DNA from: a virus
Taxonomy: Duplodnaviria > Caudoviricetes
Direction: 5' to 3' (one strand)
Virus record (IMG/VR): IMGVR_UViG_2974791771_000001
Coordinates: 1-64,000 of that record
Length of the DNA: 64,000 nt
Positions within the stretch are counted from its first letter, which is position 1. Every line of letters begins with the position of its first letter. The translations under genes were made by a program, and so were the position numbers. Below the pieces are notes generated by a model, which was not told the origin of the DNA, ran no database searches, and saw only the letters and a list, made by a program, of their open reading frames with translations. Shown here piece by piece: positions 1 to 64,000 of this stretch.

Positions 1-77
1 AGCGACCCTTTCACTCACAGCAAATCCCACGGCGCAGCAAGGCCCATTCCAGGCCCCTGAGAGGCCCGTAGACAAGG

Positions 78-114
78 GAAAACCCCCAACCAGGTGTACT
101 GGCTAGGGGCTTTC
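78..114. terminator. Hairpin, probable intrinsic terminator for the leftward genes
   Basis: GAAAACCCC..CCAG/CTGG..GGGGCTTTC inverted repeat just downstream of the ORF ending at 136. Confidence 0.55.
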
Positions 115-135
115 GGGAGAAGCGAACTGAGAGGG

Positions 136-465
136 TTATTCGCTTCCGGCTGTGGGCTCTTCGGGCTCGGTCGGCTCGGTCGGTTCCGTCGGCTCGGTCG
201 GCTCCGTGGGCTCTTCCGTCGGCTCGGGCTTCGGCTTCGGCTTGTAGTCCGGCCCGATCTGCTCGAACGGCGGGATGTCACCACTGAAAGCGCCACCACC
301 GATTCCGCCCGGACCCTGCGGGAACTCGGGAAGGCACGGTGCGAACTGGCCGTTGGCGAGCGGGACGCGGCAGGGCTTGTGCTCGTCCGCGAATGCGGCT
401 CCGGCTCCTGCCCCGGCGAGAACTCCCAAAGCGAGGACAACTCCTGCGATCTTCATGCGGAACAT
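136..465 (-). CDS. Secreted/exported protein with Glu-Pro-Thr repeat tail
   Basis: Signal-peptide-like N-terminus (MFRMKIAGVVLALGVLAGAGAGAAFA); C-terminal (EPT)n; start re-called to ATG 465. Confidence 0.75.
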   Translation of the reverse strand: MFRMKIAGVVLALGVLAGAGAGAAFADEHKPCRVPLANGQFAPCLPEFPQGPGGIGGGAFSGDIPPFEQIGPDYKPKPKPEPTEEPTEPTEPTEPTEPTEPEEPTAGSE

Positions 466-490
466 GTGTTTCTCCATTCTCGTTTTCTTG

Positions 491-757
491 TTAGAAGTTT
501 TCTCTGCGTTGCTGGCGAAGCTGAGCGATGATCTCGGCCTCACCGGGTGACATGCCCCTGGCGAGCATGGCTTCTCTGTCGGCTGATACCCCGGCTTCGG
601 CGACACCCTGTGCGAGTTTGACGATGCCGATGAATCCGGCGATGAAAATTCCTGCTAGCAGTCCCAGGATTGCTGCCCCGGATTGGGTGATGGCGGCGAG
701 CAGTCCGCAGATGGCGGTGAATGCTAGGAGGATTTTCATGTCCGGATCGTACATCAT
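491..757 (-). CDS. Small membrane protein
   Basis: Two hydrophobic segments. Confidence 0.7.
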   Translation of the reverse strand: MMYDPDMKILLAFTAICGLLAAITQSGAAILGLLAGIFIAGFIGIVKLAQGVAEAGVSADREAMLARGMSPGEAEIIAQLRQQRRENF

Positions 758-948
758 GGCAACGGGTTGGGGATACGTTCCGTCGAAGATGTTGCACAGA
801 GTGTCACGGATTTGCCTGCCTCTAGGGCTTCGAGCATGTGGTGCAGGAACATGACCAGCGGCGTTTGTCCGTGGTCGCAGTCGTCCAGTCGTTCGAGTGT
901 GTCGCGGATGTCTTGGATGTTGTCTTCGGTGGGATCGACGGTCTTCAT
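754..948 (-). CDS. Hypothetical protein
   Basis: 4-nt overlap with the neighbouring gene. Confidence 0.6.
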   Translation of the reverse strand: MKTVDPTEDNIQDIRDTLERLDDCDHGQTPLVMFLHHMLEALEAGKSVTLCATSSTERIPNPLP

Positions 949-1063
949 TGGAGCTTGTCTTTCTCGTAGCAGTCTTGGCAGATGTCCCAGAGGTTGCCGT
1001 CCGGGTCGCGGTAAAGGTCTTCAGGTGTGACGGGTTTGAAGCACCGAATGCAGATGCCTTGTA

Positions 1064-1459
1064 TCACGCCTCAGCCCATTCCTCACCCGGCTTCCGCTTC
1101 AGAACGGTGTAGCCGAAAGACCACGCCTGAGACCTTGCCGTCTCTTCGTTGGGTTGGCGGAAGATGCGACCCTTCCACGGGTAGCCGCCTTTGGCGTCGG
1201 ACCTATCGACGGTCGCCCACTCGTAGTCCTTGTTGGCGAGCCAGATGTCAACCAAGTCCTGGCTTGCGCCCACGATCTCCATCACGTCTTCCCCGTGGAA
1301 GTGCTTCTCGATAAGGACGCGTTCCTTGTCGGCCAGCATGTTGGCGTCGGTGTGGTCGTGCAGCTCGGAGAAGGACCGGCAGGCGGCGAGAGTGTCTACG
1401 CCTTCGATCTCTTCTTTGAGGGCTTTGGTGTACAGCTCGACAGCCTCAGAGCGGTTCAT
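1064..1459 (-). CDS. Hypothetical protein
   Basis: 131-aa ORF in the leftward operon. Confidence 0.7.
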   Translation of the reverse strand: MNRSEAVELYTKALKEEIEGVDTLAACRSFSELHDHTDANMLADKERVLIEKHFHGEDVMEIVGASQDLVDIWLANKDYEWATVDRSDAKGGYPWKGRIFRQPNEETARSQAWSFGYTVLKRKPGEEWAEA

Positions 1460-1614
1460 GCCTTAGTCCCCTCGTATCGATCGGCCTTCTCGCGAAGCTT
1501 CTCGGCCACAGCTTCGACCTCTTTCGCAAGCTTCTGCTCGCCAACCAGCTCAAGCGTTGTCGCGGCCACGAATAGATGATGGGCCTGTGCCCGAATGTGC
1601 TTGTTCCCGCTCAT
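1456..1614 (-). CDS. Hypothetical protein, 52 aa (MSGNKHIRAQAHH...)
   Basis: Manually translated; 4-nt overlaps on both sides. Confidence 0.65.
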   Translation of the reverse strand: MSGNKHIRAQAHHLFVAATTLELVGEQKLAKEVEAVAEKLREKADRYEGTKA

Positions 1615-2141
1615 CCGTACACCAGCTCTCCATTGAAGATGCCCGCCTGAATGATCGCGTCGAAGTCCTGAGCGTCCAGGTCTGAGTCTTCCCCATTGGT
1701 GCGGTCGAACAGAATGAACCGACTCTGGGTGTCGCCATAAGGACTGTTGGCGTAGCCGCTGTTGCTGTAGCGGGTAAGGCCGTAACTGATGCGCCGGAAA
1801 CCTTCGATGATGCGGGTCGGGGTGATGTAGTGGTGCTCGCCGGTCTCCACTTCCGCGATCTCCATCACGACGATGCGGTCATTGCCTGCGCGCACGATTG
1901 CGATCACATCGGCCCACGGGGCGCTCCCATTGATGCCTTCTTCGATGATGCTCGTCAGGAACTCCCAACGCTTATCGGGCATGAGAGGGACGAATATCAG
2001 GTCGGTGCGGCGGTGGTGCATCTTTGCCATCTTCTTCCGGCTGTCGTCGGTCGGCTCCGTGCACTTCTCTCCGGGACGCGAGTTGCAGACCGGGCAGGTG
2101 ATGTTGATGGCGAGGTCTTCGGCTGCGGCTTTGCTGCTCAT
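1611..2141 (-). CDS. Hypothetical protein with N-terminal Zn-ribbon (CPVC..C..H)
   Basis: CPVCNSRPGEKC motif. Confidence 0.7.
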   Translation of the reverse strand: MSSKAAAEDLAINITCPVCNSRPGEKCTEPTDDSRKKMAKMHHRRTDLIFVPLMPDKRWEFLTSIIEEGINGSAPWADVIAIVRAGNDRIVVMEIAEVETGEHHYITPTRIIEGFRRISYGLTRYSNSGYANSPYGDTQSRFILFDRTNGEDSDLDAQDFDAIIQAGIFNGELVYG

Positions 2142-2185
2142 GGTGAGAGTTCTCCGTTCTCTGTTGGTTGATATTCAGTTGTGGG

Positions 2186-2593
2186 CTAGACCACAGTCAC
2201 AATACTCGACAGGTCCAAGTCCGTCGGAATCAGGGGCTCGGTTTTGAACGCGTGGATCGCCCGCGCCAATGCCAGAGAAATGGCGTCCACCTCATCGACG
2301 GGATTCGGACCCGAAGGCATCGCCTCTCCCGTGGCAACCGTGTCGCCATTCCTGATGTCATATATGCCGACCAGGATCCCAAAGAAGTCTGCGCTGTCCA
2401 ACTCGTCGCTGTCGTATCGATGATCGGGAAGGATCTCCCCATCCCTGTGGGTGACGAGAACTTCGTAGTTCTTGTTCAGATTGGCTTGCAGGGCCATGCA
2501 GCCACCGCCCGTGTTGTGTATTCCGAAATGCCACGGCGTCTGATCGTTGAGGTGGGCGACGTTTCGGGCCTGGCGTCCGTAGGTGTATTCCAT
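2186..2593 (-). CDS. Hypothetical protein
   Basis: Preceded by the conserved 24-bp start-associated repeat. Confidence 0.7.
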   Translation of the reverse strand: MEYTYGRQARNVAHLNDQTPWHFGIHNTGGGCMALQANLNKNYEVLVTHRDGEILPDHRYDSDELDSADFFGILVGIYDIRNGDTVATGEAMPSGPNPVDEVDAISLALARAIHAFKTEPLIPTDLDLSSIVTVV

Positions 2594-2617
2594 TGGATTC
2601 TCCGTTCCTTGGTGATT
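2594..2617 (-). promoter_or_regulatory. Start-associated 24-bp repeat, copy 1 (minus strand AATCACCAAGGAACGGAGAATCCA)
   Basis: Identical to 2785-2808; abuts the ATG. Confidence 0.7.
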
Positions 2618-2623
2618 GGAAGT

Positions 2624-2782
2624 TCAGTCGGCCAGAAGGCCCATGTCGCGGAATGTCTCAGTGAGGGTATGTGCGGCGTGAGCCTTCACATCCTTCCGAA
2701 TCTCTGCACCCCCCTCGATTCCGTAGTTGGCGCTCCACGATTCCGTATCGATGTCGAGTGTGACTTCCACGCGAACCTTCAT
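2624..2782 (-). CDS. Hypothetical protein, 52 aa (MKVRVEVTLD...)
   Basis: Start re-called after the repeat/SD. Confidence 0.7.
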   Translation of the reverse strand: MKVRVEVTLDIDTESWSANYGIEGGAEIRKDVKAHAAHTLTETFRDMGLLAD

Positions 2783-2784
2783 GC

Positions 2785-2808
2785 TGGATTCTCCGTTCCT
2801 TGGTGATT
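2785..2808 (-). promoter_or_regulatory. Start-associated 24-bp repeat, copy 2
   Basis: Identical to 2594-2617. Confidence 0.7.
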
Positions 2809-2816
2809 CTTGAATA

Positions 2817-3920
2817 TCAGGCATTGAGGGACTGGCGAACCGAATCCCACGATTCGTCGCCGAGCCTCGCATACCGTTCCGTGATTGTCACCGAGCTATG
2901 CCCGAGCAGTCGGGAAACAACTTCGATCTTCACCCCGTCTTGCAGAAGCCACGACGCATACGTGTGTCGCAAATCGTGCGGACGCATCGGGCCGACAATT
3001 CGCTCGATCCCCTCTTCCGAAACCTTCGCCGCATTTCCCGCCGCAATGATCGCGTGGGAGAAATTGGTGGGTGCCCACGGCATCCCTGACGGCCCCGCAA
3101 GAATGACTCCGTGGCGCGGAGTGAGCGACTTCGGCTCATATGGAAATGAGGTCGCCTTCCCGTACCCGAATTCGGCCAGACGGTCACGCAGAGCCTTCTC
3201 CAACTCATCCGAGATTGGGACGAAACGTCGCGCCCGGTTTTTGACCGGGGTGAACACTTTCGCTTTCCGATCCCAGGCGAGCACGATTTCAATTCGCCTG
3301 TTCTTGAAATCGACATGATCCCAGTGAAGGGCAACCGCCTCACCCCATCGAGCGCCTGTCCCGATGAGCATTTGCCAAATGAACAGATTCATTCCGGCCA
3401 GGAGGGCGGAAACCGCATTTGCCTCATCGCGGGTGAGGTATCGGTCAGGCGTGGGATCCGGCTTCGGCTTTTTGACACCCACACACGGATTCGAGGGGAT
3501 CAGCTTCGCGTACACGGCAGCTTTCATCGCAGCCGACAGATTGTGCACATGCTTGGTGATTGTGGACGGAGAAAGGCTCTCAGCCGCCAATTCGTTGATC
3601 CACTCATCAATGGCGGTGTGATCGATTTCCGCGAGGGGTGTGGAACCGAACTTGGGGAGCACTCGATTCTTGAACCGGGCCTCGTCTTCGAGCTTCGTTT
3701 TGCGGGTGACGCGACGGGTCTCGAACCATTCGTCGTACCACTCCTGAAGGGTGACCTCAGAGAGCGCCTGTTCGTCCTTCCGGGCGACGGCTTCTTTGTG
3801 TGATGCCTTCTTCATCGCGTCGAGCTTGCGTGCGTGCATCCCCACCGATTTCACCTTGCCGTTGGCGTCCCGGTAGAGGCCCTGATACTTGCCCGATGGT
3901 TTCTTCACTGTCCATGCCAT
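2817..3920 (-). CDS. int: Tyrosine integrase
   Basis: Catalytic motifs GARWGE, HDLRHTY, LGHSSVTITERY; N-terminal arm-binding region. Confidence 0.95.
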   Translation of the reverse strand: MAWTVKKPSGKYQGLYRDANGKVKSVGMHARKLDAMKKASHKEAVARKDEQALSEVTLQEWYDEWFETRRVTRKTKLEDEARFKNRVLPKFGSTPLAEIDHTAIDEWINELAAESLSPSTITKHVHNLSAAMKAAVYAKLIPSNPCVGVKKPKPDPTPDRYLTRDEANAVSALLAGMNLFIWQMLIGTGARWGEAVALHWDHVDFKNRRIEIVLAWDRKAKVFTPVKNRARRFVPISDELEKALRDRLAEFGYGKATSFPYEPKSLTPRHGVILAGPSGMPWAPTNFSHAIIAAGNAAKVSEEGIERIVGPMRPHDLRHTYASWLLQDGVKIEVVSRLLGHSSVTITERYARLGDESWDSVRQSLNA

Positions 3921-4120
3921 GCGTGGAGCGTAGCAGACGGTTAGCAGATCACCGTGCTAACCAACATCCGCGCGGTTAGCAACGGTTGGCACCACGGACG
4001 GTTGAGAACGGTCACGAACGGTCACGTTCGGTTACGCAGATTCCGCCGGCAACGGTCCTGACCTGCATGTTGTGGGTGAGTATTGACTGGTCAGGGCGGT
4101 TCTGTTATGTCGGGCTGCGA

Positions 4121-4168
4121 ACGGTTTCAAAATCCGTACCGGTGTGGGTTCGACTCCCACCGGGGGCA
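4121..4168 (+). mobile_element. attP: attP core resembling the 3' half of an actinobacterial tRNA-Leu(CAA)
   Basis: ACGGTTTCAAAATCCGT anticodon arm, GTGGG-TTCGACT-CCCAC T arm, CGGGGGCA; no 5' half; flanked by CTGACCTG/CAGGTCAG and AACGGTCACG repeats; adjacent to int. Confidence 0.75.
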
Positions 4169-4246
4169 CAGGTCAGAGGCGGTTTCGGCGAGATGGGACG
4201 GGAGGGGTGGTTAGCAAATGGTTGACAACCCCCTGTTCTGGACAGC

Positions 4247-4277
4247 AGAAAGCCCCCTGACTCGATGCCAGGGGGCT
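4247..4277 (-). terminator. Intrinsic terminator
   Basis: AGCCCCCTG/CAGGGGGCT stem followed by TTCT on the minus strand. Confidence 0.65.
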
Positions 4278-4295
4278 CGGTCACTGCACGGACTT

Positions 4296-4445
4296 TCAGC
4301 TCCGCTCAACGACCTCCCAGCGCCGTTTTTTGAAGTTCCAGACATGCAGGATCCCGTCGCCATCGGTGCGATGAGCTGACCACCCTTCGCGCGGGTCTCT
4401 GTACTGCTTTCCGTGGACGATGCGGCACGTTCGGCACATCTCCAC
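4296..4445 (-). CDS. Small hypothetical protein (VEMCRTCRIVHGKQYRDP...)
   Basis: Manual translation; CxxC motif. Confidence 0.5.
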   Translation of the reverse strand: MEMCRTCRIVHGKQYRDPREGWSAHRTDGDGILHVWNFKKRRWEVVERS

Positions 4446-4448
4446 GGC

Positions 4449-4808
4449 TCAGCCTCCCAAAGCGGAACTCACGGGGTACGAAAGACGCCCTGAGTGGCCC
4501 GCTGCGGCGTTGTATCGACGTCGGTCGGGAGTAATGCCCAACACCTGTTCCACCTCGCCACGGAGCACGTGAGCGGCCCCTGTGGTAAACGGGGTTTCAT
4601 GCCCGCCCTGGCTGGCCCAATATGCACGCCTAACGTGCGGCCCGTCATATTCGGCGACCAAGCGCCTCCCCTTGGATGAATCAATGAATTCCACTCTCGC
4701 CAACATTGCTGCGGACCTATCTGCCCCTTGAACGGGGCGGCATTCGACATCGCAAATCCACACCCCCGTGCGGATCGCGCGCTCTATATGGACAAAAGCA
4801 AGGTTCAT
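4449..4808 (-). CDS. Hypothetical protein
   Basis: ORF track entry, start re-called to ATG 4808. Confidence 0.55.
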   Translation of the reverse strand: MNLAFVHIERAIRTGVWICDVECRPVQGADRSAAMLARVEFIDSSKGRRLVAEYDGPHVRRAYWASQGGHETPFTTGAAHVLRGEVEQVLGITPDRRRYNAAAGHSGRLSYPVSSALGG

Positions 4809-4986
4809 TTCGTATATCTCCGTTCGTTGTTCGGGCGTTACACATTGTACGCCGGACAAACAACTTCGGGCCAGAATCCAGCTCAGACGCAAAATTGAAA
4901 CGATCAAATTAATACCGTGTCCGATCGATCCTTAATGTTGGGAATGTAGTCCTATTGACAATCATTTCCATTAAGGGGTTCCCGAG

Positions 4987-5325
4987 TTGTTTGACGTTGA
5001 ATCTCTCGGACCAGCCGGGAAAGAGTTGTGGACAGGTGTCCACTCCATTCGCAAAGTGATGCCCGCATATGAGGCGTTGCTATTCAATGCCTGCCGTATC
5101 GCAGACCGGCTCGATGAACTCACTAACGCCATGAGCGTTTCGGCACTAACCGTCGAAAACGCCAAAGGCGATGAAATCGCAAACCCATTGATGACCGAAC
5201 ACCGGCAACAGCTTCTCGCATTGCGACAAGTGCTGCACGGATTGGGCGTCCAAAAGCTCGAAACCGAAACGGCAAAACGTAAGCCTCTCGCCCAACAAAT
5301 CGCGGAGGCAAAAAAGAGGGGTTGA
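4987..5325 (+). CDS. terS: Terminase small subunit
   Basis: Position; NPLMTEHRQQLLALRQVL motif typical of actinophage TerS. Confidence 0.85.
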   Translation: MFDVESLGPAGKELWTGVHSIRKVMPAYEALLFNACRIADRLDELTNAMSVSALTVENAKGDEIANPLMTEHRQQLLALRQVLHGLGVQKLETETAKRKPLAQQIAEAKKRG

Positions 5326-5331
5326 TACGCT

Positions 5332-6777
5332 TTGACTCGAATTGGAGCGCAACTTCCCCCTAAAGCCAATTACCACGTTCCCCTCTTCCACACATCCCTA
5401 GGCGAAGACGCAATCATTCTTGCGCGGCTCGCCGGATTGGACTTGGACGAGTGGCAGCAAGAAGTACTCGAATGTAGCCTCCGCTACAAAGAGAACGGGA
5501 AATTCGCCGCATCAGACATGACCCTGATCGTCCCACGCCAGAACGGTAAGGGATCGATCATCGAGGCGCGAGAACTCGCCGGACTATTCCTGCTCAAGGA
5601 AAAAGTCATCATGCATTCGGCCCACGAACACAAAACAGCCAAAGAGGGTCACCGCCGGCTAAAGCATCTCATCGAATCCACACCCGAACTCATGGAAGAG
5701 ACGAAAATCTTCCGAAACTCCGGTGCGGAAACGTCCGTCGAATTAAACGACGGCTGCCGCGTGCTATTCGTTGCACGTTCTGGCGGATCAGGCCGTGGAT
5801 ACACCGTTGACACCCTGATATTGGACGAGGCATACAACCTGCCTGAGGACGCATTGGAAGCAATGACGCCCACGCAGGCCGCTGTGCCCAATCCTCAAAT
5901 CTGGTTCATCTCGTCCACAGGAATGGACGACTCGGATGTTCTGCGCCGTAAGAGTGAGGCCGGAAAGGCCAAGCTTGACGGTATCGGATACTTCGAGTGG
6001 AAGGCCGATGACGATTGCGATCCGAATGACCGGGACCAGTGGTATCAGGCCAACCCGGCTTTGGGGATCCGCCTAGACGAAGACTATGTGGCGGGCGAAT
6101 CACGCACACTCTCGACAGTTGGTTTCGCACGCGAACGCCTTGGCCTGTGGGCCAGCATGGACATCGACGCCCTTATCCCCGCCGCGCTGTGGGACAGCCT
6201 TGAGTACAAGGACTGGCAGATCGATGACCCAGCACCCGGCTCGTCCGGACCTTTACGGGACAAGGTTTCGTTCGCTGTAGACGTTGATCCAGAAGGCTCT
6301 ACCGCTGCCATCTATGCAGCCGGTCAGGACCGGGACGGACTGTTCTCGATAGAGCGTGTCGCATTCGAGGATGGCATCCAGTGGGTGCCCGAATACCTGA
6401 AGCTGCTCGTCGAGAAGAACAAGCCACAGTCCATCGCTTTGGACGTTGGTGGCCCGTGCGGGGCTCTTGTGCCTGAGCTACAGAAGCTCGGCATCGAGTA
6501 CAACGCAATGACCGTAAATGACATCAAGTCCGCTTGTGGACAGTTCCTCGCCATCGCTTGCGATAACCGCCTGCGTCACCGACGCGCCAAAGACGATCCC
6601 GCTCTAAAGACTGCCGTGCAGATGGGCATCAAGCGGGAGATCGGGCATCAGGGCGCTTGGGCGTGGGCTCGCAAGGACTTGCAGGCGAACATTAGCCCGC
6701 TGGTTGCTGCCACCTACGCCCTTTATGCGTACACGGCTTTCAAAGAAGAGCCGAAGCGTGGCGGGAAGGTTTGGTAA
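5332..6777 (+). CDS. terL: Terminase large subunit
   Basis: Walker A PRQNGKG, Walker B LILDEA, nuclease FAVDV. Confidence 0.95.
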   Translation: MTRIGAQLPPKANYHVPLFHTSLGEDAIILARLAGLDLDEWQQEVLECSLRYKENGKFAASDMTLIVPRQNGKGSIIEARELAGLFLLKEKVIMHSAHEHKTAKEGHRRLKHLIESTPELMEETKIFRNSGAETSVELNDGCRVLFVARSGGSGRGYTVDTLILDEAYNLPEDALEAMTPTQAAVPNPQIWFISSTGMDDSDVLRRKSEAGKAKLDGIGYFEWKADDDCDPNDRDQWYQANPALGIRLDEDYVAGESRTLSTVGFARERLGLWASMDIDALIPAALWDSLEYKDWQIDDPAPGSSGPLRDKVSFAVDVDPEGSTAAIYAAGQDRDGLFSIERVAFEDGIQWVPEYLKLLVEKNKPQSIALDVGGPCGALVPELQKLGIEYNAMTVNDIKSACGQFLAIACDNRLRHRRAKDDPALKTAVQMGIKREIGHQGAWAWARKDLQANISPLVAATYALYAYTAFKEEPKRGGKVW

Positions 6778-8271
6778 ATGAGCCAGAGAATCTATTGCCA
6801 GGACTGGCGACAGCCTGAGCAGCTACAGCTCTTGGGTGAGTACGCGGACGCCCTATACGGCAAAGACGAGATCGCTAAGAAGGCAGCCGACTTGTGGAGG
6901 GACCACGAGTTTGAGCGTGCTCGGCTAGAGAAGATCGACCAGTGGTACAAGGGCGAGCAGGAACCCGCGAATGTGCGTGGCGCGACCGCAGAGCTGCAAG
7001 AGTTGCTGGCCTTGTCTCGCACCCCGTGGTTGGGGCTTGTGGTTACCACTATCGCTCAGGCCATGTATGTGGATGGCTATCGGTCGCCGGTAACTGGTGA
7101 CGATGTGCCGGGTCCGTGGCGTATCTGGAACGACAACGGGATGCACAAGCATCAGATCGCTATCCACCGGGCGGCGCTCGGCTACGGGTATGCGTACGCG
7201 CTCGCAGAGAACGGCGTCTCCCCTTTGACGAATGAGCCGACTGCGCGGATCAAGGGCATGAGCCCCAAGCGCATGTTCGCCGTTTATGACGATCCCGCCG
7301 TGGATGACTGGCCGGTGTACGCGCTGCGTGTTGACCGGGCCGATAACGAACGCAAGCTGTTCACGCTCTACGACTCCAAGTTCCAGCACTCGTTGACGCT
7401 GCACGAGGGTAAGTGGACGTTGCACTCGACTGTGCCTCATGGTGCGGCTGTGGTGCCGGTTGTGCGGTACACGAACGCTTTGGACCTTGACGGCAATGCG
7501 CCGGGTGAGGTTGAGCCTTTCATTGTGGTTGCTGCTCGCGTCGACAAGTCGAGTTTCGACCGGCTGCTGACTCAGCACTACAACTCGTGGAAGAAGTTCT
7601 ACATCTCGGGCATGACCGACATCACCTCTGAAGAAGAGGCTCGGTTGGCGAAGATGAGGATCCGCCAGGATGACGTGATTCTTGCCGAGTCTGTTGACAC
7701 GAAGTTCGGGACGATCGATGAAACCGACCTGAATGGCTTTATCAACGTCATCAACGCCGATGTCGAGCACCTTGCCGCTGTGTCGCAGCTTCCGTCGCAC
7801 CTGTTGACTGGAAAGCTCGTCAACCTGTCTTCGGATGCCCTGTCTGCTGCCCGCGCTCCCCTCACCCAGAAGGTGTATGAGCGTCAGGTGTCGTTCGGTG
7901 CATCCCATGCCCAGTTGCTTCGTTTGGCTTCCGCTATGTCGGGTGACGCCACTGGCGCTTCTGATGTTCTTGCCCGCGTGTCGTGGCAGGACATGGAAAT
8001 CCGTTCGCTGGCTCAGGCTGCTGACGCGCTCGGAAAGATGGCCGTCCAGTTGGGCATCCCGCGTATCGCTTTGTGGCGGATGCTGCCGGGTGTCACTCAG
8101 GACGACATTGACGAGTGGAAGGAACATCTGCTCGATGACGATCCGACTGCTGTCTATCTGCGAGAGCTGAACGCCACCGGAACCCAAAAGGACACCGGGG
8201 ACGATCAGACCGACTCGGAAGAGAAGGGCACTGTGGATCCTGAGAAGAATTCGGGGCCAAGTGGCGACTGA
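6778..8271 (+). CDS. Portal protein
   Basis: Size and position after terL; SPP1-like actinophage portal motifs. Confidence 0.9.
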   Translation: MSQRIYCQDWRQPEQLQLLGEYADALYGKDEIAKKAADLWRDHEFERARLEKIDQWYKGEQEPANVRGATAELQELLALSRTPWLGLVVTTIAQAMYVDGYRSPVTGDDVPGPWRIWNDNGMHKHQIAIHRAALGYGYAYALAENGVSPLTNEPTARIKGMSPKRMFAVYDDPAVDDWPVYALRVDRADNERKLFTLYDSKFQHSLTLHEGKWTLHSTVPHGAAVVPVVRYTNALDLDGNAPGEVEPFIVVAARVDKSSFDRLLTQHYNSWKKFYISGMTDITSEEEARLAKMRIRQDDVILAESVDTKFGTIDETDLNGFINVINADVEHLAAVSQLPSHLLTGKLVNLSSDALSAARAPLTQKVYERQVSFGASHAQLLRLASAMSGDATGASDVLARVSWQDMEIRSLAQAADALGKMAVQLGIPRIALWRMLPGVTQDDIDEWKEHLLDDDPTAVYLRELNATGTQKDTGDDQTDSEEKGTVDPEKNSGPSGD

Positions 8272-9289
8272 CGAAAAACGTCAGGCCGAAGACTATGACT
8301 CGATATGGGAACTGATTGCCGCCTACCTTCTTTTGAAGCATAGGCGTAGGCAAGAAGAGATTGCCGATGAGACTCGTGCGCGCGTGATCCGCTCGTATCG
8401 GAGTCTCAATTTCGGCGACCTAGACGGAACGCAGTTCGCGTGGATTGATGGGCTGTTGCCTGGTGTTCGGCGCGGCTACGAGGATTCCCAGAAGGCTACC
8501 GTCTCGTTCCTTGAGGACTATCGGGCGCTGCGTGTACAGCAACTTGGCCTGGACGAGCAGCCGAGACCGAAGATCATTACCGCCAGGCAGGCCGCTACGA
8601 CCGGGCTTGCCGTCAACCGGGTGCGTTCTATTGCACCTGAGTTCAATGAGGGGCAGACCGCTGCGCGCCTTTTGGCGACTGGCCCTGCTCGTGTGAAGAA
8701 ATCTATGCCCGCGCCGGCCGATCAGGCTATGGCGAAGGGTTTGAAGGGTGCTATGGGCTCAGCAGTCCAGGCAGCCATGCAGGGTGGCCGTGAGGTTGCC
8801 CAACAGGAATTCCGTGAAGATCGACTTGTCACGGGCTTCCAGAGAATCACGGACTCTGACCCGTGCTATTTCTGCGCTCTGTTGGCGGCGAATGGGCCTG
8901 TGTCCACTCGTGTCGTCTATCGGAGTGCGAACTCTTTCAGCGGGACGAACAGCAAGTTCGCTCCTAATGCTGCGTTTGTTGCAACCGGCGAACCGGATGG
9001 TATCGCCAAGGTGCATGACCACTGTTGCTGTGTGCTCGCCCCTGTCTATGAGGGTGAGTTCCAGATGACTGAAGCTGCCCGTGTGGGCGGCGATTTGTGG
9101 TCGCAGGTGTATAGGCCGGGTTCTGGGCAGAGTCCGACTGAAGCACTGAAGAACTATCGGCGACTCTATGAGTCGTTGCGTAGGGATTCTGGCCCTCTTG
9201 GGGATCCGGAACCCGACATTCGGTCCGCGCTTGCCTTGATTGGCGATGATGCGGCTCTACGGCCTTGGGCAAAAGTCCTGGCTGCGTGA
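8261..9289 (+). CDS. MuF-like minor capsid / capsid maturation protein
   Basis: DPCYFCALLA...HDHCCC motif; lies after the portal. Confidence 0.75.
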   Translation: MATDEKRQAEDYDSIWELIAAYLLLKHRRRQEEIADETRARVIRSYRSLNFGDLDGTQFAWIDGLLPGVRRGYEDSQKATVSFLEDYRALRVQQLGLDEQPRPKIITARQAATTGLAVNRVRSIAPEFNEGQTAARLLATGPARVKKSMPAPADQAMAKGLKGAMGSAVQAAMQGGREVAQQEFREDRLVTGFQRITDSDPCYFCALLAANGPVSTRVVYRSANSFSGTNSKFAPNAAFVATGEPDGIAKVHDHCCCVLAPVYEGEFQMTEAARVGGDLWSQVYRPGSGQSPTEALKNYRRLYESLRRDSGPLGDPEPDIRSALALIGDDAALRPWAKVLAA

Positions 9290-9346
9290 CCCGTATTTGG
9301 GTCGTTATTCAACCCTTTGCGGGTTGCGAGATTATTGGAGATTCCA

Positions 9347-9976
9347 TTGACTGTTCCCGATTTTGATCCGTCTGCCGTTGTTACGCCTGAAGCGCCTGCG
9401 ATTGTTCCGGCAACACCTGCTGCTCCGGAAGCCCCAGTTACTCCTGAGGCCCCGGCTGCCCCGAAGGCTCCGGAAGCCCCTAAGGCCGAACCGGCACCGT
9501 TCAAGCCGATTACCTCTCAGGAGGAATTCAATAAGGCGATCGGTGTGCGTATCGGGCAGGTGCAGAACCAGTACGCCGACTACGACGACCTGAAGGCCAA
9601 GGCCGAGAAGCTTGCCCAAATTGAGCAGGCTGAGCTTTCTGCCATTGAGCAGCGAGACGCCACCATTAAGGAATTGAATGACAAGCTGGCTGCCGCTGAG
9701 GCCGAGAAGCAGAAGCGCGAGTTTGAGAATTTGCGTGCACAGGTCGCTGAGGCAAAGGGAATCCCCAAGGCTCTCGCGAGCCGTTTGACCGGCACCACCC
9801 AGGCTGAGCTTGAAGCTGACGCTGATGGCCTGTTGGAGCTGTTGCCCAAGGCACCGATCCCGGTTGCCACCCCTAAGCCCACCCCTGCTGGTGGTGGGAA
9901 GCCCGCAGTTGATCCCGATGACGGCCAGGAGATTGATGTCTCGGTGGTTGATCGGTTTATCACTCGGGGTTACTGA
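9347..9976 (+). CDS. Capsid scaffolding protein
   Basis: Pro/Ala-rich N-terminus, FKPITSQEEF, YADYDDLKAKA, coiled coil. Confidence 0.85.
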   Translation: MTVPDFDPSAVVTPEAPAIVPATPAAPEAPVTPEAPAAPKAPEAPKAEPAPFKPITSQEEFNKAIGVRIGQVQNQYADYDDLKAKAEKLAQIEQAELSAIEQRDATIKELNDKLAAAEAEKQKREFENLRAQVAEAKGIPKALASRLTGTTQAELEADADGLLELLPKAPIPVATPKPTPAGGGKPAVDPDDGQEIDVSVVDRFITRGY

Positions 9977-10005
9977 CCCTTTCCTTTTAGAAGATTGGAA
10001 ACCAA

Positions 10006-10953
10006 ATGACTTTTAACGCAGTCAAGGTTGAGAAGCTTGCCAACTACAGTCTGAACTTGCTTCAGCGGAGCATTGTTCTGCCGTCCACCATTACCGTCAA
10101 GAGCGGTGAAGAGTTCCGTGGCGCGCTGGGCGATGCGATTACCATCAAGATCGGTGCCCGCACCAAGGCGAAGCGGACCCTGATCCGGCCTGCGACCGAG
10201 AATGATCGCAACATCGAGTTCAGCGACATGAGCGAGCAGAAGACTCACGTCTACCTGAAGCACCGCATCTACAACGCTCAGGCGCTTGAGGATGAGAAGG
10301 CAAAGCTCGACGTTGAAGATGTCTTCACCCAGATTGTTGCCCCGCAGGTTCGTTCCGTTGCGATCGACTTCGAGAACCTGATCGCTGAAGAGATCGCGGG
10401 CGCTCCGTACAAGTTTGTTGTCCCGGTCGACCCGGACAAGACCTATCACGCTTTCGTTGAGGCGAACCGTCTGCTCGGCCAGGCGTTCATTCCTGACGAT
10501 GGCCGCACCCTGTTGGTTGGTGCGAACTTCGAGGCTGCTCTTCGGTTGAGCCCGCAGTTCATTGCCGCCAGCTCGGCTGGTGACGCGATTGCTTCGAGCC
10601 TGTTGGCCCGCGCTTCGCTCGGCACCATCAACGGCTACAACGTTGTGAAGTCGTACGCCCTCCCGGCGAATGAGGCTTACATCATCCACCGCAGTGCTTT
10701 CTCTGCTGCGTGGCTGGCTCCGGTTGTCCCCGATGGTGCGAGCTGGGGTAAGTCGATCGGTGCTGAGGGTGGCCTTTCGCTGACCTGGTTGAAGGATTAC
10801 GACTTCTCGAAGGGCCGCGACCGTTCGCTGGTTCACGTTTACGCGGGTACCAACACCACGATCGATGAGCCGGACGTGAACGCCGACAACGAGGTTGTCG
10901 CTGAGGGTGGATTCCTTCGTGGCGCGAAGCTGGTTCTTCCGGACCCTAGCTGA
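10006..10953 (+). CDS. Major capsid protein
   Basis: Position after the scaffold; size and HK97-like character. Confidence 0.9.
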   Translation: MTFNAVKVEKLANYSLNLLQRSIVLPSTITVKSGEEFRGALGDAITIKIGARTKAKRTLIRPATENDRNIEFSDMSEQKTHVYLKHRIYNAQALEDEKAKLDVEDVFTQIVAPQVRSVAIDFENLIAEEIAGAPYKFVVPVDPDKTYHAFVEANRLLGQAFIPDDGRTLLVGANFEAALRLSPQFIAASSAGDAIASSLLARASLGTINGYNVVKSYALPANEAYIIHRSAFSAAWLAPVVPDGASWGKSIGAEGGLSLTWLKDYDFSKGRDRSLVHVYAGTNTTIDEPDVNADNEVVAEGGFLRGAKLVLPDPS

Positions 10954-10975
10954 TCCCAGATAGGGGCGATCTGAA

Positions 10976-11446
10976 ATGGAAGCTTTAGCAACTGTTGACA
11001 GGCTCGCCACTCGATTGGGTATCGAACTCCCCACTGGTTCAACTGATCGTGCACGGGCTGAGGAATGCCTTTGGTCTGCCTCAACCCGTGCACGTGTTGT
11101 TGCTGAACGAGATTGGGCGGCTCCGACTGATCCGCTTGACCCGGATGGGCCTGTTCCTGAGTATGTGATTGACGTTGTCCTTGCTGCCGCGATGCGCTTG
11201 TACAGGAATCCTGACCGCTTCATGGTCAACCAGGCTGGCTCTTTCCAGGCGACTCTTCCGCAGTCCGATTTCGCTGCTGGTGACATTTTCCTTCGCGCCG
11301 AGGTGGCGTTGCTTGAGAAGGCTCGTCCTCGTGCACGGTCGTTGTGGACGATTCAGCAGACGCGTGAGGATGCGCTGGGGCCGGCGTCGAGTGTGTGGGG
11401 TTATCCGCCTGTTGGCGAACCGATGCCCGTGTTTGGGGATGACTGA
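10976..11446 (+). CDS. Head-to-tail adaptor
   Basis: Synteny; RLYRNP motif. Confidence 0.8.
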   Translation: MEALATVDRLATRLGIELPTGSTDRARAEECLWSASTRARVVAERDWAAPTDPLDPDGPVPEYVIDVVLAAAMRLYRNPDRFMVNQAGSFQATLPQSDFAAGDIFLRAEVALLEKARPRARSLWTIQQTREDALGPASSVWGYPPVGEPMPVFGDD

Positions 11447-11781
11447 TGAATCTTCTGTTCAATGGCGCTGATGCGAGCACGATTACTGTGCTTCGCCGGG
11501 GTATGCGCGACGAGTTTGGCGATCCGATTGGTGACGAGTTCTCGGACTCGCACACGATCCGGAATGTGTTGATCGATTATGAGACTACGACTAGCGATCG
11601 TGACCGGCGCGAGGAATATACGGTGCGCGGCACGCTAAGAATGCCTATCGGGTCTGATGTCCTTCCCACTGATCGTGTCGAGTTGCCTGATGGTGAGCGG
11701 GTTGTTGTTGAGGGCAAGCCGTTTATTGCGCGTCTTGGTTTCGCGTCGGGTATGGCGGTGAGGTTCAAGGGGGTCCGCTGA
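11446..11781 (+). CDS. Head-to-tail stopper
   Basis: Synteny; DEFGDP, LPTDRV motifs. Confidence 0.75.
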   Translation: MNLLFNGADASTITVLRRGMRDEFGDPIGDEFSDSHTIRNVLIDYETTTSDRDRREEYTVRGTLRMPIGSDVLPTDRVELPDGERVVVEGKPFIARLGFASGMAVRFKGVR

Positions 11782-12206
11782 TGGCTGGCTCTGTTCGTGT
11801 GACTGGTGCTGCGACTCGGGCGACTGGGCAGCGGATGCACAACATTCGTGTTCCGGAGCCGAATAGGGCGGTTGCGGCGGTTTTGGTGTCGAGTCGTATG
11901 CGGCAGGAGATGTCGCTGTTGGCGATGAAGGCTCGTGCACTGTATGCGGGCTCTGTGCCGAAGCGTACGGGCCGTTTGGCTTCGTCTGCTGTGTCGGGTA
12001 CCGCGATGCTGAATATCGCTCGACAGGACCGCTGGATGGGTTTTGTGCGGGTCACTGCGCCGTATTCGGTGTGGAACGAAATGGGCGCTGGCCCGCGCCG
12101 GCCTGGCGGCAAACTTCCGCGAGCTACGGGGAAACGCCCGATGTTCGGCTCGTTTGGTGGCTCTTTCACCTTCAACAAGGTGACCTCTCAACTGAAAGCG
12201 ATTTAG
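11781..12206 (+). CDS. Neck/tail completion protein (HK97 gp10-like)
   Basis: Basic protein; PKRTGRLASS motif. Confidence 0.7.
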   Translation: MAGSVRVTGAATRATGQRMHNIRVPEPNRAVAAVLVSSRMRQEMSLLAMKARALYAGSVPKRTGRLASSAVSGTAMLNIARQDRWMGFVRVTAPYSVWNEMGAGPRRPGGKLPRATGKRPMFGSFGGSFTFNKVTSQLKAI

Positions 12207-12209
12207 CTC

Positions 12210-12704
12210 GTGCCGTTCACTTTCCCTGACTGGTATCAGGGCGGCTACGACGATGCCGAGAAGGCCGTCCAAGCCATGCTGGTGCCGTTCCTCAAACTGA
12301 TTGATCCGAAACCGTATTGGTGTGCTTATCTGCCGGACGAGTATGGCGATCAGCTACCTATTGTGTCGTCGTATCGCGTTGGCGGTGCGGCGAGTGTTAC
12401 CCAGAAGTTTCTTGATGAAGCCCATATCGAGGTGTGGGCTATCACTGAACGTCGTTCTGATTCGTGGGAGTTGCTTGAGTTTTGCAGGCAGATGCTCATG
12501 TCCTTTCAGCGCGGCGGCATTGTGGAGGATCCCGTTTCGGGCCACAAGTTCAATATCAACTCGGTGACCGAGGTTATTGGTCCTGAGTTGACTCAAATGA
12601 ATGTTCCTGACGAGCGAGCTGTTTCGGCCACGTTCGTTGTCACTACGCGCACCGAGGCAGGGTTGCCCGATTATGCGCGTATTCGCAAGCAATTGCTTGC
12701 TTGA
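12210..12704 (+). CDS. Tail terminator
   Basis: Synteny before the major tail protein. Confidence 0.75.
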   Translation: MPFTFPDWYQGGYDDAEKAVQAMLVPFLKLIDPKPYWCAYLPDEYGDQLPIVSSYRVGGAASVTQKFLDEAHIEVWAITERRSDSWELLEFCRQMLMSFQRGGIVEDPVSGHKFNINSVTEVIGPELTQMNVPDERAVSATFVVTTRTEAGLPDYARIRKQLLA

Positions 12705-12720
12705 ATGAAAGGGCCGAATT

Positions 12721-13380
12721 ATGGCTGATGGCATTTTCTCGTTCAAGGAAAAGAACGACGACCTTGTTGTGATGGCGCGCGATGCCGCCGTTATCGCAAC
12801 CCCTTATGGTGTGGGCGCTGTCCCCACCAAGTTGACTGGTGTTGGTGGCAGCCTGATTACGTTGCCGACCAACTGGCTGTCCTTCGGTGAGTTGGATCAG
12901 CAGGCCGGTATCACGATCACCCCCGATCAGTCGACTGCGGATGTCCGTGGCTACGGCTCGATGGGTCCGCGTCGTGTTGTGAAGACTGAAGAGTCGGTGA
13001 CCCTTGGGTTCTCGCCTCAGGAGTCGCGCAATCTCGCCGTGTCGGCCTTCTGGGGCCTGGATATGGAAGACCTGGTTGCTGACGCCAATGGCGAATGGCA
13101 GGCGAAGAAGAGCTACGCGTCGAGCCTTCAGTACTGGTCGCTGATTCTGCTCTCGGCTGACGAGAACAAGTACGGCGATGTCTACAACTACTGGATCTTC
13201 CCGAAGGTCTCGGTTACGCAGACTGACGCGATCTCGCTGGCGACCGATTCGGCGATGGTTTACCCGCTGACCTTCACCGCGTTTGAGGATGCCGAGTACG
13301 GCGGATTCATGGCGATGGGTGCGGGTGGTCCGGGCCAGGCGGCTGTCAATGTCGCGGCTGGGTTCGCTGAGGGTTCTTGA
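12721..13380 (+). CDS. Major tail (tube) protein
   Basis: Synteny; LGELDQQAGITI, FPKVSVT motifs. Confidence 0.85.
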   Translation: MADGIFSFKEKNDDLVVMARDAAVIATPYGVGAVPTKLTGVGGSLITLPTNWLSFGELDQQAGITITPDQSTADVRGYGSMGPRRVVKTEESVTLGFSPQESRNLAVSAFWGLDMEDLVADANGEWQAKKSYASSLQYWSLILLSADENKYGDVYNYWIFPKVSVTQTDAISLATDSAMVYPLTFTAFEDAEYGGFMAMGAGGPGQAAVNVAAGFAEGS

Positions 13381-13387
13381 TGACCAC

Positions 13388-13418
13388 GGTGCCGGGGGAC
13401 TTCTTGTTCCCCGGCACC
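13388..13418 (+). terminator. GC-rich hairpin after the major tail gene
   Basis: GGTGCCGGGG/CCCCGGCACC 10-bp stem; no U tract. Confidence 0.45.
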
Positions 13419-13449
13419 TCCGTCTACCCGGCTTAATGGAGGTTGATTG

Positions 13450-14688
13450 ATGGCACGCTATAACCCCAATGCTTGGGTGAACGGTCGGCAGGGTGGCACA
13501 CCAATCACTGCCGAGAAGTTGAATCGGCTGGAAGAGGCTGTTGCAGATGCCTCGTTCAATCCAAAGCCGATCGTCATCTCTACACGATCCAAGACTGGCA
13601 ACCTACGCCAGGCCACATCCTCTGCGGCGTCACTGTCTGCGGGCACCACTACCGCGCATAGCACCCGCCTTCGGCACTTCGCGACCGCGAACGCCCACTC
13701 AATCCAGATTGTCTACGGCAACATTGCAATGGGCGAGCCTGGGCCAAACCCGATCACAGTCAAGTCCGCATTCGAATATGCGGCTGGCGCTGTCGTTCCT
13801 GCGTTCTTCAACGGCGCTCGCACGGCCACCGATCAACCGGGCGGAATCCTCGTCACGGACGCGATCCCCGCCGAGGTTGCACCAGGGACATTCTTCCGCA
13901 CGCGGCAGATGGTCTCGGTGTCGACGGTAGGCGAGAAGTGGCCGATTGGTGCACTCATAAACACTTCGGTTGGTGATGGCGGCGCGGCCACGGATACCGT
14001 TGATGGCGGGAACATGCCTGACAACAACGGCGCAGGCGTCTTCTGTCCGACTGCGGTCATTGGTGTCCCCTATGAGCCCACTGCGGCGCTTTACATCCTG
14101 GGTGATTCGATCATGCAGGGTGTGGGCGACACGGGCGGCGAGCCAGCCACGGACGCGGGTTGGGTGTGCCGCGCCCTGAATAGCCAGTACGGCTACATCA
14201 ACGCATCGCGGGCGGGCGAGACTGCCGAACAGTTTGCCCCTGGCAATGCGCGGCGTCTTGGACGATTGCAGCTTGCCCAGTACTGCACCCACGCACTAGT
14301 GGGTCACGGAGTGAACGACATCAAGGCGGATGTCACTCTCGCGCAGCTTCAGGCTCGTTTGCTGTCGATGTGGAACACACTAGATCGCATGGGCTTGAAG
14401 GTTTATCAGTCCACGATCACGCCTGTCACGACTGGAACCTTCTCCACGCCGGAGGGTCAGGTTAAGCAGTCTGCTGCGCGCGAGGCGGTGCGCCTTGGCA
14501 TTAATGACTGGATTCGCTCTACCCCTGGCCCACTTTCGGGCTATGTGGAGGCTGCGGATTCGGTGGAGACCGCTCGCGGTTCCGGCACTTGGAAGAACGA
14601 TTTGACAGCGGACGGTACACATCCGAACGCTGCGGGTGCAGCCGCTATGGCAGCGGGCTGGAACCCATCTGTAACACTCGCGCTCTGA
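13450..14688 (+). CDS. SGNH/GDSL hydrolase (esterase) with virion-type N-terminus
   Basis: Blocks GDSIMQG, GET, GHGVND and DGTHPN. Confidence 0.85.
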   Translation: MARYNPNAWVNGRQGGTPITAEKLNRLEEAVADASFNPKPIVISTRSKTGNLRQATSSAASLSAGTTTAHSTRLRHFATANAHSIQIVYGNIAMGEPGPNPITVKSAFEYAAGAVVPAFFNGARTATDQPGGILVTDAIPAEVAPGTFFRTRQMVSVSTVGEKWPIGALINTSVGDGGAATDTVDGGNMPDNNGAGVFCPTAVIGVPYEPTAALYILGDSIMQGVGDTGGEPATDAGWVCRALNSQYGYINASRAGETAEQFAPGNARRLGRLQLAQYCTHALVGHGVNDIKADVTLAQLQARLLSMWNTLDRMGLKVYQSTITPVTTGTFSTPEGQVKQSAAREAVRLGINDWIRSTPGPLSGYVEAADSVETARGSGTWKNDLTADGTHPNAAGAAAMAAGWNPSVTLAL

Positions 14689-14784
14689 TTGGCGCGAATC
14701 AAAAGCAAGCAACCATCTAGGAGTAGCACTCTCACGACGTTACTCCTGGGTGGTTGCTTTCTATCTATAGGAGCATTCCCTCTC

Positions 14785-15084
14785 ATGGCTACCGCAAAGA
14801 AGCCGACCGGGATCTTTTACGACCTCAAGTCTGAGGTCTCGATTCCCGACGACATCCAAGTCACCCCGACCATCGCGCTCACGTTCCCAACGAAGAAGCA
14901 GATGGATGAATATCGGGACGCGACAACCCCTGACGACGCGCACGCTGCACTGTTTGGTGCTGAGACGTTCGCGAAGCTCAAAGAACTGTTCGATGGAGAG
15001 CCGCCCCAGTTGTGGCTTGGTTTCGTCAAGCACGTGAACGAGCACTGGTTCGGCAAGGGGGCCGATGAAGTAGAGGGAAAATAG
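14785..15084 (+). CDS. Tail assembly chaperone (gpG-like)
   Basis: Ends in the G GGA AAA slippery site. Confidence 0.85.
   Translation: MATAKKPTGIFYDLKSEVSIPDDIQVTPTIALTFPTKKQMDEYRDATTPDDAHAALFGAETFAKLKELFDGEPPQLWLGFVKHVNEHWFGKGADEVEGK
15075..15081 (+). promoter_or_regulatory. -1 programmed ribosomal frameshift site GGGAAAA
   Basis: The -1 frame (GGG AAA ATA GCG GGC CTT CTT ACC ATG) runs open into ORF 15099..15572. Confidence 0.9.
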
Positions 15085-15098
15085 CGGGCCTTCTTACC

Positions 15099-15572
15099 AT
15101 GATCGACAAGCATTGGGGCGAGCTTGAGTGGGACTTTCAAACCATTCTCAACTTGCGCGCAATGGACTGGATCGAGGGTAAGAAGGATTGGCGTGAGTTT
15201 TACCGCCTGAAGTCGCGGCTCGGTATGGGGACCGAGTATTTCTCCGCAGTTGTCAATGATCCCGAAATTGCTCAGGTGATGGCCGATCAGCTAGAGGCTG
15301 ACCCGGAACGCCGTAAGGGGCCGACGAATCCGCCGGCCGCTGGCTGGTTCCCGTGGAAAGACGATATGGCTGACATCAAGGATCACCTGATTGCTCTCCG
15401 TGCTGTGACTGCGGGGGCTAAGTCGCACGAGGTGCAGTTTACGAAGCGCCCCGTGTTTGAGGTTGAACGTATTCGACGGCAGAAGGCCGTCAAGCGGCTC
15501 CGTAAAGCAACGTCGATGTTGCTGCCGCATCAGAACATCAACGTATTCGATTTTGAGAAGAAGGATAAGTAA
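15099..15572 (+). CDS. Tail assembly chaperone frameshift extension (gpT-like)
   Basis: In the -1 frame of the slippery site. Confidence 0.85.
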   Translation: MIDKHWGELEWDFQTILNLRAMDWIEGKKDWREFYRLKSRLGMGTEYFSAVVNDPEIAQVMADQLEADPERRKGPTNPPAAGWFPWKDDMADIKDHLIALRAVTAGAKSHEVQFTKRPVFEVERIRRQKAVKRLRKATSMLLPHQNINVFDFEKKDK

Positions 15573-15577
15573 TCCAA

Positions 15578-15946
15578 ATGGCTACCAAGAACACCGCTCC
15601 CCTGTCGCTCGTTGAGAAGCTTCGTGAGGATTCGCCGGAACTGTTCGGTGGTGTGCAGTTCACGCCTGAGATTTTCATCCCGTACCCGACTAAGAAGGTT
15701 TGCCAGCAGATTGTTGACGCCAAGTCGGATGAAGAGATTGCTGAGCTGATGCTTGGCGATCAGATTGACGCGATTGACGAAGTGTTGGCTGAGCTGCCGA
15801 TTGGGGCGGCTGTGAATGCGTTGGCCGCGCTGATTGTGGCTTTGAAGGCAGGGATCCCGGATGTCGAAGGTTCGTTCAAGAACGCGGGCATCTCGGATGA
15901 GGACTTGGAGGCGATGTTCGCCGACAAGCTTTCTACCAAGGAATGA
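15578..15946 (+). CDS. Second gpG-like chaperone paralog
   Basis: QFTPEIFIPYPTKKVCQQIVDA versus QVTPTIALTFPTKKQMDEYRDA in 14785..15084. Confidence 0.7.
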   Translation: MATKNTAPLSLVEKLREDSPELFGGVQFTPEIFIPYPTKKVCQQIVDAKSDEEIAELMLGDQIDAIDEVLAELPIGAAVNALAALIVALKAGIPDVEGSFKNAGISDEDLEAMFADKLSTKE

Positions 15947-15969
15947 TGTGAAGGATGGGGTGATCCCGA

Positions 15970-18900
15970 ATGGCTGCTAACGCTCGGAAGGTTATTGGCG
16001 ATGCGCTTCTGCGGATCTCCCCGTCCACCCTTCAGTTCAAGGAAAAAGCTGAAGCTGCGCTTGAGAAGATTCAGATCACGAAAGAGGTCACTCTTCTCGT
16101 TGATACGAAGGTTTTCAAGGCGCGTGTCAAAGAGGCTTTGCGTGAGGTCGATAAGGAACTCACGGTTGATCTGGGTGTGCGTACTTCTGCCGCGACTTCG
16201 CGGATCCGGGAGTGGCGTGAGCGCCAAGAGGCTGCTGACATCCAGATTGATGTCGACGCCGATACAGCTAAGGGTAAGGCTGAGATCACTCAGCTCCGCG
16301 AGTCTGAAGAGCACAACGACATTGAGATTGGTGTCGATGCTGATACTCGCAAGGCCCGCAATGAGATCGATGATCTGAAGTACCAGTTCCGTGTCGTCCA
16401 GGGCTTCTCTGGCATGACGCTGTTCAATCTGGCGAATATCTCGATGGCCGCTACTGGCATCGCTGGCATCGTCGGGTTGTTGGGTGGCGTGGTTGCTGGT
16501 GCTGCTGCTGCCGCTACGGCTTTGGGCGCTATGGGTGGCGCTGTCGCTATCGGTAGCTCGGGCATCTTCAATGTGTTCTCTGAGTTGCAGGCCGATAAGA
16601 AGGCTGCGGCGACTCAGGATCCGTCGAAGGATGCGAAGAAGGTCACGGATGCCCTTCGTGAGCAGCGTGAGGCGTATCAGCGTGTTGCTGATGCTCAGCA
16701 GAATTTGCGGAACGCGTCTGAGGATTTGGCGTCCGATCAGGACAGGTTGCGTGAGGCGACTCGGGATGCGACTCGTGAGATTCGCGATCAGCGTTTGGAG
16801 TTGGAAGAGACGGGCCAGTCTCAGGAGCGTGCGGCGATCTCGGTTGCTCGTGCTCGTGAGCGCCTGTCTCAGGTCCGTTACGACTATTCGGTGGGCAAGG
16901 CGTCCCGGCTGGATGTGCAGGATGCTGCTCTATCGGTTCGGGAGTCGGAGACTCGGCTCGCGGCGGCGCAGAATCGTAACGATGATGTGCGCGAGCAGGC
17001 CAATCAGGTTTATGCGAATGGCGTGCAGAAGAACCCGCGTGTGGTTGAGGCTCGCCGGGATGTGCAGCGTAGTCGGCAGAATGTGGGGCGTGCTCAGCGT
17101 GAGTTGAGTGACGCGAACACTGATGCGAAGGCTGTGCAGGCGAATGCTGGTGCGGCGGCGGATAAGACTTCTCGTTTCGATGAGGCGATGAAGAAGCTTT
17201 CCCCGAATGCTCAGCAGTTTGTGCGGGATGTGCGGTCGCTGGGTGGTGCGTGGCGTGAGCTTCGCATGTCGGTGCAGGACACGTTGTTTGATGGCTTGGG
17301 GTCGAGCGTTAAGACGTTGGCCGACAATCAGTTGCCTGGCCTTCGGGCCGGAATGCTGTTGACGGCGGGTGTCGCTAACAATCAGCTCAAGAAGTCGATG
17401 GATGTTCTGGATTCGACTTTCAGCGAGTTCCAGGCTGATGGTACGGCGGGACGTTTCTGGTCTTCGATCGAGTCTCAGTTCCGCAACTTCGCGCCTGCGG
17501 TTGATGGTGTTACTCGGGCTCTGACGACTTTGAGCATCGAGTCCGGCGAGGGCGTTGGTACGTTCTTCGGCGATCTGGGTGTGTTCCTGCGTGATGGTGC
17601 GCAGATGTGGGGCGAGTTCGGCGGCCAGGCGATGGAGTCGCTTGGCAATCTGCTGCACCTGTTCAATCGTTTCTCTGAGACGATGATGCCTACGTTCCAG
17701 GCTGCGTTGCCTGCTATCGAGCAGGTTTTCGGTGCCCTGAACAAGGTGTTGGGCGATAACTCGGGCCGTCTGGCTGAGTTCATGTCGTCTATCGGTAATG
17801 CGCTGTCGCAGCTCATCATTGCTGCCGCGCCGCTGATCGTGATGATTGTCGAGCCGTTGACGATGATCCTGAATGGGATCGCAGGTCTGCCGACTCCGCT
17901 TGTCGCTGTGGGTATTGCGACTCTACTAATCACTCGCTCACTGTTGCAGGTTGTGATCGGTTTCGGCAACCTGATCGGACGCGTTGTGGCTGCCGGTCAG
18001 AGCTTCCGTAACTTGCAGACTGCGAGTCAGCGTTTCAGTCAGGGTATGCGCAATGACGTGACCCGTGCTGGTGATGGCGCGAACACTGCGATGTTCAAGT
18101 TCGGTCGGCAGTACCAGCGGATTATGACTGGGGTCCAGGAGACTTCGGTTCGTTCGTGGGGCGCTTTCCAGCGCCACGCCCAGAACGCAGCTTTGGGGGC
18201 ATCCAGGGCGGTCGGTAACGTCCGAACTGGTGTTGCTCAGCTCATCACTACGACTGATCGTGCTACGCAGGCTCAGACGCGTTTGGGCCGCGCTATGGAG
18301 GCTGCGGGACGTATGTCTCCGTGGGCTCGCATTCTGTCGATCCTGACGGTTATCGCGACGATCGCTGGCACTGTCATGATGCTGTTCGGAATGGGTGATG
18401 CTTCGGCTCAGTCCATGACGGGCACCACGACTGATGGTGTGGAGCAGATGTCTTCGGGCATCGGCAGTGCGACCGACAAAATGATGATCTTCATGTCAGT
18501 GGTCACGCTGCTGCCGATGTTGATGATGAGTGCTACGACTCGGGCTGCGATGGCTACGGCTGCCACGAACTTGTGGGCTGCGTCGGGTCGCGCTTTGGCT
18601 GCGTCGATGGCGTTCCTGGGGGCCTTGCCTGGCCGGATTGTTGCTGCGACTGTGGCGATGAAGGGTGCTGCTGCTGCGTCGAGGGCGTGGGCTGTTGTCC
18701 AGGCTGCGCTCAATGTTGTGATGTCGATGAACCCAATCGGGTTGGTGGTCATCGCGATTGCCGCTTTGGTGGCCGGCGTCATCTGGGCGTGGAACAAGTT
18801 TGAGGGCTTCCGCAATGCGGTGAAGTTCTTGTGGGAACTGTTCCTGGATACGAATCCTATTGCGCTGCTGGTCAAGGGCATCAAGTGGGTGGTCGAGAAC

Positions 18901-21900
18901 TTCGACAAGCTGCTCGGTGTGTTCTCGGGGCTCGGCAAAGCCTGGGACAAGGTGTGGGGCTGGATCAAAAAGGGCGCAGAGAACATGGGTTCTCTGTTCA
19001 AGCGTATCGCTGAGGGCATCTCAAAGGCGTTCTCGGGCATCGCGAATGTACTGAAGACTCCGATCCACCTGGTCGGCAAGCTGCTGTCCGCGATGGGCAA
19101 TCTGAAGATTCTGGGCAAGAACTTGCCTGGGTCTGATGGGTTGCGTTCTGTTGGTGACCGCCTTCAGAAGTTGCGTGTCGGTGGTGAGGTTCCTGCGGGT
19201 GTTGACGCTCAGGGCTGGTTGTTTGGTCCGGGTGGCTCTCGCGAGGATCAGGTGTTGGGTATCGACCCGGCTACGGGCCGTCCTACTGCGTTCGTGTCGC
19301 CGGAAGAGTTTGTGGTCAATGCTCATTCGGCTGCGAAGTATGCGCCGTTGGTGGAGGCTATCAACCGGGATGATCCGCGTTTGTCGGCGTTGGCTCGGCT
19401 GGATACTGGTGGCCGTCCTGACGGTAAGGCTATGTCGCGCGACCAGTTCGATACGGCTTGGCACAACTACTTTGGTCGTTACGCGAACATCTCGCGCGAG
19501 GATGCCGCAACCGGGCTGAACAAAGAAGAGTTGAGGCCGCTAGCTCCGAGTGAGATCGCGGTGTCCGGTAACGAGGGTTACGTTCGTGAGAACTACCTGG
19601 GCAACAATCCGGACATCAACCGGCTGTACCGCACTGGGCAGATGCCGCCTTCGTTCGCTGAGCGTGATCACACGTTGGCGTGGAAGGATTATCTGTCTCG
19701 TGTTGCGCCGCGTGATCTGCGTCCGCATGACCGGCGCGTGTATGACGGCGGCTACGCCCCGTACACCGATGAGCAGCGTGACGCCTGGTTCAACAAGTAT
19801 CCGGGCATCAAGGGGATGCGTGACCGTGGGCAGATGCCTCCGAGTCCCGCTGATGTTGCTCGGCAGGTTGGCCGCGAGGACAAGTTCAATCAGGAGTGGG
19901 ATCGGTACCTGAATACTCGGATGCTGAATGGCGGCGAGCAGCGTAACCGTGACGTGTTCTGGGCGAACAACCCTGAGTTGTTGAAGCGGTACAAGTCTGG
20001 TGGTTTGCCTCCGGATCGCGATCAGGACTGGCGTCTTGATCCGACATGGAAGCCTCCTGCTGAAGAGGGCGGCGAAATCAACCTCGACACGTCGGGTGGC
20101 GATTTCGAGATGCCTGAGAGCGGTAGCCCAAGTGGTGGCGGCGATTTCAGTGGCGGCAACTACGGCGGCTCTGGTGAGTGGAACCTGAACGATCCTGCGG
20201 GGTCGAATCCGGCGAACGAGAAGTCTGAGCTTCAGAAGGCTGCGGATGCGGCGGTTGCCGCCGGCCAGGCCAAGGGTATCGATGTTGCGGTTGCGATTTC
20301 GGACCCGAAGACTGGCGAGAGCTACACGGTCAATGCTGAGAAGTCGATGCCTTCAGCGTCGGAGATCAAGCTGGCTGTGGCGTTGGCTGCGGCGAAGAAG
20401 GTTGATGCCGGTGAGCTGAGTATGGATGAGGTTCGGGGTGACCTGAATCCGATGATCTCCAACTCGGACAACGAGGCCACGAACCGTCTGATCGACAAGG
20501 TTGGCGGTGTCGAAGCGGTGAATGCCGCGATGGCGGAGATGGGTGTTTCGTCTTCGGATGTTCGACTCGGGCGCAAGCTTGGGGTTGAGGTCGCGGGCGA
20601 GGATCCGAACCGGATGACGGTCACGGGCGCTAACGCGTTGCTGGGCATCATCTATCAGTCCGCTAATGGCTCGGGCAAGGTGTCGCAGAAGTCGGCGAAG
20701 TCGATCGTGGATGCGATGCGGGCTCAGACGGTTGACACCAAGTTTGGTGCGGTGTTGCCGAACGATCAGATCGCGCATAAGACGGGTGAGCTTGGCGGCT
20801 CGTCGCACGATATGGGTTACATCTTCGATGGCGATAAGTGGCTGGCTGTCAGCATCATGACGAACAAGTCTGGTGCGTCTAGCCAGGCTGACAACAATGC
20901 GATCATTCAGCAGTTCGCGAAGGACGTGTACAACAACCGTCAGGGCCAGATTGGGCAGCCTCAGGGCCAGCCGTCGGGCATGGGTGGTTCTGGCTCGGAC
21001 CTGAACATTGCTGGCGCTACCGAGTTCGCTCGGTCGATGGATGGCGTGCCGTATCAGATGGGTGGGTTCTCTCGGGATTCCATCGACTGCTCGGGCATGG
21101 TGTCTGCGGTTGTCAACGTCGCGAAGAACCTTGATCCGTTCGATTCTCGGATGAGCACGGTCACTGAGGGTGACTGGTTGAAGCAGAAGGGTGCGCTGGA
21201 AGGTCAGGGCTCGTCGGGCGATCTTCGGATCGGCTGGTGGGACCAGGGCGGTGGGGCTAATGGTCACACTGCGGGCACTTTCCCGGATGGCACGAACTTC
21301 GAATCGACTGGTCCGAAGGTGCGTATTGGTGGGCCTGTCGGCTACAACGACAAGCAGTTCACCGATCACATGTACTTCCCTGGTGGCGGCGCTACGGGCT
21401 TGAACACGACTGGCACTCCTGGTGCTACTCCGGACGGCAATTACAACGCTCCGGGTGGTGGTGAGGATCCGTGGAATACGGGCGGTCCTGATGATTCGGA
21501 AACCTACACGCCGGAAGAGTGGGCGTTGGTTCCGTGGCAGGACAAGTTGTTCCCGAAGACGGGCCAGAAGAAGGCTCCGGATGGCGAGAGCGACAAGCTG
21601 TCCATTCCGGGCTATGCGGGTCGTGCTGGTGAGATTCTGGCGCAGGGTGCGTTGGACTTCTTTGGTTTGGGAAGCTCGGTTCTGTCTGACGACAACGAGT
21701 GGAATCGTGCGTTCAATGACACCTACGAGTGGTGGGGCGATCAGGAACGTAAGAAGAATCTGAAGAAGAACAAGAAGGATGCGCCTCCTGCGGGCACTGG
21801 GGCTCGGAATGATCCGACGACTCAGCAGTTGCTTCCGGGTTCGAATCCGGGCACTACGCCTCCGGGTCAGCAGACTCCTGCTCCCGCGCCGGCCGATCCG

Positions 21901-22656
21901 TCTAAGACGGGTACGGCTAAGGACCGGGTGATGCACGCGCTGAAGGACTTCGGCTGGAATGTCGGTCCTGAGTGGACATCCACGGAGAAGATCAAGTTCA
22001 AGGAATCCGGGCCGGATTGGGACACTGGGCGTACTGCCAAGAATCCGAATTCGTCTGCGTACGGCAACTTCCAGTTCTTGGATCAGACGTGGGGCACGGT
22101 CGGGATGTCGAAGACGGATGATCCGTTCCTTCAGGGTGTCGCGTTTGGTAAGTACATTCGCGGCACTGAGAAGTACGGCACTCCGTCGAAGGCGTTGGCG
22201 CATCACGAGGCTCAGGGCTGGTATGCCGATGGTGGTTGGGTTGCGGGTCCTGGTGGTCCGCGCGATGACCGCATTCGGGCGATGTTGTCGAACAAAGAGT
22301 TCGTGGTGAATGCCAAGTCGGCTGCCGCTGCGGGTGGTTTGTTGGACGTCATCAATGCTGATCCTGTTGCTGCCGGGAATCTGTCTTCGATGGTTGCGGC
22401 TGGTGCTCGCACTGGGACTGAGTTCTTGTCCAGTATCGAGATGTCTCGTTTGCAGGGTATGGAATCACTGGGTGGCTCTGTTCATCAGGCACCTTTGAAT
22501 ACAAGGGCTCCGGCATCTGCTGGGGCATCCCATGTCGATAACCGTTCGACGTATGGGCATATTTACGCGCTGTCGGCGCGTGAGTTCGAGAAGGTCATCG
22601 AGAAGAACGCTGCGAATAAGGCGTTCTCGCATATCGGTTTGAAGACCGTGCGCTGA
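15970..22656 (+). CDS. tmp: Tape measure protein with serine-peptidase (SxxK), NlpC/P60-like and transglycosylase-like domains
   Basis: 2228 aa; helical N-terminal half; SEIK/SDN/KTG, DCSG..GHT and [15 protein letters not shown] motifs. Confidence 0.95.
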
Positions 22657-22696
22657 TCGTTTCCTTCAATTTGTCGATTGTTTGGGGAGTAGAAGT

Positions 22697-23611
22697 ATGC
22701 CTGAATCCGATCTGTCTATCGAATGGCGCGGGCCTGATGGTTCCGTTTGGAACGTGTCTGGTCGAGACGCAGAACGGCAGGGTGTGCTTCTGCTCCCCAA
22801 GCCGACGAAGCTTTATGACGCCCCAACTGTGACGTATTGGTCGCAGTCTGCGTGGAAGCATGTGTATCAGGGTTTCCGGCTTGAACGCCGCGAGCCTGTG
22901 ATTGGTTTCCAGATTTGGGGTGGCCTTGGCGGGGATGCCCGCGACTGGCGGGACATCGATTCCGAGTTCTCGTTGTCGTGGGAGTTTGAACGCGAAGGCG
23001 AGTTGGTGTTCATCACTGATGATGGTGAACGTTCTCTTGGGTTGCGCAAGCTGTCTGATCCCGTCTGCTATGAGGGCGAGATTGAGAATGGCCGCGACCC
23101 GCACTTGTTGGCCGATGCCACTGTGGTTATCAATGCGGCTGGCGAGAACCCGTTGTGGAAGGGCGAGTTGGTCACGACTGACCCGTTTGTGTGCCCGACT
23201 ACTTCTGGGTCTACGACTTTCACTGTTGCTAATGACGGCAACACGGATTTGTGGTTGCGCTGGACGGCCTCTGCTACGCCCGCTGGCGCTCGTTTCACGT
23301 TCCCGGACTACTCGTTCGGGAACGACGAGTATGGGCGCGCACAGGCCGATTCAGGGCGAACCTGGACCACTCCTGTCCTGCTGGCTGGCGAACACATTGA
23401 TGTGAACGCCGATCCGGACGAAGAGTTGTTCCTGTCCTCGAAGGGCACCAATCCGTGGAATCGCTGCGAGGGCAACGGTCTCATGTATCCGATCCCGCCT
23501 CACACGCCTCCCACTGAGCTGACTGTCTCGTGGACGGGTGTGGCTGCTGGCGACTCAATTGGCTTGCAGTACCAGCGTATGTACACCAGGCCGTGGGGGG
23601 TTTCTCGATGA
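22697..23611 (+). CDS. Minor tail protein (distal tail, Dit-like)
   Basis: Synteny after tmp. Confidence 0.8.
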   Translation: MPESDLSIEWRGPDGSVWNVSGRDAERQGVLLLPKPTKLYDAPTVTYWSQSAWKHVYQGFRLERREPVIGFQIWGGLGGDARDWRDIDSEFSLSWEFEREGELVFITDDGERSLGLRKLSDPVCYEGEIENGRDPHLLADATVVINAAGENPLWKGELVTTDPFVCPTTSGSTTFTVANDGNTDLWLRWTASATPAGARFTFPDYSFGNDEYGRAQADSGRTWTTPVLLAGEHIDVNADPDEELFLSSKGTNPWNRCEGNGLMYPIPPHTPPTELTVSWTGVAAGDSIGLQYQRMYTRPWGVSR

Positions 23612-25353
23612 CTACGCCTCTGGTTGATCTGTTTGAGGTGCGTGACGCGTGTGACGCTACCCGGCAGGCGCACAAGGCTATGGCGAAGCGTGCACCGTGG
23701 ATTCGCCTGTGGGCCAACCCGCCTTCGGGCGAAGAGGACCGTGGGCTGGTCCTGCGCGGTGTCGTACACGACTCGATCGCGGGCCAGTTTCCATTCACGA
23801 TCAAGGATCCAGCGCAGGGCACGTTGCGTCTGCGCTTGGATCACTTTCTGGCGAAGTGGTTGATCTCGATTCCGGACGATCCGGAAGCCAAGAAGAACGT
23901 GGTGATCTCGGTCGATCACATGGGGCGCGGCAAGGACTGCAAGCTGCGTTGGTCGGGCATCCTGCATCACTGGCAGGTCACCAAGGACGGCCAGGGTGTC
24001 TACTACCTGGAAGCTGTGTTTGTTGATGACCGGCAGATGATTTCGTTCCTGCTCGGTCCCCCGAACCCGGCGTTGCCGATCCCGATCTTCCAATTCCCGC
24101 GTGTGCTACCACTTTTCGGACCTGCGCGCTGGATCGTGAGCTTTCTCATCCTCATAAACATCATGCGAGTAGAGGCTTCGTGGTGGACGCTCCCGGATGA
24201 CCCGTTCACGTCGAATGGCTGGATGTCGAAGATCGATTCGTCTAGGTGGCAGGCGCACATCAAGTGCGGAAGCCTGCTGAATGATGATTCGTTGTGGGCG
24301 TTGCTCGCCACCCGTATGCAGGCCATCGATACGGTCATTAGTGATGTGCTGGATGACGCGAAACTCGTTCTCACCTATCGGCGTTACTTCACGGTTGATG
24401 GCGAGACGGTCGAGGACACTGGCCTTGATCTGCCGAGCATCCGTAACGGCGCTGTGGTTTTCGAGGTTGTTGACAAGTCGGGTTACCACAATCCTGAGGG
24501 TACGTGGTTCAACGGCGGCGGCATCGTGGGCGGCTTGGGCCGGTCGGCGGTCGAGTTCCTGGATGGCTTCATTGAGTCGATCCTGACCCCGATCACTGAC
24601 GATCAGACGATTTGGCCGGACGCCTACTACGAAGAGGGCTTCTTTCAGCAGCTACCGAACCATCCGTGGATAGTGTTGCGGGATTCGAAGTGGTCTCAGA
24701 TAGAGACCTCAAACTTGGCTTGGAATCCCGCTGGCCCTGTCTCGGTCGTGGTTGGTGGTGCGAACCCGTACGCGGACCAGTTGGCAGAGTTGACCATTCA
24801 GATGGTCGGCAACATCCTGGGTTATTTCGCTTTGGCGGGGTTCTCGTCTGCGGGTGATATTGCGGCGTCGGTGATTATGCCGTTCTTGCAGGGCACGATC
24901 CTTGCGTGGCAGCGGTTCACGAACCATTCGCGTGCACACAATCTCGGTTGGGTTCACCTGTGGGAGATTTACCAGCAGGGCGGCGACTCGAATGCGTGGT
25001 CGCTTGCCGCGTTGGGTGCTCTGCGTGAGGGTTTCGAGGCTACAGAGTCTCAGACTACGCATGAGTTCACGATGGGCATTGGCCCAATCTATCCGGGCAT
25101 TCACTTCATGCCTGGTGATCGTTTGGGTTCGACTGCGGAGAAGATCATCCCGAACAAGGTGTTTGTGGATGCGGTGCAGGAGATCACGCTTACGTGGGAC
25201 TTCTCGTCGGGTGGTTCTGATGGGCCGATGTATCAATACACGGTTCGGGTTGGCACGAATACGGCTGCCATGTCTATTGCTGAGCGTCAGGCTCGGTTGA
25301 TTTCGAAGGCTTTGGAGACGCTTCAGGAGTTGGGCGTCCGAATGATTAGTTGA
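23608..25353 (+). CDS. Minor tail protein (baseplate hub-like)
   Basis: Synteny; ATGA overlap. Confidence 0.8.
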   Translation: MTTPLVDLFEVRDACDATRQAHKAMAKRAPWIRLWANPPSGEEDRGLVLRGVVHDSIAGQFPFTIKDPAQGTLRLRLDHFLAKWLISIPDDPEAKKNVVISVDHMGRGKDCKLRWSGILHHWQVTKDGQGVYYLEAVFVDDRQMISFLLGPPNPALPIPIFQFPRVLPLFGPARWIVSFLILINIMRVEASWWTLPDDPFTSNGWMSKIDSSRWQAHIKCGSLLNDDSLWALLATRMQAIDTVISDVLDDAKLVLTYRRYFTVDGETVEDTGLDLPSIRNGAVVFEVVDKSGYHNPEGTWFNGGGIVGGLGRSAVEFLDGFIESILTPITDDQTIWPDAYYEEGFFQQLPNHPWIVLRDSKWSQIETSNLAWNPAGPVSVVVGGANPYADQLAELTIQMVGNILGYFALAGFSSAGDIAASVIMPFLQGTILAWQRFTNHSRAHNLGWVHLWEIYQQGGDSNAWSLAALGALREGFEATESQTTHEFTMGIGPIYPGIHFMPGDRLGSTAEKIIPNKVFVDAVQEITLTWDFSSGGSDGPMYQYTVRVGTNTAAMSIAERQARLISKALETLQELGVRMIS

Positions 25354-25832
25354 TTGAGGGTATTTCAGTGGATGACCAGGCTCGCCAGTTCGTTGAGGAC
25401 GTTACCGATTGGGACGATCCTCGCCAGCATTTGGCTCCGTTCCTGTCGGCTTGGCCGGCGTTCGGGAAGATGCAGGCGATGCCAACTCCGTTGGCGTTGG
25501 TGCCTTTCCAGTCGGATTTGCTGTATCGCATGGGTGTCCGGTTTCATCCGGAACTTGCTGAGGTGGTGAAGGTTCAGGATTCGGAGGGTGTCACCCAGTG
25601 GGTGTCGCCGGAAGAGGCCGAGCAGATGCGTGAGGCTGGCAAGTTGTCGTCAGACGAGGCGCTGGACTTGCTGGCGAAAATCAGCCCTGAGCGTGCTGAG
25701 GCGATCAAGCAAATGTCGGATGAAGAACGGGCTGCCCAGTTTGAAGAGTCGGCACCTGATCTCGCGGAGGCTTTGAAGGAATTGACGAAGCTCCGTCAGG
25801 CGTTGGAGGTGGCTAATGCCGGTAGTGCCTAA
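25350..25832 (+). CDS. Minor tail protein
   Basis: Synteny; LYRMGVRFHPE motif. Confidence 0.7.
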   Translation: MIEGISVDDQARQFVEDVTDWDDPRQHLAPFLSAWPAFGKMQAMPTPLALVPFQSDLLYRMGVRFHPELAEVVKVQDSEGVTQWVSPEEAEQMREAGKLSSDEALDLLAKISPERAEAIKQMSDEERAAQFEESAPDLAEALKELTKLRQALEVANAGSA

Positions 25833-27402
25833 TGGTTATAGCGGTTTGACGCTGAACAACAAGTCGTTTGCGGTGGGCGCTGGTGGCGCTCAGCGGGTCT
25901 CGTTTGAGGGTCGTACGCAGGGCGCTGTTGAGACCCTTCTGAAGGCTGACAACAAGACGGTTGTTGATGAGAACTTCGAGGATTTCAATTCGGGGTTTGC
26001 GAGCACGCTTCTCCGGATGTTGACGGGATCCGGTTCGGGGCCTTTGTCTTCGGGCCTGGCGTTCATCCGCGATCTGTTCAAGATTCGTTGGGATCAGGCT
26101 GATGAGACTGCGGAGTCTGTGGTGTCGGTTGGCACGCAGGTTCACTATGTGCAGGAGATCATCTCGCTTCAGTCGGGCATGGGTGTGTGGGAGACGGGGC
26201 CGGATCGTACTGGCACTGTGTCGTTCCCGTTCGGCTTGCTGAACCTTCATGCGCACACGCAAGACTTGTATTTCGACAGCGACCCGAGCCAGTTTGGTGT
26301 CCAGCGCCAGGATGTGTTGGGCACTATCGGCATGACTGTGCCGACGGTCAATGCAACTTCTACGTATGCGCCGTGGGCGAACGTGATCTTCAAGTCCGCT
26401 GCGGAGCGGAAGGTTGTGACGTTCCTGGCGAACAGGACTGGCACGGTTTCGACGTTCCATATCGACATCTACAAGTTGGAGGCCGACGGCTCGTCCACGC
26501 TGGTGCACTCGTCTGCGAATCTGGCGGGCAACCTGACGACCACCCTTTCGTGGCAGCAGTATTTGATGCCGACAGGGATTCAGGCCGACCTTGGCGATTC
26601 CTACGATGTGCAGTTCCGAATGACTGGTTCGGGCACGGTCGTGATGGCGGGTGTGAATTTCCCGAATCCGATTCCGTTGCCGGGGTTCCGTCCGTATGCG
26701 TCGGGTTCTGGGCGTAATCCGTCTACGACTCCTGCGCCGGCCACGATCCCGACATCGACTCGCGACACCATGTATGTGGGTCCGACTCCGTTCGTCTCGT
26801 TGGGTATTGATGTGGGGCAGACGGTGATTCCGCGCTTCACGTTCGATGACTTCAACCGCACTTCGCTTGGCTCGCGCTGGACAACGTATGGGTCGATTGG
26901 CATTTCGAGCAACCGGGTGCAGCACACGGGTGGCGCGTTGGCGAACAACTCTGCTGCCGCAATGTCTGCTACCCCAATGTCTTCGGATGCGATTGAGGTG
27001 GCCGCTGACCTGTTTGTGGATACTCACGCGGTTGGTGTCGGCTTGTGCATGGCTCAGGGCATGACTGGCGGTGCCTGGTTGACGATCGAGAACAATGACA
27101 GCGAGTTCAGTGGCCTGCGAATCATGACGGGCCACTACGACTCCCGGACTGCCCGCGCAACCTTGCCGGGTCAGATCGAGTCGGGCCGGTACACGTTGCG
27201 GTACACGCCTTCAGACAACACCTATCGGGCGTACTTCGGAAGCATGGACGACAATCCGACGCCGATCCTTCAGTGGGTGGATTCCGGAAACGTTGTGCAG
27301 CACGGCATTGGCCGTCGCTGGGTTGGTGTTGTGGCGCGTCGTGCGTTCACGTTCGCCTCTGGCCGTTTGGACAACTTCACCGCTGCTGACGTGGCGGCTT
27401 AA
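25816..27402 (+). CDS. Minor tail protein with beta-rich C-terminal domain
   Basis: Synteny; DDFNR motif. Confidence 0.75.
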   Translation: MPVVPNGYSGLTLNNKSFAVGAGGAQRVSFEGRTQGAVETLLKADNKTVVDENFEDFNSGFASTLLRMLTGSGSGPLSSGLAFIRDLFKIRWDQADETAESVVSVGTQVHYVQEIISLQSGMGVWETGPDRTGTVSFPFGLLNLHAHTQDLYFDSDPSQFGVQRQDVLGTIGMTVPTVNATSTYAPWANVIFKSAAERKVVTFLANRTGTVSTFHIDIYKLEADGSSTLVHSSANLAGNLTTTLSWQQYLMPTGIQADLGDSYDVQFRMTGSGTVVMAGVNFPNPIPLPGFRPYASGSGRNPSTTPAPATIPTSTRDTMYVGPTPFVSLGIDVGQTVIPRFTFDDFNRTSLGSRWTTYGSIGISSNRVQHTGGALANNSAAAMSATPMSSDAIEVAADLFVDTHAVGVGLCMAQGMTGGAWLTIENNDSEFSGLRIMTGHYDSRTARATLPGQIESGRYTLRYTPSDNTYRAYFGSMDDNPTPILQWVDSGNVVQHGIGRRWVGVVARRAFTFASGRLDNFTAADVAA

Positions 27403-27421
27403 CACGTTTGGAGGTGCTGCG

Positions 27422-27727
27422 ATGGCAGACCTTGGTTACCGGCCCTTGAAGGGTCGTTTGATTTTGACTGATGGTGCCGACTGGGTGTGCACGCTCTCTA
27501 CGGGGGATGTGTGGCCTGAGGGCACTACGGTTTGGGCGAAGGTCGGCAATCTGCCGCAGTGGGATGCGCAGGTGGTTGAGGAGACCGGGACGGCGACTTT
27601 TGTTGTGCAGGCTGCGACCACGGACACTGTTGCGGACAACACTCCGTACATCATCTATCTGCGGCACCCTGGCAGTCCGACTACCGAGTTTGCCTGGTTC
27701 CAGGACAAGGTTTCGAGGACGAAATGA
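27422..27727 (+). CDS. Small minor tail protein
   Basis: [21 protein letters not shown]; synteny. Confidence 0.7.
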
Positions 27728-29229
27728 GTGGGCTGAAGGGTGTTGTGTATGTGACTTCACCTGGTGCGCCTGCAACTAAGGCTCAGTCTCCTGCTGGCGC
27801 TTCGGTTGATGTTGCTCCGGGTGTTCCTGGGCCTGCTGGCCCTCCGGGTCCTGCGGGTCCGACTGGGCCTCCGGGGCCTGAGGGTGATCCGGGGCCGCAG
27901 GGTGATCCTGGCCCTCAGGGGCCTCCGGGTCCGGCTGGCGGGGTTCCGTTGGTGTCGGGCAATAACCGCGTTTACACGAACGATGGCAACGGTGCTACGT
28001 CCCATCTGCCGTACACTTCTGCCGCTACCGCTTCATCGATTGCGTTCCGGACTGCGGGTGGCGTGAGTAGCTTTGGCGAGCCCACGGCTGCATCGCACGC
28101 GGCAACAAAGAACTATGTGGACACGGGCCTTGCGGGCAAGGTGGATTCGTCTGACGCTCGCCTAACTGATGCCCGACCGTTGAAGATGATCGACGTTACG
28201 ACCGCGACGGCTACGGGCACCGCTGCGAAGGCGGTGACTGGAACTACTCCTGTTTCTGGCGATTTCGTTCTCCTGAGGGTTACCAATGGAAGTACGGTTG
28301 CCTCCCCCACGTTGGCGTTCAATGGTGGTACGCCGTATCCGATTCGGCCTGGCAACCAGGCGAGCCCGGTGTCTACGTCGATGGCGATCACCGCTGGCGG
28401 TTTGATGCTGTTGTACTTCGATGGTGCCGCGTACCAGTTGGTGAGCGAGACTACACCTCCGACTGAGATTCCGGATGCGGAGATCACGGCGGGCACCGCT
28501 ACGGCGAACCGATTCATCACTGGCCGGCGGGTGACCACGATCGTGAACAAGGCTCGCGAGACGATGGAAGCGACCGCGAACAAGGGTGTGGCGAATGGCT
28601 ACGCCTCGCTGGATTCTGGTGGCAAGGTTCCGGTTTCGCAGCTTCCGTCTTCGATCATGGAGTATCTGGGCGTTTGGAACGCGAGCACGAACAGCCCCGC
28701 CCTGGCTGATGGCACGGGCAATGTGGGCGACGTGTGGCGCGTGAGTGTTGCTGGTACAAGGAATCTGGGTTCCGGGAACATCGAGTTCGCGGTTGGTGAT
28801 TACTGCATCTACAACGGCTCGACGTGGGAGAAGTCTGACACCACGGATGCTGTTGCGAGCGTGGCGGGCAAGACTGGTGTGGTCACTTTGGTGAAGGGTG
28901 ATGTCGGCTTGGGGAACGTGGACAACACGTCTGACGCGAACAAGCCGGTGAGTACTGCGACTCAGACTGCGTTGAACGGCAAGGTCGATACGATCCCTGC
29001 GCCGTGGAAGATTTACTCCACGAGCGACACTGGCCTGCACGGTTTGGACTTCTCTGGCAATGACGCTACGGCGTGGACGATTGTTCAGCGCGGTGATGGC
29101 GGTGTGGTGAAGGTTGGCACACCCCTCGTGGCAAACGATGCTGCGCCGAAGTCGTATGTGGATGGGAAGATTGTGTTTGGCGCTCTGCCTGCTACGGGCC
29201 AGACTGGCGTGTTGTATGTGGTGCCCTGA
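27724..29229 (+). CDS. Tail fibre-like protein with collagen-like G-X-Y repeat
   Basis: [34 protein letters not shown]; HAATKNYVD repeats. Confidence 0.8.
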
Positions 29230-29918
29230 TGGCTTTGAAGCACTGGAACGGTACGGCTTTCGCTGATCCGTCCCAGGTTCGGGTGTGGAATGGTTCGGCT
29301 TTTGTTGCACCTCAGGGTGTCTACGAGTGGGACGGCACGCAGTTTGTGAAGCGTTGGCCGGTCGTGTCTGGTCCTGCTTTCGTGCAGGCCGTGGGCGTGG
29401 CGGGCTCGAATCAGGCTCCGTCGGTGAACATGACCACGAGTTCGGGAACGAAGCTCATCATTGGCACGACATCGAACTCGACTGGGCTTGGTGTCACGAT
29501 GGACGGGGTTGCCCTGACGCCTTACGGGCAGGTGACCAGCACTCGTATCCATCAGCTCTATGTGGTGAATGCGACTGCCGGGGCGCACACTTTCGTCTGC
29601 GATGGTGGCGGTTCGTGGGAGACCATGATTGTCGCTGAGTACCAGGGTGTTACGACGGTCGGCTCGTATACGTCGAAGGTTTCTAGCTCTGCGGTGGCGA
29701 CTCACACGCCTGATGGTTCGGGCGCGTTGGCTGTTGCGGTGGTCGCGGGCACTGTGGCATCGACCGCATCGCCCAGCTATGTGGGAACCCCAAGGTTCCG
29801 GCAGATCGGCAATGGAAGTAACAACCAGTCCATCGCACTCATTGACTCCCCAACCGCGCCTCTCGGCATCAATGCCAGCGGTTCTGCCATGTCTGTGGGC
29901 TGTGTCTGGCTGAGCTAA
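29229..29918 (+). CDS. Minor tail / fibre-associated protein
   Basis: WNG/WDG repeats at the N-terminus. Confidence 0.65.
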   Translation: MALKHWNGTAFADPSQVRVWNGSAFVAPQGVYEWDGTQFVKRWPVVSGPAFVQAVGVAGSNQAPSVNMTTSSGTKLIIGTTSNSTGLGVTMDGVALTPYGQVTSTRIHQLYVVNATAGAHTFVCDGGGSWETMIVAEYQGVTTVGSYTSKVSSSAVATHTPDGSGALAVAVVAGTVASTASPSYVGTPRFRQIGNGSNNQSIALIDSPTAPLGINASGSAMSVGCVWLS

Positions 29919-29931
29919 TTTGGAGGTAAAG

Positions 29932-30669
29932 ATGCGGAAGACTTTGAAGTTTGTTCCGTCGATCATCACGCAGGACACCTATTACTGGTGTGGTCCTGCA
30001 ACGGTGCAGAACATCTGCTCGTCTCGCAAGTTCATTGGTGAGCGCGAGCTGGCGAAAGAAATGGGCACAACTGTCAACGGCACCAACCACATTGGGTTGT
30101 TGGCGAAGGCCCTGCACAAGCATCTCGGGGTGCTGTATGCCACGGTTCTGATCGGTGGCGCTGATGCCACGAAGAAGCAACAGGACAAGCTTTGGGCCGA
30201 CCTTCAGGCATCGGTGGATGCCGGGTATGGCGTTGCAGCGAACTGGATTGCGCCCGTGGGTGGCTACCCGAAGGGTCAGCTTGGTTCCAAGTCTCCATCG
30301 TATGGCGGCGGGGATGTCTATCACTATGTGGCACTGATGGGTTACGCGGTCGTGGACGGCAAGCGGTATGTGCTCGTCGCTGATTCTGGGTTCTCCCCGT
30401 ACCAGTACTGGGTGACGTTGGAGCAGTGTGCGACGTTGATTGCTGGCAAGGGTTACGCGTATGCGGTTGTGCCGGTTGAGGTTGAGGCTGATCCGGTGAT
30501 TGCTGCTGTGCGTGAGGTGTTCGCACCGTTGGGCTTGTTGGTGAAGGATGTTCGGGCGCAGTTGACTGGCAGTCGCACCGCCGGCCAATTTGCTGGCTGG
30601 CCCCAGTTGGGTAAGAAGACTGTGGTTGATGCGTTGGCTGAGGTTCGTCGGGCGGTGTCTCGTGGTTGA
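29932..30669 (+). CDS. lysA: Lysin A, C39-like peptidase module
   Basis: YYWCGPAT, HYVALMGY, DSG; C-terminal GWPQLG motif. Confidence 0.8.
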   Translation: MRKTLKFVPSIITQDTYYWCGPATVQNICSSRKFIGERELAKEMGTTVNGTNHIGLLAKALHKHLGVLYATVLIGGADATKKQQDKLWADLQASVDAGYGVAANWIAPVGGYPKGQLGSKSPSYGGGDVYHYVALMGYAVVDGKRYVLVADSGFSPYQYWVTLEQCATLIAGKGYAYAVVPVEVEADPVIAAVREVFAPLGLLVKDVRAQLTGSRTAGQFAGWPQLGKKTVVDALAEVRRAVSRG

Positions 30670-31474
30670 GAATCCGATTACGCGGCATCAGATTTCGCCG
30701 AACAAGCATTCTGGTGGCCGTGATGTTGACTGGGTTGTGATCCACACTCAGGAGGGCAATGGGCGGGCGAAGGACATCATCCCGTTCCTGTGCAATCCGG
30801 CGTCTCAGGTGTCGTACAACGCGGTGGTGGATGACGTGGAGTCGGTGTTGGTGGTCCCGTGGGATCAGAACCCGTGGTCTGCGTCGAACGCGAACACTCG
30901 GGGCGATCACCTGCTGTCGGCTGGATCGTTCGCACGCTGGACGACTGCGAAGTGGGTTGAGACTGATGCCCGCGACGGCAAGAACGAGAACGCGCAGATG
31001 GATCGACTGGCGAAGCTGACGGCCTGGCGTTGCAAGGTGCGTGGCATCCCCCCGATCTATGTGGGCGGCAAGGGTATGCCGAAGACGCCCGGTATCTGCG
31101 GGCATGTCGATTTCGGGGCGTGGGGCGGCGGTCACACGGATCCCGGCAAGCACTTTCCCTGGGCCGAGTTCATTCGGCGGGTCCAGGAGCACTACTACGG
31201 AGAGGAACTGAACGTGGCCGCTAAGGACGAGATTATCGCCTTCATCAAGGCGTACGTGGGTCCGATTGTTTCGGACGTTAAGGACATCCGCCAGCAGTTG
31301 ACTGGTGGACGAGATGCGGGCGAGTACCCCGGCTGGGCTCAGTTGGGCCAGGACGAGAAGGGGAAGAACCTCACGGTTGTGGATTCCCTGGGTGACGTGC
31401 GCAAAAAGGTGGTCGGGCTGGTTGATGCCATCAAGAGCTTGGATGCTCGGGTGGCTCGTTTGGAGGCAAAGTGA
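30662..31474 (+). CDS. lysA: Lysin A, N-acetylmuramoyl-L-alanine amidase module
   Basis: HTQEG, GHVDF, HTDPG Zn-amidase motifs; GWAQLG motif. Confidence 0.88.
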   Translation: MVENPITRHQISPNKHSGGRDVDWVVIHTQEGNGRAKDIIPFLCNPASQVSYNAVVDDVESVLVVPWDQNPWSASNANTRGDHLLSAGSFARWTTAKWVETDARDGKNENAQMDRLAKLTAWRCKVRGIPPIYVGGKGMPKTPGICGHVDFGAWGGGHTDPGKHFPWAEFIRRVQEHYYGEELNVAAKDEIIAFIKAYVGPIVSDVKDIRQQLTGGRDAGEYPGWAQLGQDEKGKNLTVVDSLGDVRKKVVGLVDAIKSLDARVARLEAK

Positions 31475-31689
31475 GCGATGAGACGCGGCGAACTGTCCGC
31501 ACGGTTTTTCAGGCTGCTGTGGCTGTTGCTGCGGCACTCCCGCTGATTGTTGTGGCGTCGGGTATCCCGGCGACTGCGGCTGGTGTGGGCGTGGCGTTGG
31601 CGGTGGCTGGCGGTGTGACTCGGGTGATGGCGCTCCCCGTTGTGGACGAGCTGTTGCACACCTATGTGCCGTGGCTGGCTAAGGACTGA
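31471..31689 (+). CDS. Holin
   Basis: Two TM helices; RTVFQ motif; lies after the lysins. Confidence 0.8.
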   Translation: MSDETRRTVRTVFQAAVAVAAALPLIVVASGIPATAAGVGVALAVAGGVTRVMALPVVDELLHTYVPWLAKD

Positions 31690-31694
31690 CTTTC

Positions 31695-32078
31695 GTGACA
31701 ACCGTGCCTCCGGATGCGGTTGACCTTGTTGGTGGCGGCTGGCCTGCGATCATCCTTGGATTGGGATTGTTCGCGGCTGCCGCTGCTACAGGGTTTATCC
31801 GGTATTTGATGAAGAAGACGAACCAGCTTCAGGCTGACTATGTGACTCTGCGCCAAGAGTTCGAAGCCCTGAAAGAGGAGTCGCGCAAGCAGGAGGAACG
31901 TCACCGGCAGGACCGGGAGCGTGACTACCTGTTGATTACTGCTTTGCAGAATAAGTTGGTGGCGTTGCAGGTGTACATCGCAACGCTGCGTGGGATGCTC
32001 GCTGAGCGTGGCATTGTGTCTCCGGACCCGCCCACGTTCCGGGATGACGATCCAGACATCACTAAGATTTCGACCTGA
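31695..32078 (+). CDS. Membrane-anchored coiled-coil lysis accessory protein
   Basis: One TM segment plus a coiled coil. Confidence 0.65.
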   Translation: MTTVPPDAVDLVGGGWPAIILGLGLFAAAAATGFIRYLMKKTNQLQADYVTLRQEFEALKEESRKQEERHRQDRERDYLLITALQNKLVALQVYIATLRGMLAERGIVSPDPPTFRDDDPDITKIST

Positions 32079-32084
32079 TACAAG

Positions 32085-32128
32085 ACACCCCCTAGGTGGC
32101 CCTGAGTGGCTGCCTAGGGGGTGTTTTT
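32085..32128 (+). terminator. Intrinsic (likely bidirectional) terminator ending the late operon
   Basis: ACACCCCCTAGG/CCTAGGGGGTGT stem plus TTTT. Confidence 0.85.
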
Positions 32129-32154
32129 GTCGTTTCTGGGTATAGATATGGGTA

Positions 32155-32204
32155 GGCCCCCAACCCTGGGTGGAACGGAGAGTAACGCCCCAAGGTTGAG
32201 GGCC
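32155..32204 (-). terminator. 16-bp hairpin downstream of lsr2
   Basis: Two mismatches become G-U pairs only on the minus-strand RNA. Confidence 0.5.
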
Positions 32205-32226
32205 TGGCTAGTGTAGCAGAAGTGGG

Positions 32227-32577
32227 CTACCCGACTGCCGCCTCGAAGGCTTCACGGATCTCAGCAGGGACGCGACCCTTATCGGACACTTCGTACCCGT
32301 TGTCTCGTGCCCAGTTGCGGATCTCGGCCAGCTCGGCAGACTTGGCGGCTTTCGTGGGGGCGACGGCCTTTGCGCGGCGCTTGCGTCGACCGCCGACCTT
32401 CTGGGCCTTGTCGGTCCACTTGGTCATGTCCTTCTGGAACTTGGTGACGTTGCTGGGACGCAAGTCGAGCTGGTATTGCTCGCCCTCGACGGAGAACTCC
32501 ATGACGATGGGCTCTTCGTTCTCGATGGGCTGACCGTCGTAGTCGTCGATGACTCGGATGACTTCTTGGCGTGACAT
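32227..32577 (-). CDS. lsr2: Lsr2-like nucleoid-associated protein
   Basis: N-terminal DDYDG..YQLDL dimerisation domain; IRNWARDNGYEVSDKGRVP DNA-binding domain. Confidence 0.92.
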   Translation of the reverse strand: MSRQEVIRVIDDYDGQPIENEEPIVMEFSVEGEQYQLDLRPSNVTKFQKDMTKWTDKAQKVGGRRKRRAKAVAPTKAAKSAELAEIRNWARDNGYEVSDKGRVPAEIREAFEAAVG

Positions 32578-32661
32578 GTGCGTCCCTCTCTTGGTGCTTA
32601 TCGGATAAGGCCGTTGGCTTGACGATTTGGATCGTAACAGCCTTATCGATAAGTCCGCTAC

Positions 32662-33450
32662 CTATTCGGCTAGCGCGTCGTCTGATCCTGTCGAGTTTGT
32701 GTCTCTTGGGGGCCAGCAGTCGGGGATTACTAGCGGCTTTGTCACTTGACGAAAGGACACGGTTGCGGCGATCCCTAAGGCGGCAATTGCGGCGGCTCTT
32801 ACCGTGTAGTCGATGGCTAGGCTCGCTTCGGGGAGGCGATGATCCGTGTTGATCAGCAGGTTGATGATGCGGGAGCTTCCAACGAGGACGCCTCCGTACG
32901 CGGCTATGCGGTACCAGCACGCTATGCGTCGCAGGCTGCTCCCCTCTTCGGCGAGTCTGATGATGGTGTTGGCGTAGCCAATGCACAGGGTGCATACGAA
33001 GATGAGCCAGATGCAGAAGATTCCCCAGAAGAAGTTTCTGCCGAGTGCGGGGAATTCACCCGTGTAGGGGTTGTCGTCCAAGCCGCCGATGAAGAACCCG
33101 ATCCAGAGCGCCACGATGAAGCCGGTCAGGACGGTGCTCGCGGTTTGGGCCATCTGTTCGTCAAGAAGGGAAAGAGTGTCGGCTAGGTGCAGGATCAGCA
33201 TGTGCACGCCGAGCATGATGAGGCTGAGGCCGAGTAGGAGGTCTGCTCGCCAGATGTCCGTGAGGTGCCCGGACAGGTCGCCTATGAAGTTGTGGGTGGG
33301 TGAGATGAGTAGGCATCCGAGGGCTATGGATGCGAGTCCGTAGTTTGCTGCCGCGAATCCGCGATGCCGCCAGAATCGGCGGCGTTGGTAGCAGGCGAGT
33401 CCGAGGAACGCGGTCGGGAGCAAGGTCACCAGGTTTAGGGGGGTAGACAT
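32662..33450 (-). CDS. Multi-pass membrane protein (about 6-7 TM)
   Basis: Repeated hydrophobic segments; downstream of the repressor. Confidence 0.75.
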   Translation of the reverse strand: MSTPLNLVTLLPTAFLGLACYQRRRFWRHRGFAAANYGLASIALGCLLISPTHNFIGDLSGHLTDIWRADLLLGLSLIMLGVHMLILHLADTLSLLDEQMAQTASTVLTGFIVALWIGFFIGGLDDNPYTGEFPALGRNFFWGIFCIWLIFVCTLCIGYANTIIRLAEEGSSLRRIACWYRIAAYGGVLVGSSRIINLLINTDHRLPEASLAIDYTVRAAAIAALGIAATVSFRQVTKPLVIPDCWPPRDTNSTGSDDALAE

Positions 33451-33533
33451 GGTGTCGGTGAAGCTTTCTGCGCATGAAAAAGGGACGCGGGATCTATCGC
33501 TCCGCGCCCCTTCTACTTGGGGGATGTCAAGTT

Positions 33534-33878
33534 TTACAGCTGTACTGCGGGGTTGAGCTTGGGTTGTCCTCTCGTTCGTGCACGGGTGATGCGGCTAGCC
33601 TTCCGGGTCGCCACCAATGTAAAACCCGGCATCTGCTCGATGTACTCGTTGGTGGCGTCGGTATCGATGAAACCGAGGTCAAGTAGTGCCTGGACTTCGT
33701 TGAAACCGTAGTGGCGGGCCACGGCGATTACGTCATCAGCCCCGACCTTGTTGGCCTTGCGTCGGTTGACGTAGGTGCCGCGCGATACGCCGAGGACTCC
33801 TGCGATGTCCTCGTGCAAGACCTGCGCCCCTGTCTGGACTGTCGCATACGCGGCTAGGTCGATCCTGCGGTTTGTCAT
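33534..33878 (-). CDS. Immunity repressor (HTH)
   Basis: HEDIAGVLGVSRGTYVNR HTH; divergent from cro-like gene. Confidence 0.8.
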   Translation of the reverse strand: MTNRRIDLAAYATVQTGAQVLHEDIAGVLGVSRGTYVNRRKANKVGADDVIAVARHYGFNEVQALLDLGFIDTDATNEYIEQMPGFTLVATRKASRITRARTRGQPKLNPAVQL

Positions 33879-33915
33879 GTTTCTCAGTCTACGTGTCACG
33901 TACGACAGCCGTCCA

Positions 33916-33931
33916 GTCCAACTTTTTGGAC
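33916..33931. promoter_or_regulatory. Operator-like palindrome GTCCAA-N4-TTGGAC, copy 1
   Basis: GTCCAActttTTGGAC. Confidence 0.75.
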
Positions 33932-33992
33932 AAGCTGTGATCTCGGTTACCGCTGGTCAGGGGCATCGCGTGGGACCAAAGACCCTAACGTC

Positions 33993-34391
33993 GTGTCCAA
34001 GTTCTTGGACGTCACGCTTGTAATTCGATCCACGTCGGCTAGTGTCTTCAACGTGATCGAGACCGCAGCGAAAGTAGCTCGCAGCAGACAGACCCCCTCG
34101 CCCATCTACCCCCGCAGTACGCCGGCCAAACGCCAGACAGCCACAAAGAAGACTTCGGCAAGGCGCACAACTGAATGGCAGTTCCGGCTCAATATGCCGA
34201 TGCTGTGGAGGCTGATGAACGATCAGGGTTTCTCGGGAGCAACTGACCTAGCGGTTCACTGCAAGGTGTCCCGCGACACGATGTCTCGGGCCTTCCGGGG
34301 AGACGCCATCACCGCCTCTCTGGCTTGCAAGGTCGCTACGGCCTTGGGTGTCCATCCGAGTGAGGTTTCACGTTTCCAGGATGTGCCATGA
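33993..34391 (+). CDS. Cro-like HTH regulator (true start probably downstream)
   Basis: ATDLAVHCKVSRDTMSRAFRG HTH; 33993 start overlaps the operator so is unlikely. Confidence 0.7.
   Translation: MSKFLDVTLVIRSTSASVFNVIETAAKVARSRQTPSPIYPRSTPAKRQTATKKTSARRTTEWQFRLNMPMLWRLMNDQGFSGATDLAVHCKVSRDTMSRAFRGDAITASLACKVATALGVHPSEVSRFQDVP
33995..34010. promoter_or_regulatory. Operator-like palindrome, copy 2
   Basis: GTCCAAgttcTTGGAC. Confidence 0.75.
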
Positions 34392-34579
34392 CGGTCAGGT
34401 ACCTGACGACCGAGCAGGTTGCCGAAGCGACAGGGTTCACGCCGAAGACGATTCGGGAGAAGGCCGTGCAGCATGTTCGGACGAATGGCCGGAAGGGGTT
34501 GCGTGGGTTCCAGACGGGGCCTAACACTCCGTGGCGGTTTCGCCCTCGTGACGTGGAGGCGTTCATAGAAGGTAGCTAG
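34388..34579 (+). CDS. xis: Excisionase-like winged-HTH protein
   Basis: YLTTEQVAEATGFTPKTIR...WRF. Confidence 0.8.
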   Translation: MTVRYLTTEQVAEATGFTPKTIREKAVQHVRTNGRKGLRGFQTGPNTPWRFRPRDVEAFIEGS

Positions 34580-34584
34580 TTTTC

Positions 34585-34627
34585 GCCTGACTGGCAGACA
34601 CGTGGGGTTCGAGTCCCCCGACAGGCA
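34585..34627 (+). ncRNA. Mini tRNA-like element (acceptor stem plus T arm only)
   Basis: GCCTGAC/GACAGGC stem; GGGG-TTCGAGT-CCCC. Confidence 0.45.
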
Positions 34628-34689
34628 CGACGGAACGTACATAGCCTGACGACAACTTGCGTGCGTTCCCTCATTCTTTCTCTCTCTCA

Positions 34690-35245
34690 ACACCCACGGT
34701 CACCGTGCGCTCTGTTTGGCGTGCGCCCGTGATGGTGTGTGTCCTTTCAGAACTCCATAGTGCTCCTGTGCTGCCCGTTGAACGGCCAGACGAAACGAGA
34801 CCTGCCCCAGGTAAGTGGGGTGAAGTGGGTGGACGGTTGACGTGTCCCTGAAGCCCTAAGGTGCTGTGTTTGGTGTCGACTTCTGTGGCGGTACAGAAGA
34901 ACCCTTATTGGGTTTGATTTTCATTAAGTACTTCGATGTTCACCGAAGATACGACTGGTGTCGGGATCCCTGGGCGGGGACTCTCTTCACCTGCATCACC
35001 GCTTCCCCAAGCTTTTGGTGATGTGTGCCGCGACCACCATCCTAGCGCGGCGAGTCTAGGCGTGTACCGCCACCTATGCCCGAGTCCATCAGATGTGGAT
35101 TCGGGAGGGGTACGAACCAGGCCGGGATGGGCCTGGGTGCGGAAGCCGCTCGTTTCAGTGAATGTCGGTGGGGGTTCGCCGACCAACGTTGGCCCGTTGA
35201 GGCAGGTTCGATCCTGGTTCCCTTGCTGAATGTCCAGTTCTTTCA
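34690..35245 (+). ncRNA. Candidate large structured non-coding RNA
   Basis: At least 10 consecutive hairpins, long-range pairings and a 3' T-loop; no credible ORF. Confidence 0.6.
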
Positions 35246-35272
35246 ATTGTTTCCACAGATTTGAGGTGTGTC

Positions 35273-35668
35273 ATGTCCACTGGTACCGCCATGCACGAAA
35301 CCTTCGAGAAGTTTGTTGCCGAAGTGCGCCGGCTCGCCAACGAAAACCCCGAGTTCATTTACAAGCCCCGAAATGTTCCGGGCCAGAACATCACCTGCCA
35401 CTACGTGAACGAGGACCGCACAGGCGGGGATTGCCTGATCGGCCAGGCGCTCTTCAACACGGGGATGCGCACAATTGAGCAACTGGATGAGGTTGAGGGC
35501 CGGGGTGCAGCCACGGTACTTCGTCGATACTTCGACGCGCCCAGTGCGCTACAGCGTTGGGCCACAGAGGTGCAGGGCGCTCAGGACGATGGTGTGCCCT
35601 GGGGTGAGGCCGTCAGGCGCACCGACGCTCGTCACGCTGAGCTGGGTGGCGTAGGTGCCATCCAGTGA
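35273..35668 (+). CDS. Hypothetical protein (paralog of 37898..38293)
   Basis: Shared CxY..C(L/I)IG and RWAxxVQxxQDxGxxWGEA motifs. Confidence 0.75.
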   Translation: MSTGTAMHETFEKFVAEVRRLANENPEFIYKPRNVPGQNITCHYVNEDRTGGDCLIGQALFNTGMRTIEQLDEVEGRGAATVLRRYFDAPSALQRWATEVQGAQDDGVPWGEAVRRTDARHAELGGVGAIQ

Positions 35669-35753
35669 AGGGCAAGCTTGAAGTCGTTTTCGCTTACCTG
35701 TGCGGTGTCTGCATCTTCGGCATCGCTTTCTACTCACTGATCGGAGGGGCCGC

Positions 35754-36320
35754 ATGATTGGCCGCGAATTGATCCGCCAAGCACCGCCCTACGACTTGCC
35801 CCCGGCCCCGAAAGGTGCGGACGGCGAACCTGTCTACCCGTACGACATGCCCCACTACGTGGACTGTGGCACCGACCCCACCTACCTGAAGATGGCCGCT
35901 GAGCATTGCTTGGCTGGCATCGACTTCGACACCGTTGTGGGCATCGGGGTTTCGGGTGCGGTCGCGTTGCCTGTCACCTCGTTGGCGACCGGGAAGCGCA
36001 TGTTGGTGCTCCGCAAGCCTGGTGTGTCTGCTCACAGCACTTCCCATACGGGTTCGTTGGGTCGGTCGTGGGTGTTCGTGGATGACTTCATTGGCGGGGG
36101 CAGCACTTTCGAGAATGTGCGCGCTCAGGTGGAGGATCTTGCGCGGAGGCACAAGTTCACGACGTCTTTCGTCGGGGCGTTTCTGTACGGCTACTACCCG
36201 AACTACGAGCAGATCGCGCATGGCGCAAAGGATCATCGTGCCGCTACGTTCTTGTCTGCTGCGTCGTTCTTCGACAGGTACTCCCATCTCGCGCGTTACC
36301 AGGACTCCGACAATGACTGA
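35754..36320 (+). CDS. Type I phosphoribosyltransferase
   Basis: PRPP-binding loop VFVDDFIGGGSTF. Confidence 0.8.
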   Translation: MIGRELIRQAPPYDLPPAPKGADGEPVYPYDMPHYVDCGTDPTYLKMAAEHCLAGIDFDTVVGIGVSGAVALPVTSLATGKRMLVLRKPGVSAHSTSHTGSLGRSWVFVDDFIGGGSTFENVRAQVEDLARRHKFTTSFVGAFLYGYYPNYEQIAHGAKDHRAATFLSAASFFDRYSHLARYQDSDND

Positions 36321-36582
36321 CCGCAAGCCGGACCCGCCGCTGGTGGAGATCGCAGGCAGCGTGCTCGCCGCCAAGCCGGACGAGATGCCTGCTGTGCTCG
36401 CCGAACTGGAAAATCAGTTTGTGGTGATGTCGCGCAGGGATTTCAACTCGATGATGGCGACAGTTGCCATGCATCAGGCCGAGTACAAGAAAGAGAATTC
36501 GACGCTGCGTCAGCTTTTGAATCTTCCGGATTTGGATGCTGTTGACCAGGCCGAGCATTTCGCCACGGAGAGTGACCTCTGA
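36313..36582 (+). CDS. Hypothetical protein
   Basis: Start re-called to ATG 36313. Confidence 0.6.
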   Translation: MTDRKPDPPLVEIAGSVLAAKPDEMPAVLAELENQFVVMSRRDFNSMMATVAMHQAEYKKENSTLRQLLNLPDLDAVDQAEHFATESDL

Positions 36583-37013
36583 TGTACAACTACGACCACT
36601 ACTACAACATGCCTCCCGAGCTGCGTGAGGCGAAAGCCCTTGTCGATGCGTGGGATACAATCGTCGCTTCGAAGACGGACCTGACGACCGCCAAGGCGCT
36701 GGTTGACAACGCCAGCAACATCCAAGCGTGGCTTGATGCTGAGAAGCGTTGGCAGAACAACGTCCGTCTGTGGCTTCAGGCCGAGAAGCGTTGGGAGTAT
36801 TCGCAAACGAAGATGAGCAAGACTTCGTATGCGGCTGCCAAGCGAGGCTGGGATGAGATCAAGAAGTATGTCCCGAACTTCGACGGGTACAGCACTTTCG
36901 AGCAGCTACCGGAGTCCCTTCAGTTCCGGTATGCGGCGTTTGCTGCTGCGGCACTTGAGATTGAGGTTCCGCCCGAGGTGAAGTCGGGTGTTCAGAATCA
37001 GGTGGTCTTGTGA
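36582..37013 (+). CDS. Hypothetical protein
   Basis: Coupled ORF. Confidence 0.7.
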   Translation: MYNYDHYYNMPPELREAKALVDAWDTIVASKTDLTTAKALVDNASNIQAWLDAEKRWQNNVRLWLQAEKRWEYSQTKMSKTSYAAAKRGWDEIKKYVPNFDGYSTFEQLPESLQFRYAAFAAAALEIEVPPEVKSGVQNQVVL

Positions 37014-37297
37014 CCGCGCCAACCCTGAAGGCATCGGACTTCGAGTTCTCCCCGCACGCCATCGACCGAATGCTCGACATGGCAGTGGACGCGACAGAAG
37101 TCATCCGGGCGATGCAGGGCACGAAGATCAAAGACCCGCAGGGGGTTCGCTGGATCGGTGAACGGGTCACAGTGTTCGCGGTCTGGGATCCCCGATTGCA
37201 GAAGCATGTCGTCACCACCGTTGTGTGGAAATACGAAGACCTGTGGCGCAAGGACATGTCCATTGCCCCGTGCCACGGTCGGAAAGTGAAACCCTGA
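37010..37297 (+). CDS. Hypothetical protein, possible DUF4258/RelE-like fold
   Basis: FSPHAIDRM motif. Confidence 0.55.
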   Translation: MTAPTLKASDFEFSPHAIDRMLDMAVDATEVIRAMQGTKIKDPQGVRWIGERVTVFAVWDPRLQKHVVTTVVWKYEDLWRKDMSIAPCHGRKVKP

Positions 37298-37659
37298 TGC
37301 CCGAATCGAGCGAGACGCGCTCGCAGGCTGAGTATGCGGCAGACTCCTGGTCTGCACTCATCCGCGAAAACCACAGGCTGCGAGCCGAGAACCGCCGCCT
37401 CCGCGAAGAGGCCGACGATCCCGTGCACTCCGTCTACGAGGTGGCAACACACCTCGAAGGTCACGGCTTCCACGATGCACGGGACTGGACGTACCGGATC
37501 CTCGAAGAGTGGGTTCGCGGCTACAACGATTGGTGGAAGGGCGCTTTCATCACCCCGGAGGGCCGGAAGCATGTGCGGTTGACGCGCAGCGGGTTCATGT
37601 TCACACCGGCTGGTGTGCGTGCGGCTGAGCTTCAGTTCCTTGGGGAGGCGGTGTCGTGA
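37297..37659 (+). CDS. Hypothetical protein
   Basis: Coupled ORF. Confidence 0.65.
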   Translation: MPESSETRSQAEYAADSWSALIRENHRLRAENRRLREEADDPVHSVYEVATHLEGHGFHDARDWTYRILEEWVRGYNDWWKGAFITPEGRKHVRLTRSGFMFTPAGVRAAELQFLGEAVS

Positions 37660-37907
37660 CGATCGCGTTGTTGGACATTCCGGATCATATCGATGTGGGC
37701 GAGTTTGGTTTCGTCCCTGTGATTCCGGAGGGGCATCTGATTGTTGATGACCCTGTGCTTGATCCGGAGACGGGTGAGCCTGTGGTTGAGGTGGATCAAA
37801 TGGTTTTGGACCGGGATGGCTCGCCGTGGGCGTGGTCGGGTTCCGGCTGGATGGCTGCTGGCGATTGGCGTTCACAGCCGTGGGAGAAGGTCAAGCAATG
37901 GTTCTGA
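37656..37907 (+). CDS. Hypothetical protein
   Basis: Coupled ORF. Confidence 0.65.
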   Translation: MTIALLDIPDHIDVGEFGFVPVIPEGHLIVDDPVLDPETGEPVVEVDQMVLDRDGSPWAWSGSGWMAAGDWRSQPWEKVKQWF

Positions 37908-38293
37908 TCGGCAAGACGGAGTTCGAAGAGTTCACTCCGCAGGTGGAGGCGTCTCTTGTGGCTGCGGTCGTGGAGATCGCGACGGAGAAGCCGGATTTCA
38001 AGTATCGCCCGCCGTTCGAGCATGACGATGCGTGTTACTACGAGGTTGCCGGTCAGCCGTCGTGCATCATCGGGCGCGGGTTCTCGAAGATTGGCTTCAC
38101 TGGCCGCGAGCTGAAGGCGTTCGATGACTGTGGGCAGTCCAACGCGGAGTCGATTCTGCTCGCCCTGGGAGCTTCGGAGCATGTGGCCCGGTGGGCGCAG
38201 GCAGTCCAGGAGATGCAGGATTGCGGGAAGCTCTGGGGTGAGGCTCTATTCACCGCCGACCAGACGCACGGTCGCCCGGAGGTGAAGGCGTGA
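37898..38293 (+). CDS. Hypothetical protein (paralog of 35273..35668)
   Basis: See paralog. Confidence 0.7.
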   Translation: MVLIGKTEFEEFTPQVEASLVAAVVEIATEKPDFKYRPPFEHDDACYYEVAGQPSCIIGRGFSKIGFTGRELKAFDDCGQSNAESILLALGASEHVARWAQAVQEMQDCGKLWGEALFTADQTHGRPEVKA

Positions 38294-38781
38294 GTATCGC
38301 ACAAGCACAAGCTGACGTAGCCCATTTCATGCGTGGTGGCGGGCAGGAGGTTCGCTACTTCCCCACCATTCCGACGCGTGAAGGAACCGCATACGACGAG
38401 GGGCACCGCGACGAGTTCGTGTTCGCCACGATCGTCCAGGGCCTTGCAAACGGCATCAAAGACTCGGCGAACATCCACAAGTCCGAGCAGCTTCTTTCGA
38501 TGGCCCTGCTGCTCGAAGAGGTGGGTGAACTGTTCCAGGGCATCGCAAACAACGATCCGGTCGAGATTGCGGACGGCTCAACGGACGTGAAGGTCATCGT
38601 CCTGGGCATCGACAACCGTTTCGGCCTGCCCGCGCAGGAGTTGTTTGACGAGGTTCATCGTTCGAACATGTCGAAGTTCGTTGACGGCAAAGCTGTCCGG
38701 GACGCAGCCGGGAAGATTCAGAAGGGTCCGAACTACTCTCCCCCGCAACTCGAAAGGATCCTGTACCCCAATGAAGATTAG
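38290..38781 (+). CDS. MazG-like nucleotide pyrophosphohydrolase
   Basis: EEVGEL..EIADG.TD, EVHRSNMSK, KIQKGPNY. Confidence 0.85.
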   Translation: MSIAQAQADVAHFMRGGGQEVRYFPTIPTREGTAYDEGHRDEFVFATIVQGLANGIKDSANIHKSEQLLSMALLLEEVGELFQGIANNDPVEIADGSTDVKVIVLGIDNRFGLPAQELFDEVHRSNMSKFVDGKAVRDAAGKIQKGPNYSPPQLERILYPNED

Positions 38782-38965
38782 GGACCACGAGGGGCAACTA
38801 CTCGCCGAAGCAAGACGCTCCCCCGGTGGTGGGTTCATCGTTCTGTCCGTTCCGGTGTACAGCCCACGTTCGGCTGATGCGCCCGCTCGCACATGGCTGA
38901 CAGTGGCCGAGTCCAAGAAGCTCCGCAAGGCGCTGAAGAAAGCCGAGAAGAAGGTCAAACCCTAG
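38771..38965 (+). CDS. Hypothetical protein
   Basis: Coupled ORF. Confidence 0.55.
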   Translation: MKIRDHEGQLLAEARRSPGGGFIVLSVPVYSPRSADAPARTWLTVAESKKLRKALKKAEKKVKP

Positions 38966-38973
38966 GAGAGCAC

Positions 38974-39897
38974 ATCACAGACCACACAATTCAACGCGAC
39001 TACAACGACCGACCGTGGGTCATGCCGCCAGGTGCAGGCCCACTCACCGGAGAACCCAAGACGGGCAAAGCCCGCAACGGCAAACCGAAGACCTGGTGGA
39101 TTTCCAGGGACGCAACCCCGTACGCCCGCATGTCGGGCATCGCCAAGCCACTGGACAGCAAAGAGGGCCTTGTGGATTGGGCGGCAGCTCAGGCCGCTGT
39201 TGGTGTCATGCTCGACGAGGCCGCAAGGTCGAAGATCGTCACGCTCATCAACGAATACGATGCCGACCCGTGGAACAACGGGGACGACGGATCATTCAAG
39301 TCCGGCAAGTCTCGGCTGAAAGAGGCTGTCGAGCAGGCCCGTACGACCGCCGGCCAGAACGTTGCCTCTGCTGCCGGTACCGAGTTCCACACCCTGGGTG
39401 AGCTTCACAACCGTGGGAAGACGCCACGCATTGTGCAGGAACACCTTGTGCCGCTGTATGAGCACTACAAGGAACGGGTTGCCCCGCTGAAGTTCCTCAA
39501 CCAAGAGTTGTTTGTGGTGAATGATGAGCTTCAGTTGGCTGGTTCGCTGGACTATCTGATCGAGTTGCCCGATGGCCGTGTGGTTGTCGGGGACTTGAAG
39601 ACTGGCAAGTGGGATTTCAAGTATCCGATGTCGTGCACGACGCAGATCGCTGGATATGCGAATTCGGTTGTGTATGACCAGGCGACGGGCATTCGGACGC
39701 CGATTCATCCGGACTTGGATACGTCGGTGGGTTTGTTGGTGCACTTCCCGATTAAGACGAAGAATCCGAAGGTTCGTTTCTATGAGCTGGATTTGGAGTT
39801 GGGGATGCGTGCTGCCCGGATTGCTGGTGAGTTGTCGGAGTTGCAGCGAGAGTTCAAACGTAAGGGCGCTGAGCCGCGTCCGATCGAGTTTGTCTAG
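38974..39897 (+). CDS. PD-(D/E)xK exonuclease (RecE/Cas4-like)
   Basis: GTEFH, AGSLDYL..VVGDLKTG, QIAGYA; start uncertain (ATC candidate). Confidence 0.85.
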   Translation: MTDHTIQRDYNDRPWVMPPGAGPLTGEPKTGKARNGKPKTWWISRDATPYARMSGIAKPLDSKEGLVDWAAAQAAVGVMLDEAARSKIVTLINEYDADPWNNGDDGSFKSGKSRLKEAVEQARTTAGQNVASAAGTEFHTLGELHNRGKTPRIVQEHLVPLYEHYKERVAPLKFLNQELFVVNDELQLAGSLDYLIELPDGRVVVGDLKTGKWDFKYPMSCTTQIAGYANSVVYDQATGIRTPIHPDLDTSVGLLVHFPIKTKNPKVRFYELDLELGMRAARIAGELSELQREFKRKGAEPRPIEFV

Positions 39898-39909
39898 GAG
39901 GCAGACCTT

Positions 39910-40428
39910 TTGAGTTACAAGTATTACGTGGACGATGACGGCGAGTTCTATGCAACGGACCTTGAGGGCGATCTCAACGAGTACGATCGTGACAGCTCTG
40001 GCGATCTCGACTGGCAGGGTGTTGCCGATGTTCCGGTGGGCGAGCTGACCGAGCTGCTGCCTGCCGATCAGGTGGACACCGGATTCCAGCTTCCCGAGAC
40101 GACGGTGTACACGAACGATTCGGGCAGTCTCGTCATCGGGAAGGTCGAAGGCGACCCCGTGGGGTTGCGGTCCATTCTCGCCAACACGCCGGTTTCTGAT
40201 CTGGATGAGAAGGTTCGCAAGCTCACCAACGAGCTGGCCGTGTACATCCATCTGCGGGACTACCAGGCCAATGTCGCGAAGGTGGACGACGAGCTGATTC
40301 GGAAGATGGGTGACGCGTACCTGTCTGCTGCGAGCGCAGTTCCGGGAACTGTGGCGGGCATGAACGGACCGATCGCTGAGAAGTTCCTGGCGGGCATCCG
40401 AGCAGCATTGGAGGTTGCCCGTGGGTGA
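39910..40428 (+). CDS. Hypothetical protein
   Basis: ORF track. Confidence 0.7.
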   Translation: MSYKYYVDDDGEFYATDLEGDLNEYDRDSSGDLDWQGVADVPVGELTELLPADQVDTGFQLPETTVYTNDSGSLVIGKVEGDPVGLRSILANTPVSDLDEKVRKLTNELAVYIHLRDYQANVAKVDDELIRKMGDAYLSAASAVPGTVAGMNGPIAEKFLAGIRAALEVARG

Positions 40429-41092
40429 CATCATCTCCAAGCTCTCCCAGATTCAGGCCGAACTCAACGCCCCGAAGAACCAGCGCAACAACTTCGGCAA
40501 CTACAACTACCGTTCCGCCGAGGACATCACCGAGGCTGTCAAGCCGCACCTCGCCAAGCATGGTGTGGCCCTGGTCCTGGGTGACGAGATCGTGGAGGTT
40601 GGTGGCCGGGTCTACGTGCAGGCCACCGCAACCCTGATCGACGCGGACGGCAACCGTATCGAGGCGTCTGGTTGGGCTCGCGAGGCTGATTCGAAGAAGG
40701 GCATGGATGACGCTCAGGTCACCGGCTCGACCTCTTCGTATGCTCGCAAGTACGCCATGAACGGCTTGTTTGCGATCGATGATTCGAAGGATGCCGACAC
40801 CAACGAGCACGCCCGTCAGGCTGGCCGGGGTGAGGTTCCGAAGAAGAGTCAGGGCAAGCCTGCTGTGAAGAAGGCTGCTCCCGCGAAGAAGGCCGCACCC
40901 TCGAACGACGCGCCCGCCGGCCTGGACGCCAAAAAGGCGGAAGCCCTTGGCCTGCTGAAAGAGAAGAAGATTCCCGGCGGTGAGTTCAAGCTCTACCTGA
41001 TGACCTTGGGTGAATGGGACGGCGTTCCGGACATCGACTCCGAAGAGGCCCTGGACAACCTGATCGCTTGGGCCAACGCCTACGGTGAGTGA
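40421..41092 (+). CDS. erf: ERF-family ssDNA annealing protein
   Basis: FGNYNYRSAEDI, GSTSSYARKYAMNGLFAI. Confidence 0.9.
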   Translation: MGDIISKLSQIQAELNAPKNQRNNFGNYNYRSAEDITEAVKPHLAKHGVALVLGDEIVEVGGRVYVQATATLIDADGNRIEASGWAREADSKKGMDDAQVTGSTSSYARKYAMNGLFAIDDSKDADTNEHARQAGRGEVPKKSQGKPAVKKAAPAKKAAPSNDAPAGLDAKKAEALGLLKEKKIPGGEFKLYLMTLGEWDGVPDIDSEEALDNLIAWANAYGE

Positions 41093-41465
41093 CGCCGGGG
41101 TTGACCGGGCAAAGGTTGCACGTCGCCTGTGGGTTCTCTCGGAGATGTGCCAGCAGCTCCCCGACAACTCGGAGCACCCGTTCACCCGGTTCCGGGTAGC
41201 GAAGACGGCACTGTCCCGAGCGAAGGCACAGGCACTCTTGAAGGCTCCGATCCGGGATCCCCAAGACGAGACCCGGAAGATGACCGGCGATGACCGCGAA
41301 GCATGGACACTCGCTCAGCCCGAGGTGATTGCAGCCGAAGATGAGCTGGTTGTTGCAGAGGCAGCCTGGAACTACTACCAGGAACAGACGTGGGCTCGCA
41401 AAGACGAAGCCGAGTACCTACGCACCCTGTCTGCTGATGCTCGCGCAGATATGGCTCTCCTGTGA
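41085..41465 (+). CDS. Hypothetical coiled-coil protein
   Basis: Coupled ORF. Confidence 0.65.
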   Translation: MSDAGVDRAKVARRLWVLSEMCQQLPDNSEHPFTRFRVAKTALSRAKAQALLKAPIRDPQDETRKMTGDDREAWTLAQPEVIAAEDELVVAEAAWNYYQEQTWARKDEAEYLRTLSADARADMALL

Positions 41466-41743
41466 GTGCCTGGTGGTTGCGGGCGAAGTGCCGCGACATG
41501 GACCCGGAACTGTTCGCGGTCAGCAACCTGACGCCCGGACGAGAGAATGTTGAAGCGACCGCGCTGTGTGCCGGTTGCACGGTGATACCTGAATGCGCAG
41601 GAGATGCCCTTGCGGGTGTGAATGTGTCTCAGGTGTTGCGTGGCCCGTTGAAGACCACCCTGGCTGAGGCTGACGATGTTGTGCCTCAGTCGGGTGTGGT
41701 GCGGGCAGGCATGGTGATACCCGAGATTGAGGTGTTTCCCTGA
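41462..41743 (+). CDS. whiB: WhiB-family transcription factor
   Basis: CRDMDPELF..LCAGC.VIPEC..GVVRAG. Confidence 0.75.
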   Translation: MSAWWLRAKCRDMDPELFAVSNLTPGRENVEATALCAGCTVIPECAGDALAGVNVSQVLRGPLKTTLAEADDVVPQSGVVRAGMVIPEIEVFP

Positions 41744-42297
41744 TGGACTGGGATGATGACCCGGCAGACGAGTTTGACGAGCAAAGGTATGAGCCCTGGC
41801 GTGCAGTTGCGGGGAATGAGGCCGTCAATGAATTCGCTGGCGGGCCAAACTGCGGGGCAAGCCAGCGATCGTGGGCTGGCGGCGGCAAGTGCGCGACCGA
41901 GGATCCCCGGTTCTGGGACATGGACTTTTACAAGGATGTCAACGAAGACTTTCGGCCGAAGTTGGGCACTGCCATGATGGTGGACCCCAACTTCTCGCTT
42001 GCCGCCTCAATCCGGGGTGAGGCTGCACCGCTCGTGCGGGACACTCATGGGACCAACATGGAGAACATGGCCGAGAGACTTTGCCGAGGATGCCCGGTGC
42101 TGAGCCGGTGCGCGGCGAACGCCCTTGAGCCTATGTACTTCACGTCCCCAAAGGGGAACGCGGTCTTCCAGTCCGGGGTGATTCGTGCCGGGGTGCCGAT
42201 GGCTACAGAGCGAGATCGTTCCACATCGCCCCTGAGTCGGCGAACAATCGAGCGCCTAACCAAGGCTTCCGACACGGGCGTGTCCGGAGGGTGGTGA
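41743..42297 (+). CDS. Divergent WhiB-like protein with insertion
   Basis: CATEDPRFW...LCRGCPVLSRC...GVIRAG. Confidence 0.65.
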   Translation: MDWDDDPADEFDEQRYEPWRAVAGNEAVNEFAGGPNCGASQRSWAGGGKCATEDPRFWDMDFYKDVNEDFRPKLGTAMMVDPNFSLAASIRGEAAPLVRDTHGTNMENMAERLCRGCPVLSRCAANALEPMYFTSPKGNAVFQSGVIRAGVPMATERDRSTSPLSRRTIERLTKASDTGVSGGW

Positions 42298-42584
42298 CCG
42301 GCGCGTCGCACTTGCGGTCGAACATCCATTCGGACTAAATAGAGAACCTACCCGCCAAGGCAGCGAGAGCGTATCTGTACTGCCCGCCCACGAGATCGAA
42401 GCCGTGGGTGACCCCCGTCAGATGGGGAGGGTTCCTCATGCCCTCTGGATGGTCCCGATGTAAACGACCTGATGTTCCTGAGGGTCCGGTTGAGCACGTT
42501 CGTGACGGTCAAGGCAGACCCGGCGTCACATTCTTGTGGACAGTGCTCGTTTCTCTTTATGCATGGCGTCCTGCTCTATAGGCC

Positions 42585-42785
42585 GTGCCGTACCTAGATG
42601 AGGTGAAAGCTATGGGTTGGGTCCAGACTGAAGTCAAGTTCGTTGAGCCGAATGGTGTAGACAGACTGACAGTCGATGTCGTAAGCCACTATGTTCGGTT
42701 CCAGGTGAACGGCGGTCCGACGGTCATCATTCCAAGGAATGATCTGGACACTCTCATCGCTTTGCTCAACAACGCGAAGGGTTGA
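42585..42785 (+). CDS. Hypothetical protein
   Basis: ORF track. Confidence 0.55.
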   Translation: MPYLDEVKAMGWVQTEVKFVEPNGVDRLTVDVVSHYVRFQVNGGPTVIIPRNDLDTLIALLNNAKG

Positions 42786-42979
42786 AATTGGGCTGGAAAA
42801 CGAGAACTGAGAACCTACCGACTATTGTGGAAGCCTCGTATGACGACGGCGATGTACTCAGAGCTGAAGCCAGTGATGATGATATCGGCTTCTCGATCGA
42901 AGATTCCGCGACCGTCTTCGTTCCGAAGACTGAGCTGCGTGCACTGATCGAATTTCTCGAATCGCAAGCAAAAGGGTGA
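42782..42979 (+). CDS. Hypothetical protein (weakly similar to the previous ORF)
   Basis: Both end IP...L..LI..L. Confidence 0.55.
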   Translation: MKLGWKTRTENLPTIVEASYDDGDVLRAEASDDDIGFSIEDSATVFVPKTELRALIEFLESQAKG

Positions 42980-43066
42980 ACCTCGTCGGAATCGTGCTCG
43001 CAGGAGGGTGGATGGCAGCCATCTTCTTATGCATCAACCCCCACTACTGCCCCGGATGGATGCTGA

Positions 43067-43318
43067 ATGCAGCATATCGACTATCCGGTTCTTGAGTCCG
43101 TCGATTCCCTGAACAAGGAACTCGTTGGCACTGTCATTCGGTCGAGCACTCATGTGTTTGTGAAGGCTACGAAGCGTCAGTGGATTCAGCCTGGTTCGAC
43201 TGTGTTGAGGGATACTGCGGAACTGTTCATTTTGGATGATCGCGGCATGTTCGATGTGTTGTGGCGTCCTGAGAAGTCCAAGCGGGTCGATGACGACGAT
43301 TATCTGACTCTGCTGTAG
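43067..43318 (+). CDS. Hypothetical protein
   Basis: ORF track. Confidence 0.6.
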   Translation: MQHIDYPVLESVDSLNKELVGTVIRSSTHVFVKATKRQWIQPGSTVLRDTAELFILDDRGMFDVLWRPEKSKRVDDDDYLTLL

Positions 43319-43336
43319 CGAAGAGAGACTGATGCA

Positions 43337-43579
43337 ATGAGTCCACGGGATCCTCTCTGGGAGGTTCGGGACGAAATCGAGTATGTGCGCAGTCAGAACG
43401 GCTGGCTCAAATCTGTCTCCGTTCCTGTCGGCCTGGCGGAGATCCTGATTGCGGAACACGACCAGCTTTCGAATCTTCTGAATTACGACACTTCGTGTGT
43501 TCGTTGCGCGGAATGGCTTGACGATCAGGTTGAGATGGACGAGCACGAATACGCAATGTTCGAATGGGGTTGGCAATGA
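43337..43579 (+). CDS. Hypothetical protein
   Basis: ORF track. Confidence 0.6.
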   Translation: MSPRDPLWEVRDEIEYVRSQNGWLKSVSVPVGLAEILIAEHDQLSNLLNYDTSCVRCAEWLDDQVEMDEHEYAMFEWGWQ

Positions 43580-44085
43580 GTAACGGGTTTACGAATTCCC
43601 ACAACCCGAGCAAGGGTGGCGGGCAGCGAGAAACACGGTGGCTGACTCCACGGGAGATCGTTGAACCCCTTGGAGAGTTCGACCTGGATCCTGCGGGCGC
43701 TCCTGGACATCAGCTAGCAGCTTTCACGTTCATGCCTGAGAACGGCTTGGATGGTTTGGAAGAGGATTGGTTGCGGTTCCGTGTGTGGCTGAATCCGCCG
43801 TATGGGAAAGAGCTTGTCCCGTTCATGCGGAAGATGGCCGAGCACAACTATGGCACCGCGTTGGTGTTTGCCAGGACTGAGACTGAGTGGTTCAGGAATT
43901 ACGTGTGGGGTGCTGCTACGGCTTTGTTGTTTCTGTCGAATCGGTTGCATTTCCTTGAGCCGGATGGGACTCGTGCGAAACATAATGCCGGCGCTCCGTC
44001 CGTGCTGGTTGCGTATGGGGCTGAGGATGCGCAGATGCTTGCTGAGTCGGGTTTGGATGGTTTCTATGTGAGGATTCGGGAATGA
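43576..44085 (+). CDS. Phage DNA N6-adenine methyltransferase
   Basis: WLTP..FDLDPA, VWLNPPYG. Confidence 0.85.
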   Translation: MSNGFTNSHNPSKGGGQRETRWLTPREIVEPLGEFDLDPAGAPGHQLAAFTFMPENGLDGLEEDWLRFRVWLNPPYGKELVPFMRKMAEHNYGTALVFARTETEWFRNYVWGAATALLFLSNRLHFLEPDGTRAKHNAGAPSVLVAYGAEDAQMLAESGLDGFYVRIRE

Positions 44086-44315
44086 CGAAACGAACTTTCA
44101 GAAGGCTGGCATACATGGTCGAAACGCTGGTGGGCATCGTGGCCTCATCGTGGTTTGCGGCAGTCCTCATCGAATATCCGTCTGCCGAGGAACCGCCCGC
44201 CCTGGTTCTGGTGACTTGGCTTGTTGCCGGGGTTGCTGCGGGGCTCGTCATTATCCACGGGGTGCTCTCTGGCCTCTCTGCCGCGAGTCGCCTGTACGAC
44301 AGCCTTCCGGAGTGA
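44082..44315 (+). CDS. Membrane protein
   Basis: Two TM segments. Confidence 0.6.
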   Translation: MTKRTFRRLAYMVETLVGIVASSWFAAVLIEYPSAEEPPALVLVTWLVAGVAAGLVIIHGVLSGLSAASRLYDSLPE

Positions 44316-44317
44316 CG

Positions 44318-44590
44318 ATGACGTGCACGACTATTCCTACGTCGTGGCTCACCCTGCACAACGTGCATGAGCCGAATGAGCATTGCGAGACGGCGTGTGT
44401 GATTCACAACCCTTCCGAGCATCACATGCGGTTGTGGCGTCTGCATTGGCGTCAGGATCGTGGAATCTTCGAGCGGATTTGTCCGCAACATGGTGTTGGT
44501 CATCCTGATCCGGATCAGTTTCCGTATTGGATGGCGGTTGGTCAGGGTTCTCAGGCATTGCATGGTTGTTGTGGCTGCTGCGCGGGGTAA
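44318..44590 (+). CDS. Cys/His-rich putative metal-binding protein
   Basis: H..C...CVIH, ERICPQHGVGHPDPD, HGCCGCC. Confidence 0.65.
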   Translation: MTCTTIPTSWLTLHNVHEPNEHCETACVIHNPSEHHMRLWRLHWRQDRGIFERICPQHGVGHPDPDQFPYWMAVGQGSQALHGCCGCCAG

Positions 44591-44918
44591 CGAGAAGGAA
44601 TGCCGCCGCATCGTCTACGAGCGCTCAGAAGGCGTCTGTGAGATTTGCTGCATGGCCCCGGCTCAGTCAGTCCACCATCGCCGGAAACGCAGCCACGGAG
44701 GACCCTGGACGGCAGCAAACTGCATCCACATCTGCGGGGACGGTACGCGGGGCTGTCACGGCTGGATAGAAGCCCATCCGAAAGAAGCTCACGACCGAGG
44801 CTATTGGGTGTGGTCGTGGGAAGACGAACGGGCGATGCCCATTTTCTTGTGGGGCGACTGGGTGTTGCTGCAAGAGGATGGTTCGAAGATCAAGACGACT
44901 GAACGGGAGTTTGAGTGA
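44571..44918 (+). CDS. HNH endonuclease
   Basis: CEIC..VHHRRKRSHGG..NCIHIC..CHGWIE. Confidence 0.85.
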   Translation: MAAARGNEKECRRIVYERSEGVCEICCMAPAQSVHHRRKRSHGGPWTAANCIHICGDGTRGCHGWIEAHPKEAHDRGYWVWSWEDERAMPIFLWGDWVLLQEDGSKIKTTEREFE

Positions 44919-45124
44919 AGAAACTGGTGACGCTGGCCGTCGCGGGCATTGCCGGGGTGGCAATACTCACCGGCTGCGGTGGAGGGAACTTCGGCCACGC
45001 CAGTCCTGAGGATTACGACGTGTACGAAGTCGAGCCGCGCGACAACCGCGAACTGACCTGCCTGGTGTTCAACCCGGACACCGACACCGAGTCATTCTCC
45101 TGCGACTGGGCGAATGCGAAATGA
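44915..45124 (+). CDS. Small lipoprotein
   Basis: Lipobox ILTGC. Confidence 0.75.
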   Translation: MKKLVTLAVAGIAGVAILTGCGGGNFGHASPEDYDVYEVEPRDNRELTCLVFNPDTDTESFSCDWANAK

Positions 45125-45134
45125 GGGAGACTGA

Positions 45135-46433
45135 TTGGTTGACGTACTCAAACAAGCACTAGAAACAACCGTCCGATCCACCGACGAACGAATCCTGATC
45201 GCAGGACTCACCAACCTAGGTATGCGGGACACCATGCCCCAATACCTCGACAAGCTCGACGGTGAGGATTTCCACTTCAAGGACCACGGGTCCATCTGGC
45301 AGGCCGCACAGAAACTCGCCGCCGACTCGCGCACCATCTCTCCCGAGAATCTGAAGATGAAGCTGCGTACACAGACGCAGAAGAACATCGTTGATGATCT
45401 CGCTGGGCAGTCTGTCCGGGAGATTGAGATTCAGCGTGGTATCGAGATTGTGCGGGCAGCGTCGAAGCGTCGCAATCTGATTCGGACTTTGCGGGAGGTC
45501 GCAGAGTTCATCACCGAGACGGAAGAGTTCGCGCCGGCCTTGGACTTTGCGCATTCGAAGTTGCGGAACCTGGATGCCGCCGAGGTTGAGGACAGCAGCT
45601 CCGATCTCGTGGATTCGCTCGACAACTTCTGGAACGAGGTCGACGCGGAACCCGAAGAGCGTGAGGATGTGTGGCCCACCCAGTATGCCAGCCTGAATAA
45701 GAAGCTGAACGGCGGTATCCGTCGTGGCCGAATGTATCTGGTGGGTGGCCGACCCGGCGAAGGTAAGTCGCTGCTGCTGACGAACATCGCTGGCGAGTTC
45801 GCAAAGCCCGCACTGAATCTGAAGCAACTGGTCTTCTCGGCCGAGATGTCTCGGCGCGAGGTGATGAACAGGCTGATGGCGGCGGGCGCGTACGCGGACT
45901 ACGGGGCACTGGAACGTGGCGAGGTATCCGAAGAGGATCGTGCAGCGTTGCAGAAGTACTCCGACGAGATTCGGAATGCTTCGCTGGCCGTGGTGGACAA
46001 GCCTTCGATCTCGGTGCGTGATATTCGGGCGCAGGCCACGGCAATGAAACGCCAGGGCGGGCTTGATGTGATCTATGTGGACTATCTACAGATCATCAAC
46101 CCGGATGATCGGAGTCTCCGCAAGGATATTCAGATCGGTGACATGTCGGAGTCGCTAAAGAAGTTGGCTCGCGAGTTGGATGTTGCGATCTTCGTGGCTG
46201 TGCAGCTCAATCGTTCTCAGTACGACAAGGGCGATAAGCGGATGCCAACTCTGACGGACATTCGGGATTCGGACAAACCGGCGCAGGACGCCGATGTGGT
46301 GTTCCTGATCCATCACCCCAAGGGGCATCACACAGTTGGTGGTGATGTCCAGCTCTGTATGCCTAAGAACCGTACGGGCGGGGTGGCAATTGAAACGCGT
46401 GCTTGGCGAGCTGACCAAGCGCGCATCGCTTAA
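45135..46433 (+). CDS. dnaB: DnaB-like replicative helicase
   Basis: GRPGEGKS, VIYVDYLQII, QLNR, QDADVV, KNRTG. Confidence 0.93.
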   Translation: MVDVLKQALETTVRSTDERILIAGLTNLGMRDTMPQYLDKLDGEDFHFKDHGSIWQAAQKLAADSRTISPENLKMKLRTQTQKNIVDDLAGQSVREIEIQRGIEIVRAASKRRNLIRTLREVAEFITETEEFAPALDFAHSKLRNLDAAEVEDSSSDLVDSLDNFWNEVDAEPEEREDVWPTQYASLNKKLNGGIRRGRMYLVGGRPGEGKSLLLTNIAGEFAKPALNLKQLVFSAEMSRREVMNRLMAAGAYADYGALERGEVSEEDRAALQKYSDEIRNASLAVVDKPSISVRDIRAQATAMKRQGGLDVIYVDYLQIINPDDRSLRKDIQIGDMSESLKKLARELDVAIFVAVQLNRSQYDKGDKRMPTLTDIRDSDKPAQDADVVFLIHHPKGHHTVGGDVQLCMPKNRTGGVAIETRAWRADQARIA

Positions 46434-46453
46434 CAGAAAGAGACACAACACAT

Positions 46454-46804
46454 ATGGCAATGCCTACCATCACCGGCCAGGGAATGATCTTCGCGGGCAA
46501 GGACGACGAGTTCGCGTTCGGTTACGGCCAGTCCGGGAAGGCGTGGCTGAAGGCCACCATCGGCGTTTCGGCGAAGCGCAAGAACGACTACGGCGAGTAC
46601 GAGACCGTCAAGCAGGCCAACATCGACGTGTCGGCGTTCGGTTCCCTCGCGGAGCAGATTCAGGAGTCAATCAGGCACAAGGACATCGTGAACTTCACGG
46701 CCCGCCTCGACGGCACCGACACCTTCGAGAAGAAGGACGGCACCACCAACGTCAAGCTGACGGCCACCCTCGATTCCATCGGCAAGGTTGACCCGCGCGA
46801 CTGA
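46454..46804 (+). CDS. ssb: Single-stranded DNA-binding protein
   Basis: OB-fold pattern GQSGKAWLKATIG..DVSAFGSLAE. Confidence 0.8.
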   Translation: MAMPTITGQGMIFAGKDDEFAFGYGQSGKAWLKATIGVSAKRKNDYGEYETVKQANIDVSAFGSLAEQIQESIRHKDIVNFTARLDGTDTFEKKDGTTNVKLTATLDSIGKVDPRD

Positions 46805-46815
46805 TGAATTCTGTT

Positions 46816-46842
46816 GGGGAGGGGCCTGATCGGTCCCTCCCC
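46816..46842 (+). terminator. GC-rich hairpin after ssb
   Basis: GGGGAGGGGCC/GGTCCCTCCCC. Confidence 0.4.
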
Positions 46843-46859
46843 TTCACGTGGAGGGATGT

Positions 46860-47111
46860 ATGGCTACAGCAACTATTGATGATGTTCAGGTGGACGTGAG
46901 TTTGCCTGAGGTGGACTTCGCCCCTCCGTGTGAGGTGCAGGAGTCGGCGCATGGGATTGAACCGTGGGAAGACTGCGAAGAGGTCGCCACCCACGAGATC
47001 GTGTTCACAACGAGCAGAGACACGGTGCTTCGCAAGTTCGCCTGCGGTAACTGCCTGCTCGAAATCTGGTCGCTGGGGCGGATGCTTTCGGCCACCAAGT
47101 TGGGAGGCTGA
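46860..47111 (+). CDS. Small Zn-binding hypothetical protein
   Basis: C..C, H, CGNC. Confidence 0.6.
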   Translation: MATATIDDVQVDVSLPEVDFAPPCEVQESAHGIEPWEDCEEVATHEIVFTTSRDTVLRKFACGNCLLEIWSLGRMLSATKLGG

Positions 47112-47639
47112 ATGTCAGACCTGTTGAAAGAGGCGGATCACATCGTGTCCGGTGACCGTGCAGGCGATTACGGGGAGAACAGTCTCCCGGCGATTGCCCG
47201 GTTGTGGTCGGAGCATGTGGGTTCGGAGATCACGGCGCGGGATGTGGCGTGGATGATGGTTCTGCTGAAGTCGGTTCGTGACCGGCATAAAGAGAAGCGG
47301 GACAACCTGGTTGATGCGATCGGGTATATCCAGTTGGCTGAGGTGAACACGACTCCTGAGCCGGTGAAGGTTCAGGGTGAGATGATTATCCCTGCCGCTG
47401 AGGCCCTGTCGCCGAACGGGCAGAATCTTCTCAAGGCGATCAACGAGGCGGAACCGGCCTCGCGCGATGGGTTCAAGGTTGGCGACCGCGTGAAGGTCGT
47501 TGCGGGGTTCAAGTCCAAGATTGGGCGCACGGGCGAAGTCCTGGACATCGACGGCGCTTTCATCGAAGTATCGGATGCAAACGACTCCGATGGGAGCTTC
47601 CCGTACACTGCCCGCGAGCTGGCGCACGTAACCGAGTGA
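47112..47639 (+). CDS. DUF6378-like protein with C-terminal SH3/KOW-like domain
   Basis: DRAGDYG, LKSVR..DNLVDAIGY; GFKVGDRVKV. Confidence 0.65.
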   Translation: MSDLLKEADHIVSGDRAGDYGENSLPAIARLWSEHVGSEITARDVAWMMVLLKSVRDRHKEKRDNLVDAIGYIQLAEVNTTPEPVKVQGEMIIPAAEALSPNGQNLLKAINEAEPASRDGFKVGDRVKVVAGFKSKIGRTGEVLDIDGAFIEVSDANDSDGSFPYTARELAHVTE

Positions 47640-48499
47640 AGGTCGGCTCAATCTGCTCAGGAATCGGAGGGCTCGACCTCGCAGTAGAAACCTTCTTCGG
47701 GGCCGAACTCGCCTGGTACGCAGAGAATGCCGAAGCGCCAGCCAGAGTCATGGCCGAGCATTGGCCGGGGATCCCGAACCTGGGAGACATCACCACCAAA
47801 CGCTGGTGGGATGTGCCGCATGTCGACATCCTGTGCGGCGGCTACCCGTGCCAGCCGTTCTCCCAAGCCGGAAAGAAGAAGGGCGTCAATGACGAACGAC
47901 ACCTGTGGCCGCACATCCGGCAAGCAATTCGCTGGATTCGACCGACGTTCACGATCCTGGAAAACGTATCCGGGCACCGGAAAACAGGATTCGACACGGT
48001 TCTCGGGGACCTGGCCGAGGATGGGATGTACGCGAGATGGGTTAGCGTACGAGCTTCAGACATCGGCGCTCCACACGGACGAGACCGTGTATTTCTCGTC
48101 GCCGCAACCGAAGGTGCATGGGCGGCCCAAGCTGTTCCCGACACCAAGGTCAGCGGACGCTATAGCTGGCCCGGACTTCTCCCGCGCCAACAGGCCGAAC
48201 AGCGGAGGCGACGATCTGGTTACGGTGATAGCTCGACTGTCGATTGGGGAGTTTACGAACCCGCAATAAGACATTGGGAGTCGTGGCATGGTCCCGCCCC
48301 AATGCCAGGCGAACCCGGCAAGGGCAACCGTCCGCGCCTCATCCCGCAGTTCGAAGAGTGGATGATGGGCTTCCCTCCCGGCTGGGTGACCGGCATGAAC
48401 ATTGGGCGTCCTGATGCGTTGCGCGCGTTCGGGAATGCTGTGTGCCCTCCGCAGGCTGTGCACGCCTTGCATCTGCTGTTCAGTGAGGGGTGGCCGTGA
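47636..48499 (+). CDS. DNA cytosine-5 methyltransferase
   Basis: SICSGIGG, GGYPCQPFS, ENV, RDRVF, GNAV. Confidence 0.92.
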   Translation: MKVGSICSGIGGLDLAVETFFGAELAWYAENAEAPARVMAEHWPGIPNLGDITTKRWWDVPHVDILCGGYPCQPFSQAGKKKGVNDERHLWPHIRQAIRWIRPTFTILENVSGHRKTGFDTVLGDLAEDGMYARWVSVRASDIGAPHGRDRVFLVAATEGAWAAQAVPDTKVSGRYSWPGLLPRQQAEQRRRRSGYGDSSTVDWGVYEPAIRHWESWHGPAPMPGEPGKGNRPRLIPQFEEWMMGFPPGWVTGMNIGRPDALRAFGNAVCPPQAVHALHLLFSEGWP

Positions 48500-48996
48500 G
48501 CGAAGTGTTCGTGGCCGGTGAACCGGCACCGCAGGGCAGCAAGCAAGCCTACGTGCGGGGTGGTCGAGCAGTCCTTGTCGAAGCGTCAAAGAAGCTGATG
48601 CCGTGGCGGAAACATGTTGCGACGGTGTTCGGCGAGTTCTGGGATCGAGGCCCGATTGAGGGTGGCGTGCGAGCAGACATTGAGTTTGTGATGCCGCGCC
48701 CGAAGTCGTTGCCGAAGACGAAGCCCACTCCCCCTGCCATCAAGAGACCGGATGTTGACAAGCTGGTCCGCGCGATCTTCGACGCCATCACTGGCCGTGC
48801 GTTTCTTGATGATTCGCAGGTGGTGGATATGCGGGTGTTGAAGCGTGTTGCGGAGCTGGATGAACCGTCTGGTGTCTTCATAGAAGTGAAGGAAACTGGT
48901 GCAGTACCGCGACGGGCACGACCCGTATCAAGCTCCGGACGGGATGCCTCTGCGCTTGTCGCATTGGAATCTGGTTCAGCTCTGGGAGTCTCGTAG
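48496..48996 (+). CDS. rusA: RusA-like Holliday junction resolvase
   Basis: PAPQGSK, PDVDKLVRAIFDAI, DDSQVV. Confidence 0.9.
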   Translation: MSEVFVAGEPAPQGSKQAYVRGGRAVLVEASKKLMPWRKHVATVFGEFWDRGPIEGGVRADIEFVMPRPKSLPKTKPTPPAIKRPDVDKLVRAIFDAITGRAFLDDSQVVDMRVLKRVAELDEPSGVFIEVKETGAVPRRARPVSSSGRDASALVALESGSALGVS

Positions 48997-49594
48997 GAAA
49001 CACCGCGAGAAGATCACCGACTGGATGACGCACAAGCCAGCGGTTGACGAGATCGAACTACCCGAAGATGTCACCGAGAAACTGACCAGGCTCGCCGCAC
49101 AGAACTCCCGCCGGCCTGACGCCGTGGAGCTGATCCGGCAAGTCCCGTATGTCATTGCGTGGCTGAGGGAATCGATGGTGACGGGTTCGCATCCGGGCGG
49201 CGAAGAGGACATCAAGTCCACGTCGGGGCCTTCTTCTCGACCGCCGTTCCGGGTGGCGTTCATGTCTGCTGCTGACCGTGAGGCTGCTGCTCTCGTGCAC
49301 TGGTGTTACGAGTGCGGGGTTGAGGTCCGCAATCCCTTGTACATGGTTGCCGGGTCGATTCGTGGTGTGTCGCCACGTGATCCAGCTTCCCCGGTGATGG
49401 TGATGGCCGAAGAGTTGGCCGACGCTATCGCGAGGTGGGGTGCCCCTGAGGGTATCTACACCGATCCTGAGTTCGGCTTGTGGGCGATTAGGTCTGCCCA
49501 CTATGGCATTTGGCCTGAGCTGGGCTCTCTGTTCACGAAGGAACCGGACGTTCCGGATCCTGATGTTGAGGTTGAACCGGAAGGCTTGTTCTGA
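48899..49594 (+). CDS. Hypothetical protein
   Basis: 231-aa ORF overlapping the rusA tail. Confidence 0.65.
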   Translation: MQYRDGHDPYQAPDGMPLRLSHWNLVQLWESRRKHREKITDWMTHKPAVDEIELPEDVTEKLTRLAAQNSRRPDAVELIRQVPYVIAWLRESMVTGSHPGGEEDIKSTSGPSSRPPFRVAFMSAADREAAALVHWCYECGVEVRNPLYMVAGSIRGVSPRDPASPVMVMAEELADAIARWGAPEGIYTDPEFGLWAIRSAHYGIWPELGSLFTKEPDVPDPDVEVEPEGLF

Positions 49595-50031
49595 TGAAGA
49601 AAACTGTTGCGGCGGTGTTGATTGCTGCGGTGGCCGGGTTGGGCTTGACGGCCTGCCACAGTGACGATGATTACGAGGATGTGAGCGCGGTCTGCGTCGA
49701 TCCCGCCACGAACGTCCGTCTCGATGATGACGAGTGTGACGACGATGATGGCCCTTCGGTGTGGTGGTACTACGGTGCCGGTGCTGCTGTTCCGGCTGTC
49801 GGGTATGCGGTGGCGAAGAACTCGGGGTCGTTCAAAAAACCTGCTCGTGCTCACATCCGGAAGGTGCCGCGCGTGGGTCAGGCGAAGCCTTCGGTGGTGA
49901 AGCCGCGTACGGCGTCGGCTCCGAAGCCCACGCAGAACAACAAGTCGTGGTTCGGTTCCAAGTCTTCGGGTTCGGGTTCGAAGTCGTCTTCTTCGGGTTC
50001 TCGGTCGGGAGGGTTCTCGCGTGGCCGCTGA
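49594..50031 (+). CDS. Lipoprotein with Ser/Gly-rich basic tail
   Basis: Lipobox LTAC; SSGSGSKSSSSGSRSGGFSRG. Confidence 0.75.
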   Translation: MKKTVAAVLIAAVAGLGLTACHSDDDYEDVSAVCVDPATNVRLDDDECDDDDGPSVWWYYGAGAAVPAVGYAVAKNSGSFKKPARAHIRKVPRVGQAKPSVVKPRTASAPKPTQNNKSWFGSKSSGSGSKSSSSGSRSGGFSRGR

Positions 50032-50941
50032 GCTAGTTGCCATGCGGGGCCTCCCCGCGTCAGGGAAGACCACCCGTGCACGGCAGATCGCGAAAGAGAC
50101 CGGCGCTGTTGTTGTGGGCCGGGACTTCGAACGCTTCCAGATGTTCGGCGAGTGGTGGACGGGCAAGCCTGAGCATGAGGATGCTGTCACGGTCGCCCTG
50201 AATGCCAAGGTGCGAGCCTTGCTGAAGGCGAATCAATCTGTGGTGGTTGACAACACGCACATTCAGGTCAGGTACCTGAAGGATTGGGCGAAGGTCGCTT
50301 CGGAGTGCGGGGCCACGTTCCGGATCGAAGATGTGAAGACTCCGCAGGATGTGTGCGAGGAACGCGACTTCTGGCGGGAGGGCGCGGGTGAACGGTTCGT
50401 CGGCCCTGAGGTGATTGCCCGGATGGCGAAGCAGATCAACTGGGGAATACCGAAGCCGGTAGCGCCCATCGTCGTTGAGCCCGTTGACCACAAGGTTGCC
50501 GAAGAGCTGATGCTTCCCGGCGCGATCATCGTGGACATCGACGGCACGCTCGCGCACATGACTGGCCGTAGCCCGTACGACTACAGCCGCGTCGGCGAAG
50601 ATCGGGTTGACCCCACCATCGCCAGAATGGTCCGGGAGTACGAACAACTCGGCTACGACATCATCGCGTGCTCGGGCCGGGACGACGAGTGCCGCACCAT
50701 GACTGTCGCATGGCTGCTCGCCAACGACATCCCGTTCCACAAGCTGCTCATGCGGCCCACCGACGCCAAGGATGCCAACGGCAACAAACTGCCCGACTGG
50801 ATCGTCAAGTACAACCTGTTCAACGAGAATGTGCGCGGCAAGTACGACGTGGAATTCGTTCTCGATGACCGCAACCAGGTTGTGGACATGTGGCGCAAGC
50901 TCGGCCTGAAGTGCTTGCAGGTTGCTCCCGGCGACTTCTGA
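50021..50941 (+). CDS. pnk: Polynucleotide 5'-kinase/3'-phosphatase (T4 PseT-like)
   Basis: P-loop GLPASGKTT; HAD DIDGT, SGR, DDR. Confidence 0.92.
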   Translation: MAAELVAMRGLPASGKTTRARQIAKETGAVVVGRDFERFQMFGEWWTGKPEHEDAVTVALNAKVRALLKANQSVVVDNTHIQVRYLKDWAKVASECGATFRIEDVKTPQDVCEERDFWREGAGERFVGPEVIARMAKQINWGIPKPVAPIVVEPVDHKVAEELMLPGAIIVDIDGTLAHMTGRSPYDYSRVGEDRVDPTIARMVREYEQLGYDIIACSGRDDECRTMTVAWLLANDIPFHKLLMRPTDAKDANGNKLPDWIVKYNLFNENVRGKYDVEFVLDDRNQVVDMWRKLGLKCLQVAPGDF

Positions 50942-51111
50942 TGTACGTCCCACCTGATCGTCCAGCACTCGAATGCCAAGCGTGCGGAACGGTATTGCAA
51001 GCCCTCACAGATGAGCAGGCCGCTGATGTCGCGCTCAATCCGTACAACTACATCGCCTTCTGTGCTCCGTGTAAGCGCAAGGGCTATCACATAGAACCAG
51101 GATTTCAATGA
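50941..51111 (+). CDS. Small Zn-finger protein
   Basis: CQAC...CAPC. Confidence 0.6.
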   Translation: MYVPPDRPALECQACGTVLQALTDEQAADVALNPYNYIAFCAPCKRKGYHIEPGFQ

Positions 51112-52427
51112 CCAACAGTCTCTCTGTTGTCGGCAGCAGCAACTACGCCGCACAGATCGTCCGCGTCCCCGCCACCTACCCGCTCGAAGGTCTCGACAAC
51201 CTCGTGGGCATCAAGGTTTTCAACAGCCAAATCCTCACGCAGAAGAACGAAGTCGAAGCGGGAGACCTCCGCATCTACTTCCCCGCAGAGGTTCGACTCT
51301 CCGACAAGTACCTGTCGGTCAACAACCTGTTCCGGGATCCGTTGCTCAACCGGGACAGCAAGGCCGCACCCGGCTACTTCGAAACCAACGGTCGAGTCAA
51401 GGCGATCAAGCTGCGCGGGCACCGTTCCGACGGCCTGCTGATGCCGCTCGATTCCCTGCTCGCATTCGGCGTTCGCAGTGAGGATTTGGTTGAGGGTGCC
51501 GTGTTCGACACGGTGAACGGGATTGAGATTTCCCGCAAGTATGAGGTGAAGACCTCGACGCCGGCCGACCCTTCCGCGAAGAAGGTGAAGAAGGCGTTCA
51601 AGCGGGTCACCACGAAGGTGTTCCCTGAGCACATCGACACCGATAACTTCTTCCGCAACCAGCATTTGCTTGACCCGTCGCGCGAGGTCATCATCACCCA
51701 GAAGCTTCACGGCACGAGCATTCGTGTGGGTCGAGTCCCGGTGCTGCGGGAGATCGGTCTGGTGGAGCGCATCTTCAACAAGGTGGGTGGCCTGTTCGGC
51801 ATCTCCACGCCGACTCACGCCTACGAGGTGGTGTGCGGTTCGCGGAAGGTCATCAAGGATGTGACGAACCCTCGTAGCCAGCACTACTACGGCACGGACA
51901 TCTGGTCGCAGTACGGCATTCAGATCGGTGACCTGATCCCTGAGGGCTTCATTGTGTACGGCGAGCTGGTCGGTTGGACGCCGGACGGCAAGCCGATCCA
52001 GAAGAACTACACCTACGATCTGCCGGTTGGTAAGCGCGAGCTGTACGTGTACCGGGTGGCTCGTGTGGATGTGAATGGCACGATGACTGATCTGTCGTGG
52101 GATGCGGTGCGCGAGTTCTGCGTTGAGCGCGGCCTGAAGCATGTGCCTGAGCTGTACCGGATCATCGAAGAGGATGAACTGTTCGGCGACAAGCTCGAAG
52201 ACCACGTGACGGCCCTGATGGACATTGCGTTCACCGACTACGCGGAAGACAACGTGCATCGGGATCCGCTGGTGCCGCTGTCCGATCCGAACACGGTCGA
52301 TGAGGGTGTCTGCATCCGCCAGGAACGTTCCGTTCCGACGATCCTCAAGGCGAAGTCGCCTGCGTTCCTTGAGCACGAAACCAAGCAGCTCGACACGGGC
52401 GAGGCCGACCTCGAAAGCGCAGCCTGA
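51108..52427 (+). CDS. rnl: RNA ligase, Rnl2/DRB0094-like
   Basis: Motif I TQKLHGTS, III YGELVG, IV EGVCIR, V LKAKS; N-terminal OB/tRNA-binding-like domain. Confidence 0.9.
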   Translation: MTNSLSVVGSSNYAAQIVRVPATYPLEGLDNLVGIKVFNSQILTQKNEVEAGDLRIYFPAEVRLSDKYLSVNNLFRDPLLNRDSKAAPGYFETNGRVKAIKLRGHRSDGLLMPLDSLLAFGVRSEDLVEGAVFDTVNGIEISRKYEVKTSTPADPSAKKVKKAFKRVTTKVFPEHIDTDNFFRNQHLLDPSREVIITQKLHGTSIRVGRVPVLREIGLVERIFNKVGGLFGISTPTHAYEVVCGSRKVIKDVTNPRSQHYYGTDIWSQYGIQIGDLIPEGFIVYGELVGWTPDGKPIQKNYTYDLPVGKRELYVYRVARVDVNGTMTDLSWDAVREFCVERGLKHVPELYRIIEEDELFGDKLEDHVTALMDIAFTDYAEDNVHRDPLVPLSDPNTVDEGVCIRQERSVPTILKAKSPAFLEHETKQLDTGEADLESAA

Positions 52428-52619
52428 ATGCAGAACGGACAATCCCAGTGTTACGTCGCTTTCCCTAGCGAGCACTTCGATGTGGAGTCCTTGCGCTTCG
52501 CGTATGACCAGCTCATTGGCATGGGCGTCCCCAGAACCCGGAAGCTCACCATCGAATCTGTACCCAAGGTGGGCGATGAGATGTGTGACGGAATCGCATT
52601 TGTGGAGGTAGTTCCATGA
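52428..52619 (+). CDS. Hypothetical protein
   Basis: Coupled ORF. Confidence 0.55.
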   Translation: MQNGQSQCYVAFPSEHFDVESLRFAYDQLIGMGVPRTRKLTIESVPKVGDEMCDGIAFVEVVP

Positions 52620-53467
52620 CAGTTCATCTCTATGCAGCCGACCTCACCGACAGGTCGAAACCACTCATCAACGTGCAACGCTTCCAGTTCCCTGGCGGCG
52701 AACAGCACCTCCACATGCCCGCGCTCATCGACGGCCACAACTACGAATGGGTGGCCGTAGTCCGGGGTGCCGACGCCAACGAGCTGGTGGCCGCTGGCCT
52801 GCTCTCGGACATCGCCTACCAGCGCGGCGAACCCTCATCTCTCCTGTTGCCGTATCTTCCGGCTGCACGAGCTGATCGGGGCCAGCCGTTCGCGCTCGAC
52901 ACCTACGCGAATGTCATTGGTGCGCTGAACTTCGATGTGGTCACCACGCTCGACGTGCACAGTCAGGTCGGCATTGACATCGAGTTCGGGGACTCGTATC
53001 ACGTGCACCTGTCGGCCACTCCCCTCGTTCTTGCGGCGGTGGAGCATCAGGACAAGTTTGATGCGGTGATCGCGCCGGACGCTGGCGCTCTTGACCGTGC
53101 GCGGTCTGTGGCCCTGGCCCTGCGGGTGCCCGTGTACAGCGGCGTGAAGGAACGGGACTTCGCGACCGGGAAGCTCACCAGCTTCTACTACTCGGGTCCG
53201 ACCAACGGCAATTTCCTTGTGGTCGATGACATCTGTGATGGCGGCGGCACGTTCGCCGGTTTCGCTGCGGTGTCGGGGATCCCTCGCGAGAACCTGTCGT
53301 TGTGGATCACGCATGGCATCTTCTCGAAGGGGTCTGCGTCGAATCTGTTCCGCAATTACAAGGCTGTGTATACGACGGATTCGCATCCGGGTTCGGCGAA
53401 TCTTCATGCGACTGTTCGTGTGCCGGTTGTGCCGCACATGTGGAAGCACGTAGCAGGAGGTCTGTGA
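52616..53467 (+). CDS. Ribose-phosphate pyrophosphokinase-like protein (candidate Adps of NARP1)
   Basis: FPGGEQH, LPYLPAARADR, DVHS, APDAGA, VVDDICDGGGTF. Confidence 0.85.
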   Translation: MTVHLYAADLTDRSKPLINVQRFQFPGGEQHLHMPALIDGHNYEWVAVVRGADANELVAAGLLSDIAYQRGEPSSLLLPYLPAARADRGQPFALDTYANVIGALNFDVVTTLDVHSQVGIDIEFGDSYHVHLSATPLVLAAVEHQDKFDAVIAPDAGALDRARSVALALRVPVYSGVKERDFATGKLTSFYYSGPTNGNFLVVDDICDGGGTFAGFAAVSGIPRENLSLWITHGIFSKGSASNLFRNYKAVYTTDSHPGSANLHATVRVPVVPHMWKHVAGGL

Positions 53468-53685
53468 TGGGTCGGATGCAAGTCAAGGATGCGGAGTCCA
53501 CCAAGCGCGTTCTTTCTATGGCCGACGATCAGTCGAAGTTGATCCTAACGGAAACGCTGGGATCTGGCGTTGCGGTCATAGAGGTTGCCGGTAGTTCCTA
53601 CAGTGCGTACGCCAGCATTGTGCTCGACAAAGAGTCCGCAGTCATTCTCGGTGAACGCCTCATCGAATTCGGAAGCCAACCCTGA
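53467..53685 (+). CDS. Hypothetical protein between the PRS-like and Nampt-like genes
   Basis: TGATG coupling. Confidence 0.6.
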   Translation: MGRMQVKDAESTKRVLSMADDQSKLILTETLGSGVAVIEVAGSSYSAYASIVLDKESAVILGERLIEFGSQP

Positions 53686-53693
53686 AAGGGACC

Positions 53694-55169
53694 ATGACCA
53701 AGTTTGCGCCCGTAGCGGCACTCTTCCAAACCGACGCCTACAAGCTCGGCCACATCCAGCAATACCAGCTCGCCGGAAACGTCACCCGCGTCTACAGCAA
53801 CTACACCAACCGCAAGAGCCGCATCCCCGGCGTCGACAACGTGGTGCACTTCGGCCTTCAGGCGTTCATCCAGAAGAACCTCATGGAAGCGTTTGAGCCG
53901 TTCTTTGAGTCCGATGAGGATGTTGTTGCCGAACTGTACGAAGAGCGCGTAGCGAGCATCCTGGGGCCGAACACGATCGGTTCCGATCACATCCGCGCCC
54001 TGCACCGACTCGGCTACCTGCCGCTGCGGTTCTGCGCGGTCCCGGAAGGCACCCTCGTGCCCATCCGGATCCCCACATTCACGGTGGAAAACACTCTGCC
54101 TGAGTTCTTCTGGCTGACCAACTACATCGAGACCGCGTTGTCGGCTGGCGTGTGGCAGGCGAGCACGTCCGCAACCATCGCCCGCGAGTACCGACAGATC
54201 CTCGACGTTGCGGCATGGGAGACGGGCAGCAGTTTCGATGCTGTCGACTTCCAGGTCCACGACTTCAGCTACCGGGGGATGAGTTCGAATGAGTCTGCCC
54301 AGGTTTCGGGTGCGGCGCACCTTCTTTCGTTCTCCGGGACAGACTCTCTCGTCGCTCTCGATTGGATTGACCGCTACTACGGAGGTTCGGATTACGTTGC
54401 GGCGTCGGTCCCCGCGACAGAGCACAGTGTCATGTGCACCGGCATTGCCAAGCTCGGTGAACAGGATATGTTCGCCAAGCTTCTCGACCTGTATCCGACC
54501 GGCATTGTGTCCATCGTCTCGGACACCTTCGACCTGTGGCGGGTACTGACTGAGTACCTTCCCGCGCTGAAGGACAAGGTTCTCGCCCGCGACGGCAAGC
54601 TGGTGATCCGTCCGGACTCGGGCGACCCGCAGAAGATCATCTGTGGCGACCCGGACGCCCCTGAGGGCAGCAACGAGTACCTGGGCGTGATCGGTCTGCT
54701 GGATCGCGTGTTCGGCTCCACCCCGAACAAGCTGGGCTACTACGAGCTGGACTCGCACGTCGGCATCATTTACGGCGATTCGATCACAACGGAGCGCGCT
54801 CAGGCCATCGTTGACGATCTCGCTTCGCAGAACTACGCCAGCACCAACGTGGTGTTCGGCGTGGGCAGCTTCACTTACCAGTACAACACCCGCGACACCT
54901 TCGGCTCGGCGCTGAAGGCTACGTGGGCTGAGGTGGACGGTGAGGGCGTGAACCTGCTCAAGGACCCCATCACTGACGACGGCACGAAGAAGTCGGCTAC
55001 GGGCCGTCTGGCGGTCGATTTGGATGGTGATGGTGAGTGGACGCTGATTGAGAAGGCCAGCCAGGACGAAGAGGCACTGAGCCTGCTTCAGCCTGTGTGG
55101 GAGAACGGCGAGTTCGTCACGCGTCAGACCTTCCAGGACGTGAGGGAAACGCTCGCACTCTGGGGGTGA
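53694..55169 (+). CDS. Nicotinamide phosphoribosyltransferase-like protein (candidate Namat of NARP1)
   Basis: TDAYKLGH, HDFSYRG, ATEHSV, SIVSDTFD, RPDSGDP, YGDSIT, KKSATG. Confidence 0.92.
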   Translation: MTKFAPVAALFQTDAYKLGHIQQYQLAGNVTRVYSNYTNRKSRIPGVDNVVHFGLQAFIQKNLMEAFEPFFESDEDVVAELYEERVASILGPNTIGSDHIRALHRLGYLPLRFCAVPEGTLVPIRIPTFTVENTLPEFFWLTNYIETALSAGVWQASTSATIAREYRQILDVAAWETGSSFDAVDFQVHDFSYRGMSSNESAQVSGAAHLLSFSGTDSLVALDWIDRYYGGSDYVAASVPATEHSVMCTGIAKLGEQDMFAKLLDLYPTGIVSIVSDTFDLWRVLTEYLPALKDKVLARDGKLVIRPDSGDPQKIICGDPDAPEGSNEYLGVIGLLDRVFGSTPNKLGYYELDSHVGIIYGDSITTERAQAIVDDLASQNYASTNVVFGVGSFTYQYNTRDTFGSALKATWAEVDGEGVNLLKDPITDDGTKKSATGRLAVDLDGDGEWTLIEKASQDEEALSLLQPVWENGEFVTRQTFQDVRETLALWG

Positions 55170-55174
55170 CCTGA

Positions 55175-55561
55175 TTGGCGATCGACTACACCAAACCTGA
55201 GCGCACGAAAATCTCGTACAAGAAGATTCGTGTGCCGAACAGGTCGATGGCCCCACGCTTCGAGGCAATCAAGCCGTGCCCGAAGTGTGGGGCCTGGCGG
55301 GTCCACTGGATGCGTGAACCCAACCCGGATGTGCCCAACCTCGTCAACTTCTACGGCGAGTTTGTGTGCAGGGCCGACGATCCCGACGCTGAACGCATCA
55401 TCAAAGAGAACCGTCTTGAACGAGAGATAGTCGGGTGGGGAATGGTGCGCACAGTCCGCACAGTCTATGACGAGTCAGTCCGACCCGATCGTGACGACGA
55501 ACGCGGCTTCGAGGTGATCCGCCAATGCGTTGACTGCAAACACGAATGGGGAGAAATCTGA
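55175..55561 (+). CDS. Hypothetical Zn-ribbon protein
   Basis: CPKC..H, CVDC..W. Confidence 0.6.
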   Translation: MAIDYTKPERTKISYKKIRVPNRSMAPRFEAIKPCPKCGAWRVHWMREPNPDVPNLVNFYGEFVCRADDPDAERIIKENRLEREIVGWGMVRTVRTVYDESVRPDRDDERGFEVIRQCVDCKHEWGEI

Positions 55562-56391
55562 ACACAACCAGACAGATCGCATACGACAACCTGATGATGC
55601 TCGGCGTAGCCGGATCGCAGCTCTACGGCACCAACCTGGACAACGGCGACAACGACCAGATGGGCGTCTGCCTAGAGCCACCCGCCTACGTGACCGGCCT
55701 GTTCACCTTCGAGCAGTACCAGTACCATTCCGCCGGCAAGGATACTCGTTCCGGCGCAGACGATCTCGACCTCACTATCTACAGTCTGCGCAAGTGGGCG
55801 CGACTCGCAGCAGCAGGCAATCCCACGGTACTCCTGCTGGGTTTCACGCCGAAGCGACTCCTGCTGCACGACAGCGTGGATGGCCGAATCCTTCGAAACC
55901 ACATGGACAAGTTCATGTCCCGCCAAGCCGCAGGCAAGTTCTATGGCTACCTGGAATCGCAGCGCAAACAGATGCTCGGTCTCACCGGACGCAAGCACAG
56001 CAATCGTCCAGAACTCATCGAGCAGTACGGCTTCGACACCAAGTTCGCCTACCACGCAGTGCGACTCGGAATGCAAGGCGTCGAGTATCTGACCACCGGG
56101 CACATGACGCTGCCGATGCGCGACGAGGAACGCAACTACCTCATCGACATCCGGCAAGGCCGCGAGTCCTTCGAAGATGTGGTGACCGTCATCAACCTGT
56201 ACCAAGGGTTGCTGCTCAAACTGATGCGCTCCACTGATCTGCCGCCGCGTGCGGACTACGACTGGATCAACTCGTGGCTCACCGACACCTACATTACTCA
56301 CTGGGAACGCGAGGGGGTGGGTACTGACCTCTTGGCTAGACGAAGCTTCGGCAAGTCGATTCATAGGGCGTCACATCCGAACCCTGCGTAG
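55546..56391 (+). CDS. Pol-beta superfamily nucleotidyltransferase (RlaP/YcgL-like)
   Basis: GSQLYG..DNDQMG; GNPTVL; KFAYHAVRL. Confidence 0.85.
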   Translation: MGRNLNTTRQIAYDNLMMLGVAGSQLYGTNLDNGDNDQMGVCLEPPAYVTGLFTFEQYQYHSAGKDTRSGADDLDLTIYSLRKWARLAAAGNPTVLLLGFTPKRLLLHDSVDGRILRNHMDKFMSRQAAGKFYGYLESQRKQMLGLTGRKHSNRPELIEQYGFDTKFAYHAVRLGMQGVEYLTTGHMTLPMRDEERNYLIDIRQGRESFEDVVTVINLYQGLLLKLMRSTDLPPRADYDWINSWLTDTYITHWEREGVGTDLLARRSFGKSIHRASHPNPA

Positions 56392-56572
56392 ATGGCGGCA
56401 AGCACGGATCGTCGTGGCCCGCCACACCAAGTACGGCTACGAGTACGACAAGCAATCACTCCGTGCGGCGAAACTCCGCATGGCTCAACGCCGACTGATC
56501 GAGAAGGAAAACAACGGTGGACGACCATTCAAGTACGCCCCCAAGCCCGGAGACATGGATCCCCTCTTCTGA
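56249..56572 (+). CDS. MerR-like HTH protein (start uncertain, near 56320)
   Basis: ASRFIGRHIRTLRRWR..YEYDKQSL. Confidence 0.6.
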   Translation: MRTTTGSTRGSPTPTLLTGNARGWVLTSWLDEASASRFIGRHIRTLRRWRQARIVVARHTKYGYEYDKQSLRAAKLRMAQRRLIEKENNGGRPFKYAPKPGDMDPLF

Positions 56573-56717
56573 CTACGACCGTGCAGTGCACATTGTGGCC
56601 GAATCGGTCGCGGGTCGAGAGCCCACGGCCGACGATCTGAACCGGGCTGAGAAGCTGATCGCAGTGTTCTACAGTCTGGTGGAATCGCGGCTAATACCGT
56701 GTCCCCCCGGGGAGTAA
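56517..56717 (+). CDS. Hypothetical protein
   Basis: ORF track; start uncertain. Confidence 0.45.
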   Translation: MDDHSSTPPSPETWIPSSDYDRAVHIVAESVAGREPTADDLNRAEKLIAVFYSLVESRLIPCPPGE

Positions 56718-56780
56718 TGTTGTAAGTGAATCGGGGTTGAGAGAGCGCCCAAGACATTGAACGGCGTTCTTCACCCTGGA

Positions 56781-56847
56781 CTGATCGTCAGATGGGACAT
56801 CTGCAGAGGTTTTGTAGGGTGCGCGGGTTCGAGTCCCGCCGATCAGA
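56781..56847 (+). ncRNA. tRNA-like element without a canonical anticodon arm
   Basis: CTGATCG/CGATCAG 7-bp acceptor; GCGGG-TTCGAGT-CCCGC T arm; CAGATG/CATCTG hairpin. Confidence 0.6.
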
Positions 56848-56855
56848 CGGGCGCA

Positions 56856-56959
56856 GATGCGTAGATTGTGGTTACTTCACTAATTGGATATGCAGGTTCA
56901 AGTCCTGCCGTCGGGGTGTAAAGTTACCCGACGTTTGTTCCACGATCGACCAAGTTCAC
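56856..56959 (+). ncRNA. Y-RNA-like unit A1 (T-arm containing)
   Basis: GATGCGTAG..GTTACTTC 5' motif; GCAGG-TTCAAGT-CCTGC; CGTCGGG/CCCGACG; 3' CAAGTTCAC. Confidence 0.7.
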
Positions 56960-56979
56960 TCGCGCCAACAACCACCCCA

Positions 56980-57042
56980 GATGCGAAGGCTGCACAGTTA
57001 CTTCAATTGGATGAAACGCACACTGTGTGCCATCCAGTTCCC
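56980..57042 (+). ncRNA. Y-RNA-like unit B1 (short)
   Basis: GATGCGAAG..GTTACTTCAA..GATGAAAC..CAGTTCCC. Confidence 0.65.
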
Positions 57043-57064
57043 TGGGGTTACATCTTCACGTTCA

Positions 57065-57247
57065 GATGCGTAGAGACGTTGGTTACTTCCATTTTAAGGA
57101 CGAGGTTGCGGGTTCGAATCCCGCCTGCGCTATGTTTACCCGAAGGTAGGGCCTGGCATAAAGGCCAGTGGTGGGGTTCGAATCCCCGGCTGTGACGGTA
57201 GCTCAATTGGCAGAGCGCGTAAAAACACCAACACTCGGCAAGTTCCC
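57065..57247 (+). ncRNA. Y-RNA-like unit A2 (YrlA-like permuted tRNA mimic with two T arms)
   Basis: GATGCGTAG..GTTACTTC; T arms at 57108-57124 and 57173-57187; D arm GCTC-AATTGGCA-GAGC after the T arm; 3' CAAGTTCCC. Confidence 0.75.
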
Positions 57248-57270
57248 TGAACGATCAAACATTCCGCCGT

Positions 57271-57339
57271 GATGCGAAGCAAGAACGTTACTTCAACTGC
57301 TGATAGATGAAACCCACACGTTCATGCGCCACAGTTCAC
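57271..57339 (+). ncRNA. Y-RNA-like unit B2 (short)
   Basis: GATGCGAAG..GTTACTTCAA..GATGAAAC..CAGTTCAC; GAACGT/ACGTTC stem. Confidence 0.65.
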
Positions 57340-57371
57340 ACGGCACAATTCAACACACAGGAGCAGAAGGA

Positions 57372-58970
57372 ATGTCGCGCTACAACACCGCCACCAAGGC
57401 CCGACCCGCACAAAAGTCGAGCGCCATCAAGGCAGGTACGAAGCCCAAAACCAACCCACAGGGTGGAACCGGATTCAAGCGCGGCGACGCCAAGTCCGAA
57501 CTGTTCCTTTCCGCTGCAACCTCATTCATGCAGCCCAAATTCTACGAAACCGAGAACGATCTCCGCACGCGACAGCGCAAGCTCATCGCCAAGGTGGCCG
57601 TCTCCGACCCGGAGTGGACCTTCGAGTTCCTGACATGGCTCCGCACCGAAGGCAACCTGCGCACCGGGTCGCTCACCCTGGCCGCTGACGCCGTTTATGA
57701 GCGCCTGAAGGCGGGTAGGTACGAGCACGGCTGGAACCGTGCGATCATCTCCACGGTCCTGCGCCGGCCGGACGAGCCTGGCGAAATGCTTGCCTACTGG
57801 ACCAGCAACTACGGTCGCAACGTGCCGATCTCGGTCAAGCGTGGCATCGCGGATGTCATCGAGGGACAGTACAACGAGCGCAACTTTCTGAAGTACGACA
57901 GTGCCTCTCGCGCCTTCCGGTTCGGTGATGTGATCGAGCTGACCCATCCGAAGATGACGGGCAGCCGGGGTGATCTCGCCTCGTATGCGATCACTGTGGG
58001 TAAGGGCCGTGACGCCGAGATTCCTGATTCTCTGCCGATGATTCGAGAGAATCGCTCACTCCGCGCCACGGGCCTGAGCCCGAAGGTTCGCAAGTTGATC
58101 GCGGATCGAGGTGGCGACCTCTCCCAGGTTCTTGCTGCTGCTGGTATGACGTGGGAAGACATCCCCTCACTCGTCAACGGCCCCTGGACCCCCGAACTGT
58201 GGGAAGCCGCCATCCCCAACATGGGAGTCATGGCGCTCATGCGCAACCTCCGCAACTTCGACCAGGTCGGCATCTCCAAGCAAGCCGCAAAGATGGTCCG
58301 AGACAAACTGTCCGACCGTGAAGCCGTCCTCAAGTCCCGCATCCTTCCCCTCCGCGCACTCAGCGCCTACAAGGCCGTCAGCAACTCCCGCTGGCACGGC
58401 GCACTCGAAGACGCGGTGGACATCACCCTGGACAACGTTCCCGCCCTGAAGGGCCGCACGCTGATCCTCGTGGACTGCTCGGGATCGATGTTCTTCAGCA
58501 ACGGCACCGACCTGAGCTACGCGGAGTCGGCAGCCGTGTTCGGCACCGCGCTCGCCGCCAAGGCTGACAATGCGACTCTCGTGCACTACGGGTCGAACTC
58601 GCGTGAGGTCAAGGTGCCTCGTGGAGCTTCGGTGTTGGAGATGGCCCGCTCGGTGCACAGCATGGGTGGTACGGCCACCGCAGAGGCGATCCAGGCCCAC
58701 TACAACGGCCACGATCGAGTGATCCTGCTGACCGACGAGCAGCACAATGGTGGAGGCTACGGATGGGGCTCACGCTACGTGTCGGCGAGCCCTGGCGACT
58801 ATGTGCCCAAGCACATCCCGCTCATCACCTTCAACCTCGCCGGATACAAACTCGGCGGCGTCAAAGACGAACCCAACCGGCTCACCTTCTCGTCCCTCTC
58901 GGACAGTGCATGGAAGCTGGTCGACATGTTCGGCAACGGCGCAACCGGATGGCCCTGGGAGGCTAAGTGA
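57372..58970 (+). CDS. rsr: Ro60/Rsr TROVE-domain RNA-binding protein with vWA domain
   Basis: ELFL...FYE, RTEGNLRT, MGVMALMRNLRNF, SRILPLR, MIDAS DCSGS, LTDEQ. Confidence 0.92.
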   Translation: MSRYNTATKARPAQKSSAIKAGTKPKTNPQGGTGFKRGDAKSELFLSAATSFMQPKFYETENDLRTRQRKLIAKVAVSDPEWTFEFLTWLRTEGNLRTGSLTLAADAVYERLKAGRYEHGWNRAIISTVLRRPDEPGEMLAYWTSNYGRNVPISVKRGIADVIEGQYNERNFLKYDSASRAFRFGDVIELTHPKMTGSRGDLASYAITVGKGRDAEIPDSLPMIRENRSLRATGLSPKVRKLIADRGGDLSQVLAAAGMTWEDIPSLVNGPWTPELWEAAIPNMGVMALMRNLRNFDQVGISKQAAKMVRDKLSDREAVLKSRILPLRALSAYKAVSNSRWHGALEDAVDITLDNVPALKGRTLILVDCSGSMFFSNGTDLSYAESAAVFGTALAAKADNATLVHYGSNSREVKVPRGASVLEMARSVHSMGGTATAEAIQAHYNGHDRVILLTDEQHNGGGYGWGSRYVSASPGDYVPKHIPLITFNLAGYKLGGVKDEPNRLTFSSLSDSAWKLVDMFGNGATGWPWEAK

Positions 58971-59045
58971 TCGCAGCACTCATCGCATGGAACATCATCG
59001 CAGCCATCGTCGTAATCGGCGGCGCACTCACCCTCGCAAAAGTCT

Positions 59046-59762
59046 TTGAGTGAGCTGCACGATGCCGCGCTGAACTACCTGTACGAAGGATTCAAAGTCT
59101 TCCCGCTATGGCCTGGCGGGAAAACACCACTCATCAAACACGGCCTGCTCGAAGCGACGGACGACCCGGCCATTGTGGACGAATGGTGGGGACGCTGCCC
59201 GCAGGCAAACATTGGGGTGAGGGTGCCGGAACGAGTTGTAGTCATCGACATAGACCCCCGCTCTGGGGGCACACTCGACCAGCTCGGACCAATCCCACGA
59301 ACACGCACAGCAGCAACAGGTGGCGGCGGATGGCATCTCCTATTCAGGCATGTTGGACGAGCACGAGGAAAGCTAGATGATGCCCGTGGTATCGACATCA
59401 AAACTAACAGCGGCTATATCGTTGGTGCGCCAAGCGTTCACGAGTCTGGCCGACGCTATCGCTGGACTGATCGAGGCCCTATCGCGGACCTTCCGGCATC
59501 CTTGCTCCGTCGGGTATCCCCTGCTCCCCCGCAGGTGGTGTGGGACGACCCTGGTGTGGGATCCACCAAGGGATTGGTTGCCACTGTCGCGGATGCGGTT
59601 GAGGGCGAACGGAACCACAAATTCTTCTGGGCTGCGTGTCGGGCCTATCAAGAGGGGGCTGATGCTGAGTTGATGGGCGCGTTGGTAAATGCTGCTCGTT
59701 CGATTGGGTTGACTGAGCGTGAGATTGGGTTGTCTCTGCGTTCCGCTCAGGCCCGCGTATGA
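59046..59762 (+). CDS. Bifunctional DNA primase/polymerase (Prim-Pol)
   Basis: VFPLWPGGKTP, ANIG, VVIDIDPR, GGGWHLLF, GYIVGAPS. Confidence 0.9.
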   Translation: MSELHDAALNYLYEGFKVFPLWPGGKTPLIKHGLLEATDDPAIVDEWWGRCPQANIGVRVPERVVVIDIDPRSGGTLDQLGPIPRTRTAATGGGGWHLLFRHVGRARGKLDDARGIDIKTNSGYIVGAPSVHESGRRYRWTDRGPIADLPASLLRRVSPAPPQVVWDDPGVGSTKGLVATVADAVEGERNHKFFWAACRAYQEGADAELMGALVNAARSIGLTEREIGLSLRSAQARV

Positions 59763-59920
59763 GCCTCGCGATCCATCGCGGTTTCCTCGTCACCTACAGT
59801 GACGGCTCTCAGGCTTTCGCTCTAAATGCCGAGCGAGTGCATGATCGTCTCCACGCCGGGTGGGAGCTTACCGAGATGGTTTTCGATATAGCAGACCCTC
59901 CACTGCCGTTGCTCATGTAA
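59759..59920 (+). CDS. Hypothetical protein, 53 aa
   Basis: Manual translation; ATGA overlap. Confidence 0.5.
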   Translation: MSLAIHRGFLVTYSDGSQAFALNAERVHDRLHAGWELTEMVFDIADPPLPLLM

Positions 59921-59981
59921 GACTGAGTAGAAGTTTCGGCTCCGTTTAATAGACACTCCAACGTCACTCAAACGGGCGCAA

Positions 59982-60118
59982 CGGCTGATAGTCCAATGGA
60001 GCGGTCCTCACATATCGAACTAGCGGGCGTGCACGCCGACGGCTAGCGAATTTCTGTGAAGGGTCCAGGACGCCCCAAATGGTGGAGGAAATGCGGGTTC
60101 GAATCCCGCGAGGCCGAC
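59982..60118 (+). ncRNA. tRNA-like RNA with about 70-nt structured insertion in the D loop
   Basis: CGGCT/GGCCG acceptor-like; GTCC/GGAC D stem; GCGGG-TTCGAAT-CCCGC; anticodon unclear. Confidence 0.5.
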
Positions 60119-60191
60119 CGTGCCCGACTGTGCACGTAAACAGTCCGCAGACGACAATCGGCAGGAACACTGCGGTATCAAAAGTTCCCAC

Positions 60192-60265
60192 CCCATGTAG
60201 CGTTGGTGTAGAGAGCACACTGGTGTGCAAAGCCAGAGGCGTGGGTGCAATTCCTGCACGTGTAC
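60192..60265 (+). tRNA. tRNA-Cys(GCA), degenerate acceptor and D arm
   Basis: CTGGT-GTGCAAA-GCCAG; T loop TGCAATT. Confidence 0.55.
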
Positions 60266-60267
60266 TT

Positions 60268-60340
60268 GCCTTAGAAACCGAATTGGCTAGGTGCCTGACT
60301 TCCAATCAGGATTTTGCGGGTTCGAGTCCCGTCTAAGGCT
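60268..60340 (+). tRNA. tRNA-Gly(TCC)
   Basis: GCCTTAG/CTAAGGC; CCTGA-CTTCCAA-TCAGG; canonical T arm. Confidence 0.9.
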
Positions 60341-60438
60341 CAATGGGACGCCAGAGATAAACACTGGTGCGGTCGAAGCTGACCCGATTCAGAAACCCGC
60401 CGATTCCCGATCACAGGCCGACTGTATAACCGGATCCT

Positions 60439-60509
60439 AGGGTGGTAGCTCAGTGGTAGAGCGGTGGTCTCCAAAACCACGTGCCGGGGTTCGATTCCCC
60501 GTCACCTTG
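60439..60509 (+). tRNA. tRNA-Trp(CCA)
   Basis: GTGGT-CTCCAAA-ACCAC; canonical D and T arms. Confidence 0.92.
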
Positions 60510-60551
60510 CGGTGTTCAGTATCCTTGCAGTTCAACCGGATTGAACGTTCA

Positions 60552-60625
60552 CTCTCCGTAGCTCAGATGGTCAGAGCAGGGCACTCTTAATGCTCGGGTC
60601 GCAGGTTCGAATCCTGCCGGGGAGA
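60552..60625 (+). tRNA. tRNA-Lys(CTT)
   Basis: CTCTCCG/CGGGGAG; GGGCA-CTCTTAA-TGCTC. Confidence 0.93.
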
Positions 60626-60700
60626 CGGCCCTCCTGTTGGGGTTATACGTCAGATCGCTACTGACACAACAGGCCATCAGGTCGGCCTACCTGATGGAAA

Positions 60701-60769
60701 GTCGCATAGTTTAACTGGTGAGAACAGCTTCCCTGTGGGGCGAGTGTCGGTTCGAATCCGGCTGCGACG
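60701..60769 (+). tRNA. tRNA with aberrant anticodon arm (His GTG or Gln CTG ambiguous)
   Basis: GTCGCA/TGCGAC; good D and T arms; anticodon plus variable region about 2 nt short. Confidence 0.55.
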
Positions 60770-61011
60770 CGATGGGGTGGTATTCCCAGTTTGCACAACC
60801 AGTCGACGGTCCGTGCTTGAAAAATGACCAGGGCGGCATTGCAGTGCCAAGTAACCATGACGGACTAAGCCCGATGAAGGCCGTCTAACCCCTCGCTGGT
60901 CAAGCCCTGCAAGGTACGGGCCGGGGACAATTTGGAGCCGTGGTCAAGCGGGACGCGGACTGTCACGAGAAGTGACCCTCACGGCAATGGGGAGGCCATC
61001 TCATTGTCCTT
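60770..61011 (+). ncRNA. Multi-stem structured RNA between tRNAs
   Basis: TGACCAG/CTGGTCA and GGGGACAAT/ATTGTCCTT closing stems enclosing several hairpins. Confidence 0.55.
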
Positions 61012-61012
61012 C

Positions 61013-61095
61013 CCCCACTTGGCGAAATGGGAAACGCGCGGCACTCAAAATGCCGTACCCGAAAGGGTTTGTGAGTTCGACTCTCACAGTGGGGA
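61013..61095 (+). tRNA. tRNA-Leu(CAA)
   Basis: CCCCACT/AGTGGGG; CGGCA-CTCAAAA-TGCCG; long variable arm. Confidence 0.92.
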
Positions 61096-61096
61096 C

Positions 61097-61261
61097 ATGA
61101 CACGCATGATGCGCAAGAACTTCAAACTCATAGGCCGCTGCCACCCCTGGTGCGGAACTATGGACTACCTCGTTGGTCGCGCGAAAGAGAAACGGGACTG
61201 GCAGAAAGAAGCCAATGGCGCTCAATCCACCGCAACTCGCGGACCCAAACGCAATCGATGA
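61097..61261 (+). CDS. Small basic hypothetical protein
   Basis: MTRMMRKNFK..CHPWC..RAKEKRDW. Confidence 0.55.
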   Translation: MTRMMRKNFKLIGRCHPWCGTMDYLVGRAKEKRDWQKEANGAQSTATRGPKRNR

Positions 61262-61469
61262 CCTCCCGCACTTAGAAGCACTGCGCCGCCTGTCGGCAAT
61301 CTCCGCATACACATTCGCCAACGCCACACAGGCCGACTCGGATGTGAACTCAATGGCAACGAAGGGCTGTTGGGCACCACCAATCGAGCACGGTACCTAC
61401 AAGCCGGGTCACACACCTTCGGGTGCGTATGCCCGCCTGATCGGTCTGCTCACCAAGGGAAAGAAGTGA
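61215..61469 (+). CDS. Hypothetical protein
   Basis: Start re-called. Confidence 0.55.
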   Translation: MALNPPQLADPNAIDDLPHLEALRRLSAISAYTFANATQADSDVNSMATKGCWAPPIEHGTYKPGHTPSGAYARLIGLLTKGKK

Positions 61470-61472
61470 CAC

Positions 61473-61661
61473 ATGGCATTTGGTCGTAAGAAGAAGCGCG
61501 CTGAGGACACCTACCGCCCGAACACTTACAGCGGCAGTAGCTACAACGCCCCGTACGGCGGCTACAGCAACAGCGGCTACGACGGTGGTTCGTACACGTC
61601 GTCGTGTGACAACTCTTCGTCCTCGTCGTCCTCGTGCGACAGTGGCGGCGGCGGGTTCTGA
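61473..61661 (+). CDS. Ser/Gly/Tyr-rich small protein
   Basis: YSGSSYNAPYGGYSNSGYDGGS...SSSSSSCDSGGGG. Confidence 0.65.
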   Translation: MAFGRKKKRAEDTYRPNTYSGSSYNAPYGGYSNSGYDGGSYTSSCDNSSSSSSSCDSGGGGF

Positions 61662-61840
61662 TGGGAACCGCGCTAGTGATCGCGGGCATCTTCGGGGGCG
61701 CGCTCTTGATTGGAGCTGCGGTTGCCCTCGTCGCGAAAGCTGTGCTCGACTCGCCCCTGTCGCAGGGAAGCTCAACCTACAAGGGCGGGTTTGACCTCAG
61801 TCACCCCACGGGGGTTGCACTACTGGTGGCGGCAACCTGA
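61661..61840 (+). CDS. Small membrane protein
   Basis: Hydrophobic N-terminus. Confidence 0.55.
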   Translation: MGTALVIAGIFGGALLIGAAVALVAKAVLDSPLSQGSSTYKGGFDLSHPTGVALLVAAT

Positions 61841-61944
61841 TGGGGATCCTTGAAATCATCGGCGCGGCAGCGGTAGTTACAGCTATCGGCTACGTCGCGT
61901 ACGTGGTTGGGCTGGCTGTCGCATTCCATCGCGGCTGGCTGTAG
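61840..61944 (+). CDS. Small membrane peptide, 34 aa
   Basis: TGATG coupling; single TM. Confidence 0.5.
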   Translation: MGILEIIGAAAVVTAIGYVAYVVGLAVAFHRGWL

Positions 61945-61951
61945 GCCACAT

Positions 61952-62022
61952 TCCCTGATCGTCTAACGGCAGGACGCCACGCTCTGGACGTGGAGATCGA
62001 GGTTCGAATCCTTGTCGGGGAG
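61952..62022 (+). tRNA. tRNA-Gln(CTG)
   Basis: TCCCTGA/TCGGGGA; CCACG-CTCTGGA-CGTGG. Confidence 0.92.
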
Positions 62023-62078
62023 CTTGCCCTTGGGATGGGGTGCGGTCGACCGTAACCGCTACACAAATACGGTCACTA

Positions 62079-62161
62079 CTGGGTGCCGCCTACCCTGGTT
62101 TGGCAGCGGCCTGTAAAGCCGTCGCGGAAACGCATTGGGAGTTCAAATCTCTCCACCCAGA
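62079..62161 (+). tRNA. tRNA-Tyr(GTA)
   Basis: CTGGGTG/CACCCAG; GCGGC-CTGTAAA-GCCGT; long variable arm. Confidence 0.88.
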
Positions 62162-62174
62162 CTCAACAGACTAA

Positions 62175-62212
62175 ACGCCAGCAGACATTCACGTGCCTGC
62201 TGGCGTCTTTTG
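62175..62212 (+). terminator. Intrinsic terminator after the tRNA cluster
   Basis: ACGCCAGCAG/CTGCTGGCGT plus CTTTTGTT. Confidence 0.75.
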
Positions 62213-62336
62213 TTGTCTAAGAAAGGTAATCGCTTGGCACTCACTGATGGTCGCTGTGACCGATCAGACCTTCTTCCCGAAGCCTGTTGGTGCCGGGATC
62301 ACCGCAACCTTGAACATGTGGAGGTTCACGAACTCG

Positions 62337-62558
62337 ATGGCTAGCTACTACCAGATCGCGGAGAACGACAAGGATTTCGAGGATGCGGAATGGACTCGCA
62401 TTCGAATGCTCAATGAGGTTCTCAAGACTGTTGAGGGACTTGAACCTGACGGTATTGAGTTCAAATTCCAGACCGGATACTTCGTGAATGGCCGCTTCAA
62501 GGTGGCGGACGATCCGAATTCCGCGTACGTGCTCGTGGAGGCCATCCCCGTTGACTGA
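62337..62558 (+). CDS. Hypothetical protein
   Basis: Start re-called. Confidence 0.55.
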   Translation: MASYYQIAENDKDFEDAEWTRIRMLNEVLKTVEGLEPDGIEFKFQTGYFVNGRFKVADDPNSAYVLVEAIPVD

Positions 62559-63255
62559 CATCCAGTTCCGATCCGACATGGGCGTCCAACTCGTCGGACA
62601 CATGGGCGACGACAGTGCAGTAGCCGCCGCTGCACGCGTCTCAACCGTTGGCGCACAGTCACTCACGGACACCAGTGATTCCGCCGGCCTCATCAATTTC
62701 CTTATGAAGAACCGGCACGGCAGCCCCTTCGAGCATGTGCAGATGACGTTCCTGATCGAGTGTCCGATCTTCGTGGCACGCGAGTTCATGCGGCATCGGA
62801 TCGCCTCGTACAACGAGGAATCGGGCAGGTACAAGCAGCTCGCCCCGGTGTTCTACTACCCCAACGGGAACCGTCCGCTCGTCCAGGTCGGCAAGGCTGG
62901 GGCCTACACCTTTGAGCAGGGGTCCGATCAGCAGGTGGTGCTCACCAGGGGAACCCTCTACAACGCAGCAACACAGGCGTACCGGGACTACCAGTACCTC
63001 CTGGATCAGGGTATCGCCCGCGAGGTTGCCCGGATGCTTCTGCCGCTCAACATCTACACCAGCTTCTACGTCACCATGAACACGCGCGGACTGATGAACT
63101 TTCTGTCCCTCCGCACCAAACGCGAAGGCTCACACTTCCCCTCGTTCCCGCAACAGGAAATCGAGATGGTTGCTGAGCAGATGGAAGAGTACTTCGCTGG
63201 GATTCTTCCGTTGACGTACAAGGCTTTCAACACGAACGGGAGGGTCGCTCCGTGA
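62551..63255 (+). CDS. thyX: Flavin-dependent thymidylate synthase
   Basis: HGSPFEH, RHRIASYNEESGRY, REVARMLLP. Confidence 0.95.
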   Translation: MTDIQFRSDMGVQLVGHMGDDSAVAAAARVSTVGAQSLTDTSDSAGLINFLMKNRHGSPFEHVQMTFLIECPIFVAREFMRHRIASYNEESGRYKQLAPVFYYPNGNRPLVQVGKAGAYTFEQGSDQQVVLTRGTLYNAATQAYRDYQYLLDQGIAREVARMLLPLNIYTSFYVTMNTRGLMNFLSLRTKREGSHFPSFPQQEIEMVAEQMEEYFAGILPLTYKAFNTNGRVAP

Positions 63256-63389
63256 CATCGATTCAGGCTTTGCATGAGCAGCAGGTCGAAGAGGCCCGCA
63301 GGGAAGCGTACGACGAAGGTTACGACACCGGCTACGCGTTGGGGTACGACGCAGGCTTTGAGGATGGAAGCGAGGCCCCGCTTGCCTGA
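63252..63389 (+). CDS. Small protein with GYxxG repeats
   Basis: YDEGYDTGYALGYDAGFEDG. Confidence 0.55.
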   Translation: MTSIQALHEQQVEEARREAYDEGYDTGYALGYDAGFEDGSEAPLA

Positions 63390-63696
63390 CACTGATCGGC
63401 TGCAAAACTGGCTGGGGCAATACTTCTCAGTCGGCAACCGGGTCTGCCGGGGTGCACGAGACGGCAACACGTCCAGCTTCAAGGTTGGCATCGTCGAGGG
63501 TGTCAACGCCGAGAAGCGCAATGTCCGCGTGCATTGGGTTGCTACACCGGCAGGCTGGCGCGACGAGCACACCTACCGGATCATCAACTCGCACAGCACC
63601 TGCAATGTGGACACCCTGTTCCGCCTTGCGGACACGCATCTGAGTGAGGTTGTGGACTACGCGCTCACCGACGTGGCAATGGGGGTCCGTCCTTGA
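63382..63696 (+). CDS. Hypothetical SH3-like protein
   Basis: FSVGNRV..FKVGIVEG; start re-called. Confidence 0.55.
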   Translation: MPDTDRLQNWLGQYFSVGNRVCRGARDGNTSSFKVGIVEGVNAEKRNVRVHWVATPAGWRDEHTYRIINSHSTCNVDTLFRLADTHLSEVVDYALTDVAMGVRP

Positions 63697-64000
63697 CGTT
63701 CCTAACGGCACACAGCGAACAGTTGGTGTCTAGCGCTTGCCGTGACGGCTTCGCCGAAGGCTACGACATGGGTCGCATTGAGGGCTACGGCGAGGGTTGG
63801 CGTAAAGGATTCGACGCCGGCCACGAGGCGCAGGGCGAGGGCACCTACACCGAAAACCAGATTCAGCAGGCCGTGTACGACGTGCTCGACAGCAACCAGT
63901 TTTCCCTATGGCTGCCCAAGCCCTCCAAATCCTCTACCCCGCACGGGAATATCCACCCCGAAGACATCGGCCACATCGGGCGCTGGGTCATCGAGAAACT
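63693..64000 (+). CDS. Protein with GxxxG repeats, truncated by the window end
   Basis: GFAEGYDMGRIEGYGEGWRKGFDAG. Confidence 0.55.
   Translation, partial: MTFLTAHSEQLVSSACRDGFAEGYDMGRIEGYGEGWRKGFDAGHEAQGEGTYTENQIQQAVYDVLDSNQFSLWLPKPSKSSTPHGNIHPEDIGHIGRWVIEK

Follow-up and report, generated by a model that had tools for sequence, protein, structure and literature searches.

A probable structured noncoding RNA, apparently of a new class, downstream of xis in Gordonia phages of the subfamily Deeyouvirinae

Noncoding RNAs that are both large and structured are rare; most of the known classes are ribozymes, scaffolds of ribonucleoproteins or, as found recently, RNA-only cages. GOLLD and ROOL are carried by phages and, to our knowledge, have no known function; as a kind they are abundant in lytic growth and form RNA-only homo-oligomers, and the GOLLD covariance model captures a conserved 3' domain with pseudoknots. 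Both belong to the large ornate RNAs that phages and prophages encode (Rfam RF01998, RF03087; PMC12286853). The RNA described here resembles them in being phage-encoded, in its size (within 500-800 nt), in its many helices, conserved loops and variable part, as well as in being linked to a tRNA-like sequence and having no known protein partner; as in GOLLD, a conserved half is combined with a variable one. Unlike GOLLD and ROOL, it is located in the leader of early genes, 25 kb from the tRNA island rather than beside it, and is known from seven phages of one subfamily only.

Phages P1 and P7 make a regulatory antisense RNA, c4, that is likewise encoded in an operon leader and is cut from a polycistronic precursor by RNase P, which recognizes a tRNA-like fold; however, c4 is about 77 nt long and pairs with known sites on the mRNA of its own operon, whereas the present RNA comprises about 650 nt. 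The nutR/tR1 region of lambda and the put sites of HK022 are similar in position only, lying immediately downstream of cro at the head of the delayed-early operon, but they are much smaller and have no known sequence likeness to this locus. Like mascRNA (the 3' end of MALAT1) and acceptor/T-arm minihelices, which RNase P, RNase Z and the CCA-adding enzyme accept as substrates, the minihelix that begins the element (M1) sits between two functional RNAs; unlike these tRNA-like elements, it has no encoded CCA, a 5-bp acceptor stem and an 11-nt bulge. Finally, cluster A mycobacteriophages encode noncoding RNAs needed for prophage replication, which are also actinobacteriophage transcripts, 400-500 nt long and overlaid by spurious small ORFs (PMC7157519). 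These adjoin parABS in integrase-less phages, while the locus considered here belongs to a phage with integrase and attP and without parABS; there is no sequence similarity between the cluster A RNAs and the Gordonia phage RNA.

The window, a 64-kb stretch of phage DNA, comes from a Gordonia phage of the subfamily Deeyouvirinae. The excisionase gene is followed by a gap of 690 bases, located between cro-xis and the first delayed-early gene. The placement of the RNA just after xis in the first-pass annotation was correct, as the frame 34388-34579 matches HTH_17. The operon downstream of the region is delayed-early, co-oriented and roughly 38 kb long, and in the related phage Trax all genes from cro to about 72 kb are encoded on one strand. 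The integrase gene (2817-3920, minus strand) has attP beside it at about 4100-4170, with a tRNA 3' half and arm-type GGTTAGCA repeats at about 3940-4215; the tRNA island occupies 60.2-62.2 kb, about 25 kb from the RNA region. The promoter scan found no promoter-like site on the plus strand of the gap and a single weak one on the minus strand, which is not conserved in Trax.

The element itself spans 34585-35245 on the plus strand and is about 650 nt long; its hairpins number more than a dozen and its helices at least 14. Its start had been proposed at 34690, which was not borne out, a minihelix and a hairpin being located upstream of that point. Public homologues were found only in six relatives (Trax, Neville, Syleon, Octobien14, Sephiroth, and Kudefre), forming three lineages together with the window phage, and their stems show compensating changes. 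The homologues in Trax and Neville are full-length, while in the four Octobienvirus phages the element is recognisable as conserved blocks only; across genera, the sole blastn match covers 34582-34759 (window positions 32600-36800 compared with about 4 kb from each of the Octobienvirus loci). The RNA sequence is more strongly conserved than the adjoining xis gene, the identity between the window and Trax being 88-95% in the 5' half and 98% in the 3' block versus 59-75% in xis. Exact-pattern scans of IMG/VR yielded homologues only in Trax, Kudefre and Octobien14; a pattern scan of genome contigs gave no homologue, and the four matches of a metagenome pattern scan each proved unrelated when inspected. 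With the Cro-like protein as an anchor, only Trax was found among genomes and IMG/VR, and blastn with the Kudefre version of the element returned the same 12 records and no further homologue. No sequence similarity to mycobacteriophages was seen, a search for paralogues within the window revealed nothing but a shared T-loop motif elsewhere, and our literature search yielded no publication dealing with Deeyouvirinae or with this RNA.

Comparison with Rfam, made for the window and three relatives at gathering and permissive thresholds, gave only chance-level matches in the gap (E of 1.4 or more), and none to GOLLD, ROOL, tmRNA, RNase P or tRNA families. GOLLD (RF01998) and ROOL (RF03087) had no match at the gathering score in the whole window; relaxing the threshold to E of 10 for 34300-35500, or to E of 1 for the loci of Kudefre, Trax and Octobien14, produced no match either. 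The suggestion that the RNA was reminiscent of GOLLD/ROOL and possibly a new class thus holds in its second part, as no Rfam family was matched; membership in either family does not, since no covariance-model match was obtained. The structured RNA is apparently a new class. No tmRNA was detected by ARAGORN or Rfam, M1 being a closed minihelix with no CCA end or tag frame seen, and ARAGORN made no call in the gap.

The folding z-score of the whole region is -3.0 on the plus strand and -2.6 on the minus strand. The comparison with relatives is much stronger evidence against chance than this score: stems are kept via changes on both sides, and loop sequences are fixed. In the 5' core, 96.5% of alignment cells are paired versus 37-52% with slid partners, and five pairs changed on both sides versus 0-1 in slid controls. 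When the predicted fold of the window was placed on a MAFFT alignment with Trax and Neville, ten pairs were changed on both sides (0-3 with slid partners), a number reached in 0 of 500 shuffles; in the Infernal alignment of modules M7 and M8, nine of the 15 pairs covary with all cells paired, versus 0-3 in controls and 0 of 500 shuffles. These counts of compensating changes span three independent lineages, and are to be read with the reservation that related sequences can beat shuffles without structure. M7 was counted both by script and by Infernal, since plain MAFFT shifts it one column out of register. Within Octobienvirus, two compensated pairs and five wobble-compatible changes were observed. 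The order M1, M2, C/U tract, M3, M7, M8, T-arm-like end is kept over about 650 nt in the three lineages.

The G-U wobbles, conservation index and folding z-scores favour an RNA of the plus strand: the 5' core has 21 G-U cells versus two A-C cells, the structure conservation index is 0.81 (plus) and 0.62 (minus), and the z-score is lower on the plus strand in all seven segment comparisons. With covarying stems and this strand signal, the locus behaves as a conserved multi-helix RNA, and the structured RNA proposed in its first reading is very probably real.

At its 5' end, directly after the xis stop codon, the element has the tRNA-like minihelix M1 (34585-34626), in which an acceptor-like stem of 5 bp (GCCTG/CAGGC), carrying the bulge of 11 nt, is joined to a T-arm whose loop, TTCGAGT, is canonical. 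Next comes a discriminator-like A, with no CCA encoded; the coaxial stack comprises about 12 bp, and D and anticodon arms are lacking. The outer stem is invariant in all seven phages, while the T-stem shows G-C to G-U changes and is extended in Octobienvirus. M1 was not called as a tRNA by ARAGORN and had no match to the Rfam tRNA family (RF00005) at E up to 10. An attP core was considered for this site and rejected: M1 lies 30 kb from the integrase, and its two strands pair with each other in 7/7 phages. The next hairpin, M2 (34629-34672), has conserved closing pairs GA.GG/CC.TC and a variable interior; between the window and Trax it shows one both-sides change, three G-U-compatible changes and no broken pairs.

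A C/U-rich G-free tract of 32 nt (34666-34697), the longest G-free run of the 64-kb window, is unpaired in all folds and contains TCCCTCATTCTTTC (34667-34680), in which 14 of 14 bases are invariant in the three lineages. The two-part hairpin M3 (34690-34742; 18 pairs) has the strongest support among the helices of the 5' core, with four pairs altered on both sides (G-C/A-U, A-U/C-G, C-G/U-A, G-C/C-G) and one further compensated pair within Octobienvirus. It is followed by the unpaired conserved segment TCCTTTCAGAACTYCATA (34741-34760), invariant in the seven phages except for one Y position. The UCCUUUC motif in this segment is presumably identical to part of the 3' end of 16S rRNA (anti-Shine-Dalgarno).

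The central part starts with hairpin H4 (34771-34789; CTG-C-CCGT/ACGG-C-CAG), kept in the window, Trax and Neville; in Octobienvirus, only its 5' half (TGCCCG.TGA) is recognisable. Hairpin H5 (34805-34833) consists of CCCC/GGGG, with a C-G to U-G change in Trax, and then a 25-nt G-rich C-free tract (34809-34833). The sequence islands CGGTTGACGTGTCC, CCTAAGG and GGTGTCG (34834-34878) are conserved in three lineages, while the pairing predicted around them differs among lineages. Two hairpins, H6 (CTTCTGT/ACAGAAG) and H7 (AACCC/GGGTT), form together with the U-rich TGATTTTCATT behind them (34880-34925) what looks like a weak intrinsic terminator; this pair is present in the window, Trax and Neville and absent from Octobienvirus, and H6 in Trax contains a C-A mismatch, the single one seen. 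Hairpins H8 (CTTCG/CGAAG) and H9 (34931-34991) are followed by the conserved TCTTCACCTGC, which extends to 34993. H9 is a variable peripheral element, being one hairpin in the window and a three-way junction in Trax.

The 3' part contains two hairpins in which a conserved loop is carried by three different stems: M7 (34994-35023; CATCACC/GGTGATG), with the loop (U)GCUUCCCC(GUU), and M8 (35027-35051), with the loop ACCAMCRUCCUMAG. In M7, five of the eight pairs are changed on both sides, and a covariance model built from Octobienvirus only had the syntenic M7 site as its best match in the 64-kb window and matched Trax with E = 4e-6. The six pairs of M8 are 100% paired, with three both-sides changes and one wobble (0 in slid controls). 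M9 (35064-35113) is formed by GTACC/GGTAC around a 10-bp hairpin CCCGAGTCCA/TGGATTCGGG, which between the window and Trax shows three both-sides changes, two wobble changes and none broken; a two-hairpin branch is found at this position in Octobienvirus. M10 (35117-35136; CCAGGCC-GGGATG-GGCCTGG) is represented in Trax by CGCCCC-GGGATG-GGGGCG, with an identical loop and three pairs changed on both sides. The small hairpin M11 (GCGG/CCGC), with a C-G to U-G change in Trax, is followed by the sequence CTCGTTTC (35139-35156 together), the 3' strand of the candidate long-range helix LR1. M12 (GTCGG/CCGAC) and M13 (CAACG/CGTTG) at 35164-35199 belong to a near-invariant 3' block, where a single change in Neville, CCGAC to CTGAC, retains a G-U pair. 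The terminal region (35203-35245) has a T-arm-like hairpin CAGG-TTCGAT-CCTG (35203-35216) and then the conserved tail TGGTTCC; GGTTCGATCC and TGGTTCC are retained in all lineages. Octobienvirus has a larger version of the terminal hairpin (GCAGG...CGG-TTCGAT-CCG...CCTGC) and, downstream of it, another long hairpin in which one pair is compensated.

All stems listed in the first-pass annotation were found where it had placed them, and most were recovered by single-sequence folding: TTCTGT/ACAGAA (34881-34898), AACCC/GGGTT (34900-34914), CTTCG/CGAAG (34931-34948), CATCACC/GGTGATG with an inner GCTT/AAGC (34994-35023), GTACC/GGTAC around its inner hairpin, CCAGGCC/GGCCTGG, GCGG/CCGC, GTCGG/CCGAC, CAACG/CGTTG and CAGG-TTCGAT-CCTG. 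Its readings need revision in part. The complement CCTAG/CTAGG is present but incompatible with the covariation-supported hairpin GCCGCG/CGCGGC, so that it is at best a pseudoknot or an alternative pairing; the terminal "T-loop" is a hairpin, but its loop has 6 nt instead of the canonical 7. Both long-range complements that it had noted are present, GAAACGAG (34792) with CTCGTTTC (35149) and CCTGCC (34801) with GGCAGG (35201). The former, LR1 (5' strand 34792-34799), slides in Trax, where GACGAAAC pairs with GTTTCGTC, three pairs being lost on one side and three gained on the other; it is the only long-range helix with comparative support, which is modest. In the latter, a candidate pseudoknot, the bases are invariant, and it competes with the terminal hairpin; three CCTGC copies compete for a single GCAGG. 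The whole-molecule folds disagree among the three lineages and have no common long-range helices. An intramolecular search found G-rich partners for the conserved loops in every lineage, at non-equivalent places.

Our leading explanation, with a probability of about 0.4, is that the region encodes a noncoding RNA which would be cut from an early transcript by tRNA-processing enzymes and act in trans. From its position and orientation we infer that the RNA is expressed early; as it has no convincing promoter of its own, it would be made as part of the early rightward transcript starting upstream of cro. M1 may serve as a substrate of host RNase P and RNase Z, whose cuts would separate the structured RNA from the cro-xis message, and the released RNA would be stable and trans-acting. 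Its working surfaces could be the invariant unpaired pyrimidine-rich UCCCUCAUUCUUUC, UCCUUUC, the loops GCUUCCCC and AUCCU, and the tail GUUCCC. These pyrimidine-rich motifs, like the anti-Shine-Dalgarno end of 16S rRNA, might bind purine-rich ribosome-binding sites, or else a protein; within the phage, sites complementary to the invariant motifs occur at chance level, with no extended target. The RNA would be grouped with GOLLD and ROOL in kind, not by descent. Only tentatively can it be viewed as a new class of large phage RNAs, cut out of the early transcript at a built-in minihelix by host tRNA-processing enzymes and having no dedicated protein, that would either act through several anti-Shine-Dalgarno-like loops as a decoy for ribosomes or ribosome-binding sites or modify the transcribing polymerase at the head of the 38-kb operon.

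The candidate RNA is found in phages that can be grown and engineered, namely Trax, Neville and the four Octobienvirus phages on Gordonia terrae 3612; its place within the lysis-lysogeny switch region is defined, and its built-in tRNA-like module suggests a route of release. Deletion and loop mutation could therefore be used to test its function, an approach far less accessible for classes of RNA that come mostly from metagenomes.

A cis-acting leader, comparable to lambda nutR/tR1 or HK022 put and serving as a checkpoint between cro-xis and the delayed-early operon, is the main alternative, possible but somewhat less probable. In such a leader, the polymerase would halt at the C/U tract and at the weak H6-H7 terminator, and the nascent hairpins, with or without a phage protein, would give resistance to termination; alternatively, the hairpins would control processing or translation of the downstream message. 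The position fits, because the RNA precedes a long co-oriented operon: the region follows cro-xis and precedes the first downstream gene in the same orientation, has no plus-strand promoter-like site, and in Trax is continued by genes sharing one strand up to about 72 kb. The longest G-free tract of the window is also found here, as are a terminator-like hairpin with a U-rich tail at 34899-34925 and three CCTGC copies versus one GCAGG, an arrangement allowing alternative pairing of the kind used by attenuators. However, the known RNA antiterminators (put, EAR, nut) are 70-120 nt long, much shorter than an element of 650 nt and 14 or more helices; Octobienvirus lacks the terminator-like hairpin, and the tRNA-like minihelix would have no role. 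Moreover, the invariance of the C/U tract is sequence-specific, while Rho loading sites are degenerate, and the terminator scan of the downstream 20 kb found as many terminator-like sites as in shuffles; with no excess of such sites, there is no sign that antitermination is needed. It is unlikely that the region is a set of several small elements, i.e., the processing signal M1, a 5' small RNA ending at H7, and separate stabilising or punctuating hairpins. Such a division would agree with the mostly local nature of the supported helices, with the lack of shared long-range helices in the folds of the three lineages, with the conservation across genera of the 5' core (34582-34759) alone, the remainder having diverged, and with the terminator-like site that divides the region in the window and Trax; but all three lineages maintain the module order across about 650 nt, LR1 slides in a compensating manner between the window and Trax, and the presence of conserved loops on variable stems points to contacts, tertiary or with a partner, and not to simple stabilisers.

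An RNA-primed replication origin, with a persistent template hybrid as in ColE1 RNA II, seems very unlikely. The element is near RNA II in size, its G-rich C-free and C/U-rich G-free tracts are 110 nt apart, the Trax annotation includes a DnaB-like helicase, SSB and a primase/polymerase and no initiator or DNA polymerase, and RNA-based origins have been documented in actinobacteriophages (PMC7157519). Nevertheless, the integrase and attP are present, so that no plasmid origin is needed; the published examples adjoin parABS, which is absent here, there is no similarity to any mycobacteriophage, and hybrid formation does not require conserved hairpin loops. Least credible of all is the reading of the gap as a group of small protein-coding genes (43-44 in Trax, 43-45 in Neville, 44-46 in Octobienvirus) with conserved proteins. 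Public records do annotate frames of 27-56 codons here, and the frame 35076-35264, a residual candidate gene, is kept in the window, Trax and Neville, with the C-terminal 38-44 residues conserved and the one change in Neville synonymous; its ATG at 35076 is, however, not preceded by a Shine-Dalgarno-like sequence. No reading frame is common to the Nevillevirus-type and Octobienvirus phages despite the conserved DNA blocks, start codons and lengths vary, the conserved 5' core contains 1-nt indels, and the hypervariable centre retains hairpins, not peptide sequence. Pfam and PHROG gave no family match in the gap, and similarity within the genus is seen in all frames and on both strands. The 97-codon frame 34936-35229, translation of which had been named as a possible objection to a noncoding RNA, is not kept in Trax or Neville, and the initial view that the gap holds no plausible gene is supported. 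The "hypothetical protein" genes annotated across the gap in the six public genomes are thus probably wrong.

The gene of the HTH_17 excisionase-like small protein (xis, 34388-34579) is followed directly by a 690-nt gap without a credible gene, all on the plus strand, and this gap holds the candidate structured RNA (34585-35245). A Cro-like HTH protein is encoded before xis (33993-34391, plus strand), and ahead of it, on the minus strand, lie genes for an Lsr2-like protein, a membrane protein and the repressor. The first gene past the gap (35273-35668, ATG at 35273) heads a long co-oriented run, which in Trax extends to about 72 kb; the virus record is 76.8 kb, the window being its first 64 kb. 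The nearest public relatives of the window phage are the Gordonia phages Trax and Neville (Nevillevirus, subfamily Deeyouvirinae), the four Octobienvirus phages being remoter. Seven phages of three lineages carry the element: the window phage; the pair Trax and Neville, which hardly differ across it; and Syleon, Octobien14, Sephiroth and Kudefre, with 96-99% identity among themselves. No more copies turned up when IMG/VR, JGI metagenomes and a set with one genome for each prokaryote species were scanned for patterns, or in searches anchored on the Cro-like protein. No Rfam family (GOLLD, ROOL, OLE, raiA, tmRNA, RNase P, 6S, Ms1, 6C, Y-like RNAs, introns and ribozymes included) matched the element in the window or its relatives; it is not a member of GOLLD or ROOL, the classes to which the first-pass annotation likened it. 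We consider the element likely (probability roughly 0.85) to be a real conserved structured RNA; it falls into no known family and is narrowly distributed.

Conserved sequence and structure start at 34585, six bases past the xis stop codon, so that the start proposed in the first-pass annotation (34690) is too late. Identity to Trax is 88-95% in the 5' half (34640-34940), 37-60% with indels in the centre (34940-35120) and 98% in the 3' block (35180-35239), compared with 59-75% in the adjoining xis gene. In a blastn comparison of window positions 32600-36800 with the Octobienvirus loci (about 4 kb from each), the sole alignable stretch was the 5' core, 34582-34759, at about 70% identity. The noncoding segment is thus held more tightly than the adjacent genes. 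The product of 35273-35668 is 95% identical to Trax gp45 and only 53% to Neville gp46, while the gap regions of these two phages are nearly identical, which points to a mosaic junction exactly at the 3' end of the RNA.

All the stems listed in the first-pass annotation are present at the coordinates it gave, and most were recovered by single-sequence folding. The folding z-score of the whole region is -3.0 on the plus and -2.6 on the minus strand; thermodynamics by itself would be weak evidence for structure. For the 5' core, 35 pairs of M1 (a tRNA-like minihelix, 34585-34626), the outer part of hairpin M2 (34629-34672) and hairpin M3 (34690-34742) were written down on a seven-sequence MAFFT alignment. 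There, pairs form in 96.5% of cells, a figure that drops to 37-52% in controls with the 3' partners slid by 1-3 columns, and five pairs are altered on both sides, compared with 0-1 after sliding. M3 by itself has the exchanges G-C/A-U, A-U/C-G, C-G/U-A and G-C/C-G. Over the window, Trax and Kudefre, whose mean identity is 73%, the core has a structure conservation index of 0.81 on the plus strand, as compared with 0.62 for the reverse complement. For the whole region, a local fold of 192 pairs predicted from the window sequence was placed on a plain MAFFT alignment with Trax and Neville: 10 pairs are altered on both sides, against 0-3 in slid controls and with none of 500 shuffles reaching that, a count not inflated, as the paired percentage is, by taking the fold from one of the aligned sequences.

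In the centre, sequence has diverged almost to randomness; the hairpins are still present with fixed loops. M7 (34994-35023) keeps the loop (U)GCUUCCCC(GUU) on the stems CATCACC/GGTGATG in the window, TCGCC/GGCGA in Trax and CACACTCC/GGGGTGTG in Kudefre, and M8 (35027-35051) keeps ACCAMCRUCCUMAG on GCCGCG/CGCGGC, GCTGCG/CGCAGC and CTGGCG/CGTCAG, respectively. The loop GGGAUG of M10 (35117-35136) is closed by CCAGGCC/GGCCTGG in the window and CGCCCC/GGGGCG in Trax, with no clear counterpart in Kudefre. The inner part of M9 (35064-35113) lacks a conserved loop; between window and Trax three of its pairs are altered on both sides and two more by wobble. In a tool-made alignment all six M8 pairs form in every sequence, three of them altered on both sides (none in slid controls). 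A covariance model of M7-M8 trained on the four Octobienvirus copies only, which are identical to one another, matched Trax and Neville at E = 4e-6, and its top match in the 64-kb window was the syntenic 34988-35052 (E = 0.07). In the resulting alignment, which is biased towards pairing by being fitted to the model, every one of the 38 cells is paired and both sides are altered in 9 of the 15 pairs, a level reached by 0/500 shuffles. Within Octobienvirus there are 34 variable columns, counting indels: four form two fully compensated pairs (U-A to C-G), five changes fit wobble pairing, pairs are broken by two events (one offset by indels nearby), and the remaining 21 columns are unpaired positions. 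The Octobienvirus region ends in an additional long hairpin, GGTTCCCCCTCTCCCG...CGGGTTAGGGGTCGAACC, without a U tract (L009:2628-2668 in Kudefre, and equivalents); it has one compensated pair, Octobien14 versus the others, and may serve either to stabilise the 3' end or as a terminator lacking a U tail.

One-sided changes nearly always pass through G-U, which would be an A-C mismatch if read on the opposite strand. The 5' core has 21 G-U cells versus two A-C cells. The sole clear A-C mismatch is in H6 of Trax (hairpin CTTCTGT/ACAGAAG in the window, near 34880). Likewise, 7 of 7 segments of 150 nt from three phages fold better on the plus than on the minus strand, relative to shuffles. These results favour an RNA with the same orientation as the early genes and speak against an antisense RNA or a hairpin acting at the DNA level.

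From the 5' end, M1 and M2 are followed by a G-free C/U tract of 32 nt, the longest in the window, with 14 invariant bases, then by M3 and the invariant unpaired UCCUUUCAGAACUYCAUA, whose UCCUUUC equals part of the 16S rRNA 3' end; UCC(C/U) is common to many invariant unpaired pieces. Next comes a stretch of lower conservation, which has sequence islands, a G-rich tract and (Nevillevirus type only) a weak terminator-like hairpin pair. It leads to M7 and M8, the variable branch M9, hairpins M10 to M13, and lastly a T-arm-like hairpin that carries GGUUCGAUCC, with UGGUUCC as the tail. A candidate long-range helix, GAAACGAG/CTCGTTTC, would join 34792 with 35149. In Trax a 1-nt deletion costs it three pairs, and three substitutions on the other strand add three beside the shared GAAAC/GUUUC core; Octobienvirus has lost the upstream strand by deletion, and its GUUUC has a local GAAAC as partner. 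This pattern is suggestive of pairing. Another proposed pairing, CCTGCC/GGCAGG, involves invariant bases and faces competition from the terminal hairpin and from a second CCTGC, at 34988. In the window (34646-34658), Trax and Neville the motif CGACAAC(T)T lies within the M2 loop, and in Octobienvirus (L009:1987-1998) upstream of M1; at either place it is able to pair with the conserved GGTGTCG island (7 bp in Kudefre, CCCGACA/TGTCGGG) and may be a relocated pseudoknot partner.

The element would be transcribed from the early promoter along with cro and xis. In M1 an acceptor-like stem is stacked on a T-arm, about 12 bp in total, and, as this is the shape measured by RNase P, RNase Z and the CCA-adding enzyme, M1 is a likely cleavage site for tRNA-processing enzymes; P1 c4 RNA and the MALAT1/mascRNA pair are precedents for cleavage at such a fold. 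In the leading but tentative reading, the released RNA would be stable and would use its pyrimidine-rich loops to act in trans. Its main rival, somewhat unlikely, is a cis-acting leader: the element sits where lambda has nutR/tR1 and HK022 has put. Whole-molecule folds of the three lineages disagree apart from the candidate long-range helix. A set of separate small elements is improbable. An RNA-primed origin, similar to those of some mycobacteriophages (PMC7157519), seems quite improbable.

That the region serves to encode small proteins is highly improbable. Public records do annotate 'hypothetical proteins' of 27-56 codons across the gap in Trax, Neville and four Octobienvirus phages (L001:3330-3694, L002:3159-3694, L003:3215-3660, L007:2150-2718, L008:2213-2656 and L009:2213-2658). 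ORF comparison found no reading frame common to both genera, and similarity within a genus spans all frames and both strands, as expected of conserved noncoding DNA. The conserved core contains one-base indels, and no frame in the gap has a Pfam or PHROG family match. The 97-codon frame mentioned in the first-pass annotation (34936-35229) has no similarly extended counterpart in Trax or Neville. One candidate frame is left, ending at 35264; its last 38-44 codons are conserved in the window, Trax and Neville, where the DNA itself is nearly invariant; this frame has no ribosome-binding site, and its starts differ between phages. Being unconserved between genera and overlapping covarying RNA helices, the annotated genes are probably annotation filler.

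The element was also considered as attP and rejected. The tyrosine integrase gene (2817-3920, minus strand; Phage_integrase match, E = 2e-25) adjoins the real attP (about 3940-4215), a tRNA 3' half with flanking repeats: an anticodon-loop-like TTCAAAA, the T-arm GGTTCGACTCC at 4147 and several GGTTAGCA arm-type repeats on either side. A repeat was likewise rejected, as only the T-loop motif recurs, in tRNAs and in tRNA-like RNAs near the Ro60 gene. Outside called tRNAs, canonical GGTTCGA.TCC motifs occur at 56826, 57111 and 57175, in the gap before the Ro60-like gene, and at 60096, just before the tRNA island. A perfect motif, GGTTCGAATCC, at 21838-21848 (flanked by CCGG/CCGG) is probably due to chance. 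Rfam also called two tRNAs missed by ARAGORN, at 60201-60260 and 62079-62161.

What the first reader, a model, noticed from the sequence alone, without database searches (positions are those of the whole stretch)
50021..62161. ~12-kb island combining tRNA repair, Ro60/Y RNA, tRNA replacement and NAD+ salvage
Seen: pnk, Rnl2-like ligase, PRS-like, Nampt-like, Pol-beta NTase, Y-like RNAs, Ro60 and at least 6 canonical tRNAs lie in one co-oriented block. Established: Pnk plus Rnl heal and seal cleaved tRNA (T4 versus PrrC); bacterial Rsr is often linked to RNA repair genes; RlaP-family NTases adenylate RNA 3'-phosphates. Inference: a layered phage system (decoy, chaperone, repair, replace) against translation-targeting and NAD-depleting immunity, unusually complete for a temperate phage of this size.
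Basis: partly seen in the sequence, partly recalled or inferred. Interest (0 to 1): 0.82.

Follow-up and report, generated by a model that had tools for sequence, protein, structure and literature searches.

The report
Phage RNA-repair, NAD-rebuilding, Ro60 gene block
A temperate Gordonia phage carries, side by side, known gene sets for mending cut tRNAs, rebuilding NAD+, a Ro60 protein with four Y-like RNAs and seven tRNAs. All parts are real, but the same block is already present and annotated in sequenced relatives, so it is a good model rather than a new kind of system.

Summary
Window 50021-62162 encodes a bifunctional Pnkp, an RNA ligase, a PRS-like/Nampt-like pair, an RlaP nucleotidyltransferase, four Y-like RNA units, Ro60 and seven tRNAs plus one decayed copy.

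Three details need correcting:
- The ligase has the Rnl5 (Naegleria NgrRnl) architecture, not Rnl2.
- The PRS/Nampt pair is NARP1 (Adps plus Namat, with the exact Namat motif GSFTYQYNTRD), not ordinary salvage.
- RlaP adds one or two nucleotides to RNA 3'-OH ends; it does not adenylate 3'-phosphates.

The block also holds a Prim-Pol gene and small ORFs. Co-orientation means little, because the whole right arm of the closest annotated relative, Trax, reads one way.

The genome is a 76.8-kb relative of Gordonia phages Trax and Neville, which carry and annotate the same block. Syleon, in the same subfamily, keeps Pnkp-Rnl-Adps-Namat-RlaP-tRNAs but has no TROVE gene, so the Y/Ro60 segment is a separate cassette. 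Cluster L mycobacteriophages of similar size have most of this toolkit in dispersed form. A Tsukamurella prophage-like locus and an unrelated 106-kb viral contig repeat parts of it in other gene orders. The concept was published for jumbo phages.

Verdict: a mosaic of known restoration modules and a new member of a known kind. The decoy and chaperone roles are untested. This scan also noted the same block in an overlapping window of this genome, not on other DNA.

The parts
50021..50941 (+). Pnkp: 5'-kinase plus 3'-phosphatase (T4 Pnkp type)
   Evidence: Pfam AAA_33 (aa 5-138) and HAD_PNKP (aa 166-306, E 3.5e-51). phrog_505 E 2e-99. P-loop GLPASGKT at aa 10 and DIDGT at aa 172.
50890..51111 (+). 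Small ORF between Pnkp and the ligase, in the position of Trax gp82. Function unknown.
   Evidence: ORF list. No Pfam family. Trax annotation.
51108..52427 (+). ATP-dependent RNA ligase with Rnl5 (NgrRnl/DraRnl) architecture: N-terminal OB domain plus C-terminal nucleotidyltransferase
   Evidence: Pfam RNA_ligase plus PHA02142 OB. Weak TIGR02306 (DraRnl) match. In the AF2 model (pLDDT 80) the best Foldseek matches are NgrRnl 5COT/6VT1 over both domains at E 1e-13; T4 Rnl2 scores E 5e-7 over fewer columns. Motif I KLHGT; K199 invariant. 54-56% identical to ligases of mycobacteriophages Omega, Porky and 244.
52428..52619 (+). 63-aa ORF with no aligned counterpart in Trax. Function unknown.
   Evidence: no family. 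Gap in the blastn alignment to Trax.
52616..53467 (+). Adps, the ADP-ribose pyrophosphokinase of NARP1 (PRPP-synthetase-like)
   Evidence: phrog_619 E 2e-63. Below every NCBIfam Prs cut-off. DDICDGGGT at aa 204-212, K178 and H115 fit the reference Adps residues D212, D213, I214, C215, K185 and H121 (PMC13586617). Sits directly upstream of Namat.
53464..53685 (+). Roughly 73-aa ORF between Adps and Namat. The start is inferred from Trax gp85. Function unknown.
   Evidence: Trax annotation. No Pfam family on the longer frame 53302-53685.
53694..55169 (+). Namat, the nicotinamide ADP-ribose transferase of NARP1 (Nampt-like)
   Evidence: Best solved relatives are the Namat crystal structures 9W5X/9W5W at 467 bits, against about 240 bits for true Nampts. 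The Namat signature GSxFxFxFTRD is present as GSFTYQYNTRD at aa 391-401, (motif from PMC12774641).
55175..55561 (+). 128-aa zinc-ribbon ORF after Namat (CPKC ... CVDC). Function unknown.
   Evidence: (phrog_15197, unknown function).
55546..56391 (+). RlaP-family Pol-beta nucleotidyltransferase
   Evidence: Pfam PF10127 at 99.3 bits (cut-off 23). phrog_388. GS...DND motif.
56781..56848 (+). tRNA-like element: 7-bp acceptor-like stem, T arm, reduced D arm
   Evidence: Relaxed ARAGORN. T-arm match. The acceptor stem CTGATCG/CGATCAG changes to CTGACTG/CAGTCAG in Trax, with both strands changed together.
56848..56970 (+). Y-like RNA unit 1 (long; carries a T arm)
   Evidence: Outer stem GGCGC/GCGCC and inner stem GATTGTGG/CCACGATC, with motifs GATGCGTAG, TTACTTC and AGTTCAC.
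56974..57050 (+). Y-like RNA unit 2 (short)
   Evidence: Outer stem CCCCAG/CTGGGG, inner stem GCACA/TGTGC, same motifs.
57056..57258 (+). Y-like RNA unit 3. YrlA-like, with a T arm followed by a D arm. Carries a 68-nt insert with a second T arm that Trax lacks.
   Evidence: Rfam YrlA at 31.5 bits, E 1.1e-4 in a 1-kb search. The Trax counterpart scores 44 bits. Outer stem CGTTCAG/CTGAACG. Insert seen in the alignment.
57264..57346 (+). Y-like RNA unit 4 (short). Overlaps the upstream ATG of the Ro60 frame.
   Evidence: Outer stem CCGTG/CACGG, inner stem GAACGT/ACGTTC.
57372..58970 (+). Ro60/Rsr orthologue (TROVE plus vWA). The frame is open from 57324, but the likely start is 57372.
   Evidence: Pfam TROVE E 3.5e-16 and VWA_2. 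MIDAS motif DCSGS. PDB 9KOP (phage phiLo Ro60) E 2e-21 and Rsr 2NVO. 45-53% identical over full length to actinobacterial TROVE proteins, and the 532-aa form is the one on record.
59046..59762 (+). Prim-Pol (DNA primase/polymerase). Lies in the block but has no evident link to RNA repair or NAD.
   Evidence: Pfam Prim-Pol E 1.4e-35.
60192..60265 (+). Decayed tRNA-like sequence (Cys-GCA-like, with a mismatched acceptor stem)
   Evidence: Rfam tRNA at 31.7 bits, partial, at 60201-60260. Relaxed ARAGORN.
60268..60341 (+). tRNA-Gly(TCC)
60439..60510 (+). tRNA-Trp(CCA), not annotated in Trax
60552..60626 (+). tRNA-Lys(CTT)
60700..60770 (+). tRNA-Gln(CTG), atypical: C at position 33, low score
   Evidence: (36.4 bits).
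61013..61096 (+). tRNA-Leu(CAA)
61952..62023 (+). tRNA-Gln(CTG)
62079..62162 (+). tRNA-Tyr(GTA)
   Evidence: Rfam 39.4 bits. Relaxed ARAGORN. Annotated as tRNA-Tyr in Trax.

Best explanation
The block is a compound accessory locus of a temperate, 76.8-kb Gordonia siphovirus. It is built from four modules that are each already known, and that most likely act in parallel rather than as one machine. All four restore what abortive-infection defences destroy.

1. RNA end repair.
- Pnkp converts 5'-OH and 3'-phosphate (or 2',3'-cyclic phosphate) ends into 5'-phosphate and 3'-OH ends.
- RlaP can add back one or two nucleotides at the 3'-OH.
- The Rnl5-type ligase seals the break.

2. NARP1.
- Adps pyrophosphorylates ADP-ribose.
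- Namat joins the product to nicotinamide, rebuilding NAD+ after NADase effectors have cleaved it.

3. Ro60 and its RNAs. Ro60 is probably bound by four Y-like RNAs encoded just upstream. This RNP probably handles structured or damaged RNA, possibly by recruiting host PNPase.

4. tRNA supply. Seven tRNA genes top up or replace host tRNAs.

What is shown: the sequence identity of the parts, and their conserved linkage in relatives. What is inferred: that their targets are defence-inflicted damage, and everything about the Ro60/Y role.
For: Identity of the parts:
- Family and motif evidence for every gene.
- The NARP1 mechanism and its anti-defence role are experimental (bioRxiv 10.1101/2024.02.11.579819; PMC12774641; PMC13586617).
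- RlaP biochemistry is from bioRxiv 10.64898/2025.12.29.696909.

Y-like RNAs:
- There are four units. Their eight stems are perfectly complementary yet all different in sequence, and they flank conserved motifs.
- The motif TTACTTC occurs 5 times in the 64-kb window, 4 of them here. It also clusters upstream of Ro60 in VanLee, LuckySocke, Kela and Tsukamurella soli.
- Sub-threshold YrlA matches lie upstream of Ro60 in Trax, VanLee and Kela.

Linkage:
- The same order is found in Trax and Neville at about 87% nucleotide identity.
- Syleon, in another genus with a ligase 60% identical, has Pnkp-Rnl-Adps-Namat-RlaP-tRNAs.
- Of 19 actinophage-like Namat loci, 11 have Pnkp and 13 have the ligase within 10 kb, in two different gene orders.
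- Contig L084 (G+C 52%) has Ro60-Adps-Namat-RlaP-phosphoesterase-Rnl5 within 8 kb.
- The T. soli prophage-like locus has RlaP, a Pnkp-type phosphatase, Y-like units, Ro60 and tRNA-Gln.

Modularity:
- Syleon has no TROVE gene anywhere in its genome.
- VanLee, LuckySocke and Kela lack NARP1.
Against: - No expression or functional data exist for this phage; no RNA run is listed.
- NgrRnl-type ligases seal nicks in duplex RNA. Their natural substrates are unknown, so tRNA anticodon-loop repair is an assumption.
- The phage tRNAs read both common codons (AAG 86% and CAG 86% of their families in the phage) and rarer ones (TTG, GGA). Neither codon supply nor nuclease evasion is therefore demonstrated, and host tRNAs were not compared.
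- A replication gene (Prim-Pol) sits inside the block, and DNA-metabolism genes flank it. Part of the clustering may simply reflect a general 'early accessory gene' region.
- The defence systems of Gordonia terrae were not examined.
Confidence: 0.65

Rival explanations
1. One integrated Ro60-centred repair particle. The Y-like RNAs, through their tRNA-like domains, tether Ro60 to Pnkp, RlaP and the ligase, and perhaps also act as decoys for anticodon nucleases. On this view the RNA genes and the enzymes form a single physical machine, analogous to the Salmonella rsr-yrlBA-rtcBA operon.
For: - RlaP, then the Y array, then Ro60 recurs in that order in the window, in Trax, in the T. soli locus and, more loosely, in VanLee.
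- Kela has an RNA ligase directly upstream of Ro60.
- L084 packs Ro60 together with RlaP, a phosphoesterase and a ligase.
- Comparative genomics has proposed Ro/TROVE as a platform for RNA repair with a tRNA-like partner (PMC7824862).
- The anticodon-like loop of unit 3 differs between close relatives inside an otherwise identical stretch: TTT here, GC in Trax.
Against: - Syleon keeps Pnkp-Rnl-NARP1-RlaP-tRNAs with no TROVE gene in its genome, so the enzymes do not need Ro60.
- The only shown partners of bacterial and phage Ro60/Y RNPs are exoribonucleases such as PNPase (PMC4201824, PMC12135203).
- No binding evidence of any kind was obtained here.
Confidence: 0.15
2. General host take-over and auxiliary metabolism, unrelated to defence. 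The tRNAs adjust codon supply for a phage of 59% G+C in a higher-G+C host (host composition is from memory and was not checked here). NARP1 raises NAD+ for replication enzymes. Pnkp and the ligase tidy nucleic-acid ends during replication or recombination. Ro60/Y redirects host RNA decay.
For: - The block lies among replication, recombination and nucleotide-metabolism genes: DnaB, SSB and RusA upstream, Prim-Pol inside, ThyX, RNR and Mre11 downstream.
- TTG and GGA, read by two of the tRNAs, are minority codons in the phage.
- Overexpressing the Ro-like protein, Pnkp, Adps or RNA ligase of LeBron is toxic to the host (PMC13148394), which shows that they act on host processes.
Against: - NARP1 is largely phage-specific, and its deletion specifically sensitises phages to NAD-depleting defences.
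- Its substrates, ADP-ribose plus nicotinamide, are the products of NADases.
- Several of the tRNAs read the commonest codons (AAG, CAG, TGG).
- Trp-CCA and Gln-CTG are targets of VapC toxins in a related genus (PMC5175351).
Confidence: 0.15
3. Adjacency with no functional meaning: a mosaic of unrelated accessory genes that happen to sit together in one phage lineage.
For: - Actinophage genomes are highly mosaic.
- All right-arm genes of the annotated relative Trax are co-oriented.
- The tRNA set and small ORFs already differ between this phage and Trax.
- RlaP, Ro60 and NARP1 are far apart in JoeDirt, LuckySocke and Kela.
Against: - Order is kept across two genera at about 60% protein identity.
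- NARP1 lies next to Pnkp or the ligase in at least two different gene orders.
- Similar sets are assembled independently in L084 and in the T. soli locus.
Confidence: 0.05

Closest known systems
Gordonia phages Trax and Neville (Nevillevirus, Deeyouvirinae), records MK967378 and MH651182
   Same: The same block in the same order, at about 87% nucleotide identity over 86% of the stretch. Genes are already annotated as polynucleotide kinase, RNA ligase, phosphoribosyl pyrophosphate transferase, nicotinate ribosyltransferase, nucleotidyltransferase, Ro-like RNA binding protein, primase/polymerase and tRNAs. Trax is annotated with a tyrosine integrase, repressor, Cro and excise, so it is temperate.
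   Different: - This phage has an extra 63-aa ORF at 52428-52619 and a shorter ORF after Namat.
- Y unit 3 carries a 68-nt insert.
- The tRNA set differs: Trp and a decayed copy here, His and a second Tyr in Trax.
- The records do not annotate the Y-like RNAs, and they name the NARP1 genes as ordinary metabolic enzymes.
NARP1 (Adps plus Namat) of phages SpbetaL1, Bas63 and Fado
   Same: A two-gene pair with Adps directly upstream of Namat. The Namat motif is identical to that of SpbetaL1. The Adps DDICD loop, Lys and His are all in place.
   Different: - A roughly 73-aa ORF lies between the two genes, and a zinc-ribbon ORF follows them.
- No Macro (Adpp) or RyR (RyDEP) accessory domain was found.
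- The pair is embedded between an RNA ligase and RlaP. That context is not mentioned in the NARP1 papers I searched.
T4 Pnkp plus Rnl1/Rnl2 tRNA repair against PrrC, and mycobacteriophage Pnkp (Omega, Cjw1)
   Same: A bifunctional kinase/HAD phosphatase next to an ATP-dependent RNA ligase. The ligase is 54-56% identical to those of Omega, Porky and 244.
   Different: The ligase is built like NgrRnl/DraRnl (Rnl5), with an N-terminal OB domain. Its substrate is unknown, and no PrrC-like target is known in Gordonia.
Bacterial and phage Ro60-Y RNA RNPs (D. radiodurans Rsr/Yrn1, Salmonella Rsr/YrlA/YrlB, mycobacteriophage YrlA, Thermus phage phiLo Ro60/Yrl1-2)
   Same: Ro60 with a vWA/MIDAS domain. 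Y-like RNAs sit directly upstream on the same strand. At least one unit has the T-arm-then-D-arm tRNA-like domain of YrlA.
   Different: - There are four tandem units of two alternating types.
- All score below the Rfam YrlA cut-off.
- The conserved motifs GATGCG(T/A)AG, TTACTTC and AGTTC(A/C) are not the published GNCGAAN0-1G motif.
- Unit 3 carries a second T arm.
RNA-repair, tRNA-provisioning and NAD+ counter-restriction systems described for jumbo phages (Iyer et al. 2021, PMC7824862)
   Same: The same conceptual set: Pnk, phosphoesterases, RNA ligases, RlaP, Ro/TROVE with a tRNA-like partner, tRNAs and NAD+ synthesis genes, all read as counters to self-targeting host immunity.
   Different: Here the set sits in a 76.8-kb temperate siphovirus and is packed into about 12 kb. 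The NAD+ module is NARP1 rather than the Nampt/Nmnat route.

Membership tests
T4-type polynucleotide kinase-phosphatase (Pnkp) | N-terminal P-loop kinase domain with GxxxxGK(S/T) | tested here: met
   AAA_33 at aa 5-138. GLPASGKT at aa 10-17.
T4-type polynucleotide kinase-phosphatase (Pnkp) | C-terminal HAD phosphatase with DxDxT | tested here: met
   HAD_PNKP at 173.5 bits against a cut-off of 27.6. DIDGT at aa 172-176.
T4-type polynucleotide kinase-phosphatase (Pnkp) | 5'-kinase and 3'-phosphatase activity on RNA ends | not testable with these tools
   Needs an enzyme assay.
Rnl2 RNA ligase (T4 Rnl2 / REL1) | N-terminal nucleotidyltransferase followed by the Rnl2-specific C-terminal domain | tested here: not met
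   The nucleotidyltransferase is C-terminal (aa 192-415) and preceded by an OB domain. T4 Rnl2 aligns over about 280 columns at E 5e-7, against 424-445 columns for NgrRnl.
Rnl5 RNA ligase (NgrRnl / DraRnl) | N-terminal OB domain plus C-terminal adenylyltransferase domain | tested here: met
   PHA02142 OB plus RNA_ligase. Foldseek top 13 hits are NgrRnl, 424-445 aligned columns, E 1e-13 to 1e-11. High rmsd, so domain orientation differs or is uncertain.
Rnl5 RNA ligase (NgrRnl / DraRnl) | Motif I lysine (KxxG) for adenylylation | tested here: met
   KLHGT at about aa 199. K199 and G202 are invariant in 20 homologues.
Rnl5 RNA ligase (NgrRnl / DraRnl) | Sealing of 3'-OH/5'-PO4 nicks in duplex RNA | not testable with these tools
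   Needs an enzyme assay.
NARP1: Namat | [quoted passage not shown] | tested here: met
   GSFTYQYNTRD at aa 391-401, identical to SpbetaL1 Namat.
NARP1: Namat | Closer to Namat than to Nampt | tested here: met
   467 bits to 9W5X/9W5W (Namat) against about 240 bits to mammalian Nampts.
NARP1: Adps | PRPS-like protein directly next to Namat (true of 97% of the Adps clade) | tested here: met
   52616-53467 ends 227 nt before Namat. In 80 IMG/VR loci, almost all motif-bearing Namat genes have the Prs-like gene 0.4-2.1 kb upstream.
NARP1: Adps | Adps active-site pattern: D212, D213, I214, PP loop from C215, catalytic K185, H121 (PMC13586617) | tested here: met
   DDICDGGGT at aa 204-212, K178 and H115, with a consistent offset. 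Matched by pattern only, because the reference sequence was not in hand.
NARP1: Adps | Not a canonical PRPP synthetase | tested here: met
   Below all 11 NCBIfam Prs cut-offs; the best is 85.6 bits against 113.
NARP1 | Makes NAD+ from ADP-ribose, ATP and nicotinamide, and rescues the phage from NADase defences | not testable with these tools
   Needs biochemistry and plaque assays.
RlaP (PF10127) | Pfam score above the gathering cut-off, and a Pol-beta GS...DxD motif | tested here: met
   99.3 bits against 23. GSQLYGTNLDNGDND.
RlaP (PF10127) | Encoded near an RNA ligase | tested here: met
   3.1 kb downstream of the ligase, on the same strand.
Ro60 / Rsr | TROVE domain plus vWA domain with a MIDAS motif | tested here: met
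   TROVE at 59.8 bits against 23, and VWA_2. DCSGS. Full-length 45-53% identity to actinobacterial TROVE proteins.
Ro60 / Rsr | NCBIfam Rsr equivalog score | tested here: not met
   35 bits against a cut-off of 900. That model is narrow, so this does not argue against a TROVE/Ro60 fold.
Ro60 / Rsr | Binds Y RNA | not testable with these tools
   Needs RIP or EMSA.
YrlA Y RNA (Rfam RF02553) | Score at or above the gathering cut-off of 69 bits | tested here: not met
   31.5 bits in the window. 44 bits in Trax, 47 and 33 in VanLee, 36 in Kela.
YrlA Y RNA (Rfam RF02553) | tRNA-like domain with the T arm before the D arm, closed by a stem | tested here: met
   Alignment to the model. Outer stem CGTTCAG/CTGAACG.
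YrlA Y RNA (Rfam RF02553) | Within 4 kb of Ro60 (criterion of PMC4201824) | tested here: met
   The array ends at, and overlaps, the start of the Ro60 frame.

The most novel reading that the evidence does not exclude
NAD+ reconstitution and RNA repair may be functionally coupled in phages, not merely neighbours. NARP1 is embedded in or beside Pnkp/Rnl/RlaP/Ro60 loci in at least three gene orders:
- Deeyouvirinae: Pnkp-Rnl-Adps-Namat-RlaP.
- Cluster L mycobacteriophages: Adps-Namat-Pnkp...Rnl.
- The unrelated contig L084: Ro60-Adps-Namat-RlaP-phosphoesterase-Rnl5.

Two kinds of coupling are conceivable. One is metabolic: for example, the Pnkp or other phosphoesterase might also dephosphorylate ADP-ribose-1''-phosphate for NARP1, as Macro-domain Adpp does. 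The other is tactical: a single set of genes answering defence systems that pair NADase and tRNase effectors. I found no paper that reports this linkage.
Probability: 0.15. Interest if true: 0.7.

Novelty: new member of a known kind. Interest (0 to 1): 0.4.

Why it matters
Every module here is already described, and the same block is public in Trax and Neville. The find does not add a new kind of system.

Its value is practical. This is a small temperate phage whose closest relatives were isolated on Gordonia terrae 3612. It packs NARP1, a full heal/add/seal RNA repair set, Ro60 with four Y-like RNAs and a tRNA array into 12 kb.

Natural comparators exist. Syleon lacks only the Ro60/Y cassette, and VanLee, LuckySocke and Kela lack NARP1. 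That makes the group a convenient system for asking what phage Ro60/Y RNPs do, and whether they work with RNA repair enzymes, which remains unanswered for bacterial Ro60 as well.

The recurrent placing of NARP1 next to RNA repair genes is a small comparative observation. It deserves a proper statistical test.

Tried and rejected
- Sequence searches of the ligase against solved structures found nothing useful, with a single sequence or with a 20-sequence profile. Only the fold comparison classified it.
- Thermodynamic folding of the Y region gave weak z-scores of -0.6 to -2.6, so I rely on the covarying stems among the four units instead.
- I tested whether the Y region is more conserved against Trax than the flanking genes. 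It is not: identical stretches alternate with indels, and the 5' part of Ro60 is equally conserved.
- The promoter and terminator scan of 49000-63000 was not above chance, so operon structure is unresolved.
- Small ORFs (50890-51111, 52428-52619, 53302-53685, 55175-55561, 56392-56640, 58747-59049, 59759-59920, 61173-61469, 61480-61794) gave no Pfam family. In particular there was no Macro (Adpp) or RyR (RyDEP) domain. The Atlas look-up of the zinc-ribbon ORF was uninformative.
- A Ro60 search in IMG/VR with the single protein found only Trax.
- tblastn against phage records found Ro60 in 80 records. This undercounts, because the cluster L 'Ro-like' proteins reported in papers were not reached.
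- No RNA holder is listed among public runs.
A 68.5-kb relative holding a 68%-identical Ro60 and a 71%-identical ligase therefore could not be fetched.
- Host tRNAs were not retrieved, so the anticodon-loop comparison with Gordonia tRNAs was not done.
- No complex-prediction job was sent, because I do not claim that any of these proteins bind each other.

Full report
WHAT THE WINDOW IS. The window is the first 64 kb of a single 76,821-bp contig. Its nearest public relatives are Gordonia phages Trax and Neville (Nevillevirus, subfamily Deeyouvirinae). They match 86% of 50021-62161 at about 87% nucleotide identity. Trax is annotated with a tyrosine integrase, immunity repressor, Cro and excise, so 'temperate' is reasonable. 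In Trax every gene to the right of the repressor, through the stretch I fetched, is on one strand, so co-orientation of the block says nothing. G+C content is flat across the window. GC skew drops to about zero from 50 kb onward.

CHECK OF THE OBSERVATION. All the named elements exist.
- Pnkp, 50021-50941: a P-loop kinase plus HAD phosphatase with intact GLPASGKT and DIDGT.
- RNA ligase, 51108-52427: PF09414 preceded by an OB domain.
- PRS-like gene, 52616-53467, and Nampt-like gene, 53694-55169.
- RlaP, 55546-56391: 99 bits against a cut-off of 23.
- Ro60, open from 57324 and probably starting at 57372, ending at 58970: TROVE plus vWA with the MIDAS motif DCSGS. It is 45-53% identical over its whole length to chromosomal TROVE proteins of Tsukamurella, Gordonia and Streptomyces.
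- tRNAs: ARAGORN finds Gly-TCC, Trp-CCA, Lys-CTT, Gln-CTG twice, and Leu-CAA. Rfam adds Tyr-GTA and a decayed copy.
- None of the tRNAs encodes its CCA end.
- The first Gln has C33 and a low score.

THREE CORRECTIONS.
1. The ligase is not Rnl2-like in architecture. An AlphaFold model built on 20 homologues (pLDDT 80) matches Naegleria gruberi RNA ligase over both domains at E 1e-13. T4 Rnl2 scores E 5e-7 over fewer columns. With the weak DraRnl hit and motif I KLHGT, this is an Rnl5-type enzyme. It is 54-56% identical to the ligases of mycobacteriophages Omega, Porky and 244.
2. The PRS-like/Nampt-like pair is NARP1.
   - The Nampt-like protein scores 467 bits to the Namat crystal structures 9W5X/9W5W, against about 240 bits to true Nampts.
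   - It carries the published Namat signature as GSFTYQYNTRD, identical to SpbetaL1.
   - The PRS-like protein falls below every NCBIfam Prs cut-off.
   - It has DDICDGGGT, K178 and H115 where the Adps structure paper places D212-D213-I214-C215, K185 and H121.
   - NARP1 rebuilds NAD+ from ADP-ribose and nicotinamide and defeats Thoeris, DSR1/2, SIR2-HerA and SEFIR.
3. RlaP, in the only biochemical study I found, adds one or two NMPs to RNA 3'-OH ends. It is proposed to restore a nucleotide removed by RloC-type toxins before a 5'-phosphate ligase seals the break. It does not adenylate 3'-phosphates.

THE Y-LIKE RNAS. Rfam's YrlA model matches 57084-57247 at 31.5 bits, E 1.1e-4 in a 1-kb search, below the cut-off of 69. 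The same model matches just upstream of Ro60 in Trax (44 bits), VanLee (47 and 33 bits) and Kela (36 bits).

The region holds four tandem units: 56848-56970, 56974-57050, 57056-57258 and 57264-57346. Each reads, in order:
- outer stem
- GATGCG(T/A)AG
- inner stem
- TTACTTC
- variable domain
- inner-stem complement
- AGTTC(A/C)
- outer-stem complement

All eight stems are perfectly complementary, yet each has a different sequence. Covariation among paralogues is stronger evidence than the weak folding z-scores. An earlier first-stage note of this scan (e1-5923890) gave me the wording of this architecture, and I checked it myself.

TTACTTC occurs five times in the 64-kb window, four of them here. 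It clusters in three or four copies upstream of Ro60 in VanLee, LuckySocke and Kela, and two exact copies lie upstream of Ro60 in Tsukamurella soli.

A tRNA-like element at 56781-56848 precedes the array. Its acceptor-like stem changes on both strands between this phage and Trax. Unit 3 has a 68-nt insert with a second T arm that Trax lacks.

IS THE LINKAGE MORE THAN CHANCE?
- Syleon (Octobienvirus, same subfamily, ligase 60% identical) has Pnkp-hyp-Rnl-Adps-Namat-hyp-RlaP-HTH-tRNAs and no TROVE gene anywhere. The segment from the Y array through Ro60, with the adjacent Prim-Pol gene, therefore looks like an insertion peculiar to Nevillevirus. Whether Syleon has a Prim-Pol elsewhere was not checked.
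- JoeDirt (cluster L, temperate, 75 kb) has Adps-Namat-hyp-Pnkp. Its ligase lies 4 kb further on and RlaP sits at 28 kb.
- LeBron (cluster L1) is reported to encode a Ro-like protein, Adps, Pnkp and RNA ligase (PMC13148394).
- All five actinophage genomes I scanned have both RlaP and a PNKP-type phosphatase.
- Among 80 Namat loci from IMG/VR, 19 are at least 62% identical. Of these, 11 have Pnkp and 13 have the ligase within 10 kb, in two gene orders. tblastn with actinophage queries may miss distant versions in the other loci.
- Contig L084 (106 kb, G+C 52%) has Ro60-Adps-Namat-two small ORFs-RlaP-metallophosphoesterase-a second phosphoesterase-like ORF-Rnl5-type ligase within 8 kb.
- A prophage-like locus in T. 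soli has RlaP (48% identical), a PNKP-type phosphatase, Y-like units, Ro60 (53% identical) and tRNA-Gln(CTG).

The same data show that the modules come and go independently.

HOW IT MOST LIKELY WORKS. I favour four parallel restoration modules.
- Break repair of RNA: Pnkp heals the ends, RlaP refills missing nucleotides, Rnl5 seals.
- NAD+ reconstitution by NARP1.
- An Ro60/Y RNP for structured or damaged RNA.
- tRNA supply.

Shown: the sequence identity of the parts, and their linkage. Inferred: that the substrates are defence-damaged tRNAs. NgrRnl-type enzymes are duplex-nick sealers with unknown natural targets.

Also inferred is that the tRNAs replace cleaved host tRNAs. Three points bear on this:
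- They read both the commonest codons (AAG and CAG, each 86% of its family) and rarer ones (TTG 23%, GGA 9%) in the phage.
- Trp-CCA and Gln-CTG are VapC targets in mycobacteria (PMC5175351).
- Host tRNAs were not compared.

The Ro60 role is inferred entirely. The known partners of bacterial and phage Ro60/Y are exoribonucleases such as PNPase. 'Decoy' and 'chaperone' remain ideas.

COMPARISON WITH WHAT IS KNOWN, AND NOVELTY.
- The block is already public and gene-annotated in Trax and Neville.
- NARP1, RlaP, T4-type Pnkp, Rnl5, phage Ro60/Y RNA and phage tRNA replacement are each published.
- The overall idea was laid out for jumbo phages in 2021 (PMC7824862): RNA repair plus tRNA provisioning plus NAD+ counter-restriction, with Ro/TROVE and RlaP.
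- The claim of unusual completeness for a temperate phage of this size is weakened by cluster L mycobacteriophages.

What is particular here is the compact packing, and the nesting of NARP1 inside an RNA-repair gene string. I found only one paper that mentions both NARP1 and RNA ligase, a database survey, and I did not read it for this point. The NARP1 discovery paper mentions neither tRNA nor actinophages.

I class the find as a new member of a known kind, with interest 0.4. The scan's other notes on this block come from this same genome, not from other DNA.

Noticed in passing
window 56392-57073; L001 10357-11170 (Trax gp89-gp93): Small 'hypothetical protein' ORFs lie over the tRNA-like element and the Y-like RNA array. 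Examples are the window ORFs 56392-56640 (Arg/Pro/Thr-rich) and 56792-57073, and Trax gp91-gp93. They are probably not protein-coding.
   Followed up: partly
L004 9716-9787 (VanLee 65454-65525): The annotated tRNA-Arg(tct) of VanLee scores only 26.9 bits, below the Rfam tRNA cut-off. It overlaps a YrlA-like match (9756-9819) inside a four-unit TTACTTC array upstream of Ro60. It looks like part of a Y-like RNA rather than a tRNA.
   Followed up: partly
window 57090-57100 (loop CCATTTTAAGG in Y unit 3): The only two substitutions against Trax in an otherwise invariant stretch of about 100 nt fall in the middle of an anticodon-like loop: TTT here, and GC at the same two positions in Trax. The T. 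soli unit reads GTC at the equivalent place. This could be diversification of a mimic's 'anticodon', or chance.
   Followed up: partly
L084 7590-15558 (IMGVR_UViG_3300049825_000338): An unrelated 106-kb viral contig (G+C 52%) has Ro60, Adps, Namat, RlaP, a calcineurin-like phosphoesterase, a second phosphoesterase-like ORF and an Rnl5-type ligase within 8 kb. No tRNA or YrlA match was found within 10 kb on either side.
   Followed up: partly
L089 1769-13414 (Tsukamurella soli NZ_BAABFR010000026.1): A prophage-like locus with a DnaB-type helicase and many small co-oriented ORFs carries RlaP, a PNKP-type phosphatase, Y-like units, Ro60 and tRNA-Gln(CTG), in the same order as the phage. The phage Ro60 is closer to this copy (53%) than to that of phage VanLee (47%).
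   Followed up: partly
window 59758-61260 against L001 13700-15000: The tRNA array turns over quickly between close relatives. This phage has Trp-CCA and a decayed Cys-like copy where Trax has His-GTG and an extra Tyr-GTA. The low-scoring Gln-CTG at 60700-60770 is not annotated in Trax.
   Followed up: partly
window 50001-64000: GC skew falls from +0.05 to +0.2 (8-50 kb) to about zero from 50 kb to the end of the window, while G+C content stays the same. The shift extends beyond the block, through ThyX and the following genes.
   Followed up: no
window 57324-57372: The Ro60 frame is open from ATG 57324, but those first 16 codons overlap Y unit 4. The 532-aa form starting at 57372 is the one on record and matches the Trax annotation.
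   Followed up: partly
window 53464-53685 and 55175-55561: Two small ORFs bracket Namat: one of about 73 aa between Adps and Namat, and a 128-aa zinc-ribbon protein after it. Accessory genes occupy comparable positions in other NARP1 operons (Adpp between Adps and Namat in Vibrio phage Gary; RyDEP inserted within the operon in DyoEdafos). Neither ORF shows a known domain.
   Followed up: partly

What the first reader, a model, noticed from the sequence alone, without database searches (positions are those of the whole stretch)
56781..58970. Alternating A-B-A-B array of Y-RNA-like tRNA mimics directly upstream of a phage Ro60/TROVE gene
Seen: four units start with GATGCG(T/A)AG-N-GTTACTTC (56856, 56980, 57065, 57271) and end with (C/A)AGTTC(A/C)C (near 56951, 57035, 57239, 57332). 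Their 5' and 3' parts pair: GATTGTGG/CCACGATC, GCACAG/CTGTGTGC, GTTGG/CCAAC and GAACGT/ACGTTC. Two classes alternate. Long units start GATGCGTAG and carry T arms; short units start GATGCGAAG and share TTACTTCAA..GATGAAAC. A separate tRNA-like element precedes them (56781-56847). Established: bacterial Ro60 (Rsr) binds adjacent Y RNAs, and YrlA mimics tRNA. Inference: a phage-encoded multi-Y-RNA cassette with two RNA classes, possibly tethers or decoys for host tRNA-targeting nucleases. The two-class tandem architecture may be undescribed.
Basis: partly seen in the sequence, partly recalled or inferred. Interest (0 to 1): 0.88.

Follow-up and report, generated by a model that had tools for sequence, protein, structure and literature searches.

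The report
Phage Y-RNA array before Ro60
A Gordonia phage carries four small structured RNAs of the known bacterial Y-RNA type, two with tRNA-like parts and two short ones, packed directly in front of its Ro60 gene. This is a good, unannotated example of an arrangement that turns out to be common in phages and bacteria of this group, not a new kind of system.

Summary
Four units with the composite motif ATGCGWAG-N5-12-TTACTTC lie at 56850-57344, against 0 expected by chance. A tRNA-like element precedes them (56781-56847), and a TROVE+vWA Ro60 gene follows (57372-58970).

My covariance models give these scores:
- u2: 74 bits; u4: 50 bits. Both belong to a short class of about 71 nt.
- u3: 71 bits. 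It is YrlA-type (T arm, acceptor-like arm, D arm) with a 68-nt insert.
- u1: 44.5 bits. It is the same type but has no D arm.

Both classes show strong covariation in relatives (93-96% of cells paired, against 72-78% in shuffles).

This is a Y-RNA cassette, but the two-class layout is not new. YrlA plus YrlB upstream of rsr is published for M. smegmatis and Salmonella, and Yrl1/Yrl2 for Thermus phage phiLo. In 79 Ro60 loci from viral contigs I found arrays of 1-6 mixed units, including S-L-S-L orders. Mycobacteriales chromosomes carry them too.

The decoy idea is untested and no RNA data exist. Verdict: new member of a known kind, with useful annotation corrections and moderate-to-low interest.

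The parts
56700..56780 (+). Conserved non-coding leader, possibly promoter and 5' leader of the array. It contains a GC-rich palindrome followed by TAATGT at 56715-56720.
   Evidence: It is 97% identical to phage Trax over 56708-56767, while the flanking coding DNA is 77-83% identical. A similar palindrome plus GTAATGT precedes the arrays of Streptomyces phages Satis and Frankenweenie (sequence). The sigma-70 consensus scan found no promoter. The promoter role is inference only.
56781..56847 (+). tRNA-like leader element. It has a 7-bp acceptor stem, one central hairpin, a T arm and a discriminator A. It has no anticodon arm.
   Evidence: Fold: -25.8 kcal/mol, z -2.2. Neither ARAGORN nor the Rfam tRNA model calls it. 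In Trax the acceptor stem keeps pairing through a change on both strands, and the central hairpin is replaced by a different hairpin. It ends 2 nt before u1.
56850..56966 (+). Unit 1, long Y RNA. It has an outer stem, the 5' loop AUGCGUAG, an inner stem and GUUACUUC. Its T arm is at 56892-56908 and its 7-bp acceptor-like arm at 56909-56933. It has no D arm.
   Evidence: Long-unit model R3: 44.5 bits, E 3e-8 over the whole window, full length, with the D-arm segment deleted. Short-unit model R2: 18 bits with a local end over the inner module. In Trax the acceptor-like hairpin has a different sequence at the same place.
56975..57047 (+). Unit 2, short Y RNA (YrlB-like). Its parts are outer stem CCCCAG/CUGGGG, 5' loop AUGCGAAGG, an inner stem, GUUACUUC and a small UUCA/UGAA hairpin.
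   Evidence: R2: 74.1 bits, E 2e-15. R2 was seeded from this unit, so the score is partly by construction. The independent support is the family covariation.
57059..57253 (+). Unit 3, long YrlA-type Y RNA. Its T arm is at 57108-57124. The acceptor-like arm is expanded by about 68 nt and holds a second T-arm-like hairpin at 57173-57187. Its D arm is at 57201-57216. The outer stem is CGUUCAG/CUGAACG.
   Evidence: Rfam YrlA RF02553: 31.5 bits, E 1e-4, full model, below the gathering score of 69. R3: 71.3 bits, E 3e-14. The Trax ortholog was in the R3 seed, so this score is partly by construction.
57266..57344 (+). Unit 4, short Y RNA (YrlB-like). Its parts are outer stem GCCGUG/CACGGC, 5' loop AUGCGAAG, inner stem GAACGU/ACGUUC and a terminal hairpin.
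   Evidence: R2: 50.3 bits, E 2.6e-9. R1, built from unit 2 only: 37.5 bits.
57372..58970 (+). Ro60/Rsr ortholog (TROVE ring plus vWA domain with a MIDAS motif), 532 aa. The ribosome-binding site AGGAG is at 57359-57363. There is no terminator between unit 4 and the start codon.
   Evidence: Pfam TROVE E 3.4e-16; VWA_2 23.4 bits, below its cut-off of 27. PHROG 850, RNA-binding protein, E 2e-41. Solved relatives: phage phiLo Ro60 9KOP E 2e-21 and D. radiodurans Rsr 2NVO E 3e-5. D368, S370, S372, T434 and D455 are invariant in 8 phage orthologs.

Best explanation
The stretch 56781-57344 is a polycistronic array of non-coding RNAs of the bacterial Y-RNA family, placed directly upstream of the phage's Ro60 gene.

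The array holds five elements:
- a tRNA-like leader;
- a long unit with a T arm and an acceptor-like arm (u1);
- a short unit (u2);
- a long YrlA-type unit with T, expanded acceptor-like and D arms (u3);
- a second short unit (u4).

Shown: the anatomy, membership of two structured RNA families that covary, and the constant position upstream of Ro60.

Inferred mechanism:
1. The array is transcribed as one precursor from a promoter near 56700-56730. Because only 27 nt and no terminator separate u4 from the start codon, transcription probably continues into Ro60.
2. RNase P and RNase Z cut at the tRNA-like leader, and other nucleases trim each unit back to its own outer stem. The four different stem sequences keep the units from mispairing.
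3. Each mature unit binds a Ro60 ring through the conserved 5' loop AUGCG(A/U)AG. This loop is the counterpart of GGUCCGA in animals and GNCGAA in bacteria.
4. The variable inner modules give the Ro60 particles different partners. The tRNA-like modules of u1 and u3 engage tRNA-handling proteins or PNPase. The short units act as plain gates or adaptors.
5. The likely task during infection is RNA quality control, repair or degradation, working with the neighbouring Pnk-phosphatase, RNA ligase, RlaP nucleotidyltransferase and tRNA genes.
For: Motif and structure in the window:
- The composite motif occurs 4 times against 0 expected.
- Each unit has a different but complementary outer and inner stem.

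Fit to Rfam and to my own models:
- Rfam YrlA hits u3. It also hits the equivalent place upstream of Ro60 in 7 other phages and in 13 of the 19 Mycobacteriales loci searched.
- A model built from unit 2 alone found 67 full-length matches in viral-contig Ro60 loci. All are on the Ro60 strand, and almost all lie upstream of the gene.

Covariation in relatives:
- On the short-unit alignment, 92.7% of cells pair against 72.4% in shuffles. There are 186 two-sided changes against 49, and slid controls reach at most 51%.
- On a MAFFT alignment of 28 long units, which is not fitted to any structure, 96.4% pair against 78.1%. There are 145 two-sided changes against 41, and all 7 pairs of the acceptor-like arm covary.
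- R3 scores u3 at 71.3 bits and u1 at 44.5 bits. It scores the mycobacteriophage ET08 locus, whose YrlA is published, at 67.9 bits.

Comparison with Trax:
- Stems and motifs are 95-100% identical, while the inner modules carry indels of 14, 23, 25 and 6 nt.

Processing and context:
- Real tRNA genes abut Y units in 7 viral loci. They also directly precede the arrays in bacterial loci L097 and L104. This supports tRNA-type processing.
- The Ro60 identity is secure.
[quoted passage not shown] Phage phiLo Ro60 binds two upstream Y-like RNAs and forms a complex with host PNPase (PMC12135203).
- The neighbourhood holds Pnk-phosphatase, RNA ligase, NAMPT-like and RlaP genes.
Against: - No expression, RNA-end or binding data exist for this phage or its relatives.
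- The Rfam YrlA score of 31.5 bits is well below the gathering score of 69.
- The 5' motif departs from the published GNCGAAN0-1G: UGCGAAG in the short units and UGCGUAG in the long ones.
- The 3' loop (CAAGUUC) differs from the family consensus (UUGAUCU), so the exact Ro60-binding helix cannot be drawn with confidence.
- u1 lacks the D arm that defines the YrlA tRNA-like module.
- Scores for u2 (models R1 and R2) and u3 (model R3) are partly circular, because the unit itself or its Trax ortholog seeded the models.
- The consensus scan found no promoter.
- Co-transcription with Ro60, the processing route and the partners are all inference.
Confidence: 0.85

Rival explanations
1. The array acts mainly in cis, as a structured 5' leader of the Ro60 mRNA. 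Ro60 would bind unit 4, or the whole array, to control its own translation or mRNA stability. The units would not be released as stable trans-acting RNAs.
For: Only 27 nt and no terminator-like hairpin separate unit 4 from the Ro60 start codon in the window and in Trax. The ribosome-binding site lies 15 nt after the outer stem of unit 4.
Against: In VanLee and Satis a strong terminator-like hairpin separates the last unit from Ro60. A similar hairpin followed by a T run is visible in BRock, GiJojo and Frankenweenie. The same RNA family is therefore an independent transcription unit there. In M. smegmatis, RNAs in this position accumulate as discrete Ro60-bound species (PMC4201824). The two roles do not exclude each other.
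Confidence: 0.07
2. The region is a run of decayed tRNA genes or tRNA fragments next to the phage tRNA cluster, with no tie to Ro60.
For: There are four T-arm-like hairpins and one perfect D arm. A true tRNA cluster lies 1.3 kb downstream. In related phages, annotators called overlapping stretches tRNA-Arg or tRNA-Pro.
Against: The order T arm then D arm is permuted relative to tRNA. No anticodon arms are present, and neither ARAGORN nor Rfam tRNA calls anything here. The non-tRNA features (outer and inner stems, 5' loop, GUUACUUC) are the most conserved parts and they covary. The short units have no tRNA feature at all. The family lies upstream of Ro60 in about 80 loci.
Confidence: 0.03
3. 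The region encodes small proteins, as annotated in phage Trax (genes 91-93, hypothetical proteins).
For: Open frames of 93 and 103 codons overlap the array. GenBank records of Trax and Neville carry such genes.
Against: The similarity of Trax gene 93 to the window is split between two reading frames, because the indels are not multiples of three. Genes 91 and 92, separate in Trax, fall into one frame in the window. The peptides read like translated T arms. The conservation pattern follows RNA stems, not codons.
Confidence: 0.02

Closest known systems
Mycobacterium smegmatis YrlA and YrlB (Chen et al. 2014, PMC4201824)
   Same: A long Y RNA with a tRNA-like module (T arm, 7-bp acceptor-like stem) and a shorter second Y RNA. 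Both are encoded upstream of rsr on the same strand and cut from one precursor. Hosts are of the same bacterial order. The published probe sequences share the UUAC..CUUC segment with the window's GUUACUUC.
   Different: The window has four units plus a tRNA-like leader instead of two. One long unit lacks the D arm and the other has a 68-nt expansion. It is encoded by a lytic-type phage. I could not fetch the M. smegmatis locus to align it directly.
Thermus phage phiLo Ro60 with Yrl1 and Yrl2 (PMC12135203, structures 9KOP and 9L5Y)
   Same: A phage Ro60 with Y-like RNAs directly upstream, each a stem, internal loop and stem with a CGAA-type motif. This protein is the closest solved relative of the window's Ro60 (E 2e-21).
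   Different: phiLo has two units, and no tRNA-like modules are reported. Binding and PNPase recruitment are shown there and untested here.
Rfam YrlA (RF02553), including the YrlA of mycobacteriophage ET08
   Same: Unit 3 aligns over the whole model: closing stems, T arm, variable arm, D arm. The ET08 locus scores 37.4 bits with Rfam and 67.9 bits with my long-unit model.
   Different: All matches from actinobacteria and their phages fall below the Rfam gathering score (25-47 bits against 69). Standard annotation therefore misses them.
Salmonella Typhimurium rsr-yrlBA-rtcBA operon
   Same: Two Y RNA classes lie beside Ro60 and are linked to RNA repair genes (ligase, end-healing enzymes).
   Different: The repair partners differ: RtcB and RtcA under RtcR control there; Pnk-phosphatase, an Rnl-type ligase and RlaP here. 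There are two RNAs there, not four, and the locus is chromosomal.
tRNA-like processing elements (for example mascRNA at the MALAT1 3' end) and tRNA-punctuated transcripts
   Same: The leader at 56781-56847 has only the acceptor stem and T arm that RNase P and RNase Z need, and it abuts the next RNA. The weak Rfam match to mascRNA-menRNA (15.2 bits, E 6.2) reflects this shape only.
   Different: There is no homology, and cleavage is not shown.

Membership tests
Bacterial/phage Y RNA, YrlA subfamily (Chen et al. 2014; Rfam RF02553) | Encoded within 4 kb of a Ro60 ortholog, on the same strand | tested here: met
   The units end 27 nt before the Ro60 start, on the same strand.
Bacterial/phage Y RNA, YrlA subfamily (Chen et al. 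2014; Rfam RF02553) | 5' motif GNCGAAN0-1G, the presumed Ro60 contact | tested here: inconclusive
   The short units have UGCGAAG (6 of 7 positions) and the long units UGCGUAG (5 of 7). The family consensus from relatives is GGUGCG(A/C)AGG.
Bacterial/phage Y RNA, YrlA subfamily (Chen et al. 2014; Rfam RF02553) | tRNA-like module in permuted order: T arm, acceptor-like stem-loop, D arm | tested here: met
   Met by unit 3. Unit 1 has the T arm and a 7-bp acceptor-like arm but no D arm, so it is a reduced form.
Bacterial/phage Y RNA, YrlA subfamily (Chen et al. 2014; Rfam RF02553) | 5' and 3' ends pair into a stem interrupted by a conserved internal loop | tested here: met
   Outer and inner stems are present in all four units. 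They covary in relatives.
Bacterial/phage Y RNA, YrlA subfamily (Chen et al. 2014; Rfam RF02553) | Score at or above the Rfam gathering threshold (69 bits) | tested here: not met
   31.5 bits. All actinobacterial and actinophage relatives also fail, including the ET08 locus whose YrlA is published. The threshold reflects the seed, not the biology.
Bacterial/phage Y RNA, YrlA subfamily (Chen et al. 2014; Rfam RF02553) | Bound by Ro60, and carries tRNA-type modifications | not testable with these tools
   Needs RIP, EMSA and modification mapping.
Short second Y RNA (YrlB type) | A short stem-loop RNA next to YrlA and rsr that shares the 5' motif and lacks the full tRNA-like module | tested here: met
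   Units 2 and 4 are 73 and 79 nt. R2 gives 74 and 50 bits. In relatives the short class has a median length of 71 nt, and 1 of 100 carries a T-loop motif.
Short second Y RNA (YrlB type) | Sequence homology to the validated YrlB of M. smegmatis or S. Typhimurium | not tested
   Neither locus could be fetched. Probe-derived patterns were not found in my loci or in the 401 genomes sampled.
Ro60 / Rsr protein | TROVE (HEAT-repeat ring) domain followed by a vWA domain with MIDAS residues | tested here: met
   TROVE E 3.4e-16; VWA_2 23.4 bits, below its cut-off. D-x-S-x-S, T and D are invariant in 8 orthologs. 9KOP E 2e-21 and 2NVO E 3e-5.
Canonical tRNA (for the leader 56781-56847) | Cloverleaf with D arm and anticodon arm, recognised by tRNA finders | tested here: not met
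   ARAGORN makes no call. Rfam tRNA gives no match at the gathering score, and only the T arm scores. The fold shows an acceptor stem, one hairpin and a T arm.

The most novel reading that the evidence does not exclude
The array is a set of different adaptors, and its tRNA-like parts are working tRNA mimics during infection. These parts are the leader, unit 1's T arm plus 7-bp acceptor-like arm, and unit 3's doubled T arm. RNase P would cut them and CCA would be added. They would then serve as decoys or sensors for host tRNA-cleaving defence nucleases, or would recruit Ro60 particles to damaged tRNAs for the adjacent Pnk, RNA ligase and RlaP repair enzymes. On this reading, the growth of arrays to 4-6 or more units in actinophages is an arms-race diversification of Y-RNA effector modules.
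Probability: 0.12. Interest if true: 0.75.

Novelty: new member of a known kind. Interest (0 to 1): 0.35.

Why it matters
It gives a clean, well-bounded example of a phage Ro60/Y-RNA locus, with exact unit limits and two covariance-supported RNA classes.

At family level it shows four things:
- Actinophage and Mycobacteriales Ro60 genes are usually preceded by tightly packed arrays of long and short Y RNAs.
- These arrays are often fused to tRNA genes or tRNA-like elements.
- The curated Rfam model misses them.
- Public phage records annotate them wrongly, as hypothetical proteins or as tRNAs.

The locus sits in an RNA-repair, tRNA and NAD-salvage island. It would therefore be a convenient system for asking what phage Ro60 particles do during infection. 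It does not reveal a new kind of system.

Tried and rejected
- Rfam at gathering thresholds found only tRNAs in the window.
- A MAFFT alignment of 11 short units was structurally inconsistent, and RNAalifold returned no pairs. I replaced it with model-based alignment.
- A regular-expression census of GTTACTTC anchors was too crude. I replaced it with the model-based census.
- The idea that U or A in the 5' motif marks long against short units fails in relatives: long units have C 48, A 18, T 4; short units have A 35, C 32, T 6.
- The promoter consensus scan found nothing. A BLAST of the leader against the window found no repeated promoter-like box, only T-arm matches.
- The genome-contig scan with the protein alignment failed. 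With the single protein it gave one locus, from Tsukamurella soli.
- Patterns derived from the published M. smegmatis YrlA and YrlB probes were not found in my loci or in the 401 sampled genomes of the family. A direct alignment to the validated RNAs was therefore not possible.
- The Annual Review on bacterial Ro60 and the supplementary tables of Chen et al. 2014 are not held. I could not check whether multi-unit phage arrays are already tabulated there.
- Sequencing runs: no RNA holder listed. No reads were laid.
- R2 cannot align unit 3, which is too long for the model.
- The R3 match at 60582-60666 (26.8 bits) spans the T arm of tRNA-Lys and the next spacer. This is the dimeric-tRNA type of false positive that Chen et al. 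warn about.
- No complex prediction was sent, because the tool takes protein partners only.
Full report
WHAT THE WINDOW IS. The window comes from a Gordonia phage. Its nearest public relatives are phages Trax and Neville (Deeyouvirinae, host Gordonia terrae). They are 80.5% identical in DNA over 56700-57380 and 90.5% identical in the Ro60 protein. The gene at 57372-58970 is a Ro60/Rsr ortholog:
- Pfam TROVE E 3.4e-16, plus a vWA domain just under its cut-off.
- PHROG 850.
- The closest solved structures are the Ro60 of Thermus phage phiLo (9KOP, E 2e-21) and D. radiodurans Rsr.
- The MIDAS residues are invariant in eight phage orthologs.

CHECK OF THE OBSERVATION. The four units are real and not chance. 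The composite pattern ATGCGWAG-N5-12-TTACTTC occurs four times in 64 kb, all between 56857 and 57294 on the + strand, with none in 100 shuffles.

It lies 6-7 nt outside the GATGCG motif and differs in sequence from unit to unit:
- u1: GGCGCAG with CUcGCGCC
- u2: CCCCAG with CUGGGG
- u3: CGUUCAG with CUGAACG
- u4: GCCGUG with CACGGC

The true limits are 56850-56966, 56975-57047, 57059-57253 and 57266-57344. The spacers are 8-12 nt. The tRNA-like element ends 2 nt before u1, and 27 nt separate u4 from the Ro60 start.

WHAT THE UNITS ARE. Rfam at curated thresholds finds nothing here. A sensitive scan aligns unit 3 to the whole YrlA model (31.5 bits, E 1e-4): closing stems, T arm, a variable arm with a long insert, then a D arm. 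T arm before D arm is the YrlA signature.

The same sub-threshold YrlA hit lies upstream of Ro60 in seven other phages: Trax, VanLee, GiJojo, BRock, Frankenweenie, Satis and mycobacteriophage ET08. Reading those loci shows 3-5 units each, all with a (G)GUUAC(U/C)UC box or a close variant. Long units (T and D arms) and short units are mixed in orders such as S-L-L-S, L-S-S-L, S-L-L and S-L-S.

SHORT CLASS. I built a covariance model from unit 2 and its Trax ortholog, with a hand-drawn structure. I searched it against the window, seven phage loci and 79 Ro60 loci from IMG/VR viral contigs.
- It found 67 full-length matches, all on the Ro60 strand and almost all upstream of the gene.
- On that alignment 92.7% of cells pair, against 72.4% in shuffles. 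There are 186 cells with changes on both sides against 49, and controls with slid partners reach at most 51%. The alignment is fitted to the model, so the figures lean towards the structure, but the margin is large.
- A second model built from these matches found 215 hits, both short and long.
- It scores unit 2 at 74 bits, unit 4 at 50 bits and unit 1 at 18 bits, the last with the inner module skipped.

LONG CLASS. A plain MAFFT alignment of 28 long units, not fitted to any structure, gave an RNAalifold consensus of outer stem, internal loop, inner stem, T arm, 7-bp acceptor-like arm and D arm.
- 96.4% of cells pair, against 78.1% in shuffles. There are 145 two-sided changes against 41, and every pair of the acceptor-like arm covaries.
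- The model from this alignment scores unit 3 at 71.3 bits, with a 68-nt insert in the acceptor-like arm.
- It scores unit 1 at 44.5 bits, with the T arm and 7-bp acceptor-like arm present and the D arm deleted.
- The Trax ortholog of unit 3 was in the seed, so that score is partly by construction. Unit 1 was not in the seed.
- The same model scores the ET08 locus, whose YrlA is published, at 67.9 bits. It also scores two long units each in VanLee, BRock and GiJojo.

So the window holds two long YrlA-type units, one reduced and one expanded, and two short units. The A-B-A-B description is right as to length class, but the two A units differ in build.

HOW COMMON THE LAYOUT IS. Seventy-nine distinct loci had matches at E up to 0.01. 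Units per locus were 1 (22 loci), 2 (31), 3 (17), 4 (4), 5 (1) and 6 (4).
- Lengths are bimodal: medians of 71 and 134 nt.
- A T-loop motif is present in 70 of 80 long units and 1 of 100 short units.
- The median gap between units is 20 nt.
- These counts are lower bounds, because the model misses divergent long units, including those of the window.
- Orders include S-L (the commonest), S-L-L, S-L-S-L, S-L-S-L-L and S-L-L-S-L-L.
- At looser thresholds one locus (L055) shows eight units.

Chromosomal or prophage Ro60 loci of Mycobacteriales carry the same family. Nineteen of 201 sampled genomes have a TROVE gene, and their loci hold up to five R2 hits on the Ro60 strand, in L101 and L095. The window's four-unit L-S-L-S array is therefore at the upper end of a common pattern and is not a new architecture. 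The U or A in the 5' motif that separates the classes in this phage is not a general rule.

COMPARISON WITH TRAX. Stems, 5' loops and the GUUACUUC boxes are 95-100% identical, more than the flanking genes at 65-92%. The inner modules differ by indels of 14, 23, 25 and 6 nt. The acceptor-like hairpin of unit 1 has another sequence in Trax, and the 68-nt insert of unit 3 is absent there. This is the pattern expected of a constant Ro60-binding frame with variable effector modules.

The same comparison rules out coding. The similarity of Trax gene 93 is split between two frames in the window, and genes 91 and 92 merge into one frame.

THE tRNA-LIKE LEADER. The stretch 56781-56847 folds into a 7-bp acceptor stem, one hairpin and a T arm. 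No tRNA finder calls it. In Trax the acceptor stem changes on both strands and still pairs, and the middle hairpin is replaced by a different one.

In other loci, genuine tRNA genes abut Y units. The distance from the tRNA end to the GUUACUUC box is 23-25 nt in five viral loci. In bacterial loci L097 and L104 a tRNA ends 6 and 31 nt before the first unit. I read the leader as a processing handle for RNase P and RNase Z. This is inference.

TRANSCRIPTION. VanLee and Satis have a strong terminator-like hairpin between the last unit and Ro60. BRock, GiJojo and Frankenweenie show a similar hairpin and T run in the sequence. The window and Trax have none. Here the array probably also forms the leader of the Ro60 mRNA, which leaves room for a cis role.

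The stretch 56708-56767 is 97% identical to Trax. It carries a GC-rich palindrome followed by TAATGT, as in Satis and Frankenweenie. The consensus scan found no promoter.

CONTEXT. Upstream on the same strand lie a Pnk-phosphatase (50021-50941), an RNA ligase (51108-52427), a phosphoribosyltransferase-like gene, a NAMPT-like gene (53694-55169) and an RlaP nucleotidyltransferase (55546-56391). Downstream lie a primase-polymerase and a tRNA cluster. Ro60 with a tRNA-like partner and RlaP have both been discussed as parts of phage RNA repair (PMC7824862).

WHAT IS KNOWN ALREADY.
- Chen et al. 2014 (PMC4201824) reported YrlA-like RNAs near Ro60 in 254 bacteria and 22 phages. They showed that M. 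smegmatis YrlA and YrlB lie upstream of rsr and come from one precursor. [quoted passage not shown]
- The 2025 phiLo study (PMC12135203) showed a phage Ro60 binding two upstream Y-like RNAs and forming a complex with host PNPase.
- A Listeria phage study suggested that three abundant RNAs upstream of an Rsr-like gene may be Y RNAs (PMC12282133).

In the papers I could read, I did not find the size and make-up of arrays in actinophages, the D-arm-less and expanded long units, or the direct tRNA junctions described. I could not see the supplementary tables of Chen et al. or the 2020 Annual Review.

VERDICT. This is a real, well-supported Y-RNA array and a new member of a known kind. Function rests on analogy, and no expression or binding data are available (see Tried and rejected). 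The same stretch was also noted by this scan in an overlapping window (e1-5923890).

Noticed in passing
L002:2204-2275 (VanLee), L003:2269-2343 (GiJojo), L005:2245-2335 (Frankenweenie): These GenBank records annotate tRNA-Arg(tct), tRNA-Arg(cct) and a 91-nt tRNA-Pro(tgg) over stretches that my long-unit model scores as Y RNAs (97.9, 60.5 and 70.8 bits). The Rfam tRNA model is below its threshold there (26.9 and 24.1 bits, and no match). These are probably Y RNAs miscalled as tRNAs.
   Followed up: partly
L001:4099-4509 (Trax genes 91-93) and the equivalent genes of Neville: Three 'hypothetical protein' genes are annotated on top of the Y-RNA array. Their frames are not kept in the window, and the peptides read like translated T arms.
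   Followed up: yes
L055:1444-2379, L056:1641-2452, L071:748-2266, L072:1163-2452 (IMG/VR contigs): Ro60 loci with six to eight Y-RNA units upstream, mixing short and long classes. These are much larger arrays than the two RNAs per locus described in the papers I could read.
   Followed up: partly
window 50021-56391: Co-oriented block of Pnk-phosphatase, RNA ligase, phosphoribosyltransferase-like, NAMPT-like and RlaP nucleotidyltransferase genes directly upstream of the array. Together with Ro60 and the tRNA cluster it forms an RNA-repair and NAD-salvage island.
   Followed up: partly
window 59982-60260 and 60120-60190: Structured non-tRNA stretches lie among the tRNA genes. They include a T arm at 60093-60109 and a partial tRNA match at 60201-60260. 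The stretch 60120-60190 ends in AAAGTTCCC, like the 3' motif of the Y units. My Y-RNA models do not support a fifth unit there: the only hits are the bare T arm at 60093-60109 and a 14-bit hit at 60285-60419.
   Followed up: partly
L004:1921-1949 (BRock): A promoter-like TTGACA-17-GATACT overlaps the start of the first Y unit. Its second hexamer lies inside the conserved (G)AUACUUC box. This is probably coincidence, but each BRock and GiJojo unit is preceded by a similar ACTTCA/ACTTGA word.
   Followed up: no
(all actinobacterial and actinophage loci): Every YrlA match in these taxa scores 25-47 bits against the Rfam gathering score of 69. The curated model does not annotate this large branch of the family.
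   Followed up: yes
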